Source: Eubacterium sp. (GTDB lineage: Bacteria > Bacillota > Clostridia > Lachnospirales > Lachnospiraceae). Taken from it: DNA of 64,000 nt. The stretch covers positions 7,632 through 71,631 of the forward strand of contig JAFRWY010000020.1 of NCBI GenBank assembly GCA_017437905.1. The letters run 5' to 3'. The notes under the pieces were generated by a model. It had not been told where the DNA came from, did not search any database, and was given only the letters and a program-made list of their open reading frames with translations. Both the position numbers and the translations under genes were made by a program. This document shows, piece by piece, positions 1-64,000 of this stretch (positions within the stretch are counted from its first letter, which is position 1; every line of letters starts with the position of its first letter).

Positions 1-380
1 GGGACCGGTGCCTGGAGGGGATCCTTACAGGGGTCTGGAAGGACCGGGAGTTCAGTATCAACACCATCAAGCATGCGGCAGGAGATATGCGGCAGATGAT
101 CCTCCAGGATGCGCAGGATATCTTTAATGCGGCCATAGACTACCTCAGGGCGCAGCCCTCCATGGACAGCCGGGAGATCCGTCACATGAACCCGGAGGAG
201 CAGCGGCTTCTGGCAAGATTCTTTGCCTACGGTATCTGCGGAATGCTGATCGAGTGGATCGAACTTGGCATGCAGGAGGAACCCTCCGTGATCGCGGGAC
301 GCATGCTGAAACTGATGACGATCTGCAAGCAGCTGGCTTACCAGCAGGTTATGGGAGAGCATGACGGGGAGAAGGTATAA
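1..380 (+). CDS. TetR/AcrR-family transcriptional regulator, C-terminal effector-domain part (5' end lies upstream of the window)
   Basis: The frame is open from nt 3 to the stop at 378-380, so tracked ORF 87..380 is only the tail of a longer gene. The helical C-terminal sequence (RLLARFFAYGICGMLIEWIELG) resembles TetR_C effector domains. It sits directly upstream of an MMPL transporter on the same strand. Confidence 0.55.
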   Translation, partial: DRCLEGILTGVWKDREFSINTIKHAAGDMRQMILQDAQDIFNAAIDYLRAQPSMDSREIRHMNPEEQRLLARFFAYGICGMLIEWIELGMQEEPSVIAGRMLKLMTICKQLAYQQVMGEHDGEKV

Positions 381-413
381 ACAGGGGTCGACTCGCCGCA
401 GATTCATAAAGTC

Positions 414-439
414 TTGTCATTTTTCTATGTTTGTATAAT
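414..439 (+). promoter_or_regulatory. Possible sigma-A-type promoter with extended -10 for the MMPL operon
   Basis: TGTATAAT at 432-439 (TGn + TATAAT). TTGTCA at 414-419 is only 14 nt upstream, so the -35 assignment is doubtful. Confidence 0.3.
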
Positions 440-524
440 GAAATCCACCACCTTCGGGAATATAGTATCACATGACGGAAGAATACTTTCGTTTTAGGAT
501 ACAATGAACCGGAGGTGTTATTAT

Positions 525-2630
525 ATGAAAGGCTTAGGAAAAGTAGTCGTCCGGCTGCGGATCCCGATCCTGATCCTGGCACTGGCTCTGCTGGTTCCAT
601 CGGTGATCGGATACTTTTCAACACGTACGAACTATGATATTCTGACCTACCTGCCGAAGGAGATCGAAACCATGAAGGGCCAGGAGATCCTGGCAAATGA
701 TTTCGGTACCGGCGCCTTCTCTCTGATCGTGGCGGAGGGGATGTCGGAGAAGGAGATCAAAGACATGGCGGCCAGGATGGAAGAGGTCGACCATGTGCGG
801 AAGGTCTTATGGTACGGAGCGGTGGCGGATATCTCGATCCCGGCGGAGATCCTGCCGGACAAGTATCTGAAGATACTGAAGAACGGCGATGCGATCCTGA
901 TGATATCCATTTATGACACCACCATGTCCTCGGATGAGACCATGAAGGCCATCGAGGATATCCGGGAGGTGGCAACGGAGCAGACCTACATCAGCGGTAT
1001 GTCGGCCATGATCGTGGATACGAAGAACCTTTCCGATAAGGAGGTTCCGATCTATGTGGTGATCGCGGTGATCCTCAGTCTGATCATCCTGATGCTTACC
1101 ATGGATTCCTTCCTGGTTCCGGTGTTCTTCCTGCTGAGTATCGGATTTGCGGTCATCTACAACCTGGGATCCAATTTTATCCAGGGAGAGATCTCTTACG
1201 TAACAAAGGCACTGGCTGCCGTGCTGCAGCTGGCGGTTACCATGGATTATTCCATTTTCCTGTGGCACAGCTACTCCGCGGAGAAGGAGGTCTGCCACGG
1301 AGACAGAAAGACAGCCATGGCCAATGCCATCAATGAGACCCTTTCCTCCGTTGTGGGAAGTTCCATCACCACGGTGGCAGGCTTCGTGGCACTGATGTTC
1401 ATGAGCTTTACCATGGGCTTCGATATGGGCCTTGTGATGGCGAAGGGTGTTGTGATCGGCGTTATCTGCTGTGTTACGATCCTTCCTTCCATGATCATGA
1501 TATTTGACAAGGCTCTGGAGAAGACAAAGCATAAGCCGCTGCTTCCGAATCTGTCGGGCATCTGCAAATGGATCGTGAAGCATTTCTATATCGGCCTGAT
1601 CCTGTTCGCGGTTCTGATCGTTCCCGCATACATCGGACAGGCAAATAACAAGGTGTACTACAATCTGGATTCCTCACTTCCGAAGGATCTGCAGTGTATG
1701 GTGGCGCAGGCCAAGCTGGACGAGAAGTTCAACATGAGTTCGACCCACATGATCCTGCTGGACAGCAATATTGATTCCAAGAGCGTAAACAAGTTTGTAA
1801 ATGAAGTGAACAAGGTGGATGGCGTCAAGGCCGCGGTGGGACTGGATTCCCTCCTGGGACCGCTTTTCCCGCGGGATATGCTGCCGAAGAGCCTGATCAA
1901 GATCCTGGACAACGGTGAGTATCAGCTGATTTTCATCCTTTCCGAATACAAGGTGGCAACGGATGAAGTTAATACCCAGTGTGACAGGATCAATGAGATC
2001 CTGGACAAGTACGACACCAAAGGCATGCTGATCGGTGAGGCACCATGTACCGAAGATCTGATCCATATCACGGATCGTGACTTCAAGGTCGTCAGTGCGG
2101 TATCGATCCTGATGGTCGGTGTGATCATCCTTCTGGTGTTCCGGTCCATCACACTTCCGATCCTGCTGATAGCGGTGATCGAATTTGCGATCTTTATCAA
2201 TATGGGTATCTCCTATTACATGGGAGATGTGCTGCCCTTCGTAGCATCCATCGTCATCGGTACGATCCAGTTGGGATCCACCGTGGATTACGCGATCCTG
2301 ATGACGAATAAATATAAGGCCGCAAGACTTTCCGGTCTGGAGAAGATCGAAGCCGTAACCTGGGCTCTCGAGAACTCCATCCACTCCGTGATCGTCAGTG
2401 CACTTTCATTCTTTGCCGCGACCATCGGTGTCGGCCTTTATTCCAATATCGATATGATCAGTGCCCTCTGTTCCATGATGGCCAGAGGTGCGATCATCAG
2501 TATGTTTGTTGTAGTCCTGCTCCTGCCTGCAGTGCTCAGGATATTTGATCCGATCATCCTGCGTACCACCATGGGCTTTAAGGGTGTGACAGGTAAGAAT
2601 AGAACATCTGACAGTTTGACACAGATCTGA
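525..2630 (+). CDS. MMPL/RND-superfamily membrane transporter
   Basis: Two blocks of about 6 hydrophobic helices, each preceded by a soluble loop. A conserved Asp-Tyr pair occurs in each half (LAVTMDYSIFLWH and GSTVDYAILMTNKY), as in MmpL proton-relay helices. GGAGG at 511-515 favours ATG 525 over the tracked ATG 504. Confidence 0.8.
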   Translation: MKGLGKVVVRLRIPILILALALLVPSVIGYFSTRTNYDILTYLPKEIETMKGQEILANDFGTGAFSLIVAEGMSEKEIKDMAARMEEVDHVRKVLWYGAVADISIPAEILPDKYLKILKNGDAILMISIYDTTMSSDETMKAIEDIREVATEQTYISGMSAMIVDTKNLSDKEVPIYVVIAVILSLIILMLTMDSFLVPVFFLLSIGFAVIYNLGSNFIQGEISYVTKALAAVLQLAVTMDYSIFLWHSYSAEKEVCHGDRKTAMANAINETLSSVVGSSITTVAGFVALMFMSFTMGFDMGLVMAKGVVIGVICCVTILPSMIMIFDKALEKTKHKPLLPNLSGICKWIVKHFYIGLILFAVLIVPAYIGQANNKVYYNLDSSLPKDLQCMVAQAKLDEKFNMSSTHMILLDSNIDSKSVNKFVNEVNKVDGVKAAVGLDSLLGPLFPRDMLPKSLIKILDNGEYQLIFILSEYKVATDEVNTQCDRINEILDKYDTKGMLIGEAPCTEDLIHITDRDFKVVSAVSILMVGVIILLVFRSITLPILLIAVIEFAIFINMGISYYMGDVLPFVASIVIGTIQLGSTVDYAILMTNKYKAARLSGLEKIEAVTWALENSIHSVIVSALSFFAATIGVGLYSNIDMISALCSMMARGAIISMFVVVLLLPAVLRIFDPIILRTTMGFKGVTGKNRTSDSLTQI

Positions 2631-2643
2631 AAGGGGAAAACGC

Positions 2644-5316
2644 ATGAAGAAGAATCTCACAAAACGTGTGGTTGCCGGAGTGATGACAGGCGCGATGCTG
2701 CTGGGACTCGGCAGCTGCGGTACGGTGGACAGGAAGGCGGAAGAGGCTACGATCCTGGAGCCGGCGGAGGCCTCCACCGAGGAAGCCATGGAACTGGGCA
2801 ATCTGATCGATGCATCCTTCAATCTGGACGGCGTCATGGAAGGCGAGAAGGATGAGACGGTCTACGCCATGGCGGATGCTCACGGAAATGTGAATTCCGT
2901 GATCGTCAGCGAGTGGCTGAAGAACAGCGACGGAGCGGCGGAGATCAAGGACCGCAGTAAGCTGACCGATATCGAAAATGTGAAGGGTGACGAAACATTT
3001 ACCCAGAACGGCGAAGAACTGGTATGGCAGGCCAACGGCAAGCCGATCTATTATCAGGGAAAGAGCGATCAGGAGCTTCCGGTAAGTGTTAAGGTCAGCT
3101 ACAAGCTGGACGGTAACGATGTGGAGCCGTCGGCGCTGGCAGGTGTTGCCGGAAAGGTGACCGTCCGTTTCGAGTATTCCAACAATGCCAAGGTCGGGGA
3201 TGTGTATGCACCGTTCCTGATGGGCACGGGTGTTCTGCTGGACGGAGAGAAGTTCTCGAATGTCAAGGTCACCAACGGTAAGGTGATCGGCGACGGAAGC
3301 CGGTTCATCGTGATCGGTGTCGGCATGCCCGGTCTGGATGACAGCCTGGCACTGGATATCGAAGGCATCAGCTTCCCGGATTATATGGAATTTGAAGCGG
3401 ATGCCACGGATTTCGAGATGGACATGGCGCTTACATTTGCAACTCCCATCGTGCTTTCCGAAGATGCCATCGATCTGAATGTGGATGATCTGAAGAAAGA
3501 GATCGATGAGAAGAGCGCACAGTATCAGGACGGTATGAACCAGCTGGCGGAAGGTATCGCAGCTTACACCGACGGTGTGGATAAGCTGGCAGGCGGTATC
3601 GACCAGGTGAATTCCGGTGCTGCGGATCTGGCAAAGGGCGCTGCACAGTTAAATGACGGTGCAAAGAGTGCACAGTCCGGTGCGTCCCAGATCTACGAAG
3701 GCGCAAAGAGTGCAAAAGAAGGTGCAGACCAGCTGGCAGCAGGCGCAAAGAGTGCAAAAGACGGCGCTGCAAAGCTGGCAGACGGAACCAAGAGCGCCAA
3801 GGAAGGTGCTGACCAGCTGTATGGCGGAACCAAGACCGCCAATAAGGGTGCAGACGATCTGGCAAGCGGTGCGAGCCAGCTGAACAATGCAGTAAAGGAT
3901 CTTCAGCTCCCCAGTCTTGACGGCGCAAAGGATAATATCACGGATGAGCAGCGTGCGGCAGCGGCACAGGAGATCCAGGCAGCTGTTGAAGCGGAAGGAT
4001 ATACGGCAGACAAGGTTTCGGATGCCATGACCCAGAGCGTGACGGGAGCTCTTCCGGCAGCACCCTCTTTCGCCGCACTGGCAGATCCGACCCTCTCGGC
4101 AGACCAGCAGGCAGCACTGATCCGGCAGGAAGCAGCGGCTGCAGGCCAGGCCGCCGTAACAGATGAGGTAAAGCAGGGTATAGCAGCCGATGCGGCAACG
4201 AAAGCCCAGGAAGCTGCAGGTGCGCTGCAGACGGATCCCTCGAAGATCACAGGAAATGCTACCTATCAGCAGATCTATGCATCCGTAAGATCCTCTCTTC
4301 TGGATCAGGCGTATGTAACAGCGATCAATGCGGCGCTGAAGGCGGATCCGGCTACCGCATCGCTCACTTATAATGATCTTTCTGCCGAGCAGATCACGGC
4401 ATATAAGCAGGCATTGTCCGGACAGGTGGAAACAGCGGTTGACCAGCAGATGGCAGGTCTCGGACAGGCACTTGCAGGTGCTTACACCGCAGGCTACGGA
4501 AACGGATACGGTGAAGGCTACGGCCTGGGTTACGGCACAGGCTACGGCACAGGTTACGGAACCGGTTACGGTACGGAATACGGTAAGCTCGCACAGGAAT
4601 TCAAGGCATTCACAAATGCCCTGTCCAAGAACCTCAGTGACGGCGTGGTACCGGTACTTACGGCAATGTGCCAGGCTTATGCAATGGTAGGTGTAAATTA
4701 CGGTATGGATGCGGTCCTGAAGGAAGTGGATTCCAAGCTCGCTGCATTTTCACCGAAGATCAAGCAGCTGAAGGATGCAACCAGTCAGCTGGCAAACGGA
4801 AGCGGTCAGCTTTCCAAGGGCATGGATGATCTGGAAAGCGGAAGCGGCCAGCTGGCCAAGGGACTGGGTGATCTGAACAACGGTGCAGGTGAACTTTCCA
4901 AGGGCCTCGACACCCTTGCAAATGGAAATGAAAGCCTTTCCAAGGGCCTGGGTGATCTGACCGGCGGAACCAGCCAGCTGAACCAGGGTCTCAGCAGCCT
5001 GGCAGACGGTACAGGCCAGCTCTCCAGAGGTGCAAGCCAGCTTTCCAACGGAACCGCACAGCTGAACGACGGCGCGGCACAGCTGGCAGCAAATAGCAGC
5101 AAGCTGACCGACGGTGCAAACCAGCTGAAGGATGCAACAGCCAAGATCATTGACGCAATCGATAAGGGTGAAGTGAAACTGGATGAACTGAAGGCCAAGT
5201 TCGAGAATATCCGCAAGGCCGGTGAGGAGTACAGCTCCTTCGGCGGCGCAAGCAGCGATATAAAGAGCAACGTTAAGTACATCATCAAGACCGAAGGCAT
5301 CTCCAGCGAGGAGTAA
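2644..5316 (+). CDS. Secreted lipoprotein with YhgE/Pip-type X-X-X-Leu-X-X-Gly heptad repeats and a central Ala/Gln-rich plus GYG-repeat region
   Basis: Signal peptide with lipobox LLGLGSC-G. Two repeat blocks (about 3530-3900 and 4740-5160) read like AKSAKEGADQLAAGAKSAKDGAAKLADG and LANGSGQLSKGMDDLESGSGQLAKGLGDLNNG. No C-terminal TM segments. RBS AAAGGGGA precedes the ATG. Confidence 0.65.
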   Translation: MKKNLTKRVVAGVMTGAMLLGLGSCGTVDRKAEEATILEPAEASTEEAMELGNLIDASFNLDGVMEGEKDETVYAMADAHGNVNSVIVSEWLKNSDGAAEIKDRSKLTDIENVKGDETFTQNGEELVWQANGKPIYYQGKSDQELPVSVKVSYKLDGNDVEPSALAGVAGKVTVRFEYSNNAKVGDVYAPFLMGTGVLLDGEKFSNVKVTNGKVIGDGSRFIVIGVGMPGLDDSLALDIEGISFPDYMEFEADATDFEMDMALTFATPIVLSEDAIDLNVDDLKKEIDEKSAQYQDGMNQLAEGIAAYTDGVDKLAGGIDQVNSGAADLAKGAAQLNDGAKSAQSGASQIYEGAKSAKEGADQLAAGAKSAKDGAAKLADGTKSAKEGADQLYGGTKTANKGADDLASGASQLNNAVKDLQLPSLDGAKDNITDEQRAAAAQEIQAAVEAEGYTADKVSDAMTQSVTGALPAAPSFAALADPTLSADQQAALIRQEAAAAGQAAVTDEVKQGIAADAATKAQEAAGALQTDPSKITGNATYQQIYASVRSSLLDQAYVTAINAALKADPATASLTYNDLSAEQITAYKQALSGQVETAVDQQMAGLGQALAGAYTAGYGNGYGEGYGLGYGTGYGTGYGTGYGTEYGKLAQEFKAFTNALSKNLSDGVVPVLTAMCQAYAMVGVNYGMDAVLKEVDSKLAAFSPKIKQLKDATSQLANGSGQLSKGMDDLESGSGQLAKGLGDLNNGAGELSKGLDTLANGNESLSKGLGDLTGGTSQLNQGLSSLADGTGQLSRGASQLSNGTAQLNDGAAQLAANSSKLTDGANQLKDATAKIIDAIDKGEVKLDELKAKFENIRKAGEEYSSFGGASSDIKSNVKYIIKTEGISSEE
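4492..4584 (+). repeat. In-frame 12-bp periodic tract encoding (GYGX)n
   Basis: Encodes GYGNGYGEGYGLGYGTGYGTGYGTGYGTEYG inside the lipoprotein gene. Confidence 0.9.
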
Positions 5317-5375
5317 TCCCGTATAATAAAATAAAGGGTGGGACCGATCCGTAAGGGATGTGTCCGCCCGGTCAG

Positions 5376-5420
5376 GAACAGGTATGGTTCGACCCGGTCG
5401 AAACCATACCTGTTCTTTTT
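5376..5420 (+). terminator. Rho-independent terminator after the MMPL-lipoprotein operon
   Basis: Perfect 14-bp arms GAACAGGTATGGTT / AACCATACCTGTTC with a palindromic interior, followed by TTTTT (5416-5420). Confidence 0.75.
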
Positions 5421-5513
5421 CATGCAAAATCAGTTTAATCCGGAAGGAAAATATGATACAATGAGGAATGGCCCGCGTGTCTCATTTCCGCGGGAAGGAA
5501 GGAGAAGGAACAC

Positions 5514-7604
5514 ATGGCAGAACAACTGTATGAGAACCGGGAACTGTCCTGGCTGAAATTCAACGAACGGGTTCTGGAAGAATCCGAGGATGAGCGGACG
5601 CCGCTCTGTGAACGACTGAGCTTCATTTCCATCTTCCAGACAAATCTTGACGAATTCTTCATGGTGCGTGTGGGGTCGCTCCATGACGAAATGCTCCTGA
5701 AGGAGAATACACGCGAGAACAAGACCAACATGACCGCTGAAGAACAGCTCGAAGCCATCCGTGAACGGGTGAAGGAACTGATCAAGCGGAAGGATATCTC
5801 CTACGCCAATCTGATGGGACATGTGGAGGCGGAGGGGATCCATATCATCAACTTCCAGAAGCTGGATGACCGTCAGGGCGCATACCTGCAGACCTATTTC
5901 GAGCAGGAAATCATGCCGCTGCTGTCCCCCATCACCGTCAGCAAGAAGCAGCCGTTCCCGTTCATCAAGAACAACGAGATCTGCGCCGTTGCGGTGCTGG
6001 TGCCGAAGAACAGCAAGGCCAAGAATCCGAAGACAAGGATCGGTATCGTACCGTGCAATAACGGTATGTTCAACCGTCTGATCCAGATCCCCGGCTCCAA
6101 GGGCTATGCCATGCTGGCGGAAGAGTTGATCCTGCATTTCCTGCCCAGCGTATTCCAGGGCTATACCATCGTCAGCAAGTCCCTGATCCGTGTGACCAGA
6201 AATGCTGATATCGATGCGGATAAGGGATATGACGAAGAACTAAGCTACCGGGAGCATATGGAAGAGGTGATCAAGCAGCGCCGCAAGCTGACTCCGGTGC
6301 GGATGGAATATACCCGTGACCTGGATAAGCAGGTGCTGACCCAGATGAAGAATTTCCTGAAGATCGATAAGGATATGATCTTCAAGACCAAGTCGCCGCT
6401 GGACCTGTCCTTTGTCTTTGATATCCAGGATATCCTGCGGCACAGATCGGAGCTCTTCTTTGAGAAGCGCTTCCCCCAGAGATCCCCGATGCTGGATGAG
6501 ACAAAGCCGCTGATCCCCCAGATCCTGGAGGGAGACAAGCTGCTGTCCTATCCCTATGAGAGCATCCGTCCCTTCCTGAATATGCTGACGGAAGCCGCAA
6601 ATGATCCCCAGGTGGTATCCATCAAGATGACCCTGTACCGGCTGGCAAAGCACAGCAAGGTGGTGGAGGCGCTGGTGGAGGCGGCCGAGAACGGAAAACA
6701 GGTGGATGTGCTGGTGGAGCTGAAGGCCCGTTTCGATGAGGAGAACAATATCGAGTGGTCCCGTATGCTGGAGTCCGCCGGCTGTCACGTGATCTACGGA
6801 CTGGACGGTCTGAAGGTGCATTCGAAGCTCTGCCTGATCACAAGGAAGAACGGAGAGAGCGTTCAGTATATCACCCAGGTGGGAACCGGAAATTATAATG
6901 AGAAGACGGCGCGTCTTTATACGGATCTCTGCCTCATCACGGCGAATGTGGGTATCGGTCTGGAAGCTGCAAAGGTGTTCCAGGCACTGTCCCTCGGTGA
7001 GGTGCTGACCAGCACGGAGCATTTTATGGTGGCACCCAAATGCCTGCAGAACAAGATCATCGAGCGGATCGAGCGGGAGATTCAGATCGCGAAGGACGGC
7101 GGAGAAGGGTATCTCTGCTTTAAACTGAATTCCCTGACGGATAAGAAGATCATCGACAAGATCATTGAAGCGTCGGAAGCGGGCGTGAAGATCGAAATGG
7201 TGATCCGCGGTATCAACTGTCTTCGTACGGGTATTCCGGGAAAGACGGACCGGGTGCGTACCGTATCCATCGTGGGACGGTTCCTGGAGCATTCCCGGGT
7301 CTACATTTTCGGAAAAGGCAGCCGGGAGGAGATCTATATCTCATCTGCGGATTTCATGACGAGAAATACGGTGCACCGTGTGGAGGTGGCTGCGCCGATC
7401 TATGACAGCAAGCTGAAGGATATGATCCGGAGCATGATCCGGACACAGCTGGCGGACAATGTGAAAGCCAGAGAGCAGCGGCCGGACGGAAGCTATACCT
7501 ATGTGACACATGAGGAGCCGGCGGTGAATGCACAGGAGGAGCTGTATATACAGGCCTATCGGGCGGTGGGTGCAGCTCTTACCCGTGCAACGGAAGAAGA
7601 GTAG
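5514..7604 (+). CDS. ppk: Polyphosphate kinase 1
   Basis: The N-terminus YENRELSWLKFNERVLEE, length of about 700 aa and two C-terminal PLD-like halves are typical of PPK1. Confidence 0.93.
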   Translation: MAEQLYENRELSWLKFNERVLEESEDERTPLCERLSFISIFQTNLDEFFMVRVGSLHDEMLLKENTRENKTNMTAEEQLEAIRERVKELIKRKDISYANLMGHVEAEGIHIINFQKLDDRQGAYLQTYFEQEIMPLLSPITVSKKQPFPFIKNNEICAVAVLVPKNSKAKNPKTRIGIVPCNNGMFNRLIQIPGSKGYAMLAEELILHFLPSVFQGYTIVSKSLIRVTRNADIDADKGYDEELSYREHMEEVIKQRRKLTPVRMEYTRDLDKQVLTQMKNFLKIDKDMIFKTKSPLDLSFVFDIQDILRHRSELFFEKRFPQRSPMLDETKPLIPQILEGDKLLSYPYESIRPFLNMLTEAANDPQVVSIKMTLYRLAKHSKVVEALVEAAENGKQVDVLVELKARFDEENNIEWSRMLESAGCHVIYGLDGLKVHSKLCLITRKNGESVQYITQVGTGNYNEKTARLYTDLCLITANVGIGLEAAKVFQALSLGEVLTSTEHFMVAPKCLQNKIIERIEREIQIAKDGGEGYLCFKLNSLTDKKIIDKIIEASEAGVKIEMVIRGINCLRTGIPGKTDRVRTVSIVGRFLEHSRVYIFGKGSREEIYISSADFMTRNTVHRVEVAAPIYDSKLKDMIRSMIRTQLADNVKAREQRPDGSYTYVTHEEPAVNAQEELYIQAYRAVGAALTRATEEE

Positions 7605-7650
7605 TCTTAAAAAAAGCAGGTCTAAAGGATCCTGCGGGACATAAGGACGG

Positions 7651-9255
7651 ATGGAAGAAAAGAAGAAGGAAAAACTGCATATCAGCATGAGCACTTTCCT
7701 GGTGATCACCGTCTTCTCCGTGATCCTGCTTGTGGCTGCGGGAACTGCGATCGGCATACTCCTTTTTTCGGAGAGGACCGCTTCGGATTCTCTTCTGGAT
7801 AAGACGGAGGAGCAGGCGGAACGGCTGGCGGATCAGATCGCCCTCCATCATTTCCGGATCGAATCGGCGGAGAATACACTGGCGGCGGATATCGATGAGA
7901 CCGCATTTCTTGCGGGAGGAAGGATCCTGGTGATCGGACGGGACTACCGGATCGTAAAGGATACCTTCTCCTTCCAGCAGGAGGCCTATATCGTCAGTGA
8001 GAATATCATGACGGTGATGACGGGGGAACAGGAACGCATCGCATCCATCCGGAATTCCTACGCGGAGGTCATGCTTCCGATCCGGGGAACCAACGGAGAG
8101 ATCCAGGGCGTGATCGTTTCCACCGCATCCACGAGACCCATCGAGCAGCGCCAGCGGATCATCGTCAGAAACACCCTGATCCTCAGCGGTGTCGTGCTCC
8201 TTGTGGCCATCCTGGCAGTGCTTCTGGTATCCCGGCTTACGGTGCGGGGACTGAAGGACATGAACCGGCGGATCGCGCATATCTCGGAGGGCAATCTGGA
8301 TGAGAAGCTTCCGGAGAGCGGATTCCGGGAGACCCGGTATCTGGCGAAGAACTATAACGGTGTCATCGCCCAGCTGGCGGACATCGATACCACCCGGCAG
8401 GAGTTCGTATCCGACGTGTCCCATGAGCTGAAGACCCCCATCACCTCCATGAAGGTGCTGGCGGAGTCCCTGCTGCAGAATGAAAATGCCACCACCGAGG
8501 ATTACCGTGAGTTCATGACGGACATCGTGGAGGAGATCGACCGGGAGACGAAGATCATCAATGACCTGCTGGCCCTTGTTAAGACGGATAAGCAGAACGC
8601 GGTGATGAACTTCTCGGAGGTGGACATCAACCAGCTGATCGACGTGATCATGCGGCGCGTGACACCTCTCGCCAAGAAGAGAAATATCGAGCTGACCTAC
8701 GAGAGCTACCGCAGCGTGAAGGCGGAGGCGGATGAGGTGAAGCTGTCCCTGGTCATTTCCAATCTGGTTGAAAATGCCATCAAGTACAATGTGGATAACG
8801 GCTGGGTGCGGATCACCCTGAACGCCGATCATAAGTATTACTATATCAAGGTTGCGGATTCCGGCGTGGGAATTCCGGAGGACGCAAAGGATAAGGTGTT
8901 CGAGCGGTTTTACCGCGTCAGCAAGGACCGGAGCCGTGATACGGGCGGTACGGGCCTCGGACTGGCTATCGCCCGTTCATCCATCAATGCACACGGCGGT
9001 ACCATCAAGCTGTACAGCGAATCCGGAAAGGGGACCACATTTACCGTCCGGCTGCCGCTGGTGCAGGAGACGGTAGAGAAGGACGCGCCGGAGAAGAAAA
9101 CCGCGGAGAAGAAAACTACGGAGAAGAAAACTACGGAGAAGAAGGCTTCGGAAACGTCGGAACCGGAGAAAAAAACATCAGGGAAAAAGACGCTGGAGAA
9201 AAAACAGACGGAGAAAAAAACGGCGGAGAAAAAATCCGCAGAGAAGGAATCGTGA
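7651..9255 (+). CDS. Membrane sensor histidine kinase (2 TM, HAMP-like linker, HisKA, HATPase_c) with a Lys/Glu-rich repeat tail
   Basis: H-box FVSDVSHELKTPITSMK. N and G boxes NLVENAIKYN, DSGVGIP and GGTGLGLAI. TM helices near aa 12-40 and 170-195. No response-regulator gene is adjacent on either side. Confidence 0.85.
   Translation: MEEKKKEKLHISMSTFLVITVFSVILLVAAGTAIGILLFSERTASDSLLDKTEEQAERLADQIALHHFRIESAENTLAADIDETAFLAGGRILVIGRDYRIVKDTFSFQQEAYIVSENIMTVMTGEQERIASIRNSYAEVMLPIRGTNGEIQGVIVSTASTRPIEQRQRIIVRNTLILSGVVLLVAILAVLLVSRLTVRGLKDMNRRIAHISEGNLDEKLPESGFRETRYLAKNYNGVIAQLADIDTTRQEFVSDVSHELKTPITSMKVLAESLLQNENATTEDYREFMTDIVEEIDRETKIINDLLALVKTDKQNAVMNFSEVDINQLIDVIMRRVTPLAKKRNIELTYESYRSVKAEADEVKLSLVISNLVENAIKYNVDNGWVRITLNADHKYYYIKVADSGVGIPEDAKDKVFERFYRVSKDRSRDTGGTGLGLAIARSSINAHGGTIKLYSESGKGTTFTVRLPLVQETVEKDAPEKKTAEKKTTEKKTTEKKASETSEPEKKTSGKKTLEKKQTEKKTAEKKSAEKES
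9070..9250 (+). repeat. In-frame low-complexity (T/A)EKK repeat tract
   Basis: Encodes PEKKTAEKKTTEKKTTEKKASETSEPEKKTSGKKTLEKKQTEKKTAEKKSAEKE at the kinase C-terminus. It also creates a spurious antisense ORF (8910..9287). Confidence 0.9.
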
Positions 9256-9257
9256 GG

Positions 9258-10142
9258 ATGAGAAAGGGCTTTCTGAAAAAAGTGCATACCGTTCTTTTGC
9301 TTACGGGCCTTACCTGTCTTCTTTTATCCGGCTGCGGGAAGGAGACCCTGGTTACGGAGACCGTGATCGACAGTGTGGATTCCAGCCTGTCGGAGGATCA
9401 CGGGATCACCATCTACCGGGTGGAGGGACGTTCCGTTGTGGCGGAGGAGGAACGCTTCCAGCCGAAGCAGCCCGACTCCCTGGCCAGTTCCCTGGAGGAG
9501 ACCATGGCGGTGATCCCCATGACGGAGGGGGTTCGCTTCGTGGCATATTCCATGGCGGAGGAGAATTCGGTTACTCTTTCCCTCCAGGTGGAGAGCTCCG
9601 TCAGCCGTGAGACCCTGCTTCTGGAGAAGGCGGCACTGATCGGAACCCTGGAGCAGATCCGCAGTATAGGCAGCATGACCCTGTCCATCAAGGATGAAGA
9701 TGGCAGACTGATCGAAGAAAATACCTACAGCGGCGGCTCATTTTACTATTATGACAGAATGATCCCCACGGGACAGAACAACGGCCAGATCCGGCTGTAC
9801 CTCCCGGATGAGAAGCGGGAGACCCTTTCGGAGGTCACGTTAAATGTGACGCTGCAGCTGGATGTCTCCGTAGAGGAGGAGGTTGTGAACCAGCTGATCC
9901 GCCGGGAGGTCTTCCCTGCAGGGACGGATCTGATCAGCATTTCCGTAACCCAGAAGGTGGCCTACGTGGATCTGACCCGGCAGTTTGCGGAGGGGACGGA
10001 TGCCATGGCGGTCTATTCCCTGGTTGACAGTGTGGTGGCACTGCCGCATATCTCTTCGGTCCAGATCCTGGTGGAGGGAGAGAAGCAGGAGGAGATCGGA
10101 ACGGTGGATACCCATGTGCCCCTTTCCTTCCAGCGGCCGTAA
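9258..10142 (+). CDS. GerMN-domain lipoprotein
   Basis: Signal peptide with lipobox LLSGC-G. The C-terminal half (VAYVDLTRQFAEG...AVYSLVDSVVALPHISSVQILVEGEK) matches the GerM N-terminal-type domain pattern. The start overlaps or abuts the kinase stop (TGA 9253-9255). Confidence 0.7.
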   Translation: MRKGFLKKVHTVLLLTGLTCLLLSGCGKETLVTETVIDSVDSSLSEDHGITIYRVEGRSVVAEEERFQPKQPDSLASSLEETMAVIPMTEGVRFVAYSMAEENSVTLSLQVESSVSRETLLLEKAALIGTLEQIRSIGSMTLSIKDEDGRLIEENTYSGGSFYYYDRMIPTGQNNGQIRLYLPDEKRETLSEVTLNVTLQLDVSVEEEVVNQLIRREVFPAGTDLISISVTQKVAYVDLTRQFAEGTDAMAVYSLVDSVVALPHISSVQILVEGEKQEEIGTVDTHVPLSFQRP

Positions 10143-10179
10143 GAGGGGACGGCGATTAAACTGAATCAAGGAGAACTGT

Positions 10180-12672
10180 GTGAGAAGACCATTGCTTACG
10201 TTCCTCGGGCTTTTCTTTCTGGGAGAGCTGGCGGGACAGATGATCGATCGAAATATGGTATATTCCTGCGGGGCGGCGGCAGCCGCGGCAGGGATCGTGA
10301 TGAGAAGCAGCAGGCAGATCGCGGCGAAAAAAACGCGATACTATCTGTTGCTTCTCTTTCTTTTTGCCCTGGGTTTTGCCTGGAACTACGGGGTGCGGCT
10401 ACAAATGGTTGCGCGGGAGGCATTGGCATCGGAGGCTGCCGGGGAGGGGCGGAGCATTTCCCTGGAAGGCGTTGTTACGGAGCAACGGGAATGGGCATGG
10501 ATCCTCCGGACAGATCTGGGAAAGCTGAGGATCCTTACGGGAGAAGATGAGGGGACATCTCCGGTCTCCGTGGGGGACCGGATCCGGGTTACGGGGGTGC
10601 CGGAGCGGATCCCCGGCTCTACGAATCCGGGATCCTTTGATTCGGCGGAGTATTATGAAAGCGAAGGTATACGCTGGCAGATGGAACCGGAGGAGACGGT
10701 GCTGCTGGAGCAGGGGGCGGATCCGGTCCTCTCCCTGCTGGACAGTATCCGGACCGCCTGCAGGGAGCAGGCGGAGGAACTGCTTCCGGAGAAGGAGGCG
10801 GGGATCCTGAGGGCCATGCTGCTGGGGGAACGGTCCGGGGTGGACCGGGAGCTGAAGGAGCTGTACCGTCAGAACGGGATCGCCCATGTTCTGGCCATCT
10901 CCGGACTTCATGTATCCCTGATGGGAACCGTGATCATGATGCTTCTCGGACTCTGCCGCATGTCCCGGCGGAAGGCGGCGGTGATCACCATTCTGCTGCT
11001 CTTCCTGTACGGCTTTCTGACAGGCTTTTCCCCGGCGACCCTCCGGGCGATCTGGATGATGACGGCAGTGAATCTGGGGAGTGTTCTCCGGCGGACGGCG
11101 GATCTTCCCACGGCGGCAGGCGGGGCCCTGTTCCTGATCCTTATGGTCCGTCCTTACCGGATCACGTCTTCGGGACTGCTGATGAGCTTTCTTTCCGTGG
11201 CGGGGATCATTGCCGGCGGTGCATTTTACAAAAGGATCTTCGACCGGGAACGGTTCCTCTTCCTGCCGCTAAAACTCAGGGCACCCATGAAACATTTCGT
11301 GGAAATGCTGCTCTTCAGCGTGACTCTCCAGCTCTTTCTGGAACCGGTGATGCTTCGGGATTATTATTCCGTTTCGCCCTACAGTCCCCTGCTGAACCTT
11401 CTTGTGGTGCCGCTGCTTACGGTGGCGGTGATGAGCGGTGCCGCGGGACTGCTGATCAACTTTCTTCCGGGACTCCGGCTGCTGGCCCGGGTACTGATCC
11501 TGCCCTGCAGGGGCATCCTTGCCCTTTATGAGATCCTCTGCCGGGGAGCTGCGGAGATTCCGGGACATGAACTCCTGACCGGCGGGATCAGCGGAACGGA
11601 GTGCCTGCTTCTGCTCTTCCTTATTCTTGCTGCCATGTACGGGCTGTACCGGATACTGGGGCGGAACAGGACCGGCCGGCACCGGTGGAGATATTATTTT
11701 CTGACACTGCTTTCCATCACAGTCTGCTTCCTGCTGGGGGCCGGGGCGGCACTCCTGAAGAACCGGCTCAGCGAGCGGATCATTTTCCTGGATGTGGGAC
11801 AGGGGGACGGATGCATCGTTCATACGAAGGATGCGGATCTTCTTTTTGACTGTGGCTCCTCGTCCCGGGACACGGTGGGGCGGGACGTGCTGATCCCGGC
11901 CCTGCGTTACTACGGGATCCGGGAGGTGGATTCGGTATTCCTGTCCCATACGGATGCGGATCATGTGAATGGTGTGGAGCAGCTGCTGGAGCAGGGAGAA
12001 CTTTACGGGATCCGGACAGACCGGATAGTGTTCGGTGCGGGAACTGCGGAGGATGCATCCCGGCAGCGGCTTCAGGAACTGGCCGGGGAGGCCGGAACGG
12101 ATGTGCTGGAAATGGCGCGGGGAGACGAGCTATCTGCCGGAGAAACCTACGTCCGGGTGCTGCTTCCGGAGCCGGGAGAAACCGGGGAAGGAAATGATTA
12201 CTCCATGGTATGCCTGCTGTCCGTCCGGGGATTCCGGGTGCTTTTTACCGGAGATATCGGAGCAGAGCGGGAGGCGGAGCTTGCAAAGATACTGAGAGAG
12301 GACAGGATGTTTGGTGGTACGGAGGGGGCAGAGGAAAGCCGGGGACAGGGAATCGATATATTGAAAGTGGCGCATCACGGATCAAGATTTTCCAGCAGCG
12401 GGGAGCTGCTTTCCCTCTGGCGTCTCCGGGAAGACGAAGGCGCAGGCATAGAGGCGGAAAGAGGAGCCGGCGGTACGGCAGGCAACGGAACCGGTTGTGC
12501 AGATGACAGCGGGACAGTCAGCGGATCGGAAATACAGGCGGCCGTTATTTCCTGCGGGAGAAAGAACCGGTACGGGCATCCGGCGGAGGAGACCCTGGAG
12601 CGGCTGGAACAGGCGGGCTTTACGGTCTTCCGGACCGACCGGCAGGGGGCAGTGATCGTTTACTTCCCGTAA
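10180..12672 (+). CDS. comEC: DNA internalization-related competence protein ComEC/Rec2 (competence domain plus metallo-beta-lactamase domain)
   Basis: Polytopic competence domain with NGIAHVLAISGLHVSLM. MBL motifs FLDVGQGDGCIVH, LSHTDADHVNG and KVAHHGS...NRYGHP. GTG start preceded by AAGGAG. Confidence 0.9.
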   Translation: MRRPLLTFLGLFFLGELAGQMIDRNMVYSCGAAAAAAGIVMRSSRQIAAKKTRYYLLLLFLFALGFAWNYGVRLQMVAREALASEAAGEGRSISLEGVVTEQREWAWILRTDLGKLRILTGEDEGTSPVSVGDRIRVTGVPERIPGSTNPGSFDSAEYYESEGIRWQMEPEETVLLEQGADPVLSLLDSIRTACREQAEELLPEKEAGILRAMLLGERSGVDRELKELYRQNGIAHVLAISGLHVSLMGTVIMMLLGLCRMSRRKAAVITILLLFLYGFLTGFSPATLRAIWMMTAVNLGSVLRRTADLPTAAGGALFLILMVRPYRITSSGLLMSFLSVAGIIAGGAFYKRIFDRERFLFLPLKLRAPMKHFVEMLLFSVTLQLFLEPVMLRDYYSVSPYSPLLNLLVVPLLTVAVMSGAAGLLINFLPGLRLLARVLILPCRGILALYEILCRGAAEIPGHELLTGGISGTECLLLLFLILAAMYGLYRILGRNRTGRHRWRYYFLTLLSITVCFLLGAGAALLKNRLSERIIFLDVGQGDGCIVHTKDADLLFDCGSSSRDTVGRDVLIPALRYYGIREVDSVFLSHTDADHVNGVEQLLEQGELYGIRTDRIVFGAGTAEDASRQRLQELAGEAGTDVLEMARGDELSAGETYVRVLLPEPGETGEGNDYSMVCLLSVRGFRVLFTGDIGAEREAELAKILREDRMFGGTEGAEESRGQGIDILKVAHHGSRFSSSGELLSLWRLREDEGAGIEAERGAGGTAGNGTGCADDSGTVSGSEIQAAVISCGRKNRYGHPAEETLERLEQAGFTVFRTDRQGAVIVYFP

Positions 12673-12717
12673 GATACGTAAGAGGCAAAAAAACAAAGAA
12701 AAGAGTGTGAAAACACG

Positions 12718-12746
12718 TTGTCAGCAATGGGATGATATGGTAGAAT
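12718..12746 (+). promoter_or_regulatory. Putative sigma-A promoter
   Basis: TTGTCA (12718-12723), a 17-nt spacer, then TAGAAT (12741-12746), upstream of the repeat-protein gene. Confidence 0.45.
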
Positions 12747-12835
12747 CTTTTCATTGGCGCCGGGGGTTACGGCGCAGAGGCACATTTCCGATACGGAGTT
12801 TGATCCGGCAGGGGGAGAAAGGAATCGGTTATTCT

Positions 12836-14791
12836 ATGGCGCACAGAAAAATGAAAAAAGTGTTGATCGGGACGCTGGGACTTGCCATGTCCGGCGGACT
12901 GCTGTTTACTCCGATGACCGGAATATTCGGATCTGAGGAGTCTTCTTACGTGAAAGCGGATACGCTGTACGGATGGGTGACGATCGACGGAGAGACGTAT
13001 TTTTATTACAACGGAGTGAAGAAGACCTACACCTACCGGTATAACGGACGGTTATACTATTTTGATCCCGTGACGGGTGCACAGCAGACCGGATGGATCC
13101 AATACGGCGGAGAATGGTATTATTTCTCACCCTCCACAAATCCGGATGAGCGGTATGCGGTTGACGGCTGGGAAAAGATCGACAACAAGTATTATTATTT
13201 CGATAAGTCGAATAATATGATGTGGAGAAATGCCTGGGTCGAGGTAACTTCCTCCATCCGGTATTACGTAACGAATGACGGCAGCCGTGCTTCGGACTTC
13301 GTGAAGATCGGGGACAACTGGTATTATTTCGATCCGACCTCCGGTGTCCAGAAGACCGGATGGATCACTTATAACAGCAAGAAGTATTATTTCAAAACTG
13401 ACGGAACCATGGCTACGGGCCTTACGACGGTTGACGGAAAAACCTACTATTTCGGAAATGACGGAGCCATGCGCACCGGAACGGTCACCGCAGACGGCTG
13501 GGTCTATACGCTGTCGGATACCGGCGAGCTGATAAAGAAGGAGCAGGTGGTGACCCTGACCGGATGGCAGGAGATCAACGGCAAGACCTACTACTATGAT
13601 GCAAACGGAACCATGATCACCGGCTGGAAGCAGATCTCCGGGAAATATTATTATTTCGATCAGGAAGGCGTGATGCAGACCGGATGGGTTACATACAGCA
13701 GCAAGAAGTATTATCTGGGAATGGACGGTGTGATGCAGACCGGCTGGAAGCAGATCTCCGGCTCCTGGTATCTTTTCACTTCGGGCGGTGAACTGCTGAC
13801 CGGCTGGCAGCAGGACGGTAATAACTGGTATTACCTGCTCCCGTCCACCGGCGCGATGCAGACCGGATGGCAGCACATTTCCGATGCCACATATTATTTC
13901 AACGATAAGGGCATCATGCAGACCGGACTCATCACCTACAGCGGACAGAAGTATTATCTGGATACGAACGGAAAAATGCAGACCGGATGGCAGACCGTAA
14001 ACGGTAAGAAGTATTACATGGCAAATGACGGGGCGGCTGTGACCGACTGGAAGGAGATCAGCGGCAAGCGGTATTACTTCGGAACCGATGCGGTGATGTC
14101 CACCGGATTCCGGACCATCGGCAGCGGGACCTACTATTTCGGTACCGACGGCGTCATGCGGAAGGAATGGCAGACCATCGACGGAAGCAAGTATTATTTC
14201 GGTACCAACGGCATCATGGTAACCGGAAGTACCGTGATCGACGGAACCACCTACCAGTTCGGAACCGACGGAAAACTGATCGAATCATCGCAGGGCGGTG
14301 GGGAACAGGATCCTGATCCGGATCCCGATCCGGACCCGCAGGATCCCCAGCCGGTTGTAAAGACCGGATGGCAGAAGGAAGGCGGAGCCTGGTATTATTA
14401 CAACACGAACGGTAAGAAGGCCACCGGCTGGAAGACCATCAAAAACAAGAAGTACTACTTCGGGACCAACGGTGTGATGCAGACGAAGTGGAAGAAGATC
14501 GGTAACAAATGGTACTACTTCGATCCGGCAAACGGATTCATGGTAACCGGCTGGAAGAAGATCGGCAAATGGTATTATTTCCGTAAGACCGGAGATATGG
14601 CTGCCGGCGAATTCATCCAGGGCTACTGGATCAACAAGGACGGCACCTGCACCGAGACCCGGGTGGCAAAATGGGGCAAGTATCAGGGAAAATGGTGGTA
14701 TGGCTACAGTAAGGGCTGGTATGCAAAGAGCATTACCCTGAAGATCGACGGCAAGGCCTACAGCTTCGACCAGAATGGTTTCTTACGTTAA
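12836..14791 (+). CDS. Secreted cell-wall-binding repeat protein (CW_binding_1 / choline- or glycan-binding-type repeats only)
   Basis: Signal peptide MAHRKMKKVLIGTLGLAMSGG. More than 25 units of about 20 aa of the type GWQxIxGKxYYFxxDGxMxTGW, interrupted by a DPDPDPDPQDPQP linker. The tracked start 12707 lies upstream of the predicted promoter -10, so ATG 12836 is preferred. Confidence 0.85.
   Translation: MAHRKMKKVLIGTLGLAMSGGLLFTPMTGIFGSEESSYVKADTLYGWVTIDGETYFYYNGVKKTYTYRYNGRLYYFDPVTGAQQTGWIQYGGEWYYFSPSTNPDERYAVDGWEKIDNKYYYFDKSNNMMWRNAWVEVTSSIRYYVTNDGSRASDFVKIGDNWYYFDPTSGVQKTGWITYNSKKYYFKTDGTMATGLTTVDGKTYYFGNDGAMRTGTVTADGWVYTLSDTGELIKKEQVVTLTGWQEINGKTYYYDANGTMITGWKQISGKYYYFDQEGVMQTGWVTYSSKKYYLGMDGVMQTGWKQISGSWYLFTSGGELLTGWQQDGNNWYYLLPSTGAMQTGWQHISDATYYFNDKGIMQTGLITYSGQKYYLDTNGKMQTGWQTVNGKKYYMANDGAAVTDWKEISGKRYYFGTDAVMSTGFRTIGSGTYYFGTDGVMRKEWQTIDGSKYYFGTNGIMVTGSTVIDGTTYQFGTDGKLIESSQGGGEQDPDPDPDPDPQDPQPVVKTGWQKEGGAWYYYNTNGKKATGWKTIKNKKYYFGTNGVMQTKWKKIGNKWYYFDPANGFMVTGWKKIGKWYYFRKTGDMAAGEFIQGYWINKDGTCTETRVAKWGKYQGKWWYGYSKGWYAKSITLKIDGKAYSFDQNGFLR
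14309..14353 (+). repeat. Asp-Pro dipeptide linker repeat
   Basis: gat cct gat ccg gat ccc gat ccg gac ccg ... encodes DPDPDPDPDPQDPQP. Confidence 0.9.
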
Positions 14792-14798
14792 AAAGTGC

Positions 14799-14827
14799 TT
14801 GACGAACCCGGCATGGAATGCTAATAT
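14799..14827 (+). promoter_or_regulatory. Putative sigma-A promoter of rpsT
   Basis: TTGACG (14799-14804), a 17-nt spacer, then TAATAT (14822-14827). This leaves a leader of about 120 nt. Confidence 0.5.
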
Positions 14828-14948
14828 GGTTCGGTACGTATTTTGAATGATTGATTCCACATGCCCGGCTTTCCGAAGCTGACCGTGTCTTGGCTAAATG
14901 GAATCCATTGCATACACTATTTATCATGTTTTATGGAGGTACAGAGCT

Positions 14949-15212
14949 TTGGCTAACATCAAATCAGCAAAGAAGAGAATCCTTGTAACAAAGAAGAAGG
15001 AGCTTCGGAACAAGTCCGCGAAGTCCAAGATCAAGACCCTCGTAAAGAAGGTTGAGGCTGCGATCGCAGAGGGCAACAAGGCAGAAGCAGAGGATGCACT
15101 GAAGGTTGCGATCTCCGAGATCAGCAAGGCTGCATCCAAGGGAATCTACCACAAGAATACTGCTGCCCGTAAGATTTCCAGACTGACACTGGCTGTAAAC
15201 AAGGTAGCTTAG
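14949..15212 (+). CDS. rpsT: 30S ribosomal protein S20
   Basis: (L/M)ANIKSAKKRILVTKKKELRNKS... is the canonical S20 N-terminus. The start is TTG at 14949 with GGAGG about 10 nt upstream. The tracked ATG 14898 would add a non-homologous extension. Confidence 0.9.
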   Translation: MANIKSAKKRILVTKKKELRNKSAKSKIKTLVKKVEAAIAEGNKAEAEDALKVAISEISKAASKGIYHKNTAARKISRLTLAVNKVA

Positions 15213-15237
15213 TCCGCGTTTTACGGGGGCAGACCTG

Positions 15238-15285
15238 AAAAAGGGAGGGACAGATACAATTCACTGTATCTGTCCCTCCCTTTTT
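15238..15285. terminator. Bidirectional Rho-independent terminator shared by convergent rpsT and holA
   Basis: Perfect 16-bp stem GGGAGGGACAGATACA / TGTATCTGTCCCTCCC with a 6-nt loop, flanked by AAAAA (15238-15242) and TTTTT (15281-15285). Confidence 0.8.
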
Positions 15286-15368
15286 ATATGTCGCGCGGTT
15301 GCCCTGCGGAGATGGAAACTCTCTGTCCCGGCCCCTGCTTTCTGACCCCACCGGGTCCCGTCCAGTTC

Positions 15369-16412
15369 CTATTTCAGATCCATCAGGTCCAGGATCAGAC
15401 GCTCCAGTGCGTTCCGGTCCGACAGCCGGCCGGTTTTGATGGAATAGTCCGCTTCGAGGCATGCGTCACAGGCGGCCAGCAGCTGCGGATAGGTGTAGGA
15501 TCCGGCCAGCGTCGTATATTTATTTACAAGAAACGGAAGGAATCCGGCGGTTTTCGCCATTTCGGACCTGGGCGTTTTATCCGCCTGCATCTTTGCAACC
15601 TGAACCAGGATCTGGTATTGTTTTGCAATCAGATAAAGCACCTTCATGACCGGTTCCCTAAGGGTCAGAAGGTCGTTATAGAGCAGAAGTGCCTGCTCTG
15701 TTTTTTTTGCGGAAATGGCGTCGACCATGTCGAATACCTTGTCTTCCGCCACGGTGACGGAGATGGCTTCCACATCCGCTACGGATACGGATTCTTTCTC
15801 CAGGGTATAGCTGATCAGCTTCTCCAGCTCGGTATCCAGTGTGGACATGTCGGTTCCGACGGCGGAAAGAAGCCGTTCGGGAACGCCGGCCTCCACTTTC
15901 TTTCCGGTATCCGACAGCCGGCTTATGATCCAGGAGCGGAGCATTTTCTCATCCGGGACATCGAAGGAGAAGGCACCTTCGGCCTTGTCAAACAGTTTAA
16001 AGAGCCGGCCCCGCTTATCCACGGCTTTGGTAAGACCGGTGGATTTTTCGATGTCCGGTTCCACGAAGATCAGGATCCCCGTCTCCGGCAGGGTGCCCAG
16101 CGCATCCGTCAGTTCGTCTGCGGATTTCAGGAAGAAACCGCTGTCCTCTACCAGAACCACCCGGTGTTCGGACAGGAAGGGCATGGTGGAAAGATCCCCC
16201 AGGATCGTTTGGACATCTGCCGACGCACCCTGGTAGGAGGAGAAGTTCAGGGAATCTCCCTCGTTCACCAGACGGGAAAGCAAAAGATCACGGTACTGCC
16301 GGATCAGATACCGCTCCGTTCCGTACAGCAGATACAACTGGCGGACCGTACCCTCATCCAGTTCTTTCTTCAGTTGTGCCATACCGCGTGCAGCGGGTTT
16401 CTTCGGCGCCAT
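15369..16412 (-). CDS. holA: DNA polymerase III delta subunit
   Basis: N-terminal LYLLYGTERYLIRQY pattern, about 340 aa, helical C-terminal domain. It is the usual genomic neighbour of comEC and rpsT in Firmicutes. RBS AAAGGGGAAG lies upstream of ATG 16412. Confidence 0.8.
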   Translation of the reverse strand: MAPKKPAARGMAQLKKELDEGTVRQLYLLYGTERYLIRQYRDLLLSRLVNEGDSLNFSSYQGASADVQTILGDLSTMPFLSEHRVVLVEDSGFFLKSADELTDALGTLPETGILIFVEPDIEKSTGLTKAVDKRGRLFKLFDKAEGAFSFDVPDEKMLRSWIISRLSDTGKKVEAGVPERLLSAVGTDMSTLDTELEKLISYTLEKESVSVADVEAISVTVAEDKVFDMVDAISAKKTEQALLLYNDLLTLREPVMKVLYLIAKQYQILVQVAKMQADKTPRSEMAKTAGFLPFLVNKYTTLAGSYTYPQLLAACDACLEADYSIKTGRLSDRNALERLILDLMDLK

Positions 16413-16545
16413 CGGATGCTTCCCCTTTCTCCCGAAAATGTGTCCGGATATCCTCCGACATCCGCGTCCCGCACACTCTCCGGGACCCTGCTATTGTATC
16501 ATATCCGCATCCGTAACGGCAAGTGCGGGCGTTTTCTGTTTTTCC

Positions 16546-16574
16546 TTGTAAAAGGACTTGTTTTATGTTAAAAT
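16546..16574 (+). promoter_or_regulatory. Putative sigma-A promoter
   Basis: TTGTAA (16546-16551), a 17-nt spacer, then TAAAAT (16569-16574). It would drive a leader of about 180 nt. Confidence 0.5.
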
Positions 16575-16628
16575 GTATATGGGATTGATGTTTGATTCCG
16601 CCGGTGAAAACCGGTTTCCAACTGAATC

Positions 16629-16701
16629 GTATCGGCAAAACCGGGGAAATCCGGCGACGCAAAACTAACAGGGCCTGTAAAATGGCAGCCAGTTGCAATA
16701 C
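16629..16701 (+). promoter_or_regulatory. Candidate c-di-GMP-I (GEMM-I) riboswitch aptamer
   Basis: GGCAAAACCGG-GGAAAU-CCGGCGACGCAAAACUAACAGGGCCUGUAAAAUGGCAGCCAGUUGC reproduces the GEMM-I core as I remember it: GGCAAACC, a GAAA-capped hairpin, GGGACGCAAAGC, ACAGGGxCU and AGCxGGxxGC. Flanking GUAU (16629-32) and AUAC (16698-701) can form P1. Confidence 0.6.
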
Positions 16702-16704
16702 TTG

Positions 16705-16738
16705 ACGGGGCGATCCATATCAGGACGGCCCCGTTTTG
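16705..16738 (+). terminator. Leader terminator hairpin (probable riboswitch expression platform)
   Basis: ACGGGGC (16705-11) pairs with GCCCCGT (16728-34), followed by TTTTG. It lies 20 nt upstream of the GGAGG/GTG start and abuts the 3' P1 strand of the aptamer. Confidence 0.55.
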
Positions 16739-16758
16739 TACATGAAGGAGGTGCAATA

Positions 16759-17997
16759 GTGAAGGGAGCGAAGAAGTTAAAATCCATAATTGTCATGCTG
16801 CTTGCAGCGGTTATGGTTGTCGTGTATATTCCGGCATGGGCTGAGGCCGCCGGGGAACCGGCAGTGATCGACAGGATCGAATTGAAGGTGGAAGTAAAGA
16901 CGGATGTGGGAGAGGCTCCTGCCATCTCTGCAGAGTGTCTGACGGAAGGCGTGACACTGGATGCGGCATTTCTGGAGTCCGTGATCGGTGATATCCAGCA
17001 GGAAGCCACTACACAGAAACAGTTCTACACGGATGAAGCAAGGAATCGGAAACTGGGAAAGAATCTGCTGACAGAGATTGAGGCGGAATCCGAGTATGAT
17101 TTCGGAGTGATCCTGGAGGTGAAGGATCTTTCTGCATACACCGTTGACAGGAGTGTTGTGATCGTATGTAACGATGTGGAGTACATTGCATCCGCAAGAG
17201 AGATCAACAAAACAACGACCGGTATTGTCATCGAGAAGGTGCTCTTCAGGATCGATACTTTTCAAACGGAATCCTTCGACGGCTGGGTGGAGGATGACGG
17301 TTATAAGTATTACTACCGGGAAGGACAGATGGTCACCGGCTTCTGCGGGATTGATAATAAGACGTATTATTTCGCATTTAACGGTGTCATGGCAACCGGC
17401 TGGCAGGAACTCGGGGAAAATAAGTGGTATTACTTCGGAGAAGATGGTGTCATGGCAACCGGCTGGCAGGAACTCGGGGAAAATAAGCGGTATTACTTCG
17501 GAGAAGATGGTGTCATGGCAACCGGCTGGCAGGAACTCGGGGAAAATAAGTGGTATTACTTCGGAGAAAATGGTATCATGGTAACCGGCTGGCAGAGCAT
17601 CCGCAGCAAATGGTACTACTTTAAGAACGGTGTGATGCAAAACGGTTGGAAAAAGATCGGTTCGGACTGGTATTATTTCAAGAGCGGTGTGATGCAGACG
17701 GGCTGGACAAAGATCGGTAACAAATGGTACTACTTCTTAAAAGGCGTGATGCAAGACGGCTGGAAGAAGATCCTTGGGAAATGGTATTACTTTAAACAAG
17801 GCGTGATGGTGGACAAATGGCAGCGGATCGACGGCGGCTGGTACTATTTCAAAGGCGGTGTGATGCAGACCGGCTGGAGGAATTTCAGTGGTAAGTGGTA
17901 TTATCTGCAAAAGAGCGGCCTGATGGCAACCGGAAAACTGCAGATAGGAAAAACGGTTTACTACTTCGGCGGCAACGGGATCTGCAAGAACCCGTAA
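16759..17997 (+). CDS. Secreted protein with a unique N-terminal domain of about 160 aa plus CW_binding_1 repeats
   Basis: GTG start 7 nt after GGAGG. Signal peptide VKGAKKLKSIIVMLLAAVMVVVYIPAWAEA. The C-terminal half is repeats such as GWQELGENKWYYFGEDGVMATGW and GWKKIGSDWYYFKSGVMQTGW. Confidence 0.85.
   Translation: MKGAKKLKSIIVMLLAAVMVVVYIPAWAEAAGEPAVIDRIELKVEVKTDVGEAPAISAECLTEGVTLDAAFLESVIGDIQQEATTQKQFYTDEARNRKLGKNLLTEIEAESEYDFGVILEVKDLSAYTVDRSVVIVCNDVEYIASAREINKTTTGIVIEKVLFRIDTFQTESFDGWVEDDGYKYYYREGQMVTGFCGIDNKTYYFAFNGVMATGWQELGENKWYYFGEDGVMATGWQELGENKRYYFGEDGVMATGWQELGENKWYYFGENGIMVTGWQSIRSKWYYFKNGVMQNGWKKIGSDWYYFKSGVMQTGWTKIGNKWYYFLKGVMQDGWKKILGKWYYFKQGVMVDKWQRIDGGWYYFKGGVMQTGWRNFSGKWYYLQKSGLMATGKLQIGKTVYYFGGNGICKNP
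17383..17571 (+). repeat. Three near-identical 63-bp tandem repeats inside the repeat-protein gene
   Basis: Copies start at 17383, 17446 and 17509. Each encodes GVMATGWQELGENK(W/R)YYFGE(D/N). Copies 1 and 2 differ by essentially one base (tgg/cgg). Confidence 0.9.
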
Positions 17998-18006
17998 CAA
18001 CAGAGT

Positions 18007-18049
18007 GGTTTCCCTGCATGCGGGCGCATGTGGGGAAACCGCTTTTTTT
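18007..18049 (+). terminator. Rho-independent terminator
   Basis: GGTTTCCC...GGGGAAACC hairpin followed by GCTTTTTTT. Confidence 0.7.
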
Positions 18050-18173
18050 CATTCTTATGGTTGAAGAAAACTATGTGAAATGATAGAATAAAATGGACTG
18101 TGAACGGTCAGACAGAGCGCTCCGGCAGCAGGAGAACTGAGGGGCGTTACTTACTATTTCTGGAGGGTTACAT

Positions 18174-20399
18174 ATGGACGAGAGACTTCATCACTGGATC
18201 AACTGGATCCTGTATGACGAGTTGATGGACGGGAAGATCAATGCGCCGAAGCATCTCCTCGGAAATCATGATTTCGGAGACGGTCAGGTGATCACCTGCT
18301 ACAAGCCGCATTCCTCGGGCGTTTCGATCAAAACGCCTGCCGGCAAGACATTGACGCCGATGGAGAAGGTCGGTGAAGATGGATTCTATGGCATCTATTT
18401 CCCGAAAAAGAAATTCAAGGGATCCAATTACCATTTTGTTACGGAATACTATGACGGAACATCCGTGGACACCGCAGACTGCTACAGCTTCGACGGTCAG
18501 ATCACGGATTATGACGCGTATCTTTTTGCGGAAGGCAAGAACTACGACATTTACAATAAAATGGGTGCCCACCCCATGACCATCGACGGTGTGAAGGGTA
18601 CCTACTTCGCGGTCTGGGCACCGGATGCCCGGAGAGTCTCCGTAGTTGGTGATTTCAACATGTGGGACGGTGCGCTGAATCCCATGCAGATCCATCCGGC
18701 TTCCGGAATCTACGAACTCTTTATTCCGGACGTACTTCCGGGTGCGGTCTACAAGTTCCAGATCCTGACCCGTTTCGGTGAGATCCTCTACAAGGCGGAT
18801 CCCTACGGCAATCAGGACCAGGTGCGGCCGGACAACGCCAACATCGTTGCGGATCTTTCCTACAACTGGAAGGATACGGAATGGATCGAGAAGCGGAAGG
18901 AGATGAGCCGCGTGGACCGCATCAAGCAGCCCATGTCCATCTACGAATGCCATCTCGGTTCCTGGAAGAAGAAGGTGGAGGATTCCGATTTCGGTTTCTT
19001 TACATATCGCGAGCTGGCAAAAATGCTGGGAGACTACGTGACCGAGATGGGTTACACCCACATCGAGCTGATGGGTATCGCCGAGTATCCCTTCGACGGT
19101 TCCTGGGGGTATCAGGTAACGAATTATTTTGCACCGACTTCCCGCTACGGAGTCCCCACGGACTTCATGTATTTCGTGGATGAGATGCACCGCCGGGGCA
19201 TCGGCGTGATCCTGGACTGGGTACCGGCTCATTTCCCGCGGGATGCCCATGGCCTGGGACGTTTCGACGGCATGCCCCTTTACGAAAATGCGGATCCCCG
19301 CAAGGGCGAGCATCCGGACTGGGGTACCTACATCTTTGATTACGGCAGAAATGAAGTCATCAATTTCCTCACCTCCAACGCACTGTTCTGGGTGGAGAAG
19401 TATCATATCGACGGCCTGCGGGTGGATGCGGTGGCTTCCATGCTGTACCTGGATTACGGGAAGCGGGACGGAGAATGGGTTGCCAACAAGGACGGCGGCA
19501 AGGAGAATCTGGAAGCCATCGCCCTGCTGCAGAATATCAACAAGGTGATGGAAGAGCGGAACCCCGGCGCATATCTGATCGCCGAGGAGTCCACCGCATG
19601 GCCGGGAGTTACGGCACCGGCGGATATGAAGGGTCTGGGATTCCTCTTCAAGTGGAACATGGGTTGGATGAATGATTTCCTGGAATACATGAAGCTGGAT
19701 CCGTATTTCCGGAAGTTCAACCATAACCGGCTGACCTTCAGTCTGTCCTACACCTATTCCGAGAACTATATCCTCGTGATCTCCCACGATGAGGTGGTTC
19801 ATTTGAAATGCTCCATGCTGAACAAGATGTCGGGTCTGGAGTTCGACAAGTTCGCAAACCTCCGTACGGCATACGGCTTCATGTGCGGCCATCCCGGCAA
19901 GAAGCTGCTCTTCATGGGACAGGAATTCGCACAGCTCCGGGAGTGGTCCGAGGCACGTTCCCTTGACTGGTATCTGCTGGACGACCCGAAGCATAAGGGC
20001 ATGCAGGACTTTGTAAAGGACCTGAACCATATGTACACCAGGTACGATGCGCTGTATTACAATGACAATGATGTCATGGGCTTCGAGTGGATGAAGGTGG
20101 ACGATGCGGATTCCGGCATCGTGGCATTTGTCCGGAGAGGTAAAACAGCGAAGGATCAGCTGCTCTTCATCTGCAATTTCGTACCGGTGGAGCGGAAGGG
20201 TTACCGGATCGGTGTTCCCTGCATTTCCAGCTACAAGGAGATCCTGTCCTCGGATGATCCGAAGTACGGTGGTCTCGGCCGGAACAACAAGAAGGCCATC
20301 AAGGCAGAGGCGGAGCCCTGCGACCGCATGAAGAATTCCATCGTTCTGGATGTACCGCCGCTTTCCGTGACAGTCATGAAATATGACTTTAAGGAGTAA
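18174..20399 (+). CDS. glgB: 1,4-alpha-glucan (glycogen) branching enzyme, GH13
   Basis: Full-length match to the GlgB pattern: N-terminal CBM48-like region, then GH13 motifs GIGVILDWVPAHF, HIDGLRVDAVASMLY, IAEESTAWPGVT and LVISHDEVVH. Confidence 0.93.
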   Translation: MDERLHHWINWILYDELMDGKINAPKHLLGNHDFGDGQVITCYKPHSSGVSIKTPAGKTLTPMEKVGEDGFYGIYFPKKKFKGSNYHFVTEYYDGTSVDTADCYSFDGQITDYDAYLFAEGKNYDIYNKMGAHPMTIDGVKGTYFAVWAPDARRVSVVGDFNMWDGALNPMQIHPASGIYELFIPDVLPGAVYKFQILTRFGEILYKADPYGNQDQVRPDNANIVADLSYNWKDTEWIEKRKEMSRVDRIKQPMSIYECHLGSWKKKVEDSDFGFFTYRELAKMLGDYVTEMGYTHIELMGIAEYPFDGSWGYQVTNYFAPTSRYGVPTDFMYFVDEMHRRGIGVILDWVPAHFPRDAHGLGRFDGMPLYENADPRKGEHPDWGTYIFDYGRNEVINFLTSNALFWVEKYHIDGLRVDAVASMLYLDYGKRDGEWVANKDGGKENLEAIALLQNINKVMEERNPGAYLIAEESTAWPGVTAPADMKGLGFLFKWNMGWMNDFLEYMKLDPYFRKFNHNRLTFSLSYTYSENYILVISHDEVVHLKCSMLNKMSGLEFDKFANLRTAYGFMCGHPGKKLLFMGQEFAQLREWSEARSLDWYLLDDPKHKGMQDFVKDLNHMYTRYDALYYNDNDVMGFEWMKVDDADSGIVAFVRRGKTAKDQLLFICNFVPVERKGYRIGVPCISSYKEILSSDDPKYGGLGRNNKKAIKAEAEPCDRMKNSIVLDVPPLSVTVMKYDFKE

Positions 20400-20436
20400 G
20401 CGGGAGCATCATATATTTTGGTAAAGGGGTATTAAA

Positions 20437-21981
20437 ATGACAACGTCACAAATCGGTATTCTGGTTGCCATCGGTGTTTACCTGGTGGGTATGCTGATCA
20501 TCGGTTTCATGGCTTCCAGAAACACTAACGATGTCGGGGATTTCTATCTGGGCGGAAGAAGACTCGGACCCTTTGTCACTGCCATGAGTGCAGAGGCATC
20601 GGATATGAGCTCCTACCTGCTGATGGGTGTCCCGGGACTTGCGTACTTTTCCGGTATCGCAGATGCAGGCTGGACAGCCTTCGGACTGGCAGTCGGAACG
20701 TATCTCAACTGGCTCTTCACGGCGAAGCGGCTTCGTAATTACTCTGAGAAGATAAATGCGATCACCATTCCGGAGTATTTCAAGAAGCGTTTCCGCGATA
20801 AGAGTAATGTAACACTTCTGGTGGGAGCCATCGCCATCATCGTATTCTTCGTACCGTATACCGCATCCGGTTTCTCCGCCTGCGGAAAGCTGTTTATGAA
20901 TCTGTTTGATGTGAAGTATGAGGTGGCCATGGTGATCTCGGCCATTGTCATCATCGCCTATACAACCACCGGTGGATTCCTGGCAGCTTCAAGGACCGAC
21001 TTCGTTCAGTCCATCGTTATGTCCATCGCGCTGCTGATCGTGCTCGGCTATGGTATCTATCATGCCGGCGGCTTCGGAGCCGTGGTTGATAACGCAAATA
21101 AGCTTGCGGGATATCTGGACATCAATGCGACCTTTAACAATGTGACAGGCTCCGCAGACAGCTACGGGATCTTCAACAAGATCACCATGTTCTGCTGGGG
21201 ACTCGGCTACTTCGGTATGCCGCACATCCTGCTCCGTTTCATGGCAGCAAAGGATGCAAAGCAGCTGAAGCTGTCCCGCCGCGTCGCATCCGTATGGGTT
21301 GTGATCTCCCTTTCGGTAGCAGTATTCCTGGGCGTTGTAGGTCGGGCTATGACCCAGACCGGTGCACTGGATTCCCTGATCGAGGATCCTACCAGCTCCT
21401 CCAAGGCTGAGACGCTGATCGTGGTTCTTGCAAGACATATCGCAGAGAACGGCTTCGGCTACGCTCTGATCGGCGGTCTGATCATCGCGGGTATCCTGGC
21501 ATCTACCATGTCCACGGCAGACTCCCAGCTGATTGCCGCTTCCAGTGCGGTATCCGAGAATATCTTCCGTGATACCTTCAAGATCAAGATGAGCGACAAG
21601 GCAGCCATGCTGACCGCGCGTCTTACACTGATCGTGGTTGCAGTTCTCGGTGTGATCATCGCATGGAATCCGGACAGCTCCGTATTCAGTATCGTTTCCT
21701 TCGCGTGGGCAGGCTTCGGTGCCGTTTTCGGACCGATCATGCTGTTCTCCCTGTTCTGGAAGAGAACCAATGCGGTGGGTGCCATCGCCGGTATGATCTC
21801 CGGCGGAGCCATGGTATTTATCTGGAAGTACCTGGTTCGTCCCATGGGAGGCGGATGGGATCTCTACGAGCTGGCTCCGGCATTTGCCGTATCCGCGATC
21901 TTTATCGTGGTATTCAGTCTCGTAACGAAGAAACCATCGGAAGAGATCGAAGCGGAGTTTGAGGAAGTAAAGGCTATGTAG
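20437..21981 (+). CDS. putP: Sodium:proline symporter (SSS family)
   Basis: The N-terminal sequence DFYLGGRRLGPFVTAMSAEASDMSSYLLMGVPGLAY closely parallels E. coli PutP. It has about 13 TM helices. Confidence 0.88.
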   Translation: MTTSQIGILVAIGVYLVGMLIIGFMASRNTNDVGDFYLGGRRLGPFVTAMSAEASDMSSYLLMGVPGLAYFSGIADAGWTAFGLAVGTYLNWLFTAKRLRNYSEKINAITIPEYFKKRFRDKSNVTLLVGAIAIIVFFVPYTASGFSACGKLFMNLFDVKYEVAMVISAIVIIAYTTTGGFLAASRTDFVQSIVMSIALLIVLGYGIYHAGGFGAVVDNANKLAGYLDINATFNNVTGSADSYGIFNKITMFCWGLGYFGMPHILLRFMAAKDAKQLKLSRRVASVWVVISLSVAVFLGVVGRAMTQTGALDSLIEDPTSSSKAETLIVVLARHIAENGFGYALIGGLIIAGILASTMSTADSQLIAASSAVSENIFRDTFKIKMSDKAAMLTARLTLIVVAVLGVIIAWNPDSSVFSIVSFAWAGFGAVFGPIMLFSLFWKRTNAVGAIAGMISGGAMVFIWKYLVRPMGGGWDLYELAPAFAVSAIFIVVFSLVTKKPSEEIEAEFEEVKAM

Positions 21982-22025
21982 AACCGGCAGGCTGCTGTGG
22001 CCGACCGGACATCAATGCACATAAC

Positions 22026-22065
22026 AAAAGGAGGCACCGTGGCCCAGGCTGCGGTGCCTCCTTTT
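22026..22065. terminator. Bidirectional terminator between convergent putP and ung
   Basis: AAAAGGAGGCACCG ... CGGTGCCTCCTTTT, with A and T runs on both sides. Confidence 0.7.
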
Positions 22066-22091
22066 TCCTCTTTTCTTTGACCCGGCCCTTC

Positions 22092-22760
22092 TTACCGGAT
22101 GGTCCAGTCGACGGGTGCAACCCCGTGTTCTTCAAGGAAATGATTCGCTTTCGAAAAATGCTTACATCCGAAGAAGCCCCGGTATGCGGAAAGGGGACTG
22201 GGATGGGGTGCTTCCAGTACCAGATGTTTCGGATTGGTAAGCATGGAGCGTTTGCTTCTGGCAAATCCGCCCCAGAGAAGGAAGACGATGGGCCGGTCCA
22301 CCTCATTTACCGCCCGGATCACCGCATCCGTGAATTCCTCCCAACCCTTGTTCTGGTGGGATGCGGCCGCATGTGCGCGGACCGTAAGCACCGCATTCAG
22401 CAGTAACACTCCCTGCTCTGCCCAGTGGGTGAGACAGCCGTGGTCCGGAATCTCAAATCCAATATCATCATGGAGCTCCTTATAGATATTCTGCAGCGAC
22501 GGCGGAATATCCACACCCTGCTGCACGGAGAAACAGAGCCCGTGGGCCTGCCCCGGCTCGTGATAGGGATCCTGTCCGATGATCACCACCTTTACTTCGG
22601 AAAGAGGCGTCAGGTGGAAGGCGTTGAAGATATCGCCGGCGGGCGGATAGATCGTCCGGGTGGCATATTCCTGATGGATGAATTCGTACAGCTTCCGATA
22701 GTAGGGCTTTGCATATTCGGCCTTCAGTACCGGAGCCCAGTCATTTGTGATCTGCGGCAT
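22092..22760 (-). CDS. ung: Uracil-DNA glycosylase (family 1)
   Basis: Motifs VVIIGQDPYHEPGQAHGLCFSV and HPSPLSAYRGFFGC, about 222 aa, collinear with E. coli Ung. Confidence 0.95.
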   Translation of the reverse strand: MPQITNDWAPVLKAEYAKPYYRKLYEFIHQEYATRTIYPPAGDIFNAFHLTPLSEVKVVIIGQDPYHEPGQAHGLCFSVQQGVDIPPSLQNIYKELHDDIGFEIPDHGCLTHWAEQGVLLLNAVLTVRAHAAASHQNKGWEEFTDAVIRAVNEVDRPIVFLLWGGFARSKRSMLTNPKHLVLEAPHPSPLSAYRGFFGCKHFSKANHFLEEHGVAPVDWTIR

Positions 22761-22835
22761 GGATAAACTCCTTTTTTATGAATCTTTGTTTCATGCATCA
22801 TCATAACGCAAAAAGAGGGAGGGAACAAGAATTAC

Positions 22836-22864
22836 TTGTTTCTTTCGCCTTCTCGTGATAAAAT
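22836..22864 (+). promoter_or_regulatory. Putative promoter with extended -10
   Basis: TTGTTT (22836-41), a 17-nt spacer containing TG (22856-57), then TAAAAT (22859-64). Confidence 0.35.
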
Positions 22865-22902
22865 CTAATACTGAGAGCTTTCAACTGAAGGAGTAAACCC
22901 CA

Positions 22903-24651
22903 ATGATTCAGAAGCTATTCAAATCGATGGTGATATCGCAGATCGTTTCCGCCATGGCGGTTATGCTCTGTCTTGTCATAGACAGTATTATGATCAGCCG
23001 GTTCCTCGGAACGGATGCCATGGCAGCCTACGGATTTGCGAATCCGGTGCTGCTTGTCTTTGCGTCCTTCGGAAGCCTGCTTTCCAGTGGTATTCAGGTT
23101 GTCTGCAGCCGTGCCATGGGCAAGGGTGACGAAGAAACGATCAACCGCTGCTATTCCCTGTCCGTGATCATAGCAACCGGAGTCTCACTTCTGGGCGTTC
23201 TGCTGGTGATCGTTTTCATTGATCCGCTCTGTGTGGTTCTGGGAGCGAAGAAGGGAACGGCGGTGTTCGAACTGACGAAGGACTATCTGATCGGATTCGT
23301 TCTCGGTGCTCCGTTCTTCATCGCAGCCCAGATCCTGGTACCTTTCCTGCAAATGGCGGGTCAGCGCACCAAGCTGGTGGTTGCCGTGCTCAGTATGACG
23401 GTTTCGGATATCGCATTTGACCTGATCAACGTATTCTGGCTGAAGAAGGGCACTCTGGGTATGGGACTTGCGTCCACCCTCAGTTATGTAGTGGCAGTAG
23501 CCATCGGTATCGTATATTTCTTCCGGAAGGAATGCATCTACAAGTTCCGGGCAAAGAATCTCGGCAACGGACTTTTCAAGGAGATCGCAAAAGGCGGTGT
23601 CCCCACCATGGTGAATCAGGTAAGCCTTGTGCTTCTGGTATATCTGGTCAATCATACCATGGTCCGTGTGGGTCAGGAAGTGGCGGTTGCAGCCTATGCG
23701 GTAGTATCGACCATCGCCAATATCGGTTACTGTATCGGAAACGGTATCTCTGAGGTGACCCTGATGCTGGCAAGTATCTCCTACAATGAAGAAGATGAGA
23801 AGTCTCTCAGCGAGATCGTTAAGAATCAGACGATCTTCTCCATCGGTATCAACCTTTTTGCGGCAATCGTATTCCTTGTGCTTGCGGAACCGGTAGTGAG
23901 TCTGTTTGCTCCGGCGGATACGCCCGAGCGGGGGCCGGCGATCTTCGGACTCCGGATCTTTGCAACCTGTCTGATCATCAGCTCGATCAATGCAGCATTT
24001 AAAAAATACTATCAGGCCATCAACAAAGTCCGTTTCTCGGAATCGATCTCCCTTATGCAGAACCTGGTCTTTCCTGCATGCGTCGTGGTTTCCTTCGGTG
24101 CATTGTTCGGAACCTCCGGTGTATGGTTCTACTATCCTCTGGGTGAGGTCCTGTCCCTGATCTACATTTCCGTCTATGTATGGAAAAAGAGCGGGGCCCG
24201 GTACGGCAGTCATAAGAGCTTTGTCTGTCTTCCGAGAGGCTTCGGAGCGGCGCCCGGTGAGGCCGTGGAGATGGATATCAGGAAAGTGGAGGATATCCAG
24301 GAGGCTGCGATAGAGGCGTCGGAATTCTGCGCTGAGAAGGGTGTATCGAAACGGAAAGCCATGTATACGGCGCTCTGTATTGAAGAGATGGCCAACAATA
24401 TCGTTACCCACGGATTTGTGGAGGGTAAGGATAATCAGATCGATATCCGTATCGTTTACAGGAACGATGAACTGATCGTCCGGATCCGTGATAACTGCAA
24501 GGGCTTTGACCCGGTAAAGTATTATGAAATGATGCGCCCCGACATGGATGATCCCACGAAGCATATTGGTATCCGTATGGTCTTCAAGATGACGAAGGAC
24601 ATCAAGTATGTGAATTCTCTGGGACTGAACTGTCTTACCATGAAGATCTGA
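22903..24651 (+). CDS. MATE-family transporter fused to a C-terminal GHKL/anti-sigma-factor-kinase-like ATPase domain
   Basis: The first ~440 aa have 12 TM helices with MATE-type repeats (AMAAYGFANPVLLVF and VAVAAYAVVSTIANIGY). The C-terminal ~130 aa carry an N-box-like EEMANNIVTHG, IRDNCKGFD and GIRMV, resembling SpoIIAB/RsbW-type HATPase_c_2 domains. Confidence 0.7.
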   Translation: MIQKLFKSMVISQIVSAMAVMLCLVIDSIMISRFLGTDAMAAYGFANPVLLVFASFGSLLSSGIQVVCSRAMGKGDEETINRCYSLSVIIATGVSLLGVLLVIVFIDPLCVVLGAKKGTAVFELTKDYLIGFVLGAPFFIAAQILVPFLQMAGQRTKLVVAVLSMTVSDIAFDLINVFWLKKGTLGMGLASTLSYVVAVAIGIVYFFRKECIYKFRAKNLGNGLFKEIAKGGVPTMVNQVSLVLLVYLVNHTMVRVGQEVAVAAYAVVSTIANIGYCIGNGISEVTLMLASISYNEEDEKSLSEIVKNQTIFSIGINLFAAIVFLVLAEPVVSLFAPADTPERGPAIFGLRIFATCLIISSINAAFKKYYQAINKVRFSESISLMQNLVFPACVVVSFGALFGTSGVWFYYPLGEVLSLIYISVYVWKKSGARYGSHKSFVCLPRGFGAAPGEAVEMDIRKVEDIQEAAIEASEFCAEKGVSKRKAMYTALCIEEMANNIVTHGFVEGKDNQIDIRIVYRNDELIVRIRDNCKGFDPVKYYEMMRPDMDDPTKHIGIRMVFKMTKDIKYVNSLGLNCLTMKI

Positions 24652-24725
24652 CACCGGGTCCGGAATCTTTCCGGCCCTGGAGTCCCGGGATCCATAAACC
24701 GGTGGTATAGCAGGATTGAAAATGC

Positions 24726-24754
24726 TTGACATCCGCGGACGCCCGTGGTAAAGT
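24726..24754 (+). promoter_or_regulatory. Sigma-A-type promoter of the leuA leader
   Basis: TTGACA (24726-31), a 17-nt spacer, then TAAAGT (24749-54). Confidence 0.6.
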
Positions 24755-24774
24755 TTGTCTCATCAAACAGAATA

Positions 24775-25057
24775 TGTAAAAGCGATGACAAGGAGTAGTA
24801 GGAGTTCGGAACCTTGCAGAGAGCTGCCGGTTGGTGTGAGGCAGCAGGGGAGGAACATCTGAACTGACCTTCGAGCAGCCGGGGCGAAAGGCAGATGCCG
24901 AGTAGTTGCGGACGGGTCCCGACCGTTATATCGGGAGGATATAAGATTTCGTATTGGAATCCGTATCTGCGATGAGGCCTTACAGTACGTAAGGTGAAGT
25001 AGAGTGGTACAGCGTGTTACAACGCCTCTACGGGGGAACCCGTGGAGGCGTTTTCTT
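24775..25057 (+). promoter_or_regulatory. T-box leader riboswitch, leucine (CUG) specifier, with terminator
   Basis: Stem I elements are GCGAUGA (24782-88), AGUAGUA, AGAGAG (24828-33) and GGUUGGUG (24839-46). The specifier context GAA-CUG-A-CCUUCGAGCA places the codon at 24864-66. The T-box sequence AGAGUGGUACAGCG is at 25001-14. A 13-bp terminator stem (25022-25051) is followed by a T-rich run (TTTCTT). Confidence 0.85.
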
Positions 25058-25267
25058 ATGTGCTTCATCAGATTAATGTGTGATGAAGGTGTGGATTGGA
25101 AGGCCGGATAACCGGTAACGAGCGGTTTGATGGTGTTCGACGGACACAAGGCGCAATGCAGGCGCGAGCCGGTCCGAGCCAACGATTACCTGACGGTATT
25201 GGCCGGCATGAATTTGTTGAAAAAGAAAAGGTTTCATAGTACAATAAGAGATTGGAGGATTGACATT

Positions 25268-26947
25268 ATGAAGAATTACGAACATTACAGAAGAGGCTAT
25301 TTCATGCCGCCGGTGGAGTCCACCGACTGGGTTAAGAAAGAGTATATCGACAAGGCACCGATCTGGTGCTCCGTAGATCTCAGGGACGGAAACCAGGCAC
25401 TGGTGGTTCCCATGAGTCTGGATGAGAAGATCGAGTTCTACAAAGAGCTGATCCGTGTGGGCTTCAAGGAGATCGAAATCGGTTTCCCGGCAGCCAGCGA
25501 GACAGAGTATGTCTTCTGCCGCCGTCTGATCGAAGAGAACCTGATCCCCGATGACGTGACGATCCAGGTGCTTACCCAGGCGCGTGAGCATATCATCCGG
25601 AAGACATTTGAAGCAGTCCGCGGTGCGAACCCGAAGAATGTCATCGTCCATGTTTACAATTCGACCTCTGTGGCCCAGCGGGAGCAGGTGTTCAAAATGT
25701 CGAAGGAAGAGATCAAGAAGATCGCAACGGACGGTGCGGAGCTTCTGAAGCGTCTTGCGGATGAGGACGGTGCACCCTACCGCTTCGAGTATTCGCCGGA
25801 GAGCTTTACCGGAACCGAGCCGGAGTATGCATTGGAAGTCTGCAATGCCGTGCTGGATGTATGGCAGCCGACCCCGGACCGGAAGGCCATCATCAACCTC
25901 CCGGCTACGGTGGAGATGTCCATGCCGCATGTATATGCGAGCCAGATCGAATACCTGAACAAGAATATGAAATATCGTGAAAATGTTGTGCTTTCGCTTC
26001 ATCCCCACAATGACCGGGGTTGTGGCGTTGCGGATGCGGAGCTCGGACTTCTGGCCGGTGCGGACCGGATCGAGGGAACCCTCTTCGGGAACGGCGAGCG
26101 TACCGGAAATGTGGATGTGATCACCCTTGCCATGAACATGTACACCCATGGCGTGGATCCCGAACTTGACTTCTCGGATATGCCCAGGATCCAGGCGACC
26201 TACGAGCGTCTGACCGGCATGGAGATCTACCCGAGAGAGCCCTACTGCGGCAAGCTTGTCTTCGCGGCATTTTCCGGTTCCCATCAGGATGCCATCGCAA
26301 AGGGCATGAAGTACCGCGAGGCAGATCCGAACCAGATGTGGACGGTTCCGTACCTTCCGCTGAATCCGGAGGATATCGGAAGAACCTACGACGGAGACGT
26401 GATCCGTATCAACAGCCAGTCCGGCAAGGGCGGCATCGGCTTCCTGCTTGAGACCAAGTACGGTTTCCTTCTTCCGAAGGCCATGAAGGAGGATGTGGGA
26501 TACACCATCAAGGATTACTCCGACCGTCAGCATAAGGAGCTTCAGCCGGATGAGGTGGTTGAACTCTTTAAGCAGGACTATGTAAATATCAGTACGCCCA
26601 TCAACTATATCGAGTGTCACTTCCAACAGGTGGACGGCATCCGCTGCGAGCTGACCATGGAGCGGGACGGCGTGCATAAGGTATATCACGGACAGGGAAA
26701 TGGACGTCTCGACGCCATCAGTAACGCGCTGAAGCGGCATTTTCATATCGATTACACGCTGATCACCTACGAAGAGCATGCCATCACACGGGGCTCCAAC
26801 TCCCAGGCCTGCGCATATGTGGGGATCCAGAGGAAGGAATCCGGCAAGGTTTACTGGGGAGCCGGGATCCAGGACGATATCATCGTGGCTTCGGCTTATG
26901 CGCTGATCAGTGCGGTGAACCGTTCACTTCAGGCAGAACAGAACTGA
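25268..26947 (+). CDS. leuA: 2-isopropylmalate synthase, long (LeuA type 2) form
   Basis: APIWCSVDLRDGNQALVVPMS, GFKEIEIGFPAAS, LSLHPHNDRGCGVA and a C-terminal regulatory domain are collinear with actinobacterial-type LeuA. ATG 25268 has TTGGAGGA upstream. The tracked start 25127 lies inside the T-box leader region. Confidence 0.9.
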   Translation: MKNYEHYRRGYFMPPVESTDWVKKEYIDKAPIWCSVDLRDGNQALVVPMSLDEKIEFYKELIRVGFKEIEIGFPAASETEYVFCRRLIEENLIPDDVTIQVLTQAREHIIRKTFEAVRGANPKNVIVHVYNSTSVAQREQVFKMSKEEIKKIATDGAELLKRLADEDGAPYRFEYSPESFTGTEPEYALEVCNAVLDVWQPTPDRKAIINLPATVEMSMPHVYASQIEYLNKNMKYRENVVLSLHPHNDRGCGVADAELGLLAGADRIEGTLFGNGERTGNVDVITLAMNMYTHGVDPELDFSDMPRIQATYERLTGMEIYPREPYCGKLVFAAFSGSHQDAIAKGMKYREADPNQMWTVPYLPLNPEDIGRTYDGDVIRINSQSGKGGIGFLLETKYGFLLPKAMKEDVGYTIKDYSDRQHKELQPDEVVELFKQDYVNISTPINYIECHFQQVDGIRCELTMERDGVHKVYHGQGNGRLDAISNALKRHFHIDYTLITYEEHAITRGSNSQACAYVGIQRKESGKVYWGAGIQDDIIVASAYALISAVNRSLQAEQN

Positions 26948-26975
26948 CCGGCCTGCAGGCCGGATCCTCAGGCGG

Positions 26976-26999
26976 AGCGGAACGGATGGGTTCCGCTTT
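26976..26999 (+). terminator. Possible weak terminator after leuA
   Basis: AGCGGAAC / GTTCCGCT 8-bp stem with a 6-nt loop, followed by only TT. Confidence 0.35.
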
Positions 27000-27084
27000 G
27001 CCGCGGGCGAAGAGATATGTGCCCGGAAGAACGATCGGAATGTTACAGGGGTTGATCCGCTCCGGCGGAGAGTAGGAGGAGATC

Positions 27085-28215
27085 GTGGCAGAGAATGTAT
27101 TTTATGAGGGTAGTGATTTTCTGGTTCAGGTGCGGGATGCGCTCTCTGAGAAGGACCGTCTGACAGACAGGGCAGGTGAGCTGAAGGGAATCCTGAAGCG
27201 GCAGGAGAAGGATATCGCCACGGAGGAGAAATCCATTCGCGATGAAGTGAATTCCACAGTGAAGAAGCGTCGCGGCGAGCTGGAGGATGAGTACGATAAG
27301 CAGATCAGTGCCATCCGCAGCAAGAAGAAGAAGGCTGCTTCAGAGAAGGACAAGAAGGTGGATGCCGCCAAGGCCTCCCGGATCAAGGAAGAGACGAGGG
27401 ATCACGTAGAGGATTCCAAGGAAGCGGAGAAGGAACTGAAGAAGCTGTTCCGTAAGGAGAAGGTTCCGGGATTCGCCAGAAGCAAGCTCTTCTATATCAT
27501 GTTCATGCCGGGGAATCCGCTGCAGATCCTGATGATGATCGTATGCTATGCGATCCTTTTCGCAGGGATCCCGACGGTGATCACGCTGCTGATCCGGAAC
27601 TTCCTGCTGAAGGATGCTTCCGAGGGAACAAGGACAACCGTCTGTATCCTGGTTCCGGCACTGCTGATCATTCTCTTTATGGTGATCATTTTCCTGATCT
27701 ATGTGAAGGTGAAGGCACGCCACATCGATACCCTCCGGCTGGGACGCCGCTACAGAAATGCGGTGGCCAAGAACGATCAGCGGATCCGCGAGATCAAGCG
27801 GTCGGTGGAGAAGGATACGGACGAAAGCCAGTATGATGTGGATGAACTGAACCAGAAGCTGGAGGAGATCAGCGACGAAGAGGAAAGGATCCGCGATCAG
27901 AAAAATGATGCGCTGAAGACATTTGACGAGGAAACGGCGGAGAATCTGAAGAGTGAGATCGAGGCGGGACGGCTTCCGAAACTGGAAGAGATGAAGCGGC
28001 AGAAGGCTGCGGCAGAGGCGGAGCTGGAACAGACCGAGAAGGCACTGCAGGAGAAAAGCCTGGAGATCTCGAGGGATTATGCCTCCCATCTCGGCGAGGA
28101 TATGATGCGGGTCGACCGGCTGGAGGACCTGATCAATATCATAAATGCCGGACAGGCAAGCAACGTTTCCGAGGCGATCGCGTACTATAAGAATCCAAAT
28201 AAAGGAAATGCTTAG
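27085..28215 (+). CDS. Hypothetical membrane protein: coiled-coil, 2-3 TM helices, coiled-coil
   Basis: GTG start 5 nt after AGGAGG. Lys/Glu-rich heptad-like N- and C-terminal regions flank hydrophobic segments (ILMMIVCYAILFAGIPTVITLLI and VCILVPALLIILFMVIIFLIYV). I recognise no family. Confidence 0.55.
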   Translation: MAENVFYEGSDFLVQVRDALSEKDRLTDRAGELKGILKRQEKDIATEEKSIRDEVNSTVKKRRGELEDEYDKQISAIRSKKKKAASEKDKKVDAAKASRIKEETRDHVEDSKEAEKELKKLFRKEKVPGFARSKLFYIMFMPGNPLQILMMIVCYAILFAGIPTVITLLIRNFLLKDASEGTRTTVCILVPALLIILFMVIIFLIYVKVKARHIDTLRLGRRYRNAVAKNDQRIREIKRSVEKDTDESQYDVDELNQKLEEISDEEERIRDQKNDALKTFDEETAENLKSEIEAGRLPKLEEMKRQKAAAEAELEQTEKALQEKSLEISRDYASHLGEDMMRVDRLEDLINIINAGQASNVSEAIAYYKNPNKGNA

Positions 28216-28223
28216 GTGCAGAT

Positions 28224-29624
28224 ATGGCAAGAAGAAGACGACCGGGACGACCGGAGCGGACGAATGAGACAGGGGATGAACTCCTGGACCTGGAGGATAC
28301 GGATCTGAAGGAGGAAACTCCGGCAGATCCGGCCCCCATGGAAGAGGATACCGACCTGACGGAGGATGACGGGAACACCGGACGACCGAGGCAGGGACGT
28401 GTTTCTTTCCGAAAGAAACACGGAAATGTGATCGAGGTGGGCGGGGACCCGGAACTCCGGAAAGCAAATGAACAAAGACGCGAGACGAAGCGTGCCGGAA
28501 GGGCACGCCTCTTTGTGTTGCTTGTCATTCTTCTGGTGGCGATCGGAGTTGTATGGTATGTATATCACGGTATCGGCGAGTTCCAGGGCTACAAGGTCCT
28601 GCACAGTGCCGACACCACATATGAATCCAATGCGGAATATACGGAGTTCGGCGGTAACCTTCTGAAACTGACACCGGAGGGCGTATCCTACATCAACGAG
28701 AACGGAGATGTGGTATGGACGGCAGGTGCGGACATGAAGGTGCCCATTTCCAGTACCAACGGCAATTATGCGGTGGTTGCGGATAAGGGCGGCAACAACG
28801 TGCGTGTGTTCAACACGGAGGGGGCGGTCAGTGATCTGGTAATGCCCTACAAGATCCTGGATATCGATGTGGCTTCCCAGGGAGCCTTCACCGTGGTGCT
28901 GGAGAGCGATTCCACCAACTACGTGAATATGTATGACAAGAACGGAAATGCGGTCTACGAGATGCAGACCTCCATCGATAAGAGCGGATATCCGCTGGAT
29001 ATCGCCATTTCCGAGGATGGACAGAAGCTTTTCACCAGTTATTTCTTCATGGAGGGGATCCAGAACCGGAACAATCTGGCAGCCTACAACTTCGGCTCCG
29101 TGGGACAGAATGCAAATGCGGACCGTATGGTCGGCGGCTTCAGCCTGGAGGATGAACTGGTGGCCAAGGTGGAATTCCTGACGAATAACACCGTGGCGGC
29201 TTTCTCCGATACGGAGATCATCCTGTTCAGCATGAAGGAGAAACCCTCCGAGCTGACCAGAATCAAGTACCAGAGTGACATCCGCAGCATTTTCTATTCC
29301 TCCACGTACCTCGGAACCATCGAACATCCGAAGGATGCATCGGAGAATACGGATTACGTGATGCGGGTCTATGACCTGTCGGGAAATGAACTTTTCCATT
29401 ATTCCTTTAACATGGTCTATGACAATATTCACGCAGGAAAGGATGAGATCATCCTGACCGGCGGAAATCAGTGCATGATCATCACAAGAAAGGGAAGAGT
29501 GAAATTCCGCTATTCTTTCGACGATATGGTGCGGAACATGATCCCCACCTCATCCGGCAACGAGTACGTTGTTACATTTGAAGGGAAGACGGAGAAGATC
29601 GGTCTGAAGAGGGAGGATAACTGA
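28224..29624 (+). CDS. Hypothetical single-pass membrane protein with a disordered acidic/basic N-terminus and an extracytoplasmic beta-propeller-like domain (DUF5711-like by recollection)
   Basis: TM helix LFVLLVILLVAIGVVWYVY after about 95 charged residues, followed by about 350 aa rich in beta-strand repeats (NGDVVWTA and NGNAVYEM). Confidence 0.55.
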   Translation: MARRRRPGRPERTNETGDELLDLEDTDLKEETPADPAPMEEDTDLTEDDGNTGRPRQGRVSFRKKHGNVIEVGGDPELRKANEQRRETKRAGRARLFVLLVILLVAIGVVWYVYHGIGEFQGYKVLHSADTTYESNAEYTEFGGNLLKLTPEGVSYINENGDVVWTAGADMKVPISSTNGNYAVVADKGGNNVRVFNTEGAVSDLVMPYKILDIDVASQGAFTVVLESDSTNYVNMYDKNGNAVYEMQTSIDKSGYPLDIAISEDGQKLFTSYFFMEGIQNRNNLAAYNFGSVGQNANADRMVGGFSLEDELVAKVEFLTNNTVAAFSDTEIILFSMKEKPSELTRIKYQSDIRSIFYSSTYLGTIEHPKDASENTDYVMRVYDLSGNELFHYSFNMVYDNIHAGKDEIILTGGNQCMIITRKGRVKFRYSFDDMVRNMIPTSSGNEYVVTFEGKTEKIGLKREDN

Positions 29625-30374
29625 TTGAACTGGCTGCTTATTACAACCATATGTGTCATGGCGGCCTTCGGGCTGATCGGATACCTGCGGGGACTGGTCC
29701 GTACGGTGCTGGGGCTTTGTGCCACGGTGATCGCACTGGTGCTGTCCTTTGCCCTGACACCGGTGGTTACGAACTGGATCGTAAAGGGAACCTCGCTGGA
29801 TGAGAAGATTGAAGAGAAGGTCTACAGCATGGTTGCCGATGAGGCGAAGGAGCAGGTCCGTAACGAGGCACAGGAGAGAGGAATTACGATCACGGATTCC
29901 GATGTGAAGATCGACCTTAACAAGAATCCCGATAAGGGGGATCAGGTGGAGCTGATCCGGGGCATCGAGCTTCCGGAATTCCTGACGCAGATGCTGCTGG
30001 ACGGCAACAATGAACAGGGGTACCGGGATCTGGGTGTTAAAACCGTGTATCAGTATATTTCAAGAACCGCAGCAACCATCTTTGTACGGGTTCTGGCCGG
30101 AATACTTACATTTATCGTGATCCGGCTGCTGCTCATCATAGTCACGGTCCTGGTGGGAAGAGTCATGAAGGCGCTTCCGATCGTCGGTGCCGTGGACAAG
30201 GCGGTGGGTGCCGTGGTGGGCGTCCTGATCGGTCTTCTGGTGGTATGGCTGATCATGTTCCTGCTTTCGTTGTTCATGAAGCAGGACAGTTACCGGCAGC
30301 TCATGCTGGACAACTCCGGCCTGCAATGGCTGTCTGACCACAATCTGATCCGGAAGGCGATCCTGCGAAGGTAA
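29625..30374 (+). CDS. CvpA-family membrane protein
   Basis: TTG start abutting the previous stop. The N-terminal helix pattern LLITTICVMAAFGLIGYLRGLVRTVLGLCATVIALVLSFAL is typical of the colicin V production (CvpA) family. Confidence 0.65.
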   Translation: MNWLLITTICVMAAFGLIGYLRGLVRTVLGLCATVIALVLSFALTPVVTNWIVKGTSLDEKIEEKVYSMVADEAKEQVRNEAQERGITITDSDVKIDLNKNPDKGDQVELIRGIELPEFLTQMLLDGNNEQGYRDLGVKTVYQYISRTAATIFVRVLAGILTFIVIRLLLIIVTVLVGRVMKALPIVGAVDKAVGAVVGVLIGLLVVWLIMFLLSLFMKQDSYRQLMLDNSGLQWLSDHNLIRKAILRR

Positions 30375-30380
30375 AAAAAC

Positions 30381-30409
30381 TTGTATTTTCTCCGCCAAAG
30401 TGGTAGAAT
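30381..30409 (+). promoter_or_regulatory. Sigma-A-type promoter of the CapD-like gene
   Basis: TTGTAT (30381-86), a 17-nt spacer, then TAGAAT (30404-09). The tracked ATG 30400 falls inside it. Confidence 0.5.
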
Positions 30410-30444
30410 GTCGCGAGTGCGCGTTCGGAGGCATGATTCGGAAA

Positions 30445-32313
30445 ATGAGTAAAAGAAAGATCATTACAAAGATCATACTGATCCTGTACGATACGGCGGC
30501 AGTGGTGGCGGCCAGTTTTCTGGCGCTGCTGATGCGTTTCGATCTGCAGTTCTCAAAGATTCCCGATGAATATTTCTCGGTGATGACGAAGAGTCTGTGG
30601 GTCGGAGTGGTGACTGCGGTCGTTTCCTTCACGTTGTTCCGGCTTTATTCCAGCCTCTGGAGTTATGCCGGTGCGACGGAGTTCAAGAATATCACCCTTG
30701 CCTGCGGACTGGCCAGCCTCCTTAACATGGGTCTGATCATGGCCCTGAATTCGGAGGTGACGGTACCGCTTCCGCGAAGCTATTATATCCTTTACTTTGT
30801 ATTCCTGCTGATCCTTGTTATCATCAGCCGGTTCTTCTACCGGACGTTCTTCTCCGTGAGACGTCAGGTGGTGGAGACCAAGACCCGCACACCGAAGAGC
30901 CGGGTGATGGTGATCGGTGCCGGAAGCGGCGGAAATGACCTGATCCGCGAGATCAAGAACAGCAAATATCTGGACATGAAGGTAGTGGGCGTGATCGATG
31001 ATGACGCCGGCAAGGTAGGCAATTATATCCACGGCGTAAAGGTCGTGGGCAAGAGAGAGGATATCCCCCGGATGGCCGAGAAGCTGCGGGTGGACGAGAT
31101 CATTCTTGCCATGCCTTCCGCCAAGGCCAGCCAGATCCATGATATCCTGGAGATCTGCAAGGAGACCGGATGTGAACTGAAGAAGATGCCCGGTATCTAT
31201 CAGCTGGTGACCGGTGAGGTCAGCGTGACGGATCTCCGTGAGGTGGATGTGAACGACCTTCTGGGAAGGGAACCCATCCAGGTAAATATCGATTCCATCA
31301 TGGGGTATGTATCCGGCAAGACCGTGCTTGTCACGGGCGGCGGCGGATCCATCGGAAGCGAGCTCTGCCGTCAGATCGCAGGGCATAATCCGAAACGTCT
31401 GGTGATCGTGGATATCTACGAGAATACTACCTATGATGTGCAGAACGAACTGAAGAAGACCTATCCGGAGCTGGATCTGGTGGTGCTGATCGCATCCGTC
31501 CGGAACACCAAGCGTATGGACCAGATCTTCGAGATCTACCGTCCGGACATCGTCTATCATGCGGCAGCCCATAAGCATGTGCCGCTGATGGAGGACAGCC
31601 CGAACGAAGCCATCAAGAACAATGTGCTGGGAACCTGGAAGATCGTTCAGGCAGCAGATCGCTGGAAGGTAAAGCGGTTTGTCATGATCTCCACGGACAA
31701 GGCAGTGAATCCAACGAACATCATGGGAGCCTCCAAGCGTCTCTGTGAGATGATCGTCCAGACCTACGATAAGCATTCCGAGACCTCCTTCGTGGCGGTC
31801 CGGTTCGGAAATGTACTCGGCTCCAACGGAAGCGTGATCCCGCTCTTCAAGAAGCAGATCGCGGAGGGTGGTCCGGTCACCGTGACCCACCCGGATATCA
31901 TCCGGTATTTCATGACCATTCCGGAAGCGGTATCCCTGGTGCTTCAGGCCGGGGCCTACGCCAAGGGCGGAGAGATCTTCGTGCTGGATATGGGTGAACC
32001 GGTGAAGATCCTGGATCTTGCCAGAAACCTGATCCTTCTGTCCGGCCATAAGCCCGATGAGGATATCAAGATCGTCTTTACGGGCCTTCGTCCGGGTGAG
32101 AAGCTTTACGAGGAGATGCTCATGAAGGAAGAGGGCATGCAGGATACCGAGAACCAGCTGATCCATATCGGTAAGCCCATCGAGATGGATGAGGAGAAGT
32201 TCATGGAAGACCTGAAGGAACTCGGTGAGTATGTGATCACCGAACCCTATGACATCCGTGATTTTGTACAGCGCATGGTGCCCACGTACCATCCGCAGAA
32301 AACGGAAGAATAA
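30445..32313 (+). CDS. Membrane-anchored nucleotide-sugar 4,6-dehydratase/epimerase of the CapD/PglF/EpsC/WbpM family
   Basis: Four N-terminal TM helices, a first Rossmann fold (MVIGAGSGGNDLI), then an SDR domain with VLVTGGGGSIGSEL and MISTDKAVNPTNIMGASKRLCE. The ATG at 30445 is 13 nt after GGAGG. Confidence 0.88.
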   Translation: MSKRKIITKIILILYDTAAVVAASFLALLMRFDLQFSKIPDEYFSVMTKSLWVGVVTAVVSFTLFRLYSSLWSYAGATEFKNITLACGLASLLNMGLIMALNSEVTVPLPRSYYILYFVFLLILVIISRFFYRTFFSVRRQVVETKTRTPKSRVMVIGAGSGGNDLIREIKNSKYLDMKVVGVIDDDAGKVGNYIHGVKVVGKREDIPRMAEKLRVDEIILAMPSAKASQIHDILEICKETGCELKKMPGIYQLVTGEVSVTDLREVDVNDLLGREPIQVNIDSIMGYVSGKTVLVTGGGGSIGSELCRQIAGHNPKRLVIVDIYENTTYDVQNELKKTYPELDLVVLIASVRNTKRMDQIFEIYRPDIVYHAAAHKHVPLMEDSPNEAIKNNVLGTWKIVQAADRWKVKRFVMISTDKAVNPTNIMGASKRLCEMIVQTYDKHSETSFVAVRFGNVLGSNGSVIPLFKKQIAEGGPVTVTHPDIIRYFMTIPEAVSLVLQAGAYAKGGEIFVLDMGEPVKILDLARNLILLSGHKPDEDIKIVFTGLRPGEKLYEEMLMKEEGMQDTENQLIHIGKPIEMDEEKFMEDLKELGEYVITEPYDIRDFVQRMVPTYHPQKTEE

Positions 32314-32326
32314 TACAGGGAAACAA

Positions 32327-32369
32327 AGACAGACCGAAGGATGTATTCTGCGGTCTGTCTTCTTTTTTT
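32327..32369 (+). terminator. Rho-independent terminator after the CapD-like gene
   Basis: AGACAGACCG / CGGTCTGTCT stem followed by TCTTTTTTT. Confidence 0.75.
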
Positions 32370-32428
32370 GGGGAAAGCCGGGGATCCGGCAGCGTTCATT
32401 TTATCATAGTGCATTTTTCTCCTTCTTA

Positions 32429-32437
32429 TGGTATAAT
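32429..32437 (+). promoter_or_regulatory. Extended -10 promoter element for module A operon
   Basis: TGgTATAAT at 32429-37. There is no good -35. Confidence 0.4.
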
Positions 32438-32474
32438 CCGATTAAGTATGCATAAAAACAAGGAAGGGACGAAC

Positions 32475-34961
32475 ATGAAGATACCTTTTTCACCTCCGGA
32501 TATCCGCGAGAACGACATTGCGGAGGTCTCCGAAGCCCTGCGTTCCGGCTGGATCACCACCGGACCCCGCACGAAAGAATTCGAACGAAAGATTGCCGAA
32601 TATGTCCATACACCCAAGGCTGCCTGCCTTACTTCCGCCACCTCCTGTCTGGAAATGGCGCTCCGTATCCTGGGTATCGGCCCCGGGGACGAAGTGATCA
32701 CTTCGGTCTATACATTTACGGCCAGCGCAAGCCCGATCCACCATGTGGGTGCGAAGATCGTGCTGGTGGATACGAAACCCGGTTCCTATGAGATGGATTA
32801 TGACCAGATGGCCGAGAAGATCACGGAGAAGACGAAGGCCATCATCCCCGTGGATCTGGCGGGTGTGGTCTGTGATTATGAAACCATCTTCCGGATCATT
32901 GAAGAGAAGAAGAGCCTGTTCAGGCCCAACGGACGCTATCAGGAAGCCATCGGACGGATCGCCGTGGTGGCGGATGCGGCCCATTCGCTGGGAGCAAAGA
33001 GGGACGGAAAAATGTGCGGCGAGATCGCCGACTTTACGGCCTTCTCCTTCCATGCGGTAAAGAATCTTACAACGGCAGAGGGCGGTGCTCTTGTATGGCG
33101 CACCATCCCCGGCTGTTCCGATGAAGAGGTCTATAAGAAGCTGATGCTCCTCACCCTGCACGGCCAGAGCAAGGACGCCCTGGAGAAGTCGCAGCTGGGA
33201 GGCTGGGAGTATGATATCCTGATGCCTGCCTACAAATGCAACATGACGGACATGATGGCAGCTGCAGGTCTTACCCAGCTGGCCAGATATGAGGATACCC
33301 TGAAGCGAAGACAGCAGATCGTGGACCGCTACAACGAAGCCTTCTCGGACTTCCCCATCGAGGTGATCCAGTCACCGGAGGTTGCAAAGGAGTCCAGCAA
33401 GCATCTGTACATGCTCCGGATCCGGGGCATCGATGAGGAGAAACGGAATGACATCATTTCCAGGATGACTAAGTTCGGTGTGGCAACCAATGTGCACTAT
33501 AAGCCGCTGGCCATGTACACCGCATATCGTGCCATGGGCTTTGAAATCAAGGATTTCCCGAATGCCTACAGGCAGTATGAAAATGAACTGACACTTCCGC
33601 TGAACACCTGCATGACGGACACGGAGCAGGAATATGTGATCAAATGCTTCGGTGAGGTTCTCGGACAGACCCCGAAGCCGAAGGCAAAGCGGGAACTTCG
33701 TCCTTTCGAGAAGAAGGTATGGCTGTCTTCCCCCACCATGCACGGTCCGGAAATGACCTACGTTCAGCAGGCCTTTGCGACCAACTGGATGTCCACCGTC
33801 GGAGAGAACATCGAAGAGGTGGAACGCCTTACGGCGAAGAAGGTAGGACGGAAGTACTGTGTCGGTCTTTCCGCCGGAACGGCAGCGCTGCATCTGGCAC
33901 TGAAGCTGGCTGCGGAGCAGCTGTACGGCCAGCCGGATCCCATCAGGGGATGTCTTGCGGGGAAGAAGGTCTTCTGCAGCGACATGACATTTGATGCCAC
34001 CGTGAATCCGGTTGCCTATGAGGGCGGCGAGGCTATCTTTATCGATTCGGAGTATGAAACCTGGAATATGGATCCGGTGGCTCTGGAGAAGGCGTTCGAG
34101 ATGTATCCGGAAGTCCGGATCGTGATGCTGGCCCATCTGTACGGGACGCCGGCCAAGATGGATGAGATCCGCGAGGTCTGCAGACGGCACGACGCACTGA
34201 TCGTTGAGGATGCGGCGGAGTCCTTTGGCGCCACCTATCGCGGGATCCAGACCGGAAACTTCGGACAACCCTCCGGTGTGCTCTCGGCCAACGGAAATAA
34301 GATCATCACCGGTTCCTGCGGCGGCATGCTGCTGACGGATGATGAGGAGATGGCGAACAAAGTCCGGAAATGGTCCACCCAGAGCCGTGAGGACGCCCCC
34401 TGGTACCAGCATGAAGAGCTGGGCTATAATTACCGGATGAGCAATGTGATCGCAGGTGTGATCCGCGGACAGCTGCCCTATCTGGAGGAGCATATCGCCC
34501 AGAAGAAGGCGGTTTATGAACGTTATAAGAATGGACTCAGCGATCTGCCGGTGGATATGAATCCGTATCTGGAATATACGGAGCCGAACTTCTGGCTGTC
34601 CTGCTGTACGATCCGTCCCGAGGCCATGTGCCGTCAGGTACGGGGCGAGCGTACCGTACTTTTCCAGAGCGAGCCGGGAAAAACCTGTCCTACGGAAATC
34701 CTTGAGAAACTGGCGGAGTTCAATGCAGAGGGACGTCCCATCTGGAAACCGATGCATATGCAGCCCATTTACCAGACCCATCCGTATATCACTGCGGAGG
34801 GAAGCGGCCGCGCCAGAAGTAATGCTTATATCGACGAAGGAAAGGTCACGGATGTGGGCGCGGATGTATTTGAACGGGGACTTTGTCTGCCCAGTGACAA
34901 CAAGATGACACCCGAGGAGCAGGATGTGATCATCGAGCTGATCCACCGCTGTTTTGAGTAG
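32475..34961 (+). CDS. Tandem fusion of two DegT/DnrJ/EryC1/StrS-type PLP sugar aminotransferases (second half EpsN-like)
   Basis: Half 1 (aa 1 to about 395) has a FSPPDI start, DEVITSVYTF and Schiff-base context FSFHAVKNLTTAEGG. Half 2 (about aa 415-828) has SPTMHGPE, DAAESFGA, SANGNKIITGSCGGML, RPIWKPMHMQPIY and GLCLPSDNKMTPEEQ, closely like B. subtilis EpsN. ATG 32475 has AAGGAAGGGA upstream. Confidence 0.85.
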   Translation: MKIPFSPPDIRENDIAEVSEALRSGWITTGPRTKEFERKIAEYVHTPKAACLTSATSCLEMALRILGIGPGDEVITSVYTFTASASPIHHVGAKIVLVDTKPGSYEMDYDQMAEKITEKTKAIIPVDLAGVVCDYETIFRIIEEKKSLFRPNGRYQEAIGRIAVVADAAHSLGAKRDGKMCGEIADFTAFSFHAVKNLTTAEGGALVWRTIPGCSDEEVYKKLMLLTLHGQSKDALEKSQLGGWEYDILMPAYKCNMTDMMAAAGLTQLARYEDTLKRRQQIVDRYNEAFSDFPIEVIQSPEVAKESSKHLYMLRIRGIDEEKRNDIISRMTKFGVATNVHYKPLAMYTAYRAMGFEIKDFPNAYRQYENELTLPLNTCMTDTEQEYVIKCFGEVLGQTPKPKAKRELRPFEKKVWLSSPTMHGPEMTYVQQAFATNWMSTVGENIEEVERLTAKKVGRKYCVGLSAGTAALHLALKLAAEQLYGQPDPIRGCLAGKKVFCSDMTFDATVNPVAYEGGEAIFIDSEYETWNMDPVALEKAFEMYPEVRIVMLAHLYGTPAKMDEIREVCRRHDALIVEDAAESFGATYRGIQTGNFGQPSGVLSANGNKIITGSCGGMLLTDDEEMANKVRKWSTQSREDAPWYQHEELGYNYRMSNVIAGVIRGQLPYLEEHIAQKKAVYERYKNGLSDLPVDMNPYLEYTEPNFWLSCCTIRPEAMCRQVRGERTVLFQSEPGKTCPTEILEKLAEFNAEGRPIWKPMHMQPIYQTHPYITAEGSGRARSNAYIDEGKVTDVGADVFERGLCLPSDNKMTPEEQDVIIELIHRCFE

Positions 34962-35056
34962 GAGCGCTGAAAAACCAATCCCGGGTGCGGGACCGGTGAG
35001 AGAAGGTATCACGCCTTCCGTTACAAGTCCTAAAGATCCGGTTCGAGGAAAGAACA

Positions 35057-35791
35057 ATGAAAAAAAAGAAAACGGGAGTCCTGCTGCTGGGAATCGCTGC
35101 GGCGGTTGCGGCAGGAGCCTATATACTTAAGAAAACCACGATCCATACGGACGTGAAGGTACACCGTCCGAAGGGTTTCTATGAGGCGGTCATAAAACGT
35201 CCCATGGATTTCTGCCTGGCGCTTTTTGCACTGATTCTTCTTTCACCGGTGCTTCTGGTGCTGGCTGTCCTGATACGGACAAAACTGGGATCCCCCATCT
35301 TCTTCCGTCAGGAACGCCCGGGGAAGGACGGAAAAGTCTTCCTGCTGTATAAGTTTCGTACCATGACGGACGCGAAGGATGCGGAAGGGAATCTCCTCCC
35401 CGATGAAGAACGGCTTACTTCCTTCGGCAGGATGCTCCGTTCCACCAGCCTGGATGAACTGCCGGAACTCTGGAATATCCTGAAGGGGGATATGTCCATC
35501 GTAGGTCCGCGCCCTCTGTTGGTACGGTATCTGCCCAGATATAACGAGCATCAGGCCAGACGCCATGAGGTCCGCCCGGGCTTTACCGGTTTGGCGCAGG
35601 TGCATGGCCGCAATGCCATCAGCTGGGAGGAAAAGTTTGACTGGGATGTGAAATATGTGGATGATATCACATTTGCGGGGGATGTGAAGATCCTTCTGGA
35701 TACGGTACGGATCGTCCTGAAGAGAGAGGGCATCAGCTCCGAAACCTCCGCAACCATGGAAGAGTTTTACGGAACAGAGGCAGAAGAATAA
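35057..35791 (+). CDS. Small (PglC/EpsL-type) undecaprenyl-phosphate sugar phosphotransferase
   Basis: One N-terminal re-entrant helix, then the Bac_transf motifs RPGKDGKVFLLYKFRTM and DELPELWNILKGDMSIVGPRP. Confidence 0.9.
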   Translation: MKKKKTGVLLLGIAAAVAAGAYILKKTTIHTDVKVHRPKGFYEAVIKRPMDFCLALFALILLSPVLLVLAVLIRTKLGSPIFFRQERPGKDGKVFLLYKFRTMTDAKDAEGNLLPDEERLTSFGRMLRSTSLDELPELWNILKGDMSIVGPRPLLVRYLPRYNEHQARRHEVRPGFTGLAQVHGRNAISWEEKFDWDVKYVDDITFAGDVKILLDTVRIVLKREGISSETSATMEEFYGTEAEE

Positions 35792-35807
35792 ACTAAAGAG
35801 GAAGAAC

Positions 35808-36632
35808 ATGAAGAAAGAAGTGAGTGAGGTTCTGATGAACCTTCTGATCAGACTGGATGAGGTATGCCGCCGGCATCACCTCCGTTATTATCTGGCCTAT
35901 GGCACCTGCATCGGCGCCGTCCGCCATAAGGGCTTTATCCCCTGGGATCATGACATTGATGTGCTGATGCCCATCCGGGATGCGGTGGAACTGACGAAAT
36001 ATCAGGATGAGTTCGGACCGGACCTCTTTGTGCAGTCCCGGAAGACGGATCCGAATTATATCTCCATCGCCTATAAACTCCGTGATTCCAGCACGGCTTA
36101 TGTCTGGGACGAATATAAGCATATGGATTTTAACCAGGGTATCTCCCTGGACATCTATCCCTTCTACAATGCACCGAAGACGAAGCCGGGGCTTCTGCTG
36201 AATATATGGAGATCCCATATCTATAAGGTACTGGTTGCCGGGTATGTCCCCGAGAACCACGGGAAGGCGGCGAAACTGATGTCGAAGTTCTTCCTGACCC
36301 TGTTCCGGGGGAAGAGCCGCGGAAAAATGATCCGCCGCATGGAGTATAAGCTCCGTAAGGTGCCGAAAGGGAAGGAAATCCTGGATTACTACGGCCTGGA
36401 TATCACCCTCTGCAGCGCCATCACCTATCCGAGAGAGTGGTTCGGAAAGCCGAAACTCCTGGAATTCGAGGGGAGAAAGTTCTTCGGTCCCACGGAACCG
36501 GAGAAGTATCTGACGAAGCGATACGGCGATTTCATGACGCTGCCGCCGGTGGAGAAGCAGGTGGATCCGAACCAGGATGCAGACGTGGTGATCGATACGG
36601 AGAAAAGCTACAGGGAGTATCTGGAGCTTTAG
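35808..36632 (+). CDS. LicD-family phosphotransferase (phosphocholine / phospho-alditol transferase family)
   Basis: YLAYGTCIGAVRHKGFIPWDHDIDVLMP with the conserved DxD, about 270 aa. Confidence 0.85.
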   Translation: MKKEVSEVLMNLLIRLDEVCRRHHLRYYLAYGTCIGAVRHKGFIPWDHDIDVLMPIRDAVELTKYQDEFGPDLFVQSRKTDPNYISIAYKLRDSSTAYVWDEYKHMDFNQGISLDIYPFYNAPKTKPGLLLNIWRSHIYKVLVAGYVPENHGKAAKLMSKFFLTLFRGKSRGKMIRRMEYKLRKVPKGKEILDYYGLDITLCSAITYPREWFGKPKLLEFEGRKFFGPTEPEKYLTKRYGDFMTLPPVEKQVDPNQDADVVIDTEKSYREYLEL

Positions 36633-36666
36633 AAAAGATATCGCACCAGGGAAGATTTTACTGCAA

Positions 36667-36701
36667 ATATCCGGTTCACTTACGAAAGTGATACCGGATA
36701 T
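36667..36701 (+). other. Intergenic stem-loop without T-tract (possible processing or attenuation site)
   Basis: ATATCCGGT ... ACCGGATAT 9-bp stem enclosing a second small palindrome (TCACT/AGTGA). Confidence 0.3.
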
Positions 36702-36756
36702 GTCGTACCTGGAGTGCGGCATATGAATACATAAACTGTAGGAAAATGAGGAGAAC

Positions 36757-37911
36757 ATGGAACGATTAGATGCGGTGTATCTTGTTACGACACCATTTCA
36801 GATCATGTCAGCCATCAGTCTGGCTGTAAACCGTAAGGAGCGGGCTGACCTGTATATCGATGTACAGTTCGCCGGTGTGGAGGAACTTGCAGAGCGGATC
36901 CGTGCGAGACAGATCTTTGACCGGGTTCATATTCTGGACAAGGTGAGGGCTATCGATGAGATCCGTTCCGCCGGGAATACGGCGAAGCGGTACCGGAAGA
37001 TGCTTTACTGGTACCGGCATGTGGATGAGGCGGCGGCGGAGATCCTGCTTCCGGACAGGGAGTACCGGATCCTGTATGCAACCCATTATATCATCCCGGC
37101 TTCCCTGCTCATGCTTTATATCTCAAAGCATGACCTTAGGACAAAGGCATATTTCTTTGATGACGGGGAATCCAGTTATCATCTGGAGAAGTTTTATAAC
37201 AGCAGCCGGGGAGACCGGATGGCCAAGAAAATGGTGCTGAAGACGAAAAAGGACCGGAAGGCGAAGCGGCTGTACGTGTATTCTCCGGAGGTCTTCCGGA
37301 AGACGATGGCACAGTGTCCGATCCCGGTGTATCAGCTGCCCCGGTTCAGCGAGAATAAAACCGTACAGGAGCATCTGTCCGCGATCTTTGATGTGACCCC
37401 GGAGAAGGGGATCCGTGAATCCATGGTGATCCTGGATGCCAGAAAAGGGGATATCCTTTCTCCCGAGGATTGGAAGCGCCTGGAGGAACTCTACGAACGG
37501 ATGGCGGAGGAACTGGGACCGGAGAATGTGATCATCAAGCGGCATCCGAGAGATGAGAAGAACGAGAATCCGAAGATCACGGAATATGAACATCAGACCA
37601 TGCCCTTTGAACTGATCTGTCTGGCGTCTTCCATGAATAAGAAAACACTGGTGGCACTGCACTCTACGGCGACCTATAATCCGAAGCTTCTGTTCGATCA
37701 GGAGCCCAGGATTCTGCTCCTGCATCATCTCTTCCACAGGAAGGGATGGGACGATGCGGAGAGTGATCAGTTCTACGGACTGATCCGGGATACCTACCGG
37801 GATCCCGGTCGTGTGGTGATACCGGAGACCGAAGAAGAACTGTTCCGTGTTCTCGCTGAGATCAGGAAAGAACAGGAGACACCGGACCCTGCTGCAGAAG
37901 GAGAGAGATAA
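36757..37911 (+). CDS. Uncharacterised GT-B-like transferase carrying sialyltransferase-type D-D-G and H-P motifs
   Basis: Soluble 384-aa protein. FFDDGESSY encodes DDG at nt 37159-37167 and IIKRHPRDE encodes HP at nt 37543-37548, 128 residues apart. I recognise no other family. Confidence 0.4.
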   Translation: MERLDAVYLVTTPFQIMSAISLAVNRKERADLYIDVQFAGVEELAERIRARQIFDRVHILDKVRAIDEIRSAGNTAKRYRKMLYWYRHVDEAAAEILLPDREYRILYATHYIIPASLLMLYISKHDLRTKAYFFDDGESSYHLEKFYNSSRGDRMAKKMVLKTKKDRKAKRLYVYSPEVFRKTMAQCPIPVYQLPRFSENKTVQEHLSAIFDVTPEKGIRESMVILDARKGDILSPEDWKRLEELYERMAEELGPENVIIKRHPRDEKNENPKITEYEHQTMPFELICLASSMNKKTLVALHSTATYNPKLLFDQEPRILLLHHLFHRKGWDDAESDQFYGLIRDTYRDPGRVVIPETEEELFRVLAEIRKEQETPDPAAEGER

Positions 37912-37912
37912 A

Positions 37913-39088
37913 GTGGAAGCTACTTCGAAAACCACGGGATATCTGGATCTTTACCGGCTGGGACCGTCGTCTGCGGTTGTGTTTTATTTCCTTACGATCC
38001 TGCTTACGGCGCTTTATCCGGGTTCGGCCACCAGTATGCTGTATTATCTGGCGATTGCTTACGGGGCTGTGGTATACTTCTTCATGAAGCGTTCCGTTGG
38101 GATGCATTTCCTGTTGATCCTCGCCTTTGGAGCCGGTGTTCTGTCTACACTGAATACCGTGCTGATCGGGAACCAGACGGTGGTAAGGACCATGATCCTG
38201 GTGCTGTCTTTCTTTGTGGCAGCCCTGATGCTGGACGAGCACGTGGATGAACGGGCATACCTGGTGGCGGTCTATGTTGAGGGCGCTGTGGTCCTGCTGA
38301 AAACGGTTCTCCACGGGAGCTCCGCAGCGATCTATGAGGGGATATCCAACAATTATGTATCGGTCCACCTGCTGGCACCTGCGGTTCTTTACTACGGACT
38401 CCTGGATGCCAGAGGAAAGAAGATACCGCTGATCCCTGCAGTGGTGATCTGGATGCTCTGCTTCCTGTCCGGAGGACGGGGTGGGCTTTTGTCCGGAACC
38501 ATCCTGCTGGGAGGTGTGATCCTCCGGCTGTATCTGGGAGATGAGCGGACCAGAAGAGAGCGTGTCCAGCTGGGCATCCTTCTGGCGGCGGTGCTGATCC
38601 CCGCGTTGTTCGTCCTGGTGCAGGCGGTGCTGAACAGCGGCTGGAGTTTCTATGTGGTACAGCGCTTCCTGGACAAGGGAATGGACGGAGGCGGCCGGAT
38701 CGGCGGATGGATCGAATATATCGAATCGCTGATGGGATCCTTAAAATTCTTCCTGCTGGGTGTGGATCTGGACACGCAGGTGTGGATCCAGAAATACAGC
38801 GGGAATCTGCATAATTCCTTCCTGTTCGTACATGCCTATCTGGGAATCATCGGCTTTGCCGTTCTGATCGCCCTGATCATTCGGGCAACGGTACGGGCGG
38901 TGCAGTATAAGAAGGGAATCTACCTTTGCTGTATCATAACCTTCTGTTTCCGCGGTATGACGGATCATGTGTTCGGAGGAAACCGGTTTTCGGCGGTTAT
39001 GATCGCACTGCTGCTGATCACGGAGGTGATCCGTGAACGGCCGAAGGAAAAACAGTTCTATATGATGTTGAGAGGAGTCAGGAAATGA
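37913..39088 (+). CDS. Wzy / O-antigen-ligase-family polytopic membrane protein (polymerase or ligase)
   Basis: About 10 TM helices and an extracytoplasmic loop followed by NLHNSFLFVHAYLGIIGFAVLIALI (Wzy_C-like). GTG 37913 is 7 nt after AAGGAGAG. The tracked ATG 37847 overlaps the upstream gene. Confidence 0.65.
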   Translation: MEATSKTTGYLDLYRLGPSSAVVFYFLTILLTALYPGSATSMLYYLAIAYGAVVYFFMKRSVGMHFLLILAFGAGVLSTLNTVLIGNQTVVRTMILVLSFFVAALMLDEHVDERAYLVAVYVEGAVVLLKTVLHGSSAAIYEGISNNYVSVHLLAPAVLYYGLLDARGKKIPLIPAVVIWMLCFLSGGRGGLLSGTILLGGVILRLYLGDERTRRERVQLGILLAAVLIPALFVLVQAVLNSGWSFYVVQRFLDKGMDGGGRIGGWIEYIESLMGSLKFFLLGVDLDTQVWIQKYSGNLHNSFLFVHAYLGIIGFAVLIALIIRATVRAVQYKKGIYLCCIITFCFRGMTDHVFGGNRFSAVMIALLLITEVIRERPKEKQFYMMLRGVRK

Positions 39089-40479
39089 ACGGAAGACGGA
39101 TCAGTATAAAAAGTCTGTTTTACTATATACTGAGAAAGGCGTGGCTGATCCTGCTGATGGCAGTATGCTTCGGTGCACTGCTGGCAGGCTATAAATACTA
39201 TAAGGATTCAAAAGATAAGCAGAATGCAGATAAGGAGAATAACGGAAGTACCCTTACGGAGGCGGAACGGTCCGATGTGGAAAATGCGGCGCTGCAGTAC
39301 AGATACGCGCTGGAACTGGAGACGTATCTTGAGAATTCGCCGCTGCTCAAACTGAATTCCAAGTCGGAGGAGCAGACCATTGTGGAATACAGGATCCTGC
39401 TGGAACTTCCCCAGGGAGAAATCTCCTACGGAACCGTGGAGAATACCTACATTCAGTTGCTTCGTGCCTATGTCAATGACGGGCTTTTCATCGGGGATCT
39501 GGTGGGAAAGCGTCTGGAGTATGATGAGCATGCATACATGAAGGAACTTGTCTGGTGCAACAATTCCGGCAGCGGCCAGTTTACGCTGGGTGTGGTACAG
39601 TATGAGAAATATCCGGATCTTGCCCCGGACGTCCGGGAGATTGTGGAAGCCTATATGAAGGAGCTGATGGCGAAGGAACCGCGGCTTAAGATCGATGCCA
39701 TGAAGGAAGGGTCGGTCTCCATCTACGATTCCAGTACGGACAATACCCAGAAGAATTCCTACTCCAATATGGTTACCTACCGGAGAGCCTACATGAATGC
39801 CTATACAGGGTTCTCTTCGGCTCAGCAGTCCTATTTCCGATATCTGACCGGCTACCTTTCCGATACGAAGCAGAAGACGAAGGAACCGGGCTTCTCGAAG
39901 CGATATGCGGCAATCGGAATAGTGGGAGGCGCATTTGTGGGAATCGGCCTCTGCTTCCTGCTTCTCTATCTTTCCATGAAGCATATGACCGTCTCCGATT
40001 ACAGTGAGAATCTGGGACTTCGGAACATGGGCGTCCTGTTTGAAAACGGTAAAACAAAGAAGAACGGCAAGACAGCGCATCCGGTACGGGAATGGTTTAC
40101 GAAGAAGGAACTGAAGGACTGGCTCTTTGATACAAATGAGGAGAGCATCGCATATGCGGCTGTCCGGATCGGTGCTTACTGTGACAATCATAAGATCGAC
40201 CGTCTGGCGGTCATATCCTCGGACGGAACCGGGACGGTACAGAAGGCTGTCGCAAAGCTTCAGAAGGAACTGAGAAAGCAGGAGGTGGATCTGATCCCCA
40301 CCGAGAATGTGGTGCGGGACAGCAACGCACTTACTGACCTGATCGAGACCAAAGCCTGCATCCTGGTGGAAAAACTGAAGGGCGGAAATCGTCAGAAGGC
40401 GGCAGAACTTCTGCAGTTCTGTCAGGAGAATGACGTGGAAGTAATCGGTGCCATGGGTGTGGCCGAGAGGACGGTCTGA
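39085..40479 (+). CDS. Polysaccharide co-polymerase (Wzz/PCP)-like protein with a degenerate kinase-like cytoplasmic tail
   Basis: TM1 (WLILLMAVCFGALLAGY), a helical ectodomain of about 250 aa, TM2 (AAIGIVGGAFVGIGLCFLLLYL), then a cytoplasmic domain of about 150 aa. In that domain the BY-kinase P-loop position reads VISSDGTGTVQK, with no GK[ST]. ATGA overlap with the upstream stop. Confidence 0.45.
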   Translation: MNGRRISIKSLFYYILRKAWLILLMAVCFGALLAGYKYYKDSKDKQNADKENNGSTLTEAERSDVENAALQYRYALELETYLENSPLLKLNSKSEEQTIVEYRILLELPQGEISYGTVENTYIQLLRAYVNDGLFIGDLVGKRLEYDEHAYMKELVWCNNSGSGQFTLGVVQYEKYPDLAPDVREIVEAYMKELMAKEPRLKIDAMKEGSVSIYDSSTDNTQKNSYSNMVTYRRAYMNAYTGFSSAQQSYFRYLTGYLSDTKQKTKEPGFSKRYAAIGIVGGAFVGIGLCFLLLYLSMKHMTVSDYSENLGLRNMGVLFENGKTKKNGKTAHPVREWFTKKELKDWLFDTNEESIAYAAVRIGAYCDNHKIDRLAVISSDGTGTVQKAVAKLQKELRKQEVDLIPTENVVRDSNALTDLIETKACILVEKLKGGNRQKAAELLQFCQENDVEVIGAMGVAERTV

Positions 40480-40630
40480 GAGAAAAAATTCCGGATAAGG
40501 CGCAGAAAAGATAAGGGGTTTTACGGATCGCAGCAGAGGAATGTTCCGGTTTAAGGGTTACGGATACGGAAAGGACGGATGCCGGGGAACGCTTCAGGGC
40601 GGCAGGGTGTCCGTGGAAGAAGGAGGGCGT

Positions 40631-41977
40631 ATGAAGCAGAAGAAGAGGATCATGGCCTGGGTTATGGTTCTGATGATCGTATTTACGGTATATCAGGTCA
40701 GGGACGTCAGCGAGGCGGCTACGAAGAGTGTGGCGGGTGCCTGGAAGAAAGATTCCAAGGGCTGGTACTACAAGTTCTCGGACGGTAGCGGCTATGCGAA
40801 GGATGAGTGGATTCGAGGGAGTTATGTAAACAAAAAGGGCTACTGGGAGAAGAAATGGGACGGCGAGTGGAAGCAGAATAAAAAGGGATGGTGGTTCCAG
40901 GCAGGAACCTGGTATCCGAAGAACGAATGGATCCAGTACAACCGGAAGTATTACTACTTCGGTGCCGACGGTTACATGCTGACCGATCAGTGGATCGGAA
41001 AGTATTATGTGGATAAGAACGGTGTCTGGACCAAGACCCGGTCCACCACGGCTCCGGATAATCCGGTAAAGGCCTGGGGAGCCCTGCAGGTAAAGGGAAC
41101 CGATCTATGCTCCTCCACGGGTGCAAAGGTTCAGCTGAAGGGCGTCAGCACCTTCGGAATCATCTGGGATGAGGGACGCGACAATATCAATCTGGAAGCT
41201 TTCAAAACCCTGAAGAGTTGGGGCGTCAATACCATCCGTCTTGCGGTTTATACCGAGGAATACGGCGGATACTGCAGAAATGACGTGGACAGGTCCAGAC
41301 TGGACGGGATCATTGAGAACGGTGTCAGCTATGCAACACAGCTGGGACTTTACGTGATCATTGACTGGCACATCCTGAATGACAACAATCCGAATACACA
41401 TATCTCGGAAGCAAAACAGTTCTTTGCAAAGTATTCGAAAAAGTATGCCGGTTATAACAACATTCTCTATGAGATCTGTAATGAGCCGAACGGAGGCACG
41501 TCATGGGCCGATGTCAAGTCCTACGCAGACACGATCATTCCCATCATCCGTCAGAATGATGACGATGCCGTGATCCTGGTGGGTACGCCCACCTGGTCAC
41601 AGAAGCCGGACGAGGCAGCGAAGAATCCGGTAAATCAGAAGAAGAATGTCATGTATGTGGCGCATTTCTATGCATCGGAGCATGGAAGTGATCTTCGGAA
41701 CGCAATCACCAATGCGAGAAAAATGGGTGCACCCGTTTTCATCAGCGAGTGCAGCGTAACAAGAGCAAGCGGGGACGGGGAAATCAATTACACCGCCGCA
41801 AATGAATGGAAGAAGTTTGTAAATGACAATAACCTCTCCTTTGTGGAGTGGAGTCTTTCCAACAAAGCCGAGACCTCCGCAATGATAAAGAGCGGGTGCT
41901 CAAAGCATAGCGGATGGACCGATTCCGATCTGAAGGATTCGGCACTCTTCTTCAAGAAGTGGTTCGGTGAGAACTAA
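40631..41977 (+). CDS. Secreted GH5 (cellulase-family) glycoside hydrolase with N-terminal CW_binding_1-like repeats
   Basis: Signal peptide MKQKKRIMAWVMVLMIVFTVYQV. Repeats GWYYKFSDGSGYAKDEW and YYYFGADGYMLTDQW. The GH5 core has ILYEICNEPNG (acid/base Glu) and VFISECS (nucleophile Glu). ATG 40631 follows GGAGGG. Confidence 0.8.
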   Translation: MKQKKRIMAWVMVLMIVFTVYQVRDVSEAATKSVAGAWKKDSKGWYYKFSDGSGYAKDEWIRGSYVNKKGYWEKKWDGEWKQNKKGWWFQAGTWYPKNEWIQYNRKYYYFGADGYMLTDQWIGKYYVDKNGVWTKTRSTTAPDNPVKAWGALQVKGTDLCSSTGAKVQLKGVSTFGIIWDEGRDNINLEAFKTLKSWGVNTIRLAVYTEEYGGYCRNDVDRSRLDGIIENGVSYATQLGLYVIIDWHILNDNNPNTHISEAKQFFAKYSKKYAGYNNILYEICNEPNGGTSWADVKSYADTIIPIIRQNDDDAVILVGTPTWSQKPDEAAKNPVNQKKNVMYVAHFYASEHGSDLRNAITNARKMGAPVFISECSVTRASGDGEINYTAANEWKKFVNDNNLSFVEWSLSNKAETSAMIKSGCSKHSGWTDSDLKDSALFFKKWFGEN

Positions 41978-42074
41978 TAGTCGGGTGAAAAGTGAGGGCG
42001 ATACTGATCACGATGCGGAAAGATGAGGGGGTCATCCGGCATCAGTTTTATGGGAAAGTATGAGGTACCGGCCT

Positions 42075-43169
42075 ATGAAGAAAAGAAAGGTAAGAAAATG
42101 GCAGGCGGTCCTTCTGGCGGGACTGCTGGCAGTATCATCCGGGATCTGTCCGATGCTTCCTGCGGGGACAGAGGGAACCGTGGCCGAGGCTGCGGAGAAT
42201 AAGAAGTTAAGTGTAACCGCCAGGGCCATGTACAGCTATGCCTATGATGTACTGGATCTGGTGAATCAGGAACGGAAGAAAGCCGGCCTGAAGGCGCTCA
42301 CCATGGACGCGGAGCTCTGTGAGGCTGCCATGCAGCGATCTGCGGAGTCGGTAGCCATGCTGGCCATAACCGGCGGCCTCTCCCATACCCGGCCCAACGG
42401 GGAGCAGTGCTTTACGGTTTCGGAGAAGTCCTACGCCGAGAATATTGCCTGCGGACAGAGATCTCCTTCCGAGGTGGTACAGGCGTGGATGGAGTCCACC
42501 ATGGGACACAGGGAGAACATTCTCGGGGCCTCCTATGTCAGCATCGGTATCGGCTGTGTCAAGGTGGATGACGTCATGGTATTCTACTGGGCACAGGAAT
42601 TCGGAATCACAACGGCAAAAACCGGTTCAAAACCGGAGGATACCACCAGAACATTTACCGTGGATGCCACGGAACTGAACCATAAGGCGGCGCTGGCCTC
42701 CACGGGATACAGAAATATCATCGCCGATGCTTCGGCAGGCACATGGAAGCATGATAAGAACGGCTGGTGGTACCGGAATGCGGACGGAAGCTACCCGGCT
42801 TCGGCATGGATGCAGGAATCCGGAAAATGGTACTACTTCGGGGCCGACGGTTACATGGTGACCGGCTGGCAGAAGATCGGACAGAAATGGTATTTCTTCG
42901 GAACCAGCGGGGTCATGGCCACCGGCTGGAGACATTATGCCGGCGCATGGTATTACCTTGGAGGTAACGGAGCCATGGTGACCGGTTGGAGGAAGATCGG
43001 ATCTTCCTGGTATCATTTCAAAGGCAGCGGCGAGATGCAGACCGGATGGTTTAAGTACGCAGGCGACTGGTATTATTTTAAGACCGACGGAACCATGGCT
43101 GTCGGACAGGTAAAGATCGGAACGAAGACCTACAGGTTCGGTACGGACGGAGTGTGTCTGAATCCGTAA
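42075..43169 (+). CDS. Secreted CAP/SCP (PR-1-like) domain protein with C-terminal CW_binding_1 repeats
   Basis: Signal peptide, then the CAP motif YAENIACGQRSPSEVVQAWMESTMGHRENIL, then about 7 repeats such as GWQKIGQKWYFFGTSGVMATGW. Confidence 0.8.
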   Translation: MKKRKVRKWQAVLLAGLLAVSSGICPMLPAGTEGTVAEAAENKKLSVTARAMYSYAYDVLDLVNQERKKAGLKALTMDAELCEAAMQRSAESVAMLAITGGLSHTRPNGEQCFTVSEKSYAENIACGQRSPSEVVQAWMESTMGHRENILGASYVSIGIGCVKVDDVMVFYWAQEFGITTAKTGSKPEDTTRTFTVDATELNHKAALASTGYRNIIADASAGTWKHDKNGWWYRNADGSYPASAWMQESGKWYYFGADGYMVTGWQKIGQKWYFFGTSGVMATGWRHYAGAWYYLGGNGAMVTGWRKIGSSWYHFKGSGEMQTGWFKYAGDWYYFKTDGTMAVGQVKIGTKTYRFGTDGVCLNP

Positions 43170-43254
43170 CGGACGCAGGGTTTTCGTAAAGATAGTCCGG
43201 ACGGATGATCCGGAACGGTAAGGGAAACAGGTTTTTTTGATCAGGAGGTATGGA

Positions 43255-46200
43255 ATGCACGTAAGAGGTTTGAAGAAGAAACTGTATCTTGCGGGAGTGA
43301 CGGTGGCCCTTCTTTCATCCGGCGTTGCCGCGACGAAGGGAACTGCGGAAGCTGCGGAAACGGAGGAGCCGCAGGTGGTCATGGCAGATGAGGCTTCGGA
43401 AGGAGAGGACACTGCTCCGGAAACGGATGAAACGGATCCGGAAGCGGAAACCACAGGATCCGAAGCAGAGGATGCCGATGCAAAGGAGGAAGCTGCAGAG
43501 GAAACCGCCCCGGTTGAGCAAGGGGAGGAAGTGACAGAGGACGAGACAGCTGCGGAGTCTGAAACCGAAGAGAAGCAGGAAGGGGACGCTGCAGATGCCG
43601 GTGCGGAGGAAGATGCTGCGCAGGCGGACTCAGTGAATGCAGGCGGAGTTATCCAGTATGCGGATCAGGCGGAAACCGGTGAGCTGGGAGATCTGGCAGT
43701 AAGTGAAGGCGAAAACGGCTGGGTCGAGGAGGATGGCAGGAAGTATTACTACGTTAACGGCGAGAAGGTGAAGCAAACGGTCATGCTGATCGACGGAGAG
43801 TATTACGGGTTTGCCACGGACGGAAGGTTATATGTCAGTTCCACGTTCTCCGTCTGGAACAGCGGAAAGAGTAAATACATCTATCATCGGGCGGATAAAA
43901 ACGGTGTACTTTTAAGAAGTACATGGTATGATAACGGATCGAGTCTGTATTATTTTGATGAGCATTCGGACGGGTTAGACGGGATCTGCAAGGTGGAGGG
44001 TACCGAGTATCTTTTCGACGCCGGACTGCTTGTCAGGGACAACTCCACTACCATAGATGGGACGGCTTATGCAGGTGATTCGGAAGGTAAGCCCGTAAAG
44101 CTGAAGAAGAACGGCTGGACCAAGGCCGGTGATCGTTATTATTACACCATCGAAGGCGTGCTCCAGAAGAATCGTATCATTATCTGGGACGGTGACTACT
44201 ACCTGGTCGACAATCGCGGCCGGATGGTGGATGACGGAACATACTCATTTTACAACAGCGATATGGGACGTACCGTGTACTACAGAGCAAAGAAGGGCGG
44301 TATTCTCTACAGGAGGGAATGGTACGAGGATACGGCGAACGGTGCGTACTACTATTATACGGCAGAGGGGCATGCACCCTACGGTTATACCAAAATGGGT
44401 TCCACCTATTTTGCATTTGATTATGAAGGACGGGCGGTGATCAGCAGGCTCATCACATTTGACGATGTTCTGTATGTGGCGGACGAGAACGGTCATGCGA
44501 AACCGGTTACGAAGAAGACAGGCTGGGTCGATGCCGGTGCCGGGATCTATTACTACGTGCTGGATGGGACGGCGGTCACGAGTCGGAACGTGGAGATCGA
44601 TGGCAAAATATACGCCTTTGATTATTACGGACAGCTTTACAAAAATACAACCTTCAACCGGTACGATGACGGTGTTTATCATTATTACCGTGCAAAGAAG
44701 GATGGAACGATTTACCGGAATGAATGGGTTGAAGCGGACGGAGGGTGGTATTATTACGGCAAGGACGGAGTGGCCGCAGAAGGCTTTTTGACCTTCGGAA
44801 AGACCACCTACTGTTTCTATAACGGACGGATGCAGACAAATACGCAGACCACGGACGATGAGGAAAACGTGTGGTTCATCAATTCGAAGGGTGTCGCCAA
44901 AAAAGCACCGGAAAACGGATGGATCACGGTTGAGGGGGATAAGTATTATTTCCAGGACCGTGTGATGCAGAAGAGCAGGATCATCGAGATCGACGGCAAG
45001 AAGTACGGGTTCGATTATTACGGAAAACTGGAAGTCAACTGCCGTTTTTACATGGGCGGATACTATCATCGTGCGGATAAGAACGGCGTACTCCTCACAA
45101 ACACATGGTATAAGGATGAGTATTATAATGCAGAGGGTAATACCCCCTGGAACTATATCACGGTGAAGGGGAAGGGATATTACATTTCCGAAGCAAACGG
45201 AAAGGCAGTCTGCTCGGCGTATGTATGCTACGACGGAAAAACGATCTGGTACGCAAACGGTGCGGGAATTCTGTCCGAGGTGAAAAAGGACGGACTCTAC
45301 CGTCTGTATGACAACACCGTAATGATGCTCTCCGGCGGAGCCCTTGTAAAGGATGCGTGGAAGAAGGTTGACGGGACGTATTATTTCTTTGATTCCTTCG
45401 GATGTGCATTGATCGAGAACGGATATGTGGATGAAAAGGTCTATGTCTTCTATCCGGACGGAACGATTGCAAAGAACGGCTGGATCAACCTGTACGGGAA
45501 TGTCTACTACGCTAAGGCAGACGGAGAACTCCTGCTCGGAGAACAGACCATCGACGGAAAACACTACTATTTCGATTCCGACGGTGCAATGGTGACAGGT
45601 TTCTATAATATAGACGGAAAGTGTTATCTGTACGGAAGCGACGGTGCCCGGATGGGAGGCGCCAAGAAGGACGGCTGGTACAAGGTTGAAGGAGAATGGT
45701 ACTATATTCAGGACGGATATCCCATCAGCAACGGACCTGTGACCATCGGTGAGAATACCTATTATTTCATGAACGGAAAGATGAGACGGAATTACATCGA
45801 TAGCAGCAGCAACAAGCATGTTTTCGGTAAGGACGGTATGCTTGTGAAGCGCGGATGGGTAAAGGTCAATGGATACTGGTTCTATGTGGATCCGGAAACC
45901 GGAAAGTATTCTAACAGCGAATTCAAAACCATCGGGGGTAAGTCCTACTACTTCGATTATTACGGAGAACTGCTGATCGGTACCCGTCAGATTGATGATG
46001 TGCTGGTGACCACGGATGCAAACGGTGTCATCAAGAAGAGAGATCCTCTGAAGAAGGGCTGGACTCTGGTCAACGGTGAGTACCACTTTGTTGATTCCAC
46101 AGGATATAAGTACTATACCGGCTGGGTCGGAAACTATTACGTAAACAACGGTGTACTGGAGACCAATTCCGTCGTTGATGGCGATTATCTGGTGGATGAC

Positions 46201-47190
46201 AGCGGAAAATGGATCAAAACCCAGGGATGGCATACAATGATCTCCCCGTTCATTTTCGAATATATCGATGAGATCAAGGCAGCGGGATACACACTGAAGC
46301 AGGTTCTTCCGAAATACTATGTGAAGAAAAACGGGAAGATCGCAAGGAACGAATGGCTGAAACTGGGCGGCTACTGGTATTACTTTAATTCCGAGGGTGA
46401 AATGGCAAGAGGACTTTGGACCGAAGGAAAGAAGTACCATTACATGGATGATAACGGCAGATGGGTGAAGACCCTGGATTCGCCGGATGAAGGCTGGTAC
46501 CAGTTCGGCAAGGAGTGGCTGTACATCGACGGAAACACGTACTATCATACTGTGACACTTTACGGAAAGGATTACTACCTCAATCCGTATATGGTATCGA
46601 ATAAGGTCGCGTCGAATTACTCTTCATATCACTCCTTCCGGGACGGATACTACTACGGGAAGAGCGGTGCAGCTGATAAAACCTTATCCGGATGGAAGAA
46701 GATCAATGAAAAGTGGTACTATTTCCTGAAGGACGGACGTGCCGTCTGCGGATGGGTCAGCCTCGGAAAGAAGCGTTACTATATCGACGAGGAGGACGGA
46801 ATGGTCACCGGACCCCGGGCGATCGACGGTCAGCTTTACATCTTCGACAAAAACGGTGTTCTTACAAAACAGGTCGTAAAGATGGAAGGCTGGTATAAGG
46901 GACCGGACGGATGGTACTACTATCAGAACGGAAAACTGACCTACAGTTACGAGGTATGCATTGACGGCGAATACTACAGTTTCATGGAAGGCAAGATGGT
47001 TACGAACCGGATGGTGGACGGGTATTATTACGGCGTGGACGGAAAGAGGGTTCGGAATCAGTGGAAGAAACTGGAAGGCTACTGGTTCTACTTCGGAGCA
47101 GACGGATATTCCGTGAACGGGGAACAGACCATCGGCGGCAAGAAGTATTTATTCGGCTTTGCAGGAAATCTGGTGAAAGAGATCAAGTGA
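43255..47190 (+). CDS. Giant (about 1311 aa) secreted CW_binding_1 repeat protein with an acidic N-terminal region and no recognisable catalytic domain
   Basis: Signal peptide MHVRGLKKKLYLAGVTVALLSSGVAATKGTAEA, about 120 aa of Glu/Asp/Ala-rich sequence, then about 1150 aa of degenerate repeats (GWVxxxGxxYYF...G). ATG 43255 is 6 nt after AGGAGG. Confidence 0.85.
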   Translation: MHVRGLKKKLYLAGVTVALLSSGVAATKGTAEAAETEEPQVVMADEASEGEDTAPETDETDPEAETTGSEAEDADAKEEAAEETAPVEQGEEVTEDETAAESETEEKQEGDAADAGAEEDAAQADSVNAGGVIQYADQAETGELGDLAVSEGENGWVEEDGRKYYYVNGEKVKQTVMLIDGEYYGFATDGRLYVSSTFSVWNSGKSKYIYHRADKNGVLLRSTWYDNGSSLYYFDEHSDGLDGICKVEGTEYLFDAGLLVRDNSTTIDGTAYAGDSEGKPVKLKKNGWTKAGDRYYYTIEGVLQKNRIIIWDGDYYLVDNRGRMVDDGTYSFYNSDMGRTVYYRAKKGGILYRREWYEDTANGAYYYYTAEGHAPYGYTKMGSTYFAFDYEGRAVISRLITFDDVLYVADENGHAKPVTKKTGWVDAGAGIYYYVLDGTAVTSRNVEIDGKIYAFDYYGQLYKNTTFNRYDDGVYHYYRAKKDGTIYRNEWVEADGGWYYYGKDGVAAEGFLTFGKTTYCFYNGRMQTNTQTTDDEENVWFINSKGVAKKAPENGWITVEGDKYYFQDRVMQKSRIIEIDGKKYGFDYYGKLEVNCRFYMGGYYHRADKNGVLLTNTWYKDEYYNAEGNTPWNYITVKGKGYYISEANGKAVCSAYVCYDGKTIWYANGAGILSEVKKDGLYRLYDNTVMMLSGGALVKDAWKKVDGTYYFFDSFGCALIENGYVDEKVYVFYPDGTIAKNGWINLYGNVYYAKADGELLLGEQTIDGKHYYFDSDGAMVTGFYNIDGKCYLYGSDGARMGGAKKDGWYKVEGEWYYIQDGYPISNGPVTIGENTYYFMNGKMRRNYIDSSSNKHVFGKDGMLVKRGWVKVNGYWFYVDPETGKYSNSEFKTIGGKSYYFDYYGELLIGTRQIDDVLVTTDANGVIKKRDPLKKGWTLVNGEYHFVDSTGYKYYTGWVGNYYVNNGVLETNSVVDGDYLVDDSGKWIKTQGWHTMISPFIFEYIDEIKAAGYTLKQVLPKYYVKKNGKIARNEWLKLGGYWYYFNSEGEMARGLWTEGKKYHYMDDNGRWVKTLDSPDEGWYQFGKEWLYIDGNTYYHTVTLYGKDYYLNPYMVSNKVASNYSSYHSFRDGYYYGKSGAADKTLSGWKKINEKWYYFLKDGRAVCGWVSLGKKRYYIDEEDGMVTGPRAIDGQLYIFDKNGVLTKQVVKMEGWYKGPDGWYYYQNGKLTYSYEVCIDGEYYSFMEGKMVTNRMVDGYYYGVDGKRVRNQWKKLEGYWFYFGADGYSVNGEQTIGGKKYLFGFAGNLVKEIK

Positions 47191-47207
47191 TAAGGACTAA
47201 GTGACCG

Positions 47208-47238
47208 GCAGGAGCGGGAGACCGCTCCTGCTTTTTTT
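47208..47238 (+). terminator. Strong Rho-independent terminator ending the module A / surface-protein transcription unit
   Basis: GCAGGAGCGG - GAGA - CCGCTCCTGC followed by TTTTTTT. Confidence 0.85.
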
Positions 47239-47259
47239 GTTTCCTTTCGGAATGCTTTG

Positions 47260-47268
47260 TGCTATAAT
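47260..47268 (+). promoter_or_regulatory. Extended -10 promoter element for module B operon
   Basis: TGcTATAAT at 47260-68, directly after the terminator and about 100 nt before the first module B gene. Confidence 0.4.
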
Positions 47269-47369
47269 TATTCAGTTAAAGTCTGTCCAAATGCAGGAAG
47301 GTGCATGGATAGCGGCATCGAAAGGCGGACCGGACCTGTGATCTTCCGGTCTGCGGGAAGTGTGAAAGT

Positions 47370-48668
47370 ATGGAGAAAAGATCCTCCGGAGCAAAGAAAA
47401 AATATAAAAAAAGGATTCTGATGATCGAGCATTACGCCGGATCTCTTACCATGGGAATGGAGTTCCGCCCGTATTATATGGCACGCGAATGGGTGCGTAT
47501 GGGATACCGTGTGGATATTGTGGCTGCGGATTACTCACATCTTCGGCTGGAGAATCCCGTGATCCATCATGAATTCCAATGCACCGTGGAGGACGGGATC
47601 CGTTATCACTGGATCCATACCCGGACGTATTCGGGAAACGGGGTGGCCCGTGCAGTCACCATGGCGCAGTTTCTGTCAAAACTCAGGGGCGCGGCCGGAC
47701 GGATCGCAGCCTCTTACAATCCGGATGTGATCATCACATCATCCACCTATCCCCTGGATACCTATGTGGGACAGAGTATCCGGAAGAAAACCAACAAGGC
47801 CAGGAAAGCTGCCGGCAAGGCGGCGGACGTTCGTCTCATCCATGAAGTCCATGACATGTGGCCGGCCACACTGATCGAGGTGGGGGGGATGTCGAAGCAT
47901 CATCCCTTTACGGTAGCCATGCAGGCCGGAGAGAACAGTGCATATAAGAATTCCGATCTGGTGGTGTCATTGCTGCCGTTGACGGAGCCCTATATGAAGG
48001 AACACGGTCTCGGGGACGGACGCTGGTATCATATCCCCAACGGGATCGTGGAGGAAGAATGGACGGATCCGGAACCGCTGCCGGAAGAGCATGAACGGCT
48101 TCTGAAGGAACTTCGTGACCGGGGACGGTTCGTAGTCGGGTATTTCGGAGGACATGCCCTGTCCAACGCGCTGGATGTGCTGCTGGATGCGGCGAAGAAG
48201 ACGGAGGAACGCAGCGGACGTGCCTCGTACGTTCTGGTGGGTGACGGCGTGGAGAAGGAGGAACTTCAAAAAAGGGCAAAGGAGCTTGGCCTTAAGGAGG
48301 TGTATTTCCTTCCGAAGGTACCCAAGAAGGCGGTGCCGTCACTGGTCGGCTGGTTTGACTGCACCTATGTGGGAGCGAAGAATTCGACCCTGTACCGTTT
48401 CGGCCTCTGTATGAACAAAATCTTTGACTCCATGATGGCCGGATGCCCGATCCTCTGTGCCATCTCCACACCGGATGATATCGTGACCGGAAACGGTGCG
48501 GGCGTAATGGTGCCCTCGGATGCACCGGAGGCCATCGATGCGGCGGTTGCGGCATGGGAAGCACTCCCGCCGGAGGAACTCCGGAAGATGGGAGAGTCGG
48601 GACACCGCGCGGCGGTAGAACACTACACATATAAAAAGCTTGCGGAGGAATTCGCAAGGCTCTTTTAA
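47370..48668 (+). CDS. GT4-family glycosyltransferase (WbuB-like)
   Basis: The N-terminal RILMIEHYAGSLTMGMEFRPYYMAREW is typical of the WbuB/WcaI-like subgroup. The C-terminal half is a GT-B fold. ATG 47421 is an alternative start. Confidence 0.75.
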   Translation: MEKRSSGAKKKYKKRILMIEHYAGSLTMGMEFRPYYMAREWVRMGYRVDIVAADYSHLRLENPVIHHEFQCTVEDGIRYHWIHTRTYSGNGVARAVTMAQFLSKLRGAAGRIAASYNPDVIITSSTYPLDTYVGQSIRKKTNKARKAAGKAADVRLIHEVHDMWPATLIEVGGMSKHHPFTVAMQAGENSAYKNSDLVVSLLPLTEPYMKEHGLGDGRWYHIPNGIVEEEWTDPEPLPEEHERLLKELRDRGRFVVGYFGGHALSNALDVLLDAAKKTEERSGRASYVLVGDGVEKEELQKRAKELGLKEVYFLPKVPKKAVPSLVGWFDCTYVGAKNSTLYRFGLCMNKIFDSMMAGCPILCAISTPDDIVTGNGAGVMVPSDAPEAIDAAVAAWEALPPEELRKMGESGHRAAVEHYTYKKLAEEFARLF

Positions 48669-48736
48669 GGCACCGCTCCGGATACAGTCGGATCCGGAAC
48701 GGAAGGCGATACATAAAACGAGGAGAATAACGAACT

Positions 48737-50062
48737 ATGGGAGACATGAAGTCAGAACTGCTGAAGAAGATTGAGGACCGCACCCTGGTTGCAGGTGTTG
48801 TGGGACTCGGGTCTGTGGGACTGCCCCTGGCCGTTGAGAAGGCCAAGGCGGGCTTTACCACCATCGGCTTTGACGTGCAGAGCGCCAAGGTGGATATGGT
48901 AAATGCAGGCCATAACTACATCGGGGATGTGGTGGATTCGGATCTGGAGAAGCTGGTAAAGGAAGGAAAACTCCGGGCAACCTCCGATTTTTCCTTCATC
49001 GGGGATGTGGATTTTATCGCCATCTGTGTTCCGACACCGCTGGACAGCCATCAGGAGCCGGACATCAGTTATGTCAGGGATTCCACCATCGCCATTTCAA
49101 AGCATCTGAAGAAGGGAACCATGGTGGTCCTGGAATCCACCACCTATCCGGGAACCACGGAGGAGCTGATCAAACCGCTTCTGGAGGAAGGCAGCGGCCT
49201 TACCTGCGGGGAGGATTTCTATCTGGGCTTCTCACCGGAACGTGTGGATCCGGGCAATCTCATTTATAAAACAAAGAACACCCCGAAGGTGGTGGGTGCG
49301 ATCTCAAAGGATGGAGGAGAGGTGATCTCCGCCATGTACCGTGCGGTACTGGAGGGGGATGTCTTCACGGTATCTTCCCCCGCTGTCGCGGAAATGGAGA
49401 AGATCCTGGAGAATACCTACCGGAATATCAATATCGGCCTGATCAACGAGATCGGTCGCCTCTGCCATGAGATGGGCATTTCCGTCTGGGAGGTGATCGA
49501 TGCGGCGAAGACCAAGCCTTACGGCTTTCAGGCCTTCTATCCGGGTCCGGGTCTCGGCGGACACTGCATCCCGCTGGATCCGTATTATCTTACCTGGAAG
49601 GCGAGAGAGTACGGCTTCCATACCACGCTGATCGAGAACAGCATGGTGATAAACGACGGACAGCCTGAGTACTGTGTGGACCGGGCCATGCACATCCTGA
49701 ACCGTCACAAAAAGGCGATCAACGGTGCGAAGGTGCTGCAGCTGGGTGTGTCCTACAAGAATGATATCGATGATTACCGGGAGAGTCCGGCCATCCGCGT
49801 AATGAAGGAACTCCGGAAGGTGGGAGCGGAAGTGGATTACTACGATCCCTGGGTTCCGGAATTTAAGAATATGTACGGAGAGAGCGGGAAGTCGATCCCG
49901 GAGCTTACTCCCGAGGTGGTGGCACGGTATGATCTGGTGATGATCACCACGGCACATCATAATGTGGACTATCAGATGGTGCAGAAGTCCGCACAGGCGA
50001 TCTTTGATACCAAGAACGTTATGAAGGACATCACACCGAGAGACAATATCGAAGTACTGTAG
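48737..50062 (+). CDS. UDP-N-acetyl-hexosamine 6-dehydrogenase (WbpA/WecC/TviB family nucleotide-sugar dehydrogenase)
   Basis: N-terminal VAGVVGLGSVGLPLA Rossmann motif, catalytic region GGHCIPLDPYYL and a C-terminal UDP-binding domain. Confidence 0.8.
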   Translation: MGDMKSELLKKIEDRTLVAGVVGLGSVGLPLAVEKAKAGFTTIGFDVQSAKVDMVNAGHNYIGDVVDSDLEKLVKEGKLRATSDFSFIGDVDFIAICVPTPLDSHQEPDISYVRDSTIAISKHLKKGTMVVLESTTYPGTTEELIKPLLEEGSGLTCGEDFYLGFSPERVDPGNLIYKTKNTPKVVGAISKDGGEVISAMYRAVLEGDVFTVSSPAVAEMEKILENTYRNINIGLINEIGRLCHEMGISVWEVIDAAKTKPYGFQAFYPGPGLGGHCIPLDPYYLTWKAREYGFHTTLIENSMVINDGQPEYCVDRAMHILNRHKKAINGAKVLQLGVSYKNDIDDYRESPAIRVMKELRKVGAEVDYYDPWVPEFKNMYGESGKSIPELTPEVVARYDLVMITTAHHNVDYQMVQKSAQAIFDTKNVMKDITPRDNIEVL

Positions 50063-50079
50063 AATAGAGGACAATCAAC

Positions 50080-51162
50080 ATGCGTTATGCACTGATCGGC
50101 TGCGGCCGCATTTCAACGAATCATATCAAGGCAGCCATGAACAATCAGCTGGAGATCGTAGCTGTCGTGGACATTATCCCGGAGCATATGGAAGAGGTCC
50201 TTTCGAAGAACGGTCTGGAGAAGGATGCATCCATAGCAAGATATACGGACTATGTGAAGATGCTGGAGGAGCAAAAACCCGAGCTTGTCAGTATCGCAAC
50301 GGAGAGCGGATCCCATGCGGGGATCGCCCTGGATGCGATCGACCGGGGGATCCCCGTGATCATCGAGAAGCCCATGGCCATGTCCATGGCGGATGCGGAG
50401 GAGATCATCCGAAGGTCGAAGGAGAAGGGGGTGAAGGTATCCGCCTGTCATCAGAACCGGTTCAATATCGCCGTGCAGAAGATGCGCCGGGCCCTGGAGG
50501 CCGGACGTTTCGGGAAGCTTTCCCACGGATCCATCCACGTACGCTGGAACCGGAACAAGGCCTACTATGATCAGGCACCCTGGAGAGGAACCTGGGCGGA
50601 GGACGGCGGAACCCTGATGAATCAGTGCATTCACGGCATCGATTTGCTCCGCTGGACCTTCGGGGATGAGGTGGAGGAGGTCTACGGTGCCACCCGTCAG
50701 GTGCAGCATCCCTACCTGGAGGCAGAGGATGTGGGCATGGCAGTGGTAAAGTTTAAGAACGGCGCCATCGCCACCATCGAGGGGACGGTAAATGTGTATC
50801 CGAAGAATCTGGAGGAGACCCTGTACATTTTCGGGGAGAACGGAACCGTGAAGATCGGAGGCACCTCCACGAATAATATCGATGTCTGGGATTTCGCGGA
50901 TGAGACGGATCAGGATGCAGAGAATAAGGGATTGAAGGAGGCTACCAGCAATGTCTACGGAAACGGACATACCAGCCTCTTTCGGGATATGATCGAAGCC
51001 ATCGAACAGGACAGGGATCCGTATGTGGATGCCGTGGCAGGCCGGAACGCATTGGAGCTGGTGCTTGCGATCTACAAGAGCCGGAAGGAGGGTCTTCCGG
51101 TGAGACTGCCACTTACGGACTTTTCCACGCTGGATATGCAGGGAACCTTTGACGAAAAATGA
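50080..51162 (+). CDS. Gfo/Idh/MocA-family oxidoreductase, candidate UDP-GlcNAcA 3-dehydrogenase (WbpB/WlbA role)
   Basis: MRYALIGCGRISTNHIKA Rossmann start and an EKP motif (VIIEKPMA). The functional call rests on the flanking WbpA-, WbpD- and WbpE-like genes. Confidence 0.6.
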   Translation: MRYALIGCGRISTNHIKAAMNNQLEIVAVVDIIPEHMEEVLSKNGLEKDASIARYTDYVKMLEEQKPELVSIATESGSHAGIALDAIDRGIPVIIEKPMAMSMADAEEIIRRSKEKGVKVSACHQNRFNIAVQKMRRALEAGRFGKLSHGSIHVRWNRNKAYYDQAPWRGTWAEDGGTLMNQCIHGIDLLRWTFGDEVEEVYGATRQVQHPYLEAEDVGMAVVKFKNGAIATIEGTVNVYPKNLEETLYIFGENGTVKIGGTSTNNIDVWDFADETDQDAENKGLKEATSNVYGNGHTSLFRDMIEAIEQDRDPYVDAVAGRNALELVLAIYKSRKEGLPVRLPLTDFSTLDMQGTFDEK

Positions 51163-51244
51163 CCGTCCCCGGCAGGGCCGTACCGGAAGATCCGGAGCCG
51201 GGAAAAGGGACGGAGAATAGAAGAACGAAGGGAAGCAGGAGAGC

Positions 51245-51781
51245 ATGGGACAGGAAGAGAAGTCTTATTTTGTACATGAGAGCAGTTACGTGGATGAAGG
51301 CGCCATCATCGGTGAAGGAACAAAGATCTGGCATTTCTGCCACATCCAGTCCGGCGCGGTGATCGGAAAGAACTGCTCCCTCGGCCAGAATGTAAATGTG
51401 GCCGGCGGTGCCGTGATCGGTGACCGCTGCAAACTGCAGAACAATGTATCGGTTTATGAGGGCGTGATCCTGGAGGACGGCGTCTTCTGCGGGCCGTCCT
51501 GTGTCTTTACGAATGATCTTACCCCGCGGGCAGAGTATCCGAAGGGCAGGGCGAATTATAAGAAGACGGTGGTACGGAGCGGAGCCTCCATCGGGGCGAA
51601 TGCCACCATCGTCTGCGGCAATACACTTGGAAAATGCGCACTTGTGGCGGCCGGAGCCGTGGTTACGGATGATGTTCCGGACTATACGCTGGTGGCAGGA
51701 GTTCCCGCCCGTGTGGTGGGACGCGTGGATGAACACGGAAATGTAGTGGAGTGGTACAGGGATGATCATAAGATGGAGTGA
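51245..51781 (+). CDS. Left-handed beta-helix N-acetyltransferase (WbpD/WlbB-like)
   Basis: IWHFCHIQSGAVIGKNCSLGQNVNV...KLQNNVSVYEGVILEDGVFCGPSCVFTND...GVPARVVG is almost collinear with Bordetella WlbB as I recall it. Confidence 0.8.
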   Translation: MGQEEKSYFVHESSYVDEGAIIGEGTKIWHFCHIQSGAVIGKNCSLGQNVNVAGGAVIGDRCKLQNNVSVYEGVILEDGVFCGPSCVFTNDLTPRAEYPKGRANYKKTVVRSGASIGANATIVCGNTLGKCALVAAGAVVTDDVPDYTLVAGVPARVVGRVDEHGNVVEWYRDDHKME

Positions 51782-52454
51782 ACTTCCGGAGACACTCAGA
51801 CGTCCGGAGGTAAAAAAGTATTATAAGCGTCTCTACAGGAGGAGAGGAAGTCTTCTCATCAAGCGGGGCTTTGATATTGCGGCATCCCTGATCATGATCC
51901 TTCTTCTTGCACCGGTGATGCTGGGGGTCGCCGTATGGATCAAGCTGGATTCCAAGGGACCGGTCTTCTTCCGGCAGGAACGGATCACGCAGTACGGAAG
52001 AAGGTTCCGGATCTTCAAGTTCCGGACCATGGTGGCGGATGCGGAACAGCTGGGCACCCTGGTTACGGTGGAGGAGGATCCCAGGATCACGAAAGTGGGA
52101 AAGAAGATCCGCTCCAAACGGCTGGATGAGCTGCCACAGCTCTTTAATATCCTGGCAGGAGACATGACCTTCGTGGGAACCCGTCCGGAGGTGCTGAAAT
52201 ATGTAGAATACTACCGGCCGGAATGGATGGCGACACTGCTGCTTCCCGCGGGAGTCACATCCAGTGCCAGTGTGGCATATAAGGATGAGGACGCAGTCAT
52301 GCAGAACTATCGGGAGAAGGGATATTCCGTGGATGAGATCTATACGCGGTATATCCTGCCGGAGAAGATGCGTTACAATCTTGAAGAACTCAGGTCCTTC
52401 AGTCTTTGGCATGATATGAAGATCCTGGTACGGACCGTACTTGCGGTCATCTGA
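51762..52454 (+). CDS. Second small undecaprenyl-phosphate sugar phosphotransferase (Bac_transf family)
   Basis: RITQYGRRFRIFKFRTM and DELPQLFNILAGDMTFVGTRPE. It overlaps the upstream gene by 20 nt. Confidence 0.88.
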   Translation: MIIRWSELPETLRRPEVKKYYKRLYRRRGSLLIKRGFDIAASLIMILLLAPVMLGVAVWIKLDSKGPVFFRQERITQYGRRFRIFKFRTMVADAEQLGTLVTVEEDPRITKVGKKIRSKRLDELPQLFNILAGDMTFVGTRPEVLKYVEYYRPEWMATLLLPAGVTSSASVAYKDEDAVMQNYREKGYSVDEIYTRYILPEKMRYNLEELRSFSLWHDMKILVRTVLAVI

Positions 52455-52482
52455 ACGACGAAGGAACCTTAGGAGGATGGAA

Positions 52483-53964
52483 ATGGAAAAGAGAAGCATA
52501 GGTATTAAGAAGATCCTGATCGACTGCGTCCGGTTCTGGTTTCTGCTGGTCCTTTTTGCCGGGGCCGGTGCATTTCTCGGTTACAGGGGAACTCTCTCCT
52601 ATAACCAGGGCATCGACAAGCAGATAAAGGAGAATGAGAAGAAACAGCAGGAAGAACTGGAAGCACAGATGGAACTTACAAAGGATATCGTGGAGGAGAA
52701 GACCTTCACGAAGGAGGAATGTGAGAAGGGGCTTTCCAAGTCGGCCATGAAGGATGTGCAGGAGGCATACCACTGGTACCAGGAGAAGGAGAAACGCCGG
52801 GATTATCTGGAGACATCTCCGTATCTGCAGCTGGATCCCTACAATGTCACGGCTTCTTATCTGCAGTTCCGGGTGAACTATGACGGTGAGAGTGTGGATG
52901 AACTTGATTTTGCATCCTATGTCCATGCACTGAAGAACTATGTGAATTACAACGGACTGGTGGATGATCTGCAGGGAGAGATAGAGACGACCTCCCGTGA
53001 TCTGTCAGAACTGATTTCCTTTGGAGACGGCGGTAAGGATTCCTATGACCGGATCGTACTGATCACTGTGATCCATTCTTCCATTACCGAGGATCTGATC
53101 GACCATATCGGAAAGGCATTTTTGGCATACGGCAATAAGCTTTCGGACACATACCCCGGTTTCTCCGTGGAGAAGATGTCCACCTATCAGGCAAACTATT
53201 ATCACAGCGGTCTGAATTCTTCCATTGAGTCCCAGCGGGCGGCACTGATCTCCGATCAGAACCGTGTGGACAATGCAGTGAAGAAGCTGACCAGCATGCA
53301 GCTGGCTTACTATAATATGCTGATCAACGGCACGGATAAGGAGACTGTGGAGGAGGTCATCCCGGAAGGCGCCACCTCCAAGCGGAAGGCAACCACGGAG
53401 ATTGAAGTCCCCTCAAAGCGCCGGATCCTTCCCATGATGATCCTCGGGGCCGTGGGTGGCTGTATCCTTGCGGTGGTTCTGATCTTCTTCGGAAATCTGC
53501 TCAGCGGAAAGCTCCTGTTCGAGAAGGATCTGACATCAATCTACGGACTTCGTTCCTACGGCGTCCTTCGGGAGAAGGAAAAGAAAGGAATTGCAGGGTT
53601 CCTGCAGCGGGCGGAATATCCGGGAGCGGAACCGGCGGATTCTCCGGCCATGCTGTATCTGCAGCTGAAAGAAGCGGTGGGTGCTTCGGAGAGTAAGGAA
53701 GCCATCCTGATCAGCAGCTCCAAGCTGGGAGAGACGGAAGGCGTGAAGAAACTTGTGGAACTGGCAAAGAAGGACGGCATCGCATTTTCCGTAAAGGATT
53801 CCTTCATCGGAGATCTCTCCGCGGCAGAGGAAGTATTGAAGGGACACCCGGTCTTTATGGTGGAGCAGCTTCACGGTTCAAGACTTTCAAAGGTAGACAG
53901 GATCGCAGCATTCTGTAAGGAGAATAAGGTACAGATCCTGGGAGGAATCTGCGTGGATGCATAG
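52483..53964 (+). CDS. Second PCP (Wzz)-like protein with a degenerate kinase-like tail, paralogous in architecture to 39085..40479
   Basis: TM1 (FWFLLVLFAGAGAFLGY), a helical ectodomain of about 300 aa, TM2 (ILPMMILGAVGGCILAVVLIFF), then a tail whose P-loop position reads LISSSKLGETEGVKK. ATG 52483 is 6 nt after GGAGG. Confidence 0.45.
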   Translation: MEKRSIGIKKILIDCVRFWFLLVLFAGAGAFLGYRGTLSYNQGIDKQIKENEKKQQEELEAQMELTKDIVEEKTFTKEECEKGLSKSAMKDVQEAYHWYQEKEKRRDYLETSPYLQLDPYNVTASYLQFRVNYDGESVDELDFASYVHALKNYVNYNGLVDDLQGEIETTSRDLSELISFGDGGKDSYDRIVLITVIHSSITEDLIDHIGKAFLAYGNKLSDTYPGFSVEKMSTYQANYYHSGLNSSIESQRAALISDQNRVDNAVKKLTSMQLAYYNMLINGTDKETVEEVIPEGATSKRKATTEIEVPSKRRILPMMILGAVGGCILAVVLIFFGNLLSGKLLFEKDLTSIYGLRSYGVLREKEKKGIAGFLQRAEYPGAEPADSPAMLYLQLKEAVGASESKEAILISSSKLGETEGVKKLVELAKKDGIAFSVKDSFIGDLSAAEEVLKGHPVFMVEQLHGSRLSKVDRIAAFCKENKVQILGGICVDA

Positions 53965-53996
53965 AAACCGGTGGATTATAAAAGGAAGGTTGTTAT

Positions 53997-56462
53997 ATGC
54001 GGAAAAGATTTGAAAGAGCAAAAGGCGGTATTCTGGCGGCCGGTCTGGTCGCAGTAATGGGTTGCGGGGTCCCGGCCATGGCGGCGGAATCCGGCAAAGC
54101 AACGGAAGACTTCGTTCTGGAGGAAAACGCCGTACTTACGGATGCAACCGGAACCGGGGAGTCAGAAGAAGATGCAGAGATCACAGGAACGCTGCAGGAC
54201 GGTGCCGTTCTGTATGCTGCCCGGGAGGAAGACACGATTCTGGATGATACGGATCCGGAGGAAGGCGATCCGGAGGAGATCACGGCCGGATTCTTCCAGG
54301 GTGAAGATGGGAATACCTACTACCGGGATGAGGAAGGAACGATCCTTACCGCTGTCATCGTGACCGTGGAGGAGAAGAATTATTACCTGGGTGAAACGGG
54401 AATCCTGCTTAAGTCCGGTGCAGTTCTCTATGACGGCGTGATCTACCGTGCGAACAAGAACGGTGTTCTTTCGGTAAAGTCCGGCTGGGTGGAGATCGAC
54501 GGGAACTGGTATTTTACCACAGTGGAGGGTGTTCCGAAGAAGAGTACCTGGATCAGCGGGAAATACTATATGGATGAGGACGGCATTATGCTGTCGGATA
54601 CGCTCCTTGAATGGAAGGAGAATCTGTATTACCTCGGAACGGACGGGGAAGTGCGGGTTTCGGCCGGCCCCCAGAAATGCGGCGGCGCCTGGTATCTGGT
54701 GGGAGAAGGCGGAGAGATCTACCGGGGAGAACTGGTGGAACTGGACGGGACCATGTATCTGGCTTCTGCGGACGGAACGCTTTTTACCAGCCAGATCGTA
54801 TTTATCGAAGATGAAATGTATTATTATGCCGGTGCGAACGGTGCCTTCCGCACCAAGGCCGGATGGGTCGAGTATGCCGGCGACTGGTATTATCTTGACG
54901 CGGACGGACGCGCAAGATGCAATGCCACTGCAACGGATGCGAAGAAGGTGAAGTATTATCTCGGGGATGACGGAAAGATGGTGAAGAGTGAGATCATCGT
55001 CATCGATGAGGTGATGTATTATGCCGGTGCAAACGGTGCCATTCGCGCAAAACGCGGCTGGCTTAAGATCGGTAACGACTGGTATTTTACGGAGACGGAC
55101 GGTTCCTTCCGAAGAAACCAGTTCGTGGTGGTATCCAGTAAGGAAATGTATTACATGGATGACGTGGGGAAAATGGTCACCAGCACGATCATCATGTATC
55201 AGGATGTCCTCTATTACATCGATGCCGACGGACGGGTGAAGATGAATAAGGGATGGATGAAGATCAAGGGAAGCTGGTACTATGCCATCGGCGACGGAAA
55301 ACTGATGCGAAATGAGATCCTGGAATACAAGGGAAAGCAGTATTTCCTGGGAGATGACGGTCGCATGATCGTCGGTGACGGTGTTGTTACACAGACGAAG
55401 GGATATCTGGCGGATCAGGACGGCGTCCTGACCCCGGCCACCGGCTGGTTCCAATCGGGAGGACTCTGGTATCGCGCAGATAAGAATTCCACACTGTACA
55501 AGGATGTATTTGTTACTGTCGGCGGAAAAGAGTATTATCTCGACATTTTCGGCGTCATGCAGGATAACAACTTCTTCTACTACGGAAGTGATCTCCTGTT
55601 CGCGAAGAAGGGCGGACAGATCCGTAGGACCGGCGGCTGGATGAAGTACAACGAGCACTGGTATTACTCCAATGCCAAGGGCGTATTCTTCCGCGGCGTT
55701 GAGAAGAAGATAAACGGTGTTCGGTATTACTTTAAGGACGACGGAAGTATGCGGGAGAACGCCGAGTATTACTTTACGGGCATCATTCATGATACTGCAT
55801 GGACGGAGATCAACGGTAAGCGGTATCATCTGGATGCAAACGGAAGAGTGGATTCCTGGTTCGGCATCGACATTTCCGGATATCAGGATATCATTGACTG
55901 GGATAAGGTCAAGGCGGACGGCGTGGACTTTGCATTTATCCGTGTCGGCGGACGATTCATGGCTTCCGGTGAGATCTACGACGATAGCAAGGCACTTCGG
56001 AATCTTGCGGAGGCAAACCGGGTAGGCATTCCGGTGGGCGTATATTTCTTCTCACAGGCAATCACCATTGAAGAGGCAATCGAAGAAGCGGATTATGCAC
56101 TTGCGAAGATCCGGGGCTACAATGTGGAGCTGCCGGTGGTCATCGATACGGAGAACACCGACGGCGGACGTCAGAATTATATTACTGCCCAGCTGAGAAC
56201 GGATATCATCAAGGCCTTCTGTGAGCGTGTTGCAGAGGCCGGTTACAGCCCCATGTACTATGCGGGTATGGGATATTGTGTGGACGGCTATGTAAAATAT
56301 GAGCAGCTGTCCCAGTACATGCACTGGTGCGCGCAGTACTGGATCCGGAACCAGTGTGATGAGTACGGCGTGCCGTATCAGATCTGGCAGTACACGGAGA
56401 AAGGAAAGATCAACGGCATCCAGGGTGGCGTGGACTGCAATATCTGGTACAGAAACTATTAA
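53997..56462 (+). CDS. Secreted CW_binding_1 repeat protein with C-terminal GH25 muramidase (LytC-like architecture)
   Basis: Signal peptide, acidic linker and about 550 aa of repeats. The C-terminal domain has GIDISGYQDIIDWDKVKADGVDFAFIRVG ... VVIDTE ... IWQYT, the GH25 signature. Confidence 0.85.
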   Translation: MRKRFERAKGGILAAGLVAVMGCGVPAMAAESGKATEDFVLEENAVLTDATGTGESEEDAEITGTLQDGAVLYAAREEDTILDDTDPEEGDPEEITAGFFQGEDGNTYYRDEEGTILTAVIVTVEEKNYYLGETGILLKSGAVLYDGVIYRANKNGVLSVKSGWVEIDGNWYFTTVEGVPKKSTWISGKYYMDEDGIMLSDTLLEWKENLYYLGTDGEVRVSAGPQKCGGAWYLVGEGGEIYRGELVELDGTMYLASADGTLFTSQIVFIEDEMYYYAGANGAFRTKAGWVEYAGDWYYLDADGRARCNATATDAKKVKYYLGDDGKMVKSEIIVIDEVMYYAGANGAIRAKRGWLKIGNDWYFTETDGSFRRNQFVVVSSKEMYYMDDVGKMVTSTIIMYQDVLYYIDADGRVKMNKGWMKIKGSWYYAIGDGKLMRNEILEYKGKQYFLGDDGRMIVGDGVVTQTKGYLADQDGVLTPATGWFQSGGLWYRADKNSTLYKDVFVTVGGKEYYLDIFGVMQDNNFFYYGSDLLFAKKGGQIRRTGGWMKYNEHWYYSNAKGVFFRGVEKKINGVRYYFKDDGSMRENAEYYFTGIIHDTAWTEINGKRYHLDANGRVDSWFGIDISGYQDIIDWDKVKADGVDFAFIRVGGRFMASGEIYDDSKALRNLAEANRVGIPVGVYFFSQAITIEEAIEEADYALAKIRGYNVELPVVIDTENTDGGRQNYITAQLRTDIIKAFCERVAEAGYSPMYYAGMGYCVDGYVKYEQLSQYMHWCAQYWIRNQCDEYGVPYQIWQYTEKGKINGIQGGVDCNIWYRNY

Positions 56463-56501
56463 AACCGTCCTGTTTCGGGGACGAGGTGACTGAGGGAAAC
56501 T

Positions 56502-59465
56502 ATGCGTAAATTCGTGAAATGGTCAATCCGGCTGATTCTTCTCGGAGCATTTGTCATGCATTGCTCCGGGGAGGCGTATGCCGATACGCCGGATACGTAT
56601 CCGGAAGTGGCGGAGTCGGTCCTGTCCGGTGAGAAGGAATATCAGGGCCTGATTTTACAAATGAATTTCGGAACGGATGATATTGTGACCGGCCCGGCGG
56701 ATGATGCCGCGGAGGATACTACAGGCGGACCGGCGGATGACACCACGGACGAAATGGCAGGCGGTCCCGCGGGTTTTGCCGGGGATGACACGGCAGGCGG
56801 TCCCGCGGACGGTATTACAGGCGGCCCCGCGGACGACATCACGGCTGACACAACAGGCGGACCGGCAGATGATACCATGGCCGGTTCTTCTGATACACTG
56901 ACAAATGACCGGACAGAAGATCTTTCGAAGGATCCCGCAGACGATCAGACCGATCATCTGGCGGCTGCATCAGCAGACCATACGACGGACGAGATGGCGG
57001 ATGATCCCGAGGATGACCTGAAGGATGATCCCGAAGGCGATCTTTCGGATGATTCCGAACCGGAAGCCACCATCGGAAAACTGGGGACTTCGGTATTTGA
57101 ATCCGGAAACCGGATCTGGTTTTACAATGTGGCCGGCGGTCTGACCAACGCGGAATTTATCATAGTGGAATCAGACGGTCACTGGGGGATCATCGATGCG
57201 GGTCACCGGTATTCGCCGGAACCATTGGTGGATTCGGACGGGACGGAATATGAGGTCCCATTTTATTATGAGGACGGAACCCTGGCGGCCTTTTCCGTAC
57301 AGGCGGAAGGCAGAAACGGAAGGGATGCGGCACTTTACATGATCGAGACACTGGGTGTGTCTCATTTGGATTTTATTATCGGAACGCATGGGCATTCCGA
57401 TCACAGCGGCGGAATTCCGGACGTGGCGGGGCTCCTGGTAGAGGATGAGGATGGCATTCATCCCTTTGTGGATGAACAGACGGTCTATATTCATAAGAAA
57501 TATCAGCATGTAGGTCCGCTGAATGACGATTTGGGAGAAGAGAAGAACGAGCAGTCCTGGCACAATCAGGCCTTTGTTTATCAGGCAGAGAAGACCGTTG
57601 CGGATCAGGGTGGTCAGGTAGTGGATATCAGTCACGGACTGATCACCGGAAATGTCATGCGCGAAGCCGAGCAGGAGGAAATGGACTACAGTGAGATCCT
57701 GGCAGGGATCGAAGCCGGGGCGGGAATCTCCAACGTGGTATATGACCAGCGGGAACTGAATGATTATTTTGATGATTACATCGAATTTCAGTTTGGGGAT
57801 TTCAATATCCGGCTTTACAATCTGTATTCGATCTATAAACCCTCGGATGAGAACACAAACTGTATTGTGACGGTGATCTCCGATGGGAAAAATGCATTTT
57901 ATTCCGGCGCGGATCTGGATGCTACGTATCTGGTACAGCAGCGTGTGGCAAATGCGGTCTATGCGGACTACGGGCATATCGATATGGTGAAGACCCATCA
58001 TCACGGTGTTGTGGTTGCAAATACCAAGGAGTTTCTGGACCTCTTCCAGCCGTCGGTATCCATCAACGCTTCCTGGAGAAGTATATCCGACATCATGGCG
58101 AACAGCTATGCAGCGGGTATTCACTATTCGAAGAAGCATTATGGAACCGTATATTATGAGGTGGGTTCCTCTGACAAGGGACTTGTGGTTGAGTTCGGGG
58201 AAGAAGGACTGGAGTTAAAGCAGCTTTTCAACGAAGGCGCGGAGGCTTCCTTCGGTTCGCCGGAGAACTGCATCAATCAGTCACCCGTTCAGGAAGGATG
58301 GGCGGAGTGGATCACCGGAAAATACGCCGGAACCCTGAATGATTTCTTATATTTTATTGAAAATGAGCCGGTGACCGGATGGATGGAACTGGAGGAAGGA
58401 ACCTTCTTCTTCGATGAAGACGGTTTTATGTTCCGGGGCTGGCTGGAGGATCAGGGGGAGACCTACTTCTTCAGGAATGACGGAACCATGTTCACCGGCT
58501 GGAAGAAGGTGGAGGACGGATATTTTTATTTCAATCCGGAGACCGGTGCTTCCGTTCACGGCTGGGTGGCGGATGATACCGGAACCTATTTTCTTCTGCT
58601 GACACAGCAGCTGTTGACCGGCTTCCATATGATCGACGGGGAAGGATACTATTTCCGTGAGAACGGAGCCATGAAAACCGGCTGGGTACAGACGGAGGAC
58701 GGCTGGCGGTTTTTTGATGAATTTGGACGGATGATGGACGGACTGACCGGCATCGATGGGAAGACGTATTACCTTGAGAACGGTGTACTCACCACCGGCT
58801 GGGCCGAGGTGGAAGGTTCCACCTACTGGATCGGATCTGACGGTGCGGTAGCCACCGGCTGGCAGCGGATCGGCAGCGGAATCTATTATTTCGGAGAAGA
58901 CGGATGCATGGTTACCGGGTGGTTCCGCGTTGACGGAACCTGGTTCCACAGTACGGAGTCCGGCAGACGGGAAGACGGCTGGTTTACGGACGAAAGCGGA
59001 ACCTATTATCTGGATGGTGAATACGGCCTGCAGAAGGGCTGGCTGTCTCTCGGGGAGAATACCTATTATCTCGGGACCTCCGGGAAGATGGTCACCGGAT
59101 GGAAGTATCTGGCCGGCGACTGGCATTTCTTCAATGAGAAGGGTGTTATGGTAAAGGGCTGGTTCCGGACAGGCGGAGCATGGTACTTTGCCGACCGGGG
59201 AGGCTGCATGAGGACTGGCTGGCAGAAACTGGGAACGCGGTGGTATTTCTTCCGCTCCGATGGACGCATGAAGACCGGATGGATCCGGTCGGAGGGGCAA
59301 TGGTTGTATCTGAATGAAACGGACGGTTTCGTGACCACCGGCTGGAAACAGATCGGAGAGGACTGGTACTATTTTGAAAAGAGCGGCTTCATGGTGACAG
59401 GAAGCCAGACCATTAACGGAAAGACCTGGGAGTTCCGGGCGGACGGAACCCTGATTCAGGAATAA
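56502..59465 (+). CDS. Secreted metallo-beta-lactamase-fold hydrolase with C-terminal CW_binding_1 repeats (Pce/CbpE-like architecture)
   Basis: Signal peptide and a GGPADD-type acidic repeat linker. The MBL core has FIIVESDGHWGIIDAG, IIGTHGHSDHSGG and MVKTHHHG. About 400 aa of repeats follow (GWMELEEGTFFFDEDGFMFRGW ...). Confidence 0.8.
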   Translation: MRKFVKWSIRLILLGAFVMHCSGEAYADTPDTYPEVAESVLSGEKEYQGLILQMNFGTDDIVTGPADDAAEDTTGGPADDTTDEMAGGPAGFAGDDTAGGPADGITGGPADDITADTTGGPADDTMAGSSDTLTNDRTEDLSKDPADDQTDHLAAASADHTTDEMADDPEDDLKDDPEGDLSDDSEPEATIGKLGTSVFESGNRIWFYNVAGGLTNAEFIIVESDGHWGIIDAGHRYSPEPLVDSDGTEYEVPFYYEDGTLAAFSVQAEGRNGRDAALYMIETLGVSHLDFIIGTHGHSDHSGGIPDVAGLLVEDEDGIHPFVDEQTVYIHKKYQHVGPLNDDLGEEKNEQSWHNQAFVYQAEKTVADQGGQVVDISHGLITGNVMREAEQEEMDYSEILAGIEAGAGISNVVYDQRELNDYFDDYIEFQFGDFNIRLYNLYSIYKPSDENTNCIVTVISDGKNAFYSGADLDATYLVQQRVANAVYADYGHIDMVKTHHHGVVVANTKEFLDLFQPSVSINASWRSISDIMANSYAAGIHYSKKHYGTVYYEVGSSDKGLVVEFGEEGLELKQLFNEGAEASFGSPENCINQSPVQEGWAEWITGKYAGTLNDFLYFIENEPVTGWMELEEGTFFFDEDGFMFRGWLEDQGETYFFRNDGTMFTGWKKVEDGYFYFNPETGASVHGWVADDTGTYFLLLTQQLLTGFHMIDGEGYYFRENGAMKTGWVQTEDGWRFFDEFGRMMDGLTGIDGKTYYLENGVLTTGWAEVEGSTYWIGSDGAVATGWQRIGSGIYYFGEDGCMVTGWFRVDGTWFHSTESGRREDGWFTDESGTYYLDGEYGLQKGWLSLGENTYYLGTSGKMVTGWKYLAGDWHFFNEKGVMVKGWFRTGGAWYFADRGGCMRTGWQKLGTRWYFFRSDGRMKTGWIRSEGQWLYLNETDGFVTTGWKQIGEDWYYFEKSGFMVTGSQTINGKTWEFRADGTLIQE
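56688..56885 (+). repeat. In-frame GGPADD-type acidic repeat tract
   Basis: TGPADDAAEDTTGGPADDTTDEMAGGPAGFAGDDTAGGPADGITGGPADDITADTTGGPADDTMAG, followed by further Asp-rich sequence to about 57070. Confidence 0.9.
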
Positions 59466-59484
59466 CCGTACGAGGAAGCAGAGA

Positions 59485-60612
59485 ATGGAATTTCGTGATC
59501 TGAGAAGACAATATGAGATACTGAAGGAAGGAATCGATCAGCGGATCGAAGATGTAATTACATCGAGCAGGTTTATATCCGGCCCGGAGGTAAAGGAACT
59601 GGAGCAGGCGCTGGCAGACTATACGGGAACCGGGTACTGTGTCGCCTGTGCAAACGGGACAGACGCACTGACGCTGGCATGTATGGTCTGGCAGGTGGGC
59701 CCAGGGGATGCGGTGTTCGTTCCGGATTTCACATTCTTCTCCAGCGGAGAATCTCCGGCTGCCCTGGGTGCCCATGTGGTATTTGTGGATGTGGAGCCGG
59801 ATACCTTCAATATGGATCCGGATCGTCTGGAACAGGCGGTTCTGGAAGTGGAACGGGAAGGAAAGTACCGCCCGAAGGTGGTTGTGGCAGTGGATCTCTT
59901 CGGACAGCCGGCCGATATGGACCGGATCCGTCCGATCTGTGACAGGTACGGGATGTATCTGCTGGAGGACGGGGCCCAGGGCTTTGGCGGTGAGATCCGC
60001 GGGAAAAAGGCCTGCAGTTTCGGGGACATCTCCACCACCAGCTTCTTCCCTGCAAAGCCGCTGGGCTGCTACGGAGACGGCGGAGCCATATTTACCGATC
60101 GTGCAGAGTGGGCGGACCTGCTCCGGAGTTACTGCGTGCACGGAAAGAGTCCTGTCAGCAAGTATGACAATCTCCGCCTGGGCATGAACAGCCGGCTGGA
60201 TACGTTACAGGCAGCGATCCTGCTTCCGAAGCTGGAGGCATTTCGTTCCGGTGAGGTCGAAGCCGTGAACCTGGTGGCAGACTGGTACCGTGAAGCATTT
60301 GCCGGATCGGAGCTTATCCTGCCCACCGTAAAGGAAGGGTACCTCAGCAGTTGGGCACAGTATACGGTTCAGCTCCCGGAGGGTACGGACCGTGATGCTG
60401 TACAGCAGAGAATGAAAGAGGCGGGAATTCCCACCATGGTATATTATATGAAGCCCATGCATCTGCAGGGGGCATTTGCGGGAACGGGAAGTGAGAAGGC
60501 AGACTGTCCGGTGACGGAGCGGCTCTGCAAATGTGTTCTCAGTCTTCCCATGCACCCGTATATGACAAAGGAAGAAGCGGAAACGGTAGCAAAGGAGCTT
60601 TTGAAGCAGTGA
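59485..60612 (+). CDS. DegT-family PLP aminotransferase (WbpE/WlbC-like)
   Basis: The N-terminus FRDLRRQYEILKEGIDQRIEDVITSSRFISGPEVKELEQALADYTGTGYCVACANGTDAL is collinear with P. aeruginosa WbpE. The Lys context is TTSFFPAKPLGCYGDGGA. Confidence 0.85.
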   Translation: MEFRDLRRQYEILKEGIDQRIEDVITSSRFISGPEVKELEQALADYTGTGYCVACANGTDALTLACMVWQVGPGDAVFVPDFTFFSSGESPAALGAHVVFVDVEPDTFNMDPDRLEQAVLEVEREGKYRPKVVVAVDLFGQPADMDRIRPICDRYGMYLLEDGAQGFGGEIRGKKACSFGDISTTSFFPAKPLGCYGDGGAIFTDRAEWADLLRSYCVHGKSPVSKYDNLRLGMNSRLDTLQAAILLPKLEAFRSGEVEAVNLVADWYREAFAGSELILPTVKEGYLSSWAQYTVQLPEGTDRDAVQQRMKEAGIPTMVYYMKPMHLQGAFAGTGSEKADCPVTERLCKCVLSLPMHPYMTKEEAETVAKELLKQ

Positions 60613-61997
60613 GACAACAGGCTCGTCTCAGAATGGTGATGGCGTCGCTGCTGATCCTGGCATCCGCCATACCGAATCTGGGAAATGAATTGAATATTTT
60701 AGGCTCGTTCCTGAATTTCTACCGGCTGATGGTGGTCTTTCTGGCCATGATCACGCTGATCGTTTTTCGGGGAGAGCTTCGGATCACGGAGCGGCGCAGC
60801 TTTCTTCTGTGGATGGGATTCCTCAGCTGCTGGCTTTTCTACGGGGTCCTTCTTTTGCTGCTGTCTCCCTATGCGGAGGCGGAGCGGGGAACCAGGGAGC
60901 TTTTCTCCATCCTCTGCGGTCTGCTCAGCTTCTATATTCTATCGAACCTGAAGCTTTCGGAACGGGAGATCGAGAGCGTCTTCCGGGTGATGTTCTGGGT
61001 TCTGGCGGCCATGCTGGTGCTCGGAGCCTGGGAGATCATTACCGGAAACCATCTTTCCTCTTCGATGTTCAATGATCCTGCGAATGAGGTGGCGTGGCGT
61101 GTGGATACCCATTCCGCTACGGGCTTCCTTTACAATGTCAATGATTATTCGGCCCTGATCACCCTGATGCTTCCTGTGGTGGTTGGAAGATACCGGATCG
61201 TATTCCGGAGAGGATATCTGGATCCCGGCTGGTTCCTGATCATCGCAACGGCGGTGATCAACCGTGTGAACGATGCCAATTTCTGCAACGCGGCGCTGGT
61301 GGTAGGTGTGTTTACCTATATTCTCCTGCATATGGGAGGAGACCGGCGGCGGAAAGGCTGGGTGCTGGTGGCAGCCACCGTGCTCCTGACGGGTCTTTTG
61401 GTAATGTATTTCCTGAATGACGGGGAAAGTGAAAATGTGGTCTCCCGGACCATGGATCTGGTCTCCAGAAGTGCCGAAGGAACCGGCTCCCTTCATTCCA
61501 GACTTCTGATCTACCGGGATGCGCTTTCCGCCGGCTGGTTGTCAGGCTTCCTCGGTATGGGTCCCGGCGGGTTCTCTCTTTATTATACAGAGAATCCTTC
61601 CGATTCGGGCTTTATCAACCCCCACAGTCTGCTGCTGGAGATCTTCTCCGAATACGGACTGATCATTGTGCTGCTGTTCATAGTCCTTCTTGTCCTGCTG
61701 TTCCGGAACATGCACCGGATCTTCCTTGTATCCAAGGATCCGACAAGGAGAGTGTGGGGACAGACGGGTATGATCTGGATCATAACATATCTGATCGTGT
61801 CCTTTGCTTCCAGCAATTATCTGCCGAACTCCTTCCACTGGACCCTTCTGGCGCTGATCTGCCTGATGAAGGAAACCATACGGGAGGAAGAACCGGAGAT
61901 TTTTGCCCGTGAATTTGAGAAGAAGGAGAGTTACGCAAATGAAGGTCTGTCATATAACCAGCGCGCATCCGCAGGAGGATATCCGGATATTCCATAA
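60609..61997 (+). CDS. Second Wzy / O-antigen-ligase-family polytopic membrane protein
   Basis: About 10-12 TM helices and NPHSLLLEIFSEYGLIIVLLFIVLL (Wzy_C-like). GTG 60609 (GTGA overlap with the upstream stop, AAGGAG 11 nt upstream) or ATG 60633 are both possible starts. The tracked ATG 60531 is unlikely. Confidence 0.65.
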   Translation: MRQQARLRMVMASLLILASAIPNLGNELNILGSFLNFYRLMVVFLAMITLIVFRGELRITERRSFLLWMGFLSCWLFYGVLLLLLSPYAEAERGTRELFSILCGLLSFYILSNLKLSEREIESVFRVMFWVLAAMLVLGAWEIITGNHLSSSMFNDPANEVAWRVDTHSATGFLYNVNDYSALITLMLPVVVGRYRIVFRRGYLDPGWFLIIATAVINRVNDANFCNAALVVGVFTYILLHMGGDRRRKGWVLVAATVLLTGLLVMYFLNDGESENVVSRTMDLVSRSAEGTGSLHSRLLIYRDALSAGWLSGFLGMGPGGFSLYYTENPSDSGFINPHSLLLEIFSEYGLIIVLLFIVLLVLLFRNMHRIFLVSKDPTRRVWGQTGMIWIITYLIVSFASSNYLPNSFHWTLLALICLMKETIREEEPEIFAREFEKKESYANEGLSYNQRASAGGYPDIP

Positions 61998-63000
61998 GGA
62001 ATGTGTGACCCTGGCAGAGGGCGGACACAGGACCTACCAGGTATCCTGTGGAACCTTATATAAGAAGAACGGTGTCCGCATGGCAGGGTTCGGGGATGCT
62101 GCCTCCGGCAGGCTGGGACGTATGCTTGGTACGGCGCGGAAAGCATACCGGATGGCCCTGAAGGTGGACGCGGAGGTGTATCATTTCCATGATCCCGAGC
62201 TTCTTCCCTACGGACTGAAGCTGAAGCGGAAGGGGAAGAAGGTGATCTTCGACAGCCATGAGGATGTTCCGGGACAGATCCTGGACAAGACATGGATCCC
62301 GGCACCGCTCAGGAAGATCATTTCCGGTTTGTACCGGAAATATGAAACCCATGTGGTAAAGCATCTGGACGCAGTGGTTGCGGCAACGCCCCATATCGCG
62401 GAGAAATTCGAGGGCCGGGCGAAGAAGGTGGTTGTTGTAAATAATTTCCCGAATCTGGATGATATCCGTTTCCAGAAGGCGCCATTTGCAGGAAGAGAAG
62501 CCCTGGTCTGCTATGCCGGCGGGATCGATGAAAACCGCGGCGAGAGCATTATGAAGCACGCCATGGAGGGGGTTCCCGGGGAACTGGTGATCGCGGGGGA
62601 TCATCCGGAAGAAAAGCAGGAAAATGTGACCTATGTGGGCCGTCTGGACCGGGACGGCGTCAATGATCTGTACGGTCGTTCCGTGGCAGGACTCTGCATC
62701 CTGAAACCCATTGAAAATTATTACTATTCCCAGCCGATCAAAATGTATGAATACATGGCGGCGGGCCTTCCCTTTATCTGCTCGGATTTTCCGGGCTGGA
62801 GGAAGGTGGCCGAGGAAAGCGGCGGCGGCATCCTGGTGGATCCCACGGACAATGACGGGATCCGCTCTGCGATCACGGGTCTTCTTACGGACCGGGAGAA
62901 GGCGGAACGTATGGGACGCAAGGGCCGCGACTATGTTGTTGCAAACTGTACATGGGAGAATGAGGCGAAGACACTGCTCCGCCTGTATGAGGAATTATGA
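61939..63000 (+). CDS. GT4-family glycosyltransferase
   Basis: MKVCHITSAHPQEDIRIFHKEC N-terminus and a GT-B C-terminal half with the YSQPIKMYEYMAAGLPFICSD (E-x7-E-like) region. AGGAGAG lies 9 nt upstream. Confidence 0.8.
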   Translation: MKVCHITSAHPQEDIRIFHKECVTLAEGGHRTYQVSCGTLYKKNGVRMAGFGDAASGRLGRMLGTARKAYRMALKVDAEVYHFHDPELLPYGLKLKRKGKKVIFDSHEDVPGQILDKTWIPAPLRKIISGLYRKYETHVVKHLDAVVAATPHIAEKFEGRAKKVVVVNNFPNLDDIRFQKAPFAGREALVCYAGGIDENRGESIMKHAMEGVPGELVIAGDHPEEKQENVTYVGRLDRDGVNDLYGRSVAGLCILKPIENYYYSQPIKMYEYMAAGLPFICSDFPGWRKVAEESGGGILVDPTDNDGIRSAITGLLTDREKAERMGRKGRDYVVANCTWENEAKTLLRLYEEL

Positions 63001-64000
63001 AAGTACTGATTGTATCCAGAGGAATTCCGACAAAACAAAATCCCCTTCTCGGAAGCTTTGAGTGGGATCAGGCCAGGGCGCTCTGCAAAGCGGGGCACCA
63101 GGTGACCTTCTTTGCACTGGATCTTCGTTCGATTCGAAGGAAGAGAAGCTTCGGTATCTTTCAGAGGGAGACCGACGGGATGCGGATATTTGTTCACTCG
63201 CTGCCGGTAGGAGCCATTCCGCCGGCGCTGTTTGTAAAGGCGGGTGAGAGAGCTCTGCTTTCTCTTTATAAAAGAGCATTTCGCGCCGGTGACCGTCCGG
63301 ATGTGGTCCATGCACATTTTACGGATATGGGCTGCATCGCCTCGGTATTAAAGCGGAAAAAATCTCTTCCGCTTGTGATCACGGAGCATTCCTCGATCAT
63401 GGGACGGGAGGAAGTACCGGAGAGTACCCTGCGGATGGCGAAGAAGGGATATGCCGCGGCAGATTGTCTGATCGCCGTCAGCGGTGAACTTTCGGCAAAG
63501 ATCCTGCAGCATACCGGCATGGAGAGCCGGGTGATCCAGAATATCATCGATCCGGAAGTTTTTCTTAAGTGTCCGAAACAGGAACATACGGGTTTCCGGT
63601 TTATCTCCGTGTCCAATCTGATCCCCAGGAAGCGGATCGGTCTTTTGATCGATGCCTTCGCACGGGTCCGGAGGAATGCACCGGAGGCATGTCTGGATAT
63701 TGTCGGAGACGGTGAAGAGCGGGCAATGCTGGAGGAGAAGGTAACGTCCTACGGGCTTACGGATGCGGTTTCCTTTGCGGGAGGCCTGCCCAGGCCGGAG
63801 GTCGCAGAGCATCTTGCGGCAGCGGATGCTTTCGTGCTTCCCTCGGAACTGGAGACATTCGGTGTGGTATATGCCGAAGCCATGATGGCCGGACTTCCGG
63901 TGATCGCGACTACCTGCGGAGGACCGCAGGATTTTGTAAAGGATTTTACAGGACTTCTGGGTGCGTATGATACGGAGGAGACCCTGGCGGAGGCCATGGA
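62997..64000 (+). CDS. GT4-family glycosyltransferase, 3' end beyond the window (absent from the ORF track because no stop is reached)
   Basis: My own translation from ATG 62997 (ATGA overlap with the upstream stop) is open to nt 64000. It reads MKVLIVSRGIPTKQNPLLGSFEWDQARAL...VVHAHFTD...LPSELETFGVVYAEAMMAGLPVIATTCGGPQDF, with the EX7E motif. Confidence 0.8.
   Translation, partial: MKVLIVSRGIPTKQNPLLGSFEWDQARALCKAGHQVTFFALDLRSIRRKRSFGIFQRETDGMRIFVHSLPVGAIPPALFVKAGERALLSLYKRAFRAGDRPDVVHAHFTDMGCIASVLKRKKSLPLVITEHSSIMGREEVPESTLRMAKKGYAAADCLIAVSGELSAKILQHTGMESRVIQNIIDPEVFLKCPKQEHTGFRFISVSNLIPRKRIGLLIDAFARVRRNAPEACLDIVGDGEERAMLEEKVTSYGLTDAVSFAGGLPRPEVAEHLAAADAFVLPSELETFGVVYAEAMMAGLPVIATTCGGPQDFVKDFTGLLGAYDTEETLAEAM

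What the first reader, a model, noticed from the sequence alone, without database searches (positions are those of the whole stretch)
16546..16758. Candidate c-di-GMP-I riboswitch with terminator controlling a CW_binding_1 surface protein
Seen: a good promoter (TTGTAA, 17 nt, TAAAAT) drives a leader of about 180 nt. The leader contains GGCAAAACCGGGGAAAUCCGGCGACGCAAAACUAACAGGGCCUGUAAAAUGGCAGCCAGUUGC (16634-16696). This matches the GEMM-I core as I remember it from Vc2 and C. difficile Cd1: GGCAAACC, a GAAA hairpin, GGGACGCAAAGC, ACAGGGUCU and AGCUGGGCUAC. P1 candidates are GUAU and AUAC. A GC-rich hairpin plus T-run (16705-16738) follows 3 nt after P1 and 20 nt before the RBS. Known: c-di-GMP riboswitches control adhesins, pili and flagella in C. 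difficile. Inference: display of this repeat protein is tied to the sessile/motile second-messenger switch. The direction (ON or OFF) cannot be judged by eye.
Basis: partly seen in the sequence, partly recalled or inferred. Interest (0 to 1): 0.65.

Follow-up and report, generated by a model that had tools for sequence, protein, structure and literature searches.

The report
c-di-GMP-I riboswitch before surface-protein gene
The leader of a secreted, cell-wall-binding repeat protein gene in an uncultured ruminant-gut bacterium carries a compact but clear class I cyclic-di-GMP riboswitch followed by a terminator hairpin; this is an ordinary new example of a well-known RNA switch, and its direction (on or off) is still unknown.

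Summary
Rfam's RF01051 (c-di-GMP-I/GEMM-I) model matches window 16624-16700 (+) over its full length, at 51.7 bits against a gathering score of 35 (E 3.4e-7). No c-di-GMP-II match appears. By alignment, the ligand-contact residues are present: G20, A47 and C92 of Vc2 correspond to G16634, A16661 and C16696. The C44-G83 interhelical pair and the GAAA tetraloop are also present.

The gene (16759-17997) encodes a signal peptide, an orphan N-terminal domain and cell-wall-binding repeats. It has its own terminator, so the unit is monocistronic. Four related species have holA directly next to glgB, with no such gene and no riboswitch, so the promoter-riboswitch-gene-terminator unit is a lineage-specific cassette.

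Two points remain open.
- **Direction:** the terminator forms with P≥0.976 with or without the aptamer. No antiterminator or anti-RBS pairing exceeds shuffled controls. I lean OFF, about 50% against 25% ON.
- **Comparative support:** the only relative that carries the riboswitch is 97-98% identical, so covariation cannot be tested.

Verdict: a real riboswitch and a new member of a known kind, of modest interest.

The parts
16546..16574 (+). Sigma-70-type promoter: -35 TTGTAA (16546-51), 17-nt spacer, TG-extended -10 TAAAAT (16569-74). The transcription start is inferred at about 16581.
   Evidence: Promoter scan. Both hexamers are unchanged in the relative L005. The start site is inferred from spacing only.
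16581..16599 (+). Leader hairpin H1 (weak, -3.6 kcal/mol).
   Evidence: Folds. In L005, 16583 G>A turns a G.U pair into A-U and 16590 G>U lies in the loop.
16600..16615 (+). Leader hairpin H2, GCCGGU-GAAA-ACCGGU (-9.1 kcal/mol). It resembles the aptamer's P2 hairpin, and its strands can cross-pair with the P2 strands, which makes it a possible anti-aptamer.
   Evidence: The H2 x P2 duplex is -25.8 kcal/mol against -17.8 +/- 3.3 for shuffles (fraction 0.017, not corrected for 8 tests). The cross-paired fold is about 9 kcal/mol more stable than the aptamer fold in the nearest-neighbour model.
16624..16701 (+). c-di-GMP-I (GEMM-I) aptamer. P1 is 16629-32/16698-701. P2 is 16635-36/16659-60 plus 16641-45/16650-54, with a GAAA loop at 16646-49. 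P3 is 16663-66/16691-94 plus 16671-75/16684-86 and 16689-90. The Vc2 equivalents are G20=G16634, A47=A16661, C92=C16696, C44=C16658 and G83=G16688.
   Evidence: cmscan RF01051, 51.7 bits against a gathering score of 35. Residues were mapped with the Vc2 base pairs listed in PMC11705072. L005 scores 53.3 bits.
16704..16739 (+). Intrinsic-terminator-like hairpin (stem 16704-11/16728-35 with an inner 3-bp stem, -20.3 kcal/mol), followed by UUUUGU.
   Evidence: The L005 substitutions are compatible with the stem: 16730 C>U gives G.U, and 16726 C>U lies in an internal loop.
16745..16761 (+). Ribosome-binding site AAGGAGGU (16745-52) and GTG start codon (16759-61).
   Evidence: Sequence. ORF frame. 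The same start is called in L005.
16759..17997 (+). Regulated gene, 412 aa: a Sec signal peptide (AWA/EA), an orphan N-terminal domain of about 165 aa, and cell-wall/choline-binding repeats (about 8 matched stretches) at the C-terminus.
   Evidence: Pfam PF19127/PF01473. In 1.84 billion representative proteins the N-terminal domain has two relatives that align over most of the domain, at 81% and 31% identity; the other five hits are short partial matches. The signal peptide was read by eye.
18004..18050 (+). The gene's own intrinsic terminator (-30.7 kcal/mol stem plus U7). It closes a monocistronic unit ahead of glgB's separate, conserved promoter (about 18062-18092).
   Evidence: The sub-threshold 'mir-299' match is this hairpin.

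Best explanation
This is a genuine class I cyclic-di-GMP riboswitch (GEMM-I, type 1, with a GAAA tetraloop). It sits in the roughly 178-nt leader of a monocistronic gene for a secreted, cell-wall-anchored repeat protein, in an uncultured Lachnospiraceae-like bacterium of the ruminant gut.

Proposed mechanism:
1. Transcription starts about 7 nt after the TAAAAT box.
2. After two small leader hairpins, the aptamer folds (16629-16701).
3. c-di-GMP binds at the three-helix junction through G16634, A16661 and C16696 and locks the weak 4-bp P1.
4. Three nucleotides later a GC-rich hairpin plus U-run decides whether RNA polymerase reaches the gene.

The aptamer and the terminator share no nucleotides and can exist together. 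The most likely logic is therefore an OFF switch, in which ligand-bound aptamer plus terminator gives premature termination, as in all tested C. difficile class I switches. I put OFF at about 50%, ON at about 25%, and another output or none at about 25%.

Shown here: the aptamer's identity, its key residues, the hairpin, the gene's content and the limits of the transcription unit. Inferred: ligand binding, use of the terminator and the direction.
For: - Aptamer: RF01051 at 51.7 bits against a gathering score of 35, full model, E 3.4e-7. The relative L005 scores 53.3 bits.
- Core residues: G20, A47, C92, C44 and G83 equivalents and the GAAA loop are all present (alignment; Vc2 pairs from PMC11705072; residue roles from PMC4744006).
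- Ligand specificity: G rather than A at position 20 argues for c-di-GMP and against the cGAMP variant.
- Promoter: found by the scan.
- Terminator: -20.3 kcal/mol, and it coexists with the enforced aptamer at P=0.977.
- Transcription unit: the gene has its own terminator, and glgB has its own promoter that is conserved in relatives.
- Substitutions: all five in the leader of L005 are compatible with the structure, including G.U to A-U in P2 and in H1 and G-C to G.U in the terminator.
- Precedent: C. difficile class I switches are transcriptional OFF switches (PMC11477304).
Against: - No switching helix is detectable. The terminator forms at P>=0.976 with or without the aptamer.
- Every candidate antiterminator or anti-RBS pairing is within the shuffled range, with fractions of 0.23 to 0.91.
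- The U-tract has only 4 U.
- The distal helix of P3 is missing. The model's 13 positions are replaced by 2 nt, and the tetraloop receptor is only partly recognisable.
- P1 has only 4 bp and is not part of the Rfam model.
- The leader is no better conserved than the genomic background between the window and L005, at 96.7% against 96.8-98.6%, so no purifying selection or covariation can be shown.
- Class I switches before adhesin genes can be ON: Bc2/cap (PMC4933901) and Vc1/gbpA (PMC4744006).
Confidence: 0.8

Rival explanations
1. Same aptamer, opposite logic: an ON switch. The terminator forms by default, and c-di-GMP binding promotes read-through, so the surface protein is made in the high-c-di-GMP (sessile) state, as for Bc2/cap in Bacillus thuringiensis and Vc1/gbpA in Vibrio cholerae.
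For: - The terminator is the thermodynamic default in the ligand-free ensemble (P 0.976).
- The cargo is a surface, adhesin-like protein, the kind of gene that class I ON switches Bc2 and Vc1 induce (PMC4933901; PMC4744006).
- The ligand-free leader prefers an anti-aptamer fold (H2 x P2) by about 9 kcal/mol.
Against: - The bound aptamer and the terminator share no bases and coexist at P 0.977.
- The leader segments left free in the bound state have no pairing with the terminator above chance.
- In Bc2 the terminated product is only about 121 nt, which I read as a terminator overlapping the aptamer; the paper does not say so. Here the two are separate.
Confidence: 0.25
2. The aptamer binds c-di-GMP, but the output is not termination. 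The ligand-bound fold could instead change mRNA stability or processing (a 5' structure that blocks exonuclease, or a cleavage site) or translation. The hairpin would then be a constitutive partial attenuator.
For: - No ligand-dependent change in terminator probability is predicted.
- The U-tract is short.
- In the full-length ligand-free minimum-energy fold, the 5' strand of P3 (16664-78) pairs with the RBS and start region (16747-60).
- Vc2 is reported to act through RNA stability (bioRxiv 10.1101/617340, listed; title and abstract only).
Against: - The P3-RBS pairing is at chance level (-11.2 kcal/mol against -10.7 +/- 1.9; fraction 0.36) and adds only about 2 kcal/mol.
- The RBS is unpaired in both main folds.
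- A strong hairpin plus U-run 3 nt after P1 is the standard Firmicute riboswitch layout.
Confidence: 0.1
3. The match is a decayed or non-functional aptamer, or a chance match, carried along with a recently acquired gene cassette. It has no regulatory role.
For: - No covariation is available, and conservation does not exceed the background.
- P3 is truncated and the receptor is degenerate.
- P1 is weak.
- The cassette is absent from four related species.
Against: - E 3.4e-7 against all Rfam families, with full model coverage.
- Every residue known to contact the ligand or form the interhelical pair is intact.
- The position is exactly between a promoter and a terminator-RBS.
- A second aptamer with the same compact P3 lies before another secreted protein gene in L007.
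- Similar compact aptamers at other loci are present at high contig depth in a rumen metatranscriptome.
Confidence: 0.05

Closest known systems
Cd1 and the other class I c-di-GMP riboswitches of Clostridioides difficile (Rfam RF01051)
   Same: Same aptamer family. Clostridia-class host. Aptamer followed by an intrinsic terminator in the 5' leader. [quoted passage not shown] These switches act as transcriptional OFF switches (PMC11477304).
   Different: Here P3 is truncated to a short hairpin. The J1/2 junction is 1 nt, against 5 nt in Vc2. The cargo is a cell-wall-binding repeat protein with an orphan N-terminal domain. No antiterminator can be recognised. Nothing has been tested experimentally.
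Bc2 riboswitch before cap (collagen adhesion protein), Bacillus thuringiensis
   Same: Class I aptamer with a GNRA tetraloop, a terminator-based expression platform, a monocistronic surface or adhesin cargo, and a Firmicute host (PMC4933901).
   Different: Bc2 is a proven ON switch whose terminated product is about 121 nt. I read that length as a terminator overlapping the aptamer; the paper does not state this. Here the terminator lies wholly outside the aptamer (16704-35 against an aptamer ending at 16701) and can coexist with it.
Vc2 (tfoY) aptamer of Vibrio cholerae, the structural reference
   Same: G20, A47 and C92, the C44-G83 interhelical pair, the GAAA tetraloop and the G21-C46/C22-G45 pairs all have equivalents here (PMC11705072).
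   Different: Vc2 has a long P3 with a defined tetraloop receptor (A61-U77, U60-A78, A62 stacking on A33) and a G14-C93 pair under the ligand. Here the C93 equivalent is A16697, opposite C16633, and the receptor region is an 8-nt terminal loop (UGUAAAAU).
L007 leader (metagenome contig ERZ894191 NODE-5755)
   Same: It has the same compact-P3 form of GEMM-I: 'UCGGCAA', 'GACGCAAA', 'GGGCCUGUAxAUGGCAGCC' and 'GCA' after P3. It also lies upstream of a gene for a secreted protein with a signal peptide.
   Different: Its expression platform is about 200 nt long, with the terminator far from the aptamer. It has no H2-like hairpin, and the downstream protein is unrelated.

Membership tests
c-di-GMP-I riboswitch (GEMM-I, Rfam RF01051) | Covariance-model score at or above the curated gathering score | tested here: met
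   51.7 bits against 35, E 3.4e-7, model positions 1-87 of 87. The relative L005 scores 53.3 bits.
c-di-GMP-I riboswitch (GEMM-I, Rfam RF01051) | Ligand-contact residues G20, A47 and C92 (Vc2 numbering) | tested here: met
   G16634, A16661 and C16696, from the cmscan alignment. The register was fixed by the Vc2 pairs G21-C46, C22-G45, A48-U90 and G14-C93 (PMC11705072). Residue roles come from PMC4744006.
c-di-GMP-I riboswitch (GEMM-I, Rfam RF01051) | Interhelical Watson-Crick pair C44-G83 | tested here: met
   C16658 (in GACGC) and G16688 (in AGC) are present at the aligned positions. Sequence level only.
c-di-GMP-I riboswitch (GEMM-I, Rfam RF01051) | GNRA tetraloop on the first hairpin (type 1) | tested here: met
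   GAAA at 16646-49, closed by a 5-bp CCGGG/UCCGG stem.
c-di-GMP-I riboswitch (GEMM-I, Rfam RF01051) | Tetraloop receptor in the second hairpin | tested here: inconclusive
   CCU...AUGG is kept, but the positions of the AA platform read G77 U78. The distal helix is absent: cmscan uses a local end, with 13 model positions replaced by 2 nt. The Vc2 A62G mutant still binds ligand, though it folds slowly (PMC11705072).
c-di-GMP-I riboswitch (GEMM-I, Rfam RF01051) | Closing helix P1 that joins the 5' and 3' ends of the aptamer | tested here: met
   GUAU 16629-32 pairs with AUAC 16698-701, giving 4 contiguous pairs. The helix is weak and is not scored by the Rfam model. L007 has a similar layout.
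c-di-GMP-I riboswitch (GEMM-I, Rfam RF01051) | Compensatory base changes in relatives | tested here: inconclusive
   There is a single aptamer substitution in L005 (G16645A, G.U to A-U). Genomic background identity is 97-98%. No more distant orthologue was found.
c-di-GMP-I riboswitch (GEMM-I, Rfam RF01051) | Ligand-dependent alternative structure in the expression platform | tested here: inconclusive
   A terminator is present, but its probability is >=0.976 in both states. No antiterminator exceeds the shuffled controls.
c-di-GMP-I riboswitch (GEMM-I, Rfam RF01051) | Specific binding of c-di-GMP | not testable with these tools
   This needs in-line probing, ITC or equilibrium dialysis.
c-di-GMP-II riboswitch (Rfam RF01786) | Covariance-model match | tested here: not met
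   No match at the gathering score or at E<=1 anywhere in the window.
3',3'-cGAMP riboswitch (GEMM-Ib) | Adenine at the position of Vc2 G20 | tested here: not met
   The position is G16634. That the defining change is G20 to A comes from my own knowledge of Kellenberger 2015 and Nelson 2015. Those papers were not read here.

The most novel reading that the evidence does not exclude
This could be a minimal GEMM-I variant: no distal P3 helix, a degenerate tetraloop receptor and a 1-nt J1/2 junction. Its expression platform might work by an unusual logic. An upstream decoy hairpin (H2, GCCGGU-GAAA-ACCGGU) would cross-pair with P2 to hold the ligand-free leader in an anti-aptamer fold, and the output would not depend on a classical antiterminator. 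If so, compact aptamers of this kind, which seem common and highly transcribed in rumen communities, would form a distinct sub-class with its own folding and switching rules.
Probability: 0.12. Interest if true: 0.5.

Novelty: new member of a known kind. Interest (0 to 1): 0.25.

Why it matters
It adds one more gene type, a cell-wall-binding repeat protein with an orphan N-terminal domain, to the set of surface functions wired directly to c-di-GMP by RNA. The host is an uncultured ruminant-gut Lachnospiraceae-like lineage. The promoter, riboswitch, gene and terminator travel as one self-contained accessory cassette, which shows how a second-messenger input can be acquired together with a surface protein. 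The compact P3 makes the aptamer a convenient small test case for how much of the tetraloop-receptor dock GEMM-I really needs. None of this changes current understanding, and standard Rfam-based annotation would flag the element.

Tried and rejected
1. **Distant orthologues of the cargo gene.** The genome-contig scan returned only repeat-region matches, none with a riboswitch. The word-indexed protein search with the N-terminal 204 aa found nothing. The full HMMER scan of 1.84 billion representatives found two relatives that align over most of the domain (81% and 31% identity) and five short partial matches. The 31% relative (L006) follows a radical-SAM gene by 22 nt and has no riboswitch.
2. 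**DNA pattern for compact-P3 GEMM-I.** There were 0 hits in viral contigs and 1 in metagenome contigs (L007). That is too few for a covariance analysis.
3. **Synteny walk through holA homologues.** The relatives lack the cassette altogether, so they give no comparative data on the expression platform.
4. **Transcript ends from public RNA data.** Only one metatranscriptome holds related sequence, and it is stored as contigs, so it gives no 3'-end information.
5. **Antiterminator and anti-RBS candidates, all within the shuffled range.** These were the P3 5' strand x terminator 5' strand, GACGC...x terminator 5' strand, H1 5' strand x terminator loop, CAAAACCGGGG x CCCCGUUUUG (-19.3 kcal/mol, fraction 0.23) and P3 5' strand x RBS.
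6. **H2 x P2 cross-pairing.** It is nominally above chance (0.017) but does not survive correction for 8 tests. L007 has no equivalent hairpin (by eye).
7. **Structure of the N-terminal domain.** The single-sequence AlphaFold model has pLDDT 35 and is unusable, so no fold search was run.
8. **Possible loss of C92.** I first suspected that Vc2 C92 was replaced by A16697. The pair list in PMC11705072 shows that C92 is the first C of the consensus 'gCC', which is C16696. A16697 corresponds to C93.
9. **c-di-GMP turnover genes.** A motif scan for GGDEF and HD-GYP in the window's ORFs found none. 'EAL' appears in four ORFs; Pfam, run on three of them (polyphosphate kinase, ComEC-like, DegT-type aminotransferase), found no EAL domain.

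Full report
**Observation**

- The promoter scan finds TTGTAA-17-TAAAAT at 16546-16574, with a TG extended -10. It reports 3 promoter-like sites in 600 nt against 0.6 expected from shuffles.
- The quoted 63-nt string is exactly 16634-16696.
- GUAU (16629-32) and AUAC (16698-701) are complementary.
- A GC-rich hairpin at 16704-16735 (-20.3 kcal/mol) is followed by UUUUGU.
- One correction: the hairpin and T-run end about 6 nt before the RBS (AAGGAGGU, 16745-52) and about 21 nt before the GTG start at 16759. They are not 20 nt before the RBS.

A scan of the whole window against all 4227 Rfam families gives two matches above their gathering scores. One is a T-box at 24776-25032. The other is RF01051 (c-di-GMP-I) at 16624-16700 on the + strand: 51.7 bits against a gathering score of 35, E 3.4e-7, covering the model end to end. 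A permissive scan at E<=1 adds nothing relevant and gives no c-di-GMP-II match.

**Aptamer anatomy**

I placed the cmscan alignment in Vc2 numbering using the base pairs listed in PMC11705072: G14-C93, G21-C46, C22-G45, A48-U90 and C44-G83.
- The three ligand-contact residues named in PMC4744006 are all present: G20=G16634, A47=A16661 and C92=C16696.
- The partners of the interhelical pair are present: C44=C16658 and G83=G16688.
- The first hairpin carries a GAAA tetraloop (16646-49).
- G rather than A at position 20 argues against the cGAMP-sensing variant. That rule comes from my own knowledge.

Three features are atypical.
- The distal part of the second hairpin is missing. The model's 13 positions are replaced by 2 nt, so the tetraloop-receptor region (CCU...AUGG) sits in an 8-nt terminal loop without the usual AA platform.
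- The C93 equivalent is A16697, so the pair directly under the ligand differs from Vc2.
- P1 is only 4 bp and is joined to G20 by a single C.

One other aptamer with the same compact form was found in a metagenome contig (L007). It also lies ahead of a gene for a signal-peptide protein. Several rumen metagenomes and one metatranscriptome hold contigs from other loci that match 16632-16700 at about 85-90% identity. Two of these in the metatranscriptome match only 16651-16697 and have contig depths of 125 and 191.

**The regulated gene and its unit**

The ORF starting at GTG 16759 and ending at 17997 encodes 412 aa.
- It starts with a Sec-type signal peptide (read by eye).
- A domain of about 165 aa follows, with no Pfam match.
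- The C-terminus carries about eight cell-wall/choline-binding repeat matches (PF01473, PF19127).

The N-terminal domain is close to an orphan. A HMMER pass over 1.84 billion representative proteins gave seven hits at E<=0.001, of which two align over most of the domain, at 81% and 31% identity; the rest are short partial matches. A single-sequence structure prediction was unusable (pLDDT 35).

A strong terminator follows the stop codon (18004-18050, -30.7 kcal/mol, U7). glgB (18174-20399) has its own promoter region, which is recognisably conserved in related species. The riboswitch therefore controls this one gene.

**Relatives and origin**

An identical leader lies on a short ENA contig (L004). 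A syntenic 117-kb contig (L005) carries the same rpsT-holA / riboswitch-gene-glgB-symporter order, and its RF01051 hit scores 53.3 bits.

L005 differs from the window at seven positions in the promoter-leader (16546-16758). Two lie in the promoter spacer (16557-58). The other five, in the transcribed leader, are all compatible with the proposed structure:
- G.U to A-U in P2 (16645) and in H1 (16583);
- G-C to G.U in the terminator (16730);
- two loop changes (16590 and 16726).

The two genomes are 97-98% identical throughout: holA 97.1%, glgB 98.6%, leader 96.7%. This therefore shows neither selection nor covariation. The cargo gene has diverged faster (91% in the N-terminal part) and differs by a 126-nt repeat indel.

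I then walked out through holA homologues. In four related species, with 75, 72, 70 and 56% holA identity, glgB lies directly next to holA across 187-307 nt. They have no repeat-protein gene there and no RF01051 hit. The promoter-riboswitch-gene-terminator unit is therefore a lineage-specific cassette inserted between holA and the glgB promoter.

The nearest named holA relatives, at about 43-44% identity, are from Roseburia. The DNA is found in bovine and goat gut metagenomes.

**Mechanism**

The layout of promoter, aptamer, hairpin plus U-run 3 nt after P1, RBS and start codon is the standard Firmicute transcription-attenuation design.

With the aptamer pairs enforced, the terminator still forms (minimum pair probability 0.977). 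In the unconstrained ensemble it forms as well (0.976). The aptamer and terminator share no bases and can coexist, which is what an OFF switch needs in its bound state.

I could not find the ligand-free antiterminator that an OFF switch also needs. Every candidate pairing lies within the range of dinucleotide shuffles, with fractions of 0.23-0.91. This holds for pairings of the leader or aptamer with the terminator's 5' strand, with its 3' strand plus U-run, and with the RBS-start region.

The only complementarity nominally above chance is between an upstream hairpin, H2 (16600-15, GCCGGU-GAAA-ACCGGU), and the aptamer's P2 strands: -25.8 kcal/mol against -17.8 +/- 3.3 for shuffles, a fraction of 0.017 before correction for eight tests. 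In the nearest-neighbour model this cross-paired fold is about 9 kcal/mol more stable than the aptamer fold. It could act as an anti-aptamer, but it does not touch the terminator, and L007 has no equivalent.

Precedent is split. All class I switches tested in C. difficile are OFF (PMC11477304). Bc2 (before the collagen adhesin gene cap) and Vc1 (before gbpA) are ON (PMC4933901; PMC4744006). The terminated Bc2 product of about 121 nt suggests to me a terminator overlapping the aptamer, unlike here; the paper does not say this.

I therefore lean OFF at about 50%, with ON at about 25% and a non-termination output or no regulation at about 25%. The direction is unresolved.

**Comparison and novelty**

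On every sequence-level criterion I could test, this is a member of RF01051. The tetraloop receptor, covariation and the switching helices are inconclusive, and ligand binding cannot be tested here. The element is not c-di-GMP-II and not the cGAMP variant.

A full-text search found no paper that mentions a c-di-GMP riboswitch together with cell wall binding repeat proteins. Surface and adhesin cargo is nonetheless typical for this riboswitch class. The finding is a new member of a known kind, and routine Rfam-based annotation would flag it.

**Verdict**

Two things remain worth testing: how this compact aptamer couples to a terminator with no visible antiterminator, and what the cargo protein does.

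Noticed in passing
window 16413-18173, compared with L008, L011, L012 and L013: The promoter-riboswitch-repeat-protein-terminator unit is absent from four related species (holA 56-75% identical). There, glgB sits 187-307 nt from holA. The cassette is a lineage-specific insertion upstream of the conserved glgB promoter (about 18062-18092).
   Followed up: yes
window 24776-25032 (+), with the ORF at 25127-26947: A T-box leader (115.3 bits against a gathering score of 93) lies upstream of an isopropylmalate synthase (LeuA-type: HMGL-like, IPMS_D2 and LeuA_dimer domains). The specifier codon was not read.
   Followed up: partly
window 12707-14791 (+): A second, larger choline/cell-wall-binding repeat protein (694 aa, at least 15 repeat matches) lies just upstream of rpsT. 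It has no Rfam match in front of it. It is 95% identical in L005, and repeat proteins occupy the same position in L011 and L013.
   Followed up: partly
window 22903-24651 (+): One ORF combines an N-terminal MatE/polysaccharide-synthesis-type membrane domain with a C-terminal HATPase_c_2 (anti-sigma-factor/kinase-like ATPase) domain.
   Followed up: no
window 16600-16615: The leader hairpin GCCGGU-GAAA-ACCGGU closely resembles the aptamer's P2 hairpin (ACCGGG-GAAA-UCCGGC). Its strands can exchange with the P2 strands, giving a fold about 9 kcal/mol more stable than the aptamer in the nearest-neighbour model. It may be a decoy or anti-aptamer, or simply a by-product of the palindromic CCGG stems.
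   Followed up: partly
window 16632-16700, in runs X1, X7, X9 and X25: Contigs from other loci in bovine gut metagenomes match the compact aptamer at about 85-90% identity and then diverge. In a metatranscriptome, two such contigs match only 16651-16697 and have depths of 125 and 191. This would fit abundant (perhaps terminated) leader RNAs of this aptamer subtype in the rumen.
   Followed up: partly
window 17382-17587: The number of repeats varies. A 126-nt (42-aa) repeat unit is skipped in contigs of runs X1 and X9. The L005 orthologue is 42 aa shorter (370 against 412 aa).
   Followed up: partly
window 18000-18047: A sub-threshold 'mir-299' Rfam match (25.9 bits against 67) is simply the long perfect hairpin of the gene's intrinsic terminator.
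   Followed up: yes
window 37847-59465: A run of same-strand ORFs includes several large proteins that start like signal peptides (1317, 821 and 987 aa), downstream of a doubled DegT-type aminotransferase (32409-34961). It may be a surface-polysaccharide or surface-protein region. It was not annotated.
   Followed up: no

Follow-up and report, generated by a model that had tools for sequence, protein, structure and literature searches.

Five secreted CW_binding_1 proteins embedded among glycopolymer biosynthesis genes in a conserved locus of rumen Lachnospiraceae

Introduction

Genes for secreted proteins with CW_binding_1 repeats lie inside a run of glycopolymer biosynthesis genes in the window (the whole 64,000-nucleotide stretch of DNA analysed here). 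This raises the question of whether the polymer and the embedded binders work together. Our analysis suggests that they do, although it does not amount to proof.

Locus layout and genomic context

Between 30.4 kb and the end of the window, the genes fall into two classes, 17 for glycopolymer synthesis and five for secreted CW_binding_1 proteins. All 22 ORFs in the ORF list for 30400-64000 are on the + strand, as the initial annotation had claimed from 30381 onwards; since nearly all upstream genes are also on this strand, the bias is not special to 30.4-64 kb. A Pfam domain search of the window proteins recovered the proposed polymer-synthesis class, together with five repeat proteins bearing GH5, CAP, no, GH25 and metallo-β-lactamase (MBL) heads, the MBL match lying below threshold. 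Signal-peptide-like N-termini are present on all five.

The carriers of the locus are rumen "Eubacterium sp."/Lachnospiraceae of one narrow clade, to which the cultured isolate AC2029 belongs. Among these relatives the chromosomal site is fixed, with LeuA, DUF5711 and CvpA in the flanks (leuA–DUF5711–cvpA). GC content does not shift at the locus (the organism has ~53% GC), and no mobility genes were found there. We therefore rejected a mobile, horizontally transferred origin, and the term "island" used earlier does not hold in that sense. In AC2029 (L013), the one relative read as far as the locus end, the genes stand in the same order, and a Polysacc_synt flippase closes the locus at a point that would lie beyond the window edge. 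As part of the explanation that we favour with moderate confidence, this would be a vertically inherited cell-envelope locus of two + strand operons.

Operon boundaries

The first operon is preceded by a promoter at 30381..30409 (+), with TTGTAT, a 17-nt spacer and an extended -10 element, TGgTAGAAT. The TTG and GTGnTAGAAT cores are kept in four diverged lineages in which the spacer has otherwise diverged, which upholds the earlier call, although a simple promoter scan did not list this site. An intrinsic terminator at 47207..47238 (+), with an 11-bp stem containing eight GC pairs and then a T-run, ends the operon. It is conserved with compensatory changes in RUG10588 and has no counterpart in the AC2029-like locus, where the gene for the headless repeat protein overlaps the next gene. 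The claim that the site at ~47208-47238 is the only strong terminator stands among the intergenic sites scanned.

The second operon has an extended -10 promoter element (TGcTATAAT, 47260..47268, +) that is identical in L009. Gaps around its GH25 and Pce-like genes measure 32, 39 and 19 nt, in agreement with the 20-40 nt previously given for the genes at 53997-59465. Within the same overall explanation, and with the same moderate confidence, the first operon would run from the promoter at 30381 to the terminator at 47238 and the second from the promoter at ~47260 to beyond the window. The five CW_binding_1 genes would then be co-transcribed with the biosynthetic genes.

Biosynthetic genes of the two operons

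The first operon opens with a membrane-anchored CapD/PglF-type UDP-GlcNAc 4,6-dehydratase (30400..32313, +; Pfam Polysacc_synt_2 E 2e-123). It probably starts at the ATG at 30445, has four N-terminal transmembrane (TM) segments and gives a PseB-like best NCBIfam match. Next is a fused double aminotransferase (32409..34961, +) matched twice by DegT, with a PseC-type half (NCBIfam 458.5 bits, cut-off 423.5) and a LegC-type half (LegC family 442.8 bits, cut-off 420). This fusion and a single protein at 59485-60612 account for the three DegT domains of the locus. The CapD-type enzyme and the PseC/LegC fusion would together provide a 4-amino-4,6-dideoxy-HexNAc or a nonulosonic-acid-type sugar.

These genes are followed by a small phosphoglycosyl transferase of 244 aa (PGT1; 35057..35791, +; Bac_transf E 1e-62) and a LicD-family phospho-group transferase (35808..36632, +; Pfam LicD E 3e-37). 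LicD orthologues in three relatives show 80-86% identity. The NCBIfam match of LicD is only generic, and LicD-family enzymes transfer other phospho-groups as well as phosphocholine. A GT52/polysialyltransferase-like, nonulosonic-acid-transferase-like glycosyltransferase (36757..37911, +; GT52 E 4e-4, polyST E 0.012) has visible DDG and HP motifs and an orthologue in L028 with an unmarked GT52 match. The polytopic Wzy/O-antigen-ligase-like protein Wzy1 (37847..39088, +) has ~10 TM segments and a weak whole-model Wzy_C match (E 0.19), and its orthologue was likewise scored "Wzy_C (weak)". PCP-like protein 1 (PCP1; 39085..40479, +) has TM segments at residues 11-39 and 273-299 and a C-terminal cytoplasmic domain.

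A GT4 glycosyltransferase (47370..48668, +; Pfam) begins the second operon. The genes at 48737..51781 (+; Pfam) encode a WbpA-like UDP-HexNAc 6-dehydrogenase, a WbpB-like MocA oxidoreductase and a WbpD-like hexapeptide acetyltransferase, the nearest NCBIfam families being UDP-ManNAc/GlcNAc dehydrogenases and UDP-GlcNAc 3-dehydrogenase. With a WbpE-like DegT aminotransferase (59485..60612, +; Pfam, NCBIfam), they make up a WbpA/B/D/E-like set by NCBIfam. The set would yield a 2,3-diacetamido-uronic-acid-type sugar and suggests a teichuronic-acid-like anionic polymer. A second small phosphoglycosyl transferase of 230 aa (PGT2; 51762..52454, +; Bac_transf E 9e-57) is present in all relatives. The AC2029-like and IKQ49 loci lack PGT1 and AC2029 has a single flippase at its locus end, so the two biosynthesis modules initially described are not fully autonomous. 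Downstream lie a Wzy_C-family polymerase or ligase that is weakly TuaE-like (60531..61997, +; Wzy_C E 6e-12, TuaE E 4e-9) and two GT4 glycosyltransferases (61903..64000, +; Pfam), the second running off the window. The locus thus has four glycosyltransferases (one GT52-like, three GT4); the window contains no LCP-family ligase gene.

PCP-like protein 2 (PCP2; 52483..53964, +) has a Wzc-like architecture and is 100% identical to the NCBI MAG protein IJM25_02220. The top 28 Foldseek matches of its AF2 model (pLDDT 84.9) are all Wzc (E 1e-9 to 1e-5, with full-length Wzc at 1e-9), and by predicted structure the protein is Wzc-like; no Walker A motif was seen in it. PCP1 shares its two-TM topology at 23% identity.

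The five repeat proteins

The first secreted protein (40631..41977, +; Cellulase E 4e-57, Choline_bind_2) joins CW_binding repeats to a GH5 endoglucanase-like head that matches PDB 6gjf (E 3e-82) and Bacillus Cel5A (E 3e-71). Given this resemblance to ordinary β-1,4-endoglucanases, the protein may act on fibre from the cell surface rather than remodel the polymer. The second (42060..43169, +) is a CAP/YkwD-domain protein with four canonical 20-residue choline-binding-type repeats. Both genes occupy the same position in every locus covering that stretch. The third, a headless protein of 1317 aa termed BIG (43237..47190, +), is matched only by Choline_bind families and probably starts at the ATG at 43255. 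It is present in LicD+/Pce+ loci; SpoIIE and Acyl_transf_3 stand in its place in IKQ49 and L006.

The fourth protein (53997..56462, +) is LytC-like, with N-terminal choline-binding-type repeats (Choline_bind_1/2/3) and a C-terminal GH25 muramidase (E 3e-30 over model 1-180 of 180), a predicted domain order that is that of LytC. In 12 of 12 lineages its gene lies immediately 3' of the PCP2 gene, and the gaps measured between the two were 14-45 nt.

The fifth (56502..59465, +) is a Pce/CbpE-like MBL-fold esterase with C-terminal choline-binding-type repeats. The head is under the Pfam threshold (E 9e-4). It matches PDB 1wra/2bib/12qj by phmmer (E 2e-18), and a profile search gave Pce/CbpE at E 3.5e-23 versus 3.5e-8 for the next MBL. 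It carries HGHSDH, and HxHxDH is kept in five orthologues. On sequence comparison, the head is clearly and specifically homologous to Pce/CbpE, the phosphorylcholine esterase acting on pneumococcal teichoic acid. About two thirds of its closest relatives in a 1.84-billion-protein library have repeat motifs and signal peptides. The proposal that the five proteins bind or remodel the polymer is favoured by the Pce-like and LytC-like members, which resemble choline-wall enzymes, but not by the cellulase-like GH5 head.

Conservation and co-variation among relatives

Repeat-protein genes keep their positions in 9-12 lineages, where PCP identity is 43-76%, and glycosyltransferase, Wzy, flippase and nonulosonic-acid (NeuB) genes are swapped beside them. 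These comparisons support the view that the repeat-protein genes have long been part of polymer operons.

Four genomes (the window, RUG10588, AC2029-like and RUI538) have both LicD and the Pce-like gene, and IKQ49 has neither, as confirmed by tblastn. This co-occurrence supports a LicD-added phospho-group as both esterase substrate and docking ligand, a group that, judged from the genes, is probably phosphocholine. The co-variation is drawn from five genomes and probably reflects one evolutionary event; the Pce-like gene tracks the WbpD/E-like genes and the headless protein just as closely. Steady positions and LicD/Pce-like co-variation thus speak for the linkage of polymer and binders proposed earlier; the LicD-less IKQ49 locus, which retains GH5, CAP and GH25 proteins with canonical repeats, does not. 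A Collinsella contig shows a comparable cluster of LicD, a repeat protein with an MBL head and three more repeat proteins.

Proposed function and alternative explanations

Our preferred explanation, which we consider fairly probable, is that these are operons for a Wzy-dependent, undecaprenyl-phosphate-initiated glycopolymer, co-transcribed with five CW_binding_1 proteins that dock on it. LicD would place a phospho-substituent, most probably phosphocholine, on the lipid-linked repeat unit, and after flipping and polymerisation the polymer would be joined to the wall. The five proteins would then dock on it non-covalently through their repeat modules. The Pce-like esterase would trim the substituent and the LytC-like muramidase would cut peptidoglycan, while the GH5, CAP and headless proteins would be shown on the cell surface.

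The strongest alternative, which we judge unlikely, is that the repeat proteins dock on another wall component, such as lipoteichoic acid, a polymer encoded elsewhere in the genome, or peptidoglycan, with their co-location being merely inherited by a narrow clade. Two further CW_binding_1 genes do lie upstream of the locus (12707-14791 and 16693-17997), one under a c-di-GMP riboswitch, and because of them the within-window enrichment alone is not significant (5/22 in the locus versus 2/20 elsewhere, Fisher p=0.25). The lineages are not independent either, since the PCP families are restricted to one small clade (15 homologues found for PCP2 and 22 for PCP1); three repeat proteins stay where LicD is absent, and in streptococci the genes for choline-binding proteins lie dispersed, apart from the lic loci (PMC2828477). 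Against such mere inheritance, the repeat-protein genes hold their positions despite replaced biosynthetic neighbours and PCP identity down to 43%, sit 14-45 nt from biosynthetic genes (overlapping in the AC2029-like locus), and lose the Pce-like member along with LicD. It is this gene order conserved in relatives, not enrichment, that speaks for the arrangement being more than chance.

Somewhat less likely again, the repeats could bind the glycan backbone, with LicD and the Pce-like protein only tuning side decoration. CW_binding_1 repeats in toxins and glucansucrases bind glycans rather than choline (PMC4929436). Matches of the locus repeats to TcdA/TcdB CROPs and glucansucrase repeats are as strong as those to pneumococcal proteins, and an NCBIfam glucan-binding repeat family also matches them. 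Backbone binding would also accord with the long, degenerate repeats of the headless and GH25 proteins and with the repeat proteins retained in IKQ49. The CAP and Pce-like proteins, however, have short 20-residue GW..WYY..G.M repeats of pneumococcal type, and repeats of this kind on a Pce homologue imply that the target is of the phosphocholine type.

A released exopolysaccharide or capsule, with GH5 and GH25 serving fibre digestion or cell separation and the repeats as the clade's general surface anchor, is highly improbable: the endoglucanase-like GH5 head, the missing LCP ligase gene in the window and the PF01473 repeats anchoring plant-polysaccharide-degrading enzymes in rumen Butyrivibrio (PMC2914790) would suit it, but fibre digestion has no role for a Pce-like esterase or LicD, and the PCP gene is invariably followed by the GH25 gene.

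Comparison with known systems

With docking on the locus polymer as the preferred reading, the closest parallel is the choline teichoic acid system of S. pneumoniae and S. mitis (lic loci, LicD1/D2, TacF; LytC, Pce/CbpE). Common to both are a LicD-family transferase, secreted PF01473-repeat proteins and a Wzy-type, flippase-dependent route. The likeness extends to the LytC arrangement of a GH25 muramidase, with repeats at the N-terminus and the catalytic module at the C-terminus, and to a homologous MBL-fold esterase with C-terminal repeats, as in Pce. The set of CapD, DegT and small phosphoglycosyl transferase is also shared; Denapaite and colleagues reportedly proposed in 2012 that it starts pneumococcal teichoic acid with AATGal. 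Unlike the pneumococcal system, the window has no choline uptake and activation genes (licA/B/C) and no tarIJ, choline here is putative, and the locus also encodes GH5 and CAP heads, Wzc-like PCP proteins and a second module of the uronic-acid type. Streptococcal pce, lytC and other binder genes are scattered outside lic or teichoic-acid operons (PMC2828477, Table 4), whereas here they are embedded in polymer operons and conserved in place.

Within the class Clostridia, choline in the wall teichoic acid of solventogenic species has been known since 1988, together with many choline-binding proteins (66 by gene count in C. saccharoperbutylacetonicum), and the species concerned (C. acetobutylicum NI-4/C. 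saccharoperbutylacetonicum and C. beijerinckii, with its Csp proteins) have a large PF01473 family that includes lytic enzymes (PMC3593318 and its references). Apart from the gene count, the work on them is biochemical, whereas the choline wall here is putative; the present organism is a rumen Lachnospiraceae of ~53% GC with different polymer genes. The initial description of the linkage as uncharacterised in Clostridia is therefore too broad for choline teichoic acid and its binders (PMC3593318). It holds for CW_binding_1 genes embedded in polymer operons, of which we found no report.

Polymer genes beside genes of non-covalent dockers are found in other systems too. The anionic-polymer (PS-II) locus of C. 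difficile adjoins the cwp cluster of CWB2 proteins, and Bacillus and Paenibacillus pair SLH proteins with a csaB-pyruvylated secondary wall polysaccharide. The module here is CW_binding_1 rather than CWB2 (ligands tabulated in PMC5817068) or SLH, and the binder genes, which flank polymer genes in those systems, are here interleaved, between the PCP gene and the aminotransferase gene. Bearing on the GH5 protein, the rumen Lachnospiraceae Butyrivibrio proteoclasticus B316 likewise holds glycoside hydrolases on its surface by CW_binding_1 repeats. Its cell-associated polysaccharidases carry PF01473 repeats with peptidoglycan as the assumed ligand, and that work connected them with neither a polymer locus nor LicD/Pce (PMC2914790). 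The locus thus extends a theme known from the pneumococcal choline system, clostridial choline teichoic acids and the CWB2–PS-II linkage of C. difficile.

Gene order and operon signals

The initial annotation described glycopolymer genes with embedded CW_binding_1 (PF01473) genes on a single strand, and the gene order obtained with Pfam and NCBIfam bears this out. Between 30400 and the window edge there are 22 ORFs, all on the + strand; nearly all upstream genes share this orientation, so the strand bias is not peculiar to the locus. The first gene encodes a CapD/PglF-type dehydratase with a membrane domain. It is followed by a fused aminotransferase (32409-34961), a single 850-aa protein with both halves above the NCBIfam cut-offs (PseC, 458.5 bits, cut-off 423.5; LegC family, 442.8, cut-off 420), a fusion kept in all relatives. 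Next come a Bac_transf phosphoglycosyl transferase of 244 aa (PGT1), LicD (Pfam E 3e-37), a GT52/polysialyltransferase-like glycosyltransferase, a polytopic, weakly Wzy_C-like protein (Wzy1) and the first PCP-like protein (PCP1, 39085-40479). Three repeat proteins complete this part: one with a GH5 head, one with a CAP head and a headless protein of 1317 aa (BIG).

A strong terminator (47207-47238, +) separates these genes from a GT4 glycosyltransferase, a UDP-HexNAc dehydrogenase, a MocA oxidoreductase, a hexapeptide acetyltransferase, a second Bac_transf phosphoglycosyl transferase of 230 aa (PGT2) and the second PCP-like protein (PCP2, 52483-53964). Two further repeat proteins, GH25-headed and then MBL-headed, precede a DegT aminotransferase, a Wzy_C protein, a GT4 and a second GT4 that crosses the window end.

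The terminator is, as had been claimed, the sole strong intergenic one, and the GH25 and MBL genes are indeed flanked by short gaps (32, 39 and 19 nt). The promoter placed at 30381 was missed by a consensus scan, but when the cvpA/DUF5711-capD spacer was aligned across four lineages, TTG and GTGnTAGAAT emerged as conserved islands in otherwise diverged sequence. Located 3' of the terminator, an extended -10 element (TGcTATAAT, 47260-47268) is identical in one relative, where the terminator stem carries compensatory changes. An Rfam search found no riboswitch or leader within the locus. The evidence is best read as two operons forming one conserved envelope locus. Intergenic gaps are short across the relatives; in the AC2029-like genome, BIG and the GT4 gene after it share 8 nt, which may make the whole locus there a single operon.

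Polymer-synthesis machinery

The window contains parts of a Wzy-dependent pathway: the two phosphoglycosyl transferases, two Wzy_C proteins (one clear, one weak) and PCP proteins that are Wzc-like by Foldseek. The AF2 model of PCP2, built on a 27-sequence alignment, reached a pLDDT of 84.9, and its best 28 Foldseek matches were all full-length Wzc (E 1e-9 to 1e-5). The N-terminal and second TM segments expected of this family are present in both PCP proteins, and no Walker A motif was seen in the short C-terminal domain. PCP2 is 100% identical to NCBI protein IJM25_02220 from a MAG labelled Eubacterium sp., on a contig that the LicD protein matches too.

No flippase is encoded in the window. 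In the syntenic locus of Lachnospiraceae bacterium AC2029, a Polysacc_synt flippase directly follows the gene at which the window ends, and the locus ends there. A counterpart just past the window's end point would account for the apparent lack. The region beyond the window was judged from AC2029 synteny; exact look-ups of the window's GH25 and DegT proteins matched nothing.

All four enzyme classes of a WbpA/B/E/D pathway are present (UDP-HexNAc 6-dehydrogenase, 3-dehydrogenase, 3-aminotransferase and 3-N-acetyltransferase), and the nearest NCBIfam families fit. For this set, a putative pathway to UDP-2,3-diacetamido-2,3-dideoxy-uronic acid, no NCBIfam equivalog cut-off was reached. Membership of LicD in its family is clear; its NCBIfam match is generic and sub-threshold. 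None of licB, licA and licC, the genes for choline uptake and activation, was found among the scanned ORFs of the 64-kb window.

Repeat proteins and their catalytic heads

The five secreted proteins of the locus match Choline_bind_1/2/3 and have signal-peptide-like N-termini. The MBL head (about residues 196-560) misses the Pfam threshold, yet shows a specific relationship to the catalytic module of Pce/CbpE, the pneumococcal teichoic-acid phosphorylcholine esterase. With phmmer it matched 12qj, 1wra and 2bib at E 2e-18 to 3e-17, other MBLs lying above 0.01. Single-sequence AF2 of this head was unusable (pLDDT 34.8), and a profile of five orthologues was searched against the PDB instead, giving CbpE/Pce at E 3.5e-23 and ComEC as the next match at 3.5e-8. 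All five orthologues retain the HxHxDH motif as well as D.N.N, GDL and xHG further downstream, and eleven repeat motifs lie C-terminal to the head. On sequence, this combination of an MBL-fold module, predicted binuclear-metal ligands and following repeats places the protein in the Pce/CbpE family. Its order is that of Pce itself, with the catalytic module N-terminal and the repeats C-terminal (PMC4929436).

The Pce-like head has 47 relatives at E≤1e-30 among 1.84 billion representative proteins, about two thirds of them with repeat motifs and signal peptides, so the architecture recurs but is not abundant. A genome scan with the Pce-head profile returned 4 close and 12 distant loci, the latter comprising 11 stand-alone MBL proteins without repeat-protein context and one Collinsella locus (L021). 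On this Collinsella sp. HGM04269 contig (846-10270), LicD adjoins four CW_binding_1 proteins, whose heads are YkuD, metallo-β-lactamase and, in two of them, NlpC/P60. Collinsella (Coriobacteriia) belongs to a different phylum, so such clustering is not unique to the present clade.

The GH25 protein has the order of LytC, with repeats at about residues 100-600 and the catalytic module C-terminal at 624-808, spanning the full GH25 model (positions 1-180 of 180); its sequence shows GIDIS and DTE motifs. A prophage endolysin was considered and rejected, as the protein has 821 aa, a signal peptide, a fixed site after a PCP gene and no phage genes nearby. The CAP head is YkwD-like. The GH5 head comes closest to β-1,4-endoglucanases like Bacillus Cel5A (E 3e-82 to 3e-71), and this protein may be no more than a cellulase displayed on the surface, of the kind reported in Butyrivibrio (PMC2914790).

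Comparison across relatives

Homologues of PCP2 and PCP1 number only 15 and 22 among 5.8 billion proteins, so these proteins mark one clade; the PCP1 list is incomplete, omitting an orthologue present on a 38,391-bp contig. A metagenome scan with the PCP2 profile yielded 7 loci, mostly short. Gene neighbourhoods were read for PCP homologues at 43-94% identity and annotated with the window's proteins. Apart from one cultured isolate, AC2029 (locus around 242-264 kb of scaffold JNLK01000001.1), the relatives come from metagenomes or MAGs of rumen or gut origin that carry the label Eubacterium sp. or Lachnospiraceae.

The window carries PGT1, LicD, the GH5 and CAP genes, BIG, the WbpD/E-like pair (acetyltransferase and DegT aminotransferase), GH25 and the Pce-like gene, and lacks NeuB and the CMP-synthetase. 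RUG10588 (L009 and L012) has the same content with two BIG genes, and the AC2029-like genome (L028 and L002) has it without PGT1; the second module of the latter is also found in isolate AC2029 itself (L013). RUI538/K5897 (L008 and L011) has PGT1, LicD, NeuB and CMP-synthetase, WbpD/E-like, GH25 and Pce-like genes, the GH5/CAP and BIG positions being outside coverage. IKQ49 (L010 and L004) has NeuB and CMP-synthetase, GH5/CAP and GH25 genes and lacks PGT1, LicD, BIG, the WbpD/E-like pair and the Pce-like gene, absences that were confirmed by tblastn. The second half of L006/L035 resembles IKQ49, and those of L007 and L015 resemble the window. In the MAG behind L015 (RUG12082, 7601-8718), two ORFs of 218 and 154 aa take the place of an intact WbpE-like DegT gene, reflecting either a frameshift or faulty assembly. 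Only some relatives have NeuB and a 533-aa CTP_transf_3 protein; the window, which lacks both, retains the GT52-like transferase.

The GH25 repeat protein directly follows PCP2 in 12 of 12 lineages, without exception, and the GH5 and CAP repeat proteins always follow PCP1. Glycosyltransferases, Wzy, flippase and nonulosonic-acid genes vary between relatives while the repeat-protein genes stay put. Two locus types have been seen so far. Type A has LicD, the WbpD/E-like genes, the Pce-like esterase and BIG; type B, as in MAG GCA_017541035.1, has none of these and carries SpoIIE-like and acyltransferase genes. In IKQ49 and L006/L035, a SpoIIE-domain protein of about 608 aa and an Acyl_transf_3 acyltransferase occupy BIG's place between the CAP gene and GT4.

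Across the five genomes counted for LicD (L007 and L006/L035 were left out of these conclusions), the Pce-like gene tracks LicD, both being present in four and absent in one, whether or not PGT1 or NeuB is there; its correlation with the WbpD/E-like genes and with BIG is just as strong.

A putative wall polymer with candidate docked proteins

The initial proposal of a linked system of polymer and binders is partly supported, in that binder positions are fixed while biosynthetic genes vary. The locus would make one or two Wzy-dependent wall polymers and would co-express proteins that dock on, trim or act beside them. The joint presence of LicD, a Pce homologue and a LytC-like enzyme, together with their co-variation, points to a phospho-group added by LicD, most probably phosphocholine, as both esterase substrate and docking ligand. 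This assignment stays provisional because no licABC genes are present in the window and LicD enzymes can transfer other groups besides phosphocholine. Alternatively, the repeats could bind glycan, as they do in toxins and glucansucrases, and the type B locus keeps its GH5, CAP and GH25 repeat proteins, with canonical repeats, in the absence of LicD. The phosphocholine reading has a precedent in solventogenic clostridia, where choline teichoic acids occur with many choline-binding proteins (PMC3593318).

A further reading strikes us as rather unlikely, namely a surface cassette that can be switched, the chemistry of the polymer and a matching set of docked proteins being inherited and exchanged as one; the GH25 protein would then be a dedicated part of the machinery for polymer export and wall insertion and not a general autolysin.

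Chromosomal context

The locus had also been called an island; horizontal acquisition is not borne out, and this reading was dropped given normal composition, conserved flanks and no integrase or transposase Pfam match among the scanned ORFs of the 64-kb window. GC stands at about 0.53 over the full window, ranging over 0.49-0.56 inside the locus and 0.51-0.60 outside, and shows no step at the locus. Flanks were read in three relatives: DUF5711 and cvpA (L009), cvpA (L010), and leuA, an unknown gene and DUF5711 (L028). The chromosomal site is the same in all three, and the locus is not a mobile island.

Two further CW_binding_1 genes lie upstream, and for this reason enrichment within the window is not significant alone (Fisher p=0.25). 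One, just after comEC (12707-14791, +), encodes a 694-aa protein in which about 13 canonical choline-binding-type repeats take up almost the full length and no head is recognisable; it is likely another wall-docked protein outside the locus. The other (16693-17997) is directly preceded by a c-di-GMP-I riboswitch (RF01051, 16624-16700, +; 51.7 bits, gathering score 35), which suggests that c-di-GMP controls the surface display of its product. An unusual 582-aa fusion about 6 kb upstream of the locus (22903-24651, +) combines a membrane domain of MatE/Polysacc_synt (MOP flippase-like) type with an HATPase_c_2 domain of anti-sigma-factor-kinase type at the C-terminus. Upstream of leuA (25127-26947) there is a T-box leader (RF00230, 24776-25032, +; 115 bits); an ORF on the minus strand (24763-25182) overlaps it and is therefore spurious.

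Relation to known systems

CW_binding_1 repeats are among the commonest surface anchors of gut and rumen Lachnospiraceae, and to our knowledge it is essentially only in streptococci and a few clostridia that their wall ligand is known. The locus supplies a concrete, genetically compact hypothesis that names the genes for the ligand, the enzyme that would trim it and the proteins that would dock on it. The same locus occurs in the cultured Hungate-type isolate AC2029, so this hypothesis is directly testable. If correct, polymer loci could predict surface-protein display in gut anaerobes, including that of fibre-degrading enzymes.

Binder genes next to polymer genes are known for CWB2 proteins in C. 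difficile and SLH proteins in bacilli. The literature searched, with incomplete coverage that is not proof of absence, did not describe CW_binding_1 genes lying inside an operon for polymer synthesis and gave nothing useful on AC2029 or on LicD with phosphocholine in Lachnospiraceae. The ligand classes relevant to the CWB2 and SLH comparison are given in PMC5817068. In its functions the locus resembles the pneumococcal choline system, with counterparts of LicD, Pce and LytC; in streptococci, pce, lytC and other binder genes are scattered (PMC2828477, Table 4). If our reading is correct, these pneumococcal functions would have counterparts within a single operon system in Clostridia.

Follow-up and report, generated by a model that had tools for sequence, protein, structure and literature searches.

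Why do two genes whose products look like secreted cell-wall enzymes lie within an operon for polysaccharide synthesis, and on what would these enzymes act? We addressed this question in a stretch of 64,000 nucleotides from a contig of a rumen Eubacterium sp. (JAFRWY010000020.1), called the window below. One of the two proteins carries CWB ('choline-binding') repeats followed by a GH25 domain, and the other an MBL core followed by CWB repeats; they are referred to as CWB-GH25 and MBL-CWB. We think it probable that they are a LytC-type muramidase and a Pce-type phosphodiesterase that are co-expressed with polymer synthesis, the substrate of the latter being one that we infer. To our knowledge, Pce and LytC have been described almost exclusively in pneumococci and closely related species, and there they influence the set of proteins able to occupy the cell surface. 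The present locus indicates a parallel system in rumen and gut Clostridia, in which members of the MBL family often adjoin genes for choline uptake and activation and, in one Lachnospiraceae clade, the pair is wired into a polysaccharide operon.

Both open reading frames were found exactly where the preliminary description had placed them, with the motifs GIDISGYQ and VVIDTE in the first translation and HGHSDHSGG and THHHG in the second. The embedding of the pair in a polysaccharide operon also proved real: the genes lie on the same strand with short gaps and no terminator between them, and their order is kept elsewhere. The gaps flanking and separating the two genes had been given as 33, 40 and 20 nt, and each measured one nucleotide less (32, 39 and 19 nt). 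As had been claimed, they hold nothing terminator-like on the + strand, the 39-nt gap containing only a hairpin of 5 bp that lacks a T run. From position 47232 to the end of the window, the only + strand terminator found lies inside a gene. Ribosome-binding sites of the GGAGG type precede the CWB-GH25, MBL-CWB and WbpE-like genes. Internal promoter-like sites occur at 53287 and 55867, at a frequency not above chance, and no Rfam match at E<=0.1 was found within 26–64 kb of the window. The promoter-like element 5' of the operon is absent from the list of the consensus promoter scan because its −35 is weak. The pair would, then, be co-transcribed with the polysaccharide genes.

Table 1. Features of the upstream locus and of the operon that holds the pair; positions refer to the window
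Feature	Position	Strand	Evidence or remark
LicD-family phosphotransferase, candidate installer of a phospho-substituent	35808..36632	+	Pfam LicD E 2.9e-37; NCBIfam sub-threshold only
Intrinsic-terminator-like hairpin, strong	47207..47232	+	11 bp stem then T run; closes upstream CWB-protein gene unit
Extended -10 promoter-like element TGcTATAAT	47260..47268	+	Read from sequence; ~100 nt 5' of the first operon gene
GT4 glycosyltransferase, operon gene 1	47370..48668	+	Pfam; 79.5% aa identity to L009 counterpart
WbpA-like UDP-N-acetyl-hexosamine 6-dehydrogenase	48737..50062	+	Pfam; NCBIfam TIGR03026
WbpB/WlbA-like 3-dehydrogenase (GFO/IDH/MocA family)	50080..51162	+	PDB 3q2k/3q2i, E 7.6e-71
WbpD/WlbB-like hexapeptide N-acetyltransferase	51245..51781	+	PDB 3mqg, E 2.9e-55
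Small polyprenyl-phosphate glycosyl-phosphotransferase (Bac_transf)	51762..52454	+	Pfam E 8.5e-57
Wzc-fold polysaccharide co-polymerase-like (PCP-like) membrane protein	52441..53964	+	AF2 model and Foldseek
Predicted secreted CWB-repeat and GH25 muramidase, LytC-type architecture (CWB-GH25)	53997..56462	+	821 aa
Predicted secreted Pce-type MBL phosphodiesterase with CWB repeats (MBL-CWB)	56502..59465	+	987 aa
WbpE-like aminotransferase, completes pathway of upstream WbpA/B/D-like genes	59485..60612	+	PDB WbpE 3nu7, E 5.2e-94
Wzy-type polymerase	60531..61997	+	Pfam Wzy_C, E 6e-12
GT4 glycosyltransferase	61903..63000	+	Pfam
Further GT4 glycosyltransferase, runs off window end	62997..64000	+	tblastn 62% to L009 GT

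By sequence, the operon matches the Wzx/Wzy type, and its sugar-nucleotide genes fit a predicted pathway to UDP-2,3-diacetamido-2,3-dideoxy-hexuronic acid. The four enzymes strongly match the solved structures of the WbpA/WbpB/WbpE/WbpD (WlbA-C) pathway, including the entries 3q2k and 3q2i, which we take to be WlbA. Unlike in that pathway, the genes are interrupted here by those of two wall hydrolases, so that the WbpA/B/D-like genes lie upstream of the pair and the WbpE-like gene downstream. The operon shares with the Wzx/Wzy/Wzc assembly system a Wzy-type polymerase, a Wzc-fold co-polymerase, a phosphoglycosyl transferase and GT4 enzymes, and a Polysacc_synt flippase gene comes just past the window, after the last GT4 gene, on an identical metagenome scaffold (gene list of L065). 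It differs from that system in its Gram-positive host and in the kinase-like C-terminal domain of the co-polymerase, which has neither a Walker A motif nor a tyrosine tail.

Of the names given earlier to the two flanking genes, WbpE-like agrees with the match to WbpE (PDB 3nu7, E 5e-94), and PCP-like holds at the fold level because the AlphaFold model matches Wzc despite the lack of a sequence match in Pfam or PDB. The AF2 model of the PCP-like protein, for which database homologues were used, had a pLDDT of 83.6, and its top 28 Foldseek matches were all Wzc.

The CWB-GH25 protein begins with a predicted signal peptide (residues 1–29, with cleavage between AMA and A after residue 29, as read from the sequence), followed by an acidic stretch (residues 30–100), about 500 residues of CWB repeats (approximately 101–610; Choline_bind_1/2/3 in Pfam, E 1e-23 to 8e-14) and the GH25 domain at residues 624–808 (nt 55866–56420; Pfam E 2.9e-30, 106 bits vs a cut-off of 27). 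The best sequence match of this domain among solved structures was LytC (E 1.1e-16), which bears out the label LytC-like. In the alignment, IDIS stands opposite IDIS and IDTEN opposite YDVEN, which brings both the catalytic Asp and the D-x-E pair into register. The order of an N-terminal repeat module and a C-terminal GH25 domain is also that of LytC (PDB 2WW5/2WWD). Unlike LytC, the window protein has an acidic N-terminal stretch, its gene lies within an operon, and its repeat module has roughly double the length, with super-repeats of ~65 residues of which only some units bear the aromatic signature. The gene is under purifying selection (dN/dS 0.02–0.17 vs L063).

In the MBL-CWB protein, a predicted signal peptide (nt 56502–56582, with cleavage between AYA and D after residue 27, read in the same way) is followed by an acidic linker with a net charge of −43 (residues 28–188, nt 56583–57065), in which 36- and 24-nt tandem repeats occur. 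Then come the MBL domain (nt 57066–58310, with HGHSDH at 57387–57404) and 384 residues of CWB repeats (nt 58311–59462; Pfam Choline_bind_3, E 5.7e-53). Pfam alone would miss the MBL core, because its sole MBL match was sub-threshold (Lactamase_B_2, E 0.0036, 17 bits vs a cut-off of 27). Comparison with solved structures agreed with the earlier label Pce-like: Pce/CbpE was the best match of the core both by sequence (E 1.7e-18 to 2.8e-17) and by fold. A structural comparison with Pce and ComEC had been proposed; with the AF2 model of the domain (pLDDT 81.7, pTM 0.88), Foldseek ranks 1–3 were the Pce entries 2bib/1wra (E 1.4e-17, target-normalised TM 0.76).

Four residues of Pce (H85, D89, H90 and N183) we take to be metal ligands from the MBL motif. 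Together with H87, D203 and H229, which are cited as ligands (PMC2916828), they give seven positions, and Pce H85, H87, D89, H90, N183, D203 and H229 correspond to H296, H298, D300, H301, N451, D471 and H500/501 of the window protein. Each of the seven is kept in 143–153 of 156 relatives. The family profile search yielded 117 representative clusters at E<=1e-30. The window protein belongs to a separate subfamily from rumen and gut Clostridia, with ~45 representative clusters among the 150 matches listed. This subfamily has the signature SWHNQ where Pce has LWDNL, His354 in place of Pce D124, and a spacing of ~145 residues (148 in the window protein) between HxHxDH and NxN, vs 91 in Pce; the signature of Pce proper (LWDN helix start, ~91-residue spacing) was not present in the window protein. 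Because the subfamily diverges near the active-site helix and has the longer spacing, its substrate may differ from that of Pce.

Compared with Pce/CbpE of Streptococcus pneumoniae (PDB 2BIB, 1WRA), the MBL-CWB protein has the signal peptide, MBL module and C-terminal CWB repeats in the same order, and on reading the two sequences the post-catalytic stretch between MBL module and repeats can be aligned with that of Pce. The differences are an identity of only ~22%, ~50 extra residues located past the strand that follows the W-x-N helix and before the FQFGD strand, the 160-aa acidic linker between signal peptide and catalytic domain, and a location inside a polysaccharide operon, whereas the Pce gene stands alone; the activity of the window protein is a predicted one.

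The order PCP-like, CWB-GH25, MBL-CWB, WbpE-like was also found in L006 and in L009 (Lachnospiraceae bacterium AC2029), and the same order from the GH25 gene onward in L007 and L008. A metagenome contig of 93% nucleotide identity carries the PCP-like gene, the CWB-GH25 gene and the beginning of the MBL gene. When metagenomes were scanned for an 'empty' operon, in which the PCP-like gene is directly followed by that for WbpE, two relatives were found: one had the pair, its MBL gene truncated where the contig ends, and the other ended within the PCP-like gene. The shared position of the pair in related genomes suggests that the cell makes the means of wall remodelling along with the polymer.

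Taken with the domain homologies, this leads to the mechanism that we favor. Both enzymes would be secreted and held non-covalently on the cell wall by their CWB repeats. The CWB-GH25 protein would act as an N-acetylmuramidase of the LytC type, cutting the glycan strands of peptidoglycan, and the MBL-CWB protein as a phosphodiesterase with a binuclear metal site, from the rumen and gut Clostridia subfamily of the Pce/CbpE lineage. The substrate of the latter would most likely be a teichoic-acid-like wall polymer that it strips of phosphocholine or of another, related phospho-alcohol, and this removal may tune binding by the many CWB proteins of the organism. With both genes presumably transcribed within a Wzx/Wzy-dependent polysaccharide operon, new surface polymer would therefore arrive together with the activities that cut the wall and edit its polymer.

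Elsewhere, BCCT, LicC-LicA and LicD genes adjoin relatives of the MBL gene, which lends indirect support to an action on a LicD-type phospho-substituent. In L011, whose MBL relative (44% identity) the tree places closest to the window's clade, the genes directly after it encode a LicC-LicA fusion, a BCCT transporter and a second cytidylyltransferase, and next come orthologues of the CapD and DegT genes of the window's upstream locus. The L022 relative has as its neighbours genes for BCCT, LicC-LicA, a CWB protein, IspD, an epimerase and three LicD proteins. A BCCT gene lies less than 10 kb from the relative in L023 and L025, the latter also with a LicC-like gene. These arrangements resemble the pneumococcal lic system (LicB/LicA/LicC/LicD), as does the window itself, with its LicD gene and seven CWB-repeat proteins spread across the 64 kb. 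Unlike in pneumococci, the transporter in the Clostridia relatives is BCCT and not LicB, and LicC and LicA are fused, with an N-terminal wHTH domain.

Several findings count against this reading. The LicD gene at 35808, which the preliminary description had proposed as the source of the substituent, was confirmed (Pfam E 2.9e-37), but the 'island' did not hold as a single unit, as LicD is in a separate upstream locus, whose 3' end is marked by a strong terminator; it sits 20 kb upstream of the pair, in another predicted transcription unit. No phosphotransferase gene was found in the operon that holds the pair, and no choline kinase, cytidylyltransferase or BCCT/LicB genes in the 64-kb window. 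A tblastn search with the choline genes of L022 likewise gave no licA, licC or transporter gene in the window or the syntenic loci, and no LicC-LicA fusion from the L009 (AC2029) contig was among the best 120 of >7,900 matches. In clostridial toxins and glucansucrases, both of which were among the CWB-repeat matches, such repeats also bind ligands other than choline, a further point against it. The divergence of the subfamily from Pce beside the active-site helix, and the relatives that lie amid housekeeping genes (see below), weigh on the same side.

The MBL enzyme may act instead on the operon's own polymer, cleaving the sugar-1-phosphate link to peptidoglycan or lipid, and so releasing the polymer, or a phosphodiester in its backbone, with the GH25 enzyme opening the wall for insertion; the pair would then be a dedicated maturation and turnover module. 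We regard this as rather unlikely. The location within a biosynthetic operon, immediately 3' of the gene for a Wzc-fold co-polymerase, is consistent with it, as is the upstream locus, where genes for CWB enzymes also come after a paralogous PCP-like gene (39085). Across the syntenic genomes, identity is 50–55% for the MBL domain, 46–61% for Wzy and 73–95% for the sugar-nucleotide genes, and the PCP-like gene has 55% identity in L009 and 76% in L006. The MBL domain thus diverges about as fast as Wzy (in L009 also as the PCP-like protein), as expected of an enzyme that tracks polymer structure, and its subfamily is unlike Pce near the active site. However, rapid divergence is expected for any surface-exposed protein, the nearest characterised enzyme is an exo-acting phosphocholine esterase, and the relatives cluster with genes for the uptake and activation of choline and not with one polymer type, many of them having no polysaccharide locus close by.

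It is doubtful, in a more far-reaching form of this idea, that the PF01473 repeats bind the operon's own acidic diacetamido-uronic-acid polymer and that the Pce-like enzyme edits or releases it, co-evolving with Wzy and the co-polymerase, so that the operon is a self-contained cassette. If true, the Pce lineage would gain a new substrate class through a polymer-specific enzyme of this kind, and 'choline-binding' repeats a new ligand in the operon polymer. The Clostridioides difficile PSII polymer locus, which adjoins cwp genes for CWB2-anchored proteins, offers a likeness, in that genes of wall-anchored proteins cluster with those of a wall polymer that is their possible ligand; its anchor is CWB2, whereas that of the present proteins is the PF01473 repeat.

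It is also unlikely that the pair consists of general housekeeping autolysins that landed in the operon in the clade ancestor, with a position meaningless beyond shared transcription. Among the genomes compared, a GH25-CWB gene is paired with the MBL gene only in the window's clade, a point in favor of this reading. MBL relatives occur in many unrelated contexts: in P0002/L012, P0004/L005 and L018–L020 they lie amid housekeeping genes with no wall-polymer genes nearby, and a Pfam scan of the neighbours in L018–L020 gave housekeeping genes and no lic genes. The scatter of CWB-repeat proteins over the window, and the fact that pneumococcal pce and lytC are stand-alone genes, fit as well. Yet every syntenic genome examined retains the arrangement, despite an MBL identity of 50% and the rearrangement of neighbouring genes in L006. 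The pair also interrupts a four-enzyme pathway and has not been lost, and neither a terminator nor a clear promoter surrounds it.

The preliminary description had named as an alternative an extracellular ComEC-type nuclease; that the protein is such an enzyme, anchored to the wall and degrading DNA, we consider very improbable. The MBL-CWB protein shares its MBL sub-fold with the C-terminal domain of ComEC (PDB 9IC4), the second-best structural match, and the two also agree at the N, D and HH positions of its second half. Conversely, modelling of the ComEC domain took Pce, then its nearest solved structure, as the template (PMC5031224). Sequence similarity is marginal: ComEC followed Pce as the next match of the MBL domain at E 0.017, and on the family profile the MBL domain of the window's ComEC scored 13 bits vs ~120 for the cluster that its name confirms as streptococcal CbpE. 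The first motif differs, being SHTDADH in the window's ComEC vs HxHxDH in the MBL-CWB protein and Pce, and the MBL-CWB protein has neither the Competence (PF03772) channel nor the DUF4131 OB fold. A complete ComEC with both Pfam domains is encoded elsewhere in the window (10180–12672). Finally, ComEC is membrane-embedded, whereas the MBL-CWB protein is predicted to be secreted and wall-anchored. The net charge of its catalytic domain (−45) argues only weakly against a nuclease, since the ComEC domain is also acidic; we rejected net charge as a discriminator between esterase and nuclease for this reason.

That the pair is the remnant of a prophage lysis cassette is hardly credible. In its favor, the GH25 domain has phage endolysin relatives of up to 45% identity (100 records), an ordinary level for endolysins. 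Against it, the MBL domain had no match in 50,697 phage records, no phage genes lie near, the flanks are same-strand biosynthetic genes, both proteins have predicted signal peptides and long repeat modules typical of host autolysins, and the position is kept in four other genomes and, partially, on one metagenome contig.

A coupling of polymer synthesis to wall editing becomes testable in Lachnospiraceae bacterium AC2029, which is cultured and has the same arrangement, and the same organism opens to testing the question of what 'choline-binding' repeats bind outside streptococci.

The CWB-GH25 and MBL-CWB proteins are both entered as 'hypothetical protein' in GenBank (MBR0145460.1 and MBR0145461.1), and so their annotation can be improved now. 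For the PCP-like gene, the GenBank product of 493 aa starts at M15, and the true start is probably 52483.

The two hydrolase genes were found on the + strand at exactly the positions given in the preliminary description, and every motif quoted there was present in the translations of 821 and 987 aa. Read from the sequence, both proteins also have the signal peptide ascribed to them (AMA/A after residue 29 in the GH25 protein, AYA/D after residue 27 in the metallo-beta-lactamase (MBL) protein), and in the MBL protein an acidic linker with a net charge of −43 covers residues 28–188. The linker is encoded partly by 36- and 24-nt DNA tandem repeats, with GGPADD-type units, and its length is highly variable among orthologues, the MBL domain starting at residue 62 to 242. 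Pfam searches assigned a GH25 domain (aa 624–808, E 2.9e-30) and cell-wall-binding (CWB, ‘choline-binding’) repeats to the GH25 protein and CWB repeats (E 5.7e-53) to the MBL protein. The single MBL match was sub-threshold (Lactamase_B_2, E 0.0036), so the MBL core is real yet overlooked by routine annotation; the GenBank product name for both proteins is ‘hypothetical protein’ (MBR0145460.1, MBR0145461.1).

When the MBL domain alone (aa 189–603) was compared with solved structures, its sole significant relative was the catalytic module of the pneumococcal phosphocholine esterase Pce/CbpE (12qj, 1wra, and 2bib; E 1.7e-18 to 2.8e-17). For an AlphaFold model of the domain (11 family sequences as input; pLDDT 81.7, pTM 0.88), the top three Foldseek matches were Pce (E 1.4e-17, target-normalised TM 0.76). 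Counted along the Pce chain, the metal-site positions are H85, H87, D89, H90, N183, D203, and H229. We take H85, D89, H90, and N183 to be metal ligands from the MBL motif and the structure of Pce. The other three have been named as ligands (PMC2916828). The seven positions align to H296, H298, D300, H301, N451, D471, and H500/501 of the window protein, each conserved in 143–153 of 156 relatives. The label ‘Pce-like’ was right, since Pce is the best match in both sequence and fold.

An exhaustive profile search yielded 117 representative clusters of relatives at E ≤ 1e-30 and 1,204 at E ≤ 1e-10. About 45 representatives among the 150 matches listed form, with the window protein, a Clostridia subfamily of their own within the Pce lineage, its signature consisting of two common features. 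The motif SWH(N/T/S)Q is invariant at the position of LWDNL in Pce, so that Asp124 of Pce corresponds to His354, and the HxHxDH-to-NxN spacing is approximately 145 residues vs 91 in Pce. Inspection of the alignment and of the modelled secondary structure places most of the added residues in a helix-strand excursion, approximately 50 residues long, directly before the FQFGD strand. At least three CWB-type repeats follow the MBL domain in 39 of the 57 best-scoring proteins, and all genome matches came from Clostridia of the rumen or gut (Lachnospiraceae, Ruminococcaceae/Oscillospiraceae, and ‘Eubacterium’ MAGs). A word-indexed protein search with the MBL domain missed the window's own protein and its 90% cluster (8 members), which are in the collection; low match counts from that search therefore do not indicate rarity.

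The best solved relative of the GH25 catalytic domain was LytC (2ww5/2wwd, E 1.1e-16), with which the IDIS aspartate and the D-x-E pair align. The module order is also that of LytC, with N-terminal repeats and a C-terminal GH25 domain, and the designation ‘LytC-like’ holds. In comparison with a metagenome contig 93% identical in DNA, the GH25 gene is under purifying selection, as dN/dS was 0.02 (catalytic domain) to 0.17; the MBL-protein linker is relaxed (dN/dS 0.53).

As proposed, the pair is embedded in a polysaccharide operon, with biosynthetic genes on both sides and on the same strand. The gaps around the pair are 32, 39, and 19 nt, each followed by a ribosome-binding site, and, in agreement with the preliminary description, none has a + strand terminator-like site. 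A strong terminator ends the preceding unit, an extended −10 element (TGcTATAAT) lies ahead of the first gene, and all genes from there onward are on the + strand; the pair is probably co-transcribed with its neighbours. The ‘island’ described earlier, which joined the operon and the upstream LicD locus, is not one unit but two transcription units split at this terminator. A terminator-like hairpin near the window end is inside the last GT4 gene and is no operon end; on a metagenome scaffold with a GT4 protein identical to that of 61939–63000, a Polysacc_synt flippase follows the last GT4 gene. From the computed matches, we take the four sugar-nucleotide enzymes to be the WbpA/WbpB/WbpE/WbpD route to UDP-2,3-diacetamido-2,3-dideoxy-hexuronic acid. 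The gene for the third enzyme of this pathway comes after the pair and those for the other three before it, so the pair lies inside a functional unit.

Neither Pfam nor the PDB gave a sequence match for the polysaccharide co-polymerase-like (PCP-like) protein, and all 13 database homologues found are ‘hypothetical’. The top 28 Foldseek matches of the protein's AlphaFold model (pLDDT 83.6) were all Wzc, and its C-terminal domain has a BY-kinase fold without Walker A motif or tyrosine tail. A second PCP-like membrane protein in the window, 24% identical, likewise drew no sequence match from either, and both genes lie directly upstream of genes for secreted CWB-repeat enzymes.

Features of the window and their positions
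Feature	Position	Strand	Remarks
ComEC and 694-aa protein	10180-14791		ComEC, 10180-12672
Flippase-like/HATPase_c_2 fusion	22903-24651		
Upstream locus	30400-47190		
Double DegT aminotransferase	32409-34961		850 aa
LicD	35808		
PCP-like paralogue	39085-40479		
GH5 cellulase-family protein	40541		CWB repeats
CAP/SCP protein	42060		CWB repeats
1,317-aa protein	43237		CWB repeats
Terminator	47207-47232		
Extended -10 element	47260-47268		
Operon gene 1, GT4 glycosyltransferase	from 47370	+	Pfam
Gene 2, WbpA-like dehydrogenase		+	
Gene 3, GFO-family dehydrogenase		+	3q2k/3q2i, E 7.6e-71
Gene 4, hexapeptide acetyltransferase		+	3mqg, E 2.9e-55
Gene 5, small phosphoglycosyl transferase		+	
Gene 6, PCP-like	52441-53964	+	
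Gene 7, GH25 protein	53997-56462	+	
Gene 8, MBL protein	56502-59465	+	linker, 56583-57065
Gene 9, aminotransferase		+	WbpE, E 5.2e-94
Gene 10, Wzy		+	
Gene 11, GT4		+	
Gene 12, GT4	62997-64000	+	extends past window end, hence absent from ORF list
Terminator-like hairpin	63913		

The order PCP-like, CWB-GH25, MBL-CWB, WbpE-like and the tight spacing are kept in two related genomes, RUG10588 (L006) and the isolate Lachnospiraceae bacterium AC2029 (L009). In RUG14162 (L007) and a metaWRAP MAG (L008), the sequence starts within the GH25 gene and shows the same order from there; a metagenome contig carries the PCP-like and CWB-GH25 genes and breaks off after the start of the MBL gene. Between window and syntenic genomes, identity is 73–95% for the sugar-nucleotide enzymes, 66–88% for the GH25 domain, and 50–55% for the MBL domain; Wzy (46–61%) and the PCP-like protein (55% in L009) are comparably divergent. 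The pairing of MBL and GH25 was seen only in the window's clade. Pce and LytC are known kinds of protein; new are the Clostridia subfamily and the location of Pce-like and LytC-like genes, as a conserved pair, inside an operon of the Wzy type, and no earlier description of either was found in the literature titles and abstracts searched. In RUG10588, the WbpB-like and WbpD-like genes are separated by a Wzy-like gene and approximately 2.6 kb of other sequence (L006 533–4511); the biosynthetic part is therefore rearranged, with the four-gene block retained.

Among the neighbours of more distant MBL relatives (n = 91), CWB repeats (14 proteins) and NTP_transf_3 (5) were commonest; BCCT transporters numbered 2. 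At one locus (L022), a BCCT transporter and a wHTH-LicC-LicA fusion are encoded to one side of the MBL-CWB gene; to its other side come genes for a CWB protein of 13 repeats, an epimerase, and IspD, as well as three LicD genes. At another (L011), the MBL domain shares 44% identity with that of the window and adjoins the window's clade in a neighbour-joining tree (no bootstrap). Directly after this MBL gene come genes for a LicC-LicA fusion, a BCCT transporter, and one more cytidylyltransferase, and then orthologues of the CapD (52%) and double DegT (69% over the part seen) of the window's upstream locus. A BCCT gene lies within 10 kb of the relative at loci L023 and L025, the latter also with a LicC-like gene. 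LicC-LicA fusions are very common in the database (at least 7,934 at E ≤ 1e-20 among 8,000 scored candidates), and some of the matches listed are named CTP:phosphocholine cytidylyltransferase. Counting against the choline link, other relatives (proteins P0002 at L012 and P0004 at L005, and those at L018–L020) lie amid housekeeping genes. No LicA, LicC, or BCCT gene was found within the 64-kb window, whose sole lic-type gene is the upstream LicD, in the company of CapD, a fused double aminotransferase, and a second phosphoglycosyl transferase.

L022 (5380–20213) and L011 (1135–7497) are compact choline-decoration loci of uncultured rumen Clostridia, with BCCT, a triple fusion in which a winged-helix (wHTH) domain precedes LicC-LicA at the N-terminus, a Pce-like MBL-CWB gene, and a CWB-only protein in common; the IspD/epimerase genes of L022 are TarI/TarJ-like, and its LicD genes are paralogues.

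We consider it reasonably probable that the pair consists of a muramidase of the LytC type and a phosphodiesterase of the Pce lineage, both of which would be produced as part of the polysaccharide operon and anchored on the wall via their CWB repeats, the phosphodiesterase most likely removing phosphocholine, or a phospho-alcohol related to it, from a polymer resembling teichoic acid; we infer this substrate and the ligand of the repeats. The earlier functional guess, an MBL protein editing a phospho-substituent and a GH25 autolysin, is plausible and now better supported; the upstream LicD is a candidate installer of that substituent. The main rival, a less probable reading, is that the MBL enzyme acts on the operon's own polymer. 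This would fit an enzyme whose gene follows that of the co-polymerase, whose sequence diverges rapidly, as that of Wzy does, and whose motif beside the active site is altered vs Pce. About as improbable is a neutral ‘passenger’ reading of the pair. The ComEC-type nuclease named as an alternative in the preliminary description is unlikely, since ComEC was only the next match to the MBL domain (E 0.017) and the window has a complete ComEC gene, with Competence and DUF4131 domains, elsewhere. Pce, as the closest solved structural match, was the template in ComEC domain modelling (PMC5031224), so the two are not separable by fold alone; sequence separates them, as the family profile gave approximately 120 bits for streptococcal CbpE (a cluster confirmed by its name) vs 13 bits for the window's own ComEC MBL domain. 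A prophage origin is also unlikely: no MBL-domain relatives were found in phage records, and phage endolysins were at most 45% identical to the GH25 domain.

The gene that starts 35 nt after the window's ComEC (DUF4131 + Competence + MBL, first motif SHTDADH) encodes a 694-aa protein that is almost all CWB repeats (13 Choline_bind_3 units). Further on lies an unusual fusion protein, whose membrane domain resembles MatE/Polysacc_synt flippases and whose C-terminal part is a HATPase_c_2 domain like that of anti-sigma-factor kinases. Closed by the strong terminator, the upstream locus resembles a teichoic-acid pathway of the pneumococcal type, with a CapD/PglF-like dehydratase, aminotransferases, a small phosphoglycosyl transferase, and LicD; one of its ORFs is a fusion of two complete DegT-type aminotransferase modules, PseC-like and then LegC-like. 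Three secreted CWB-repeat proteins are encoded next, and in the largest of these the N-terminal 690 aa have no family assignment.
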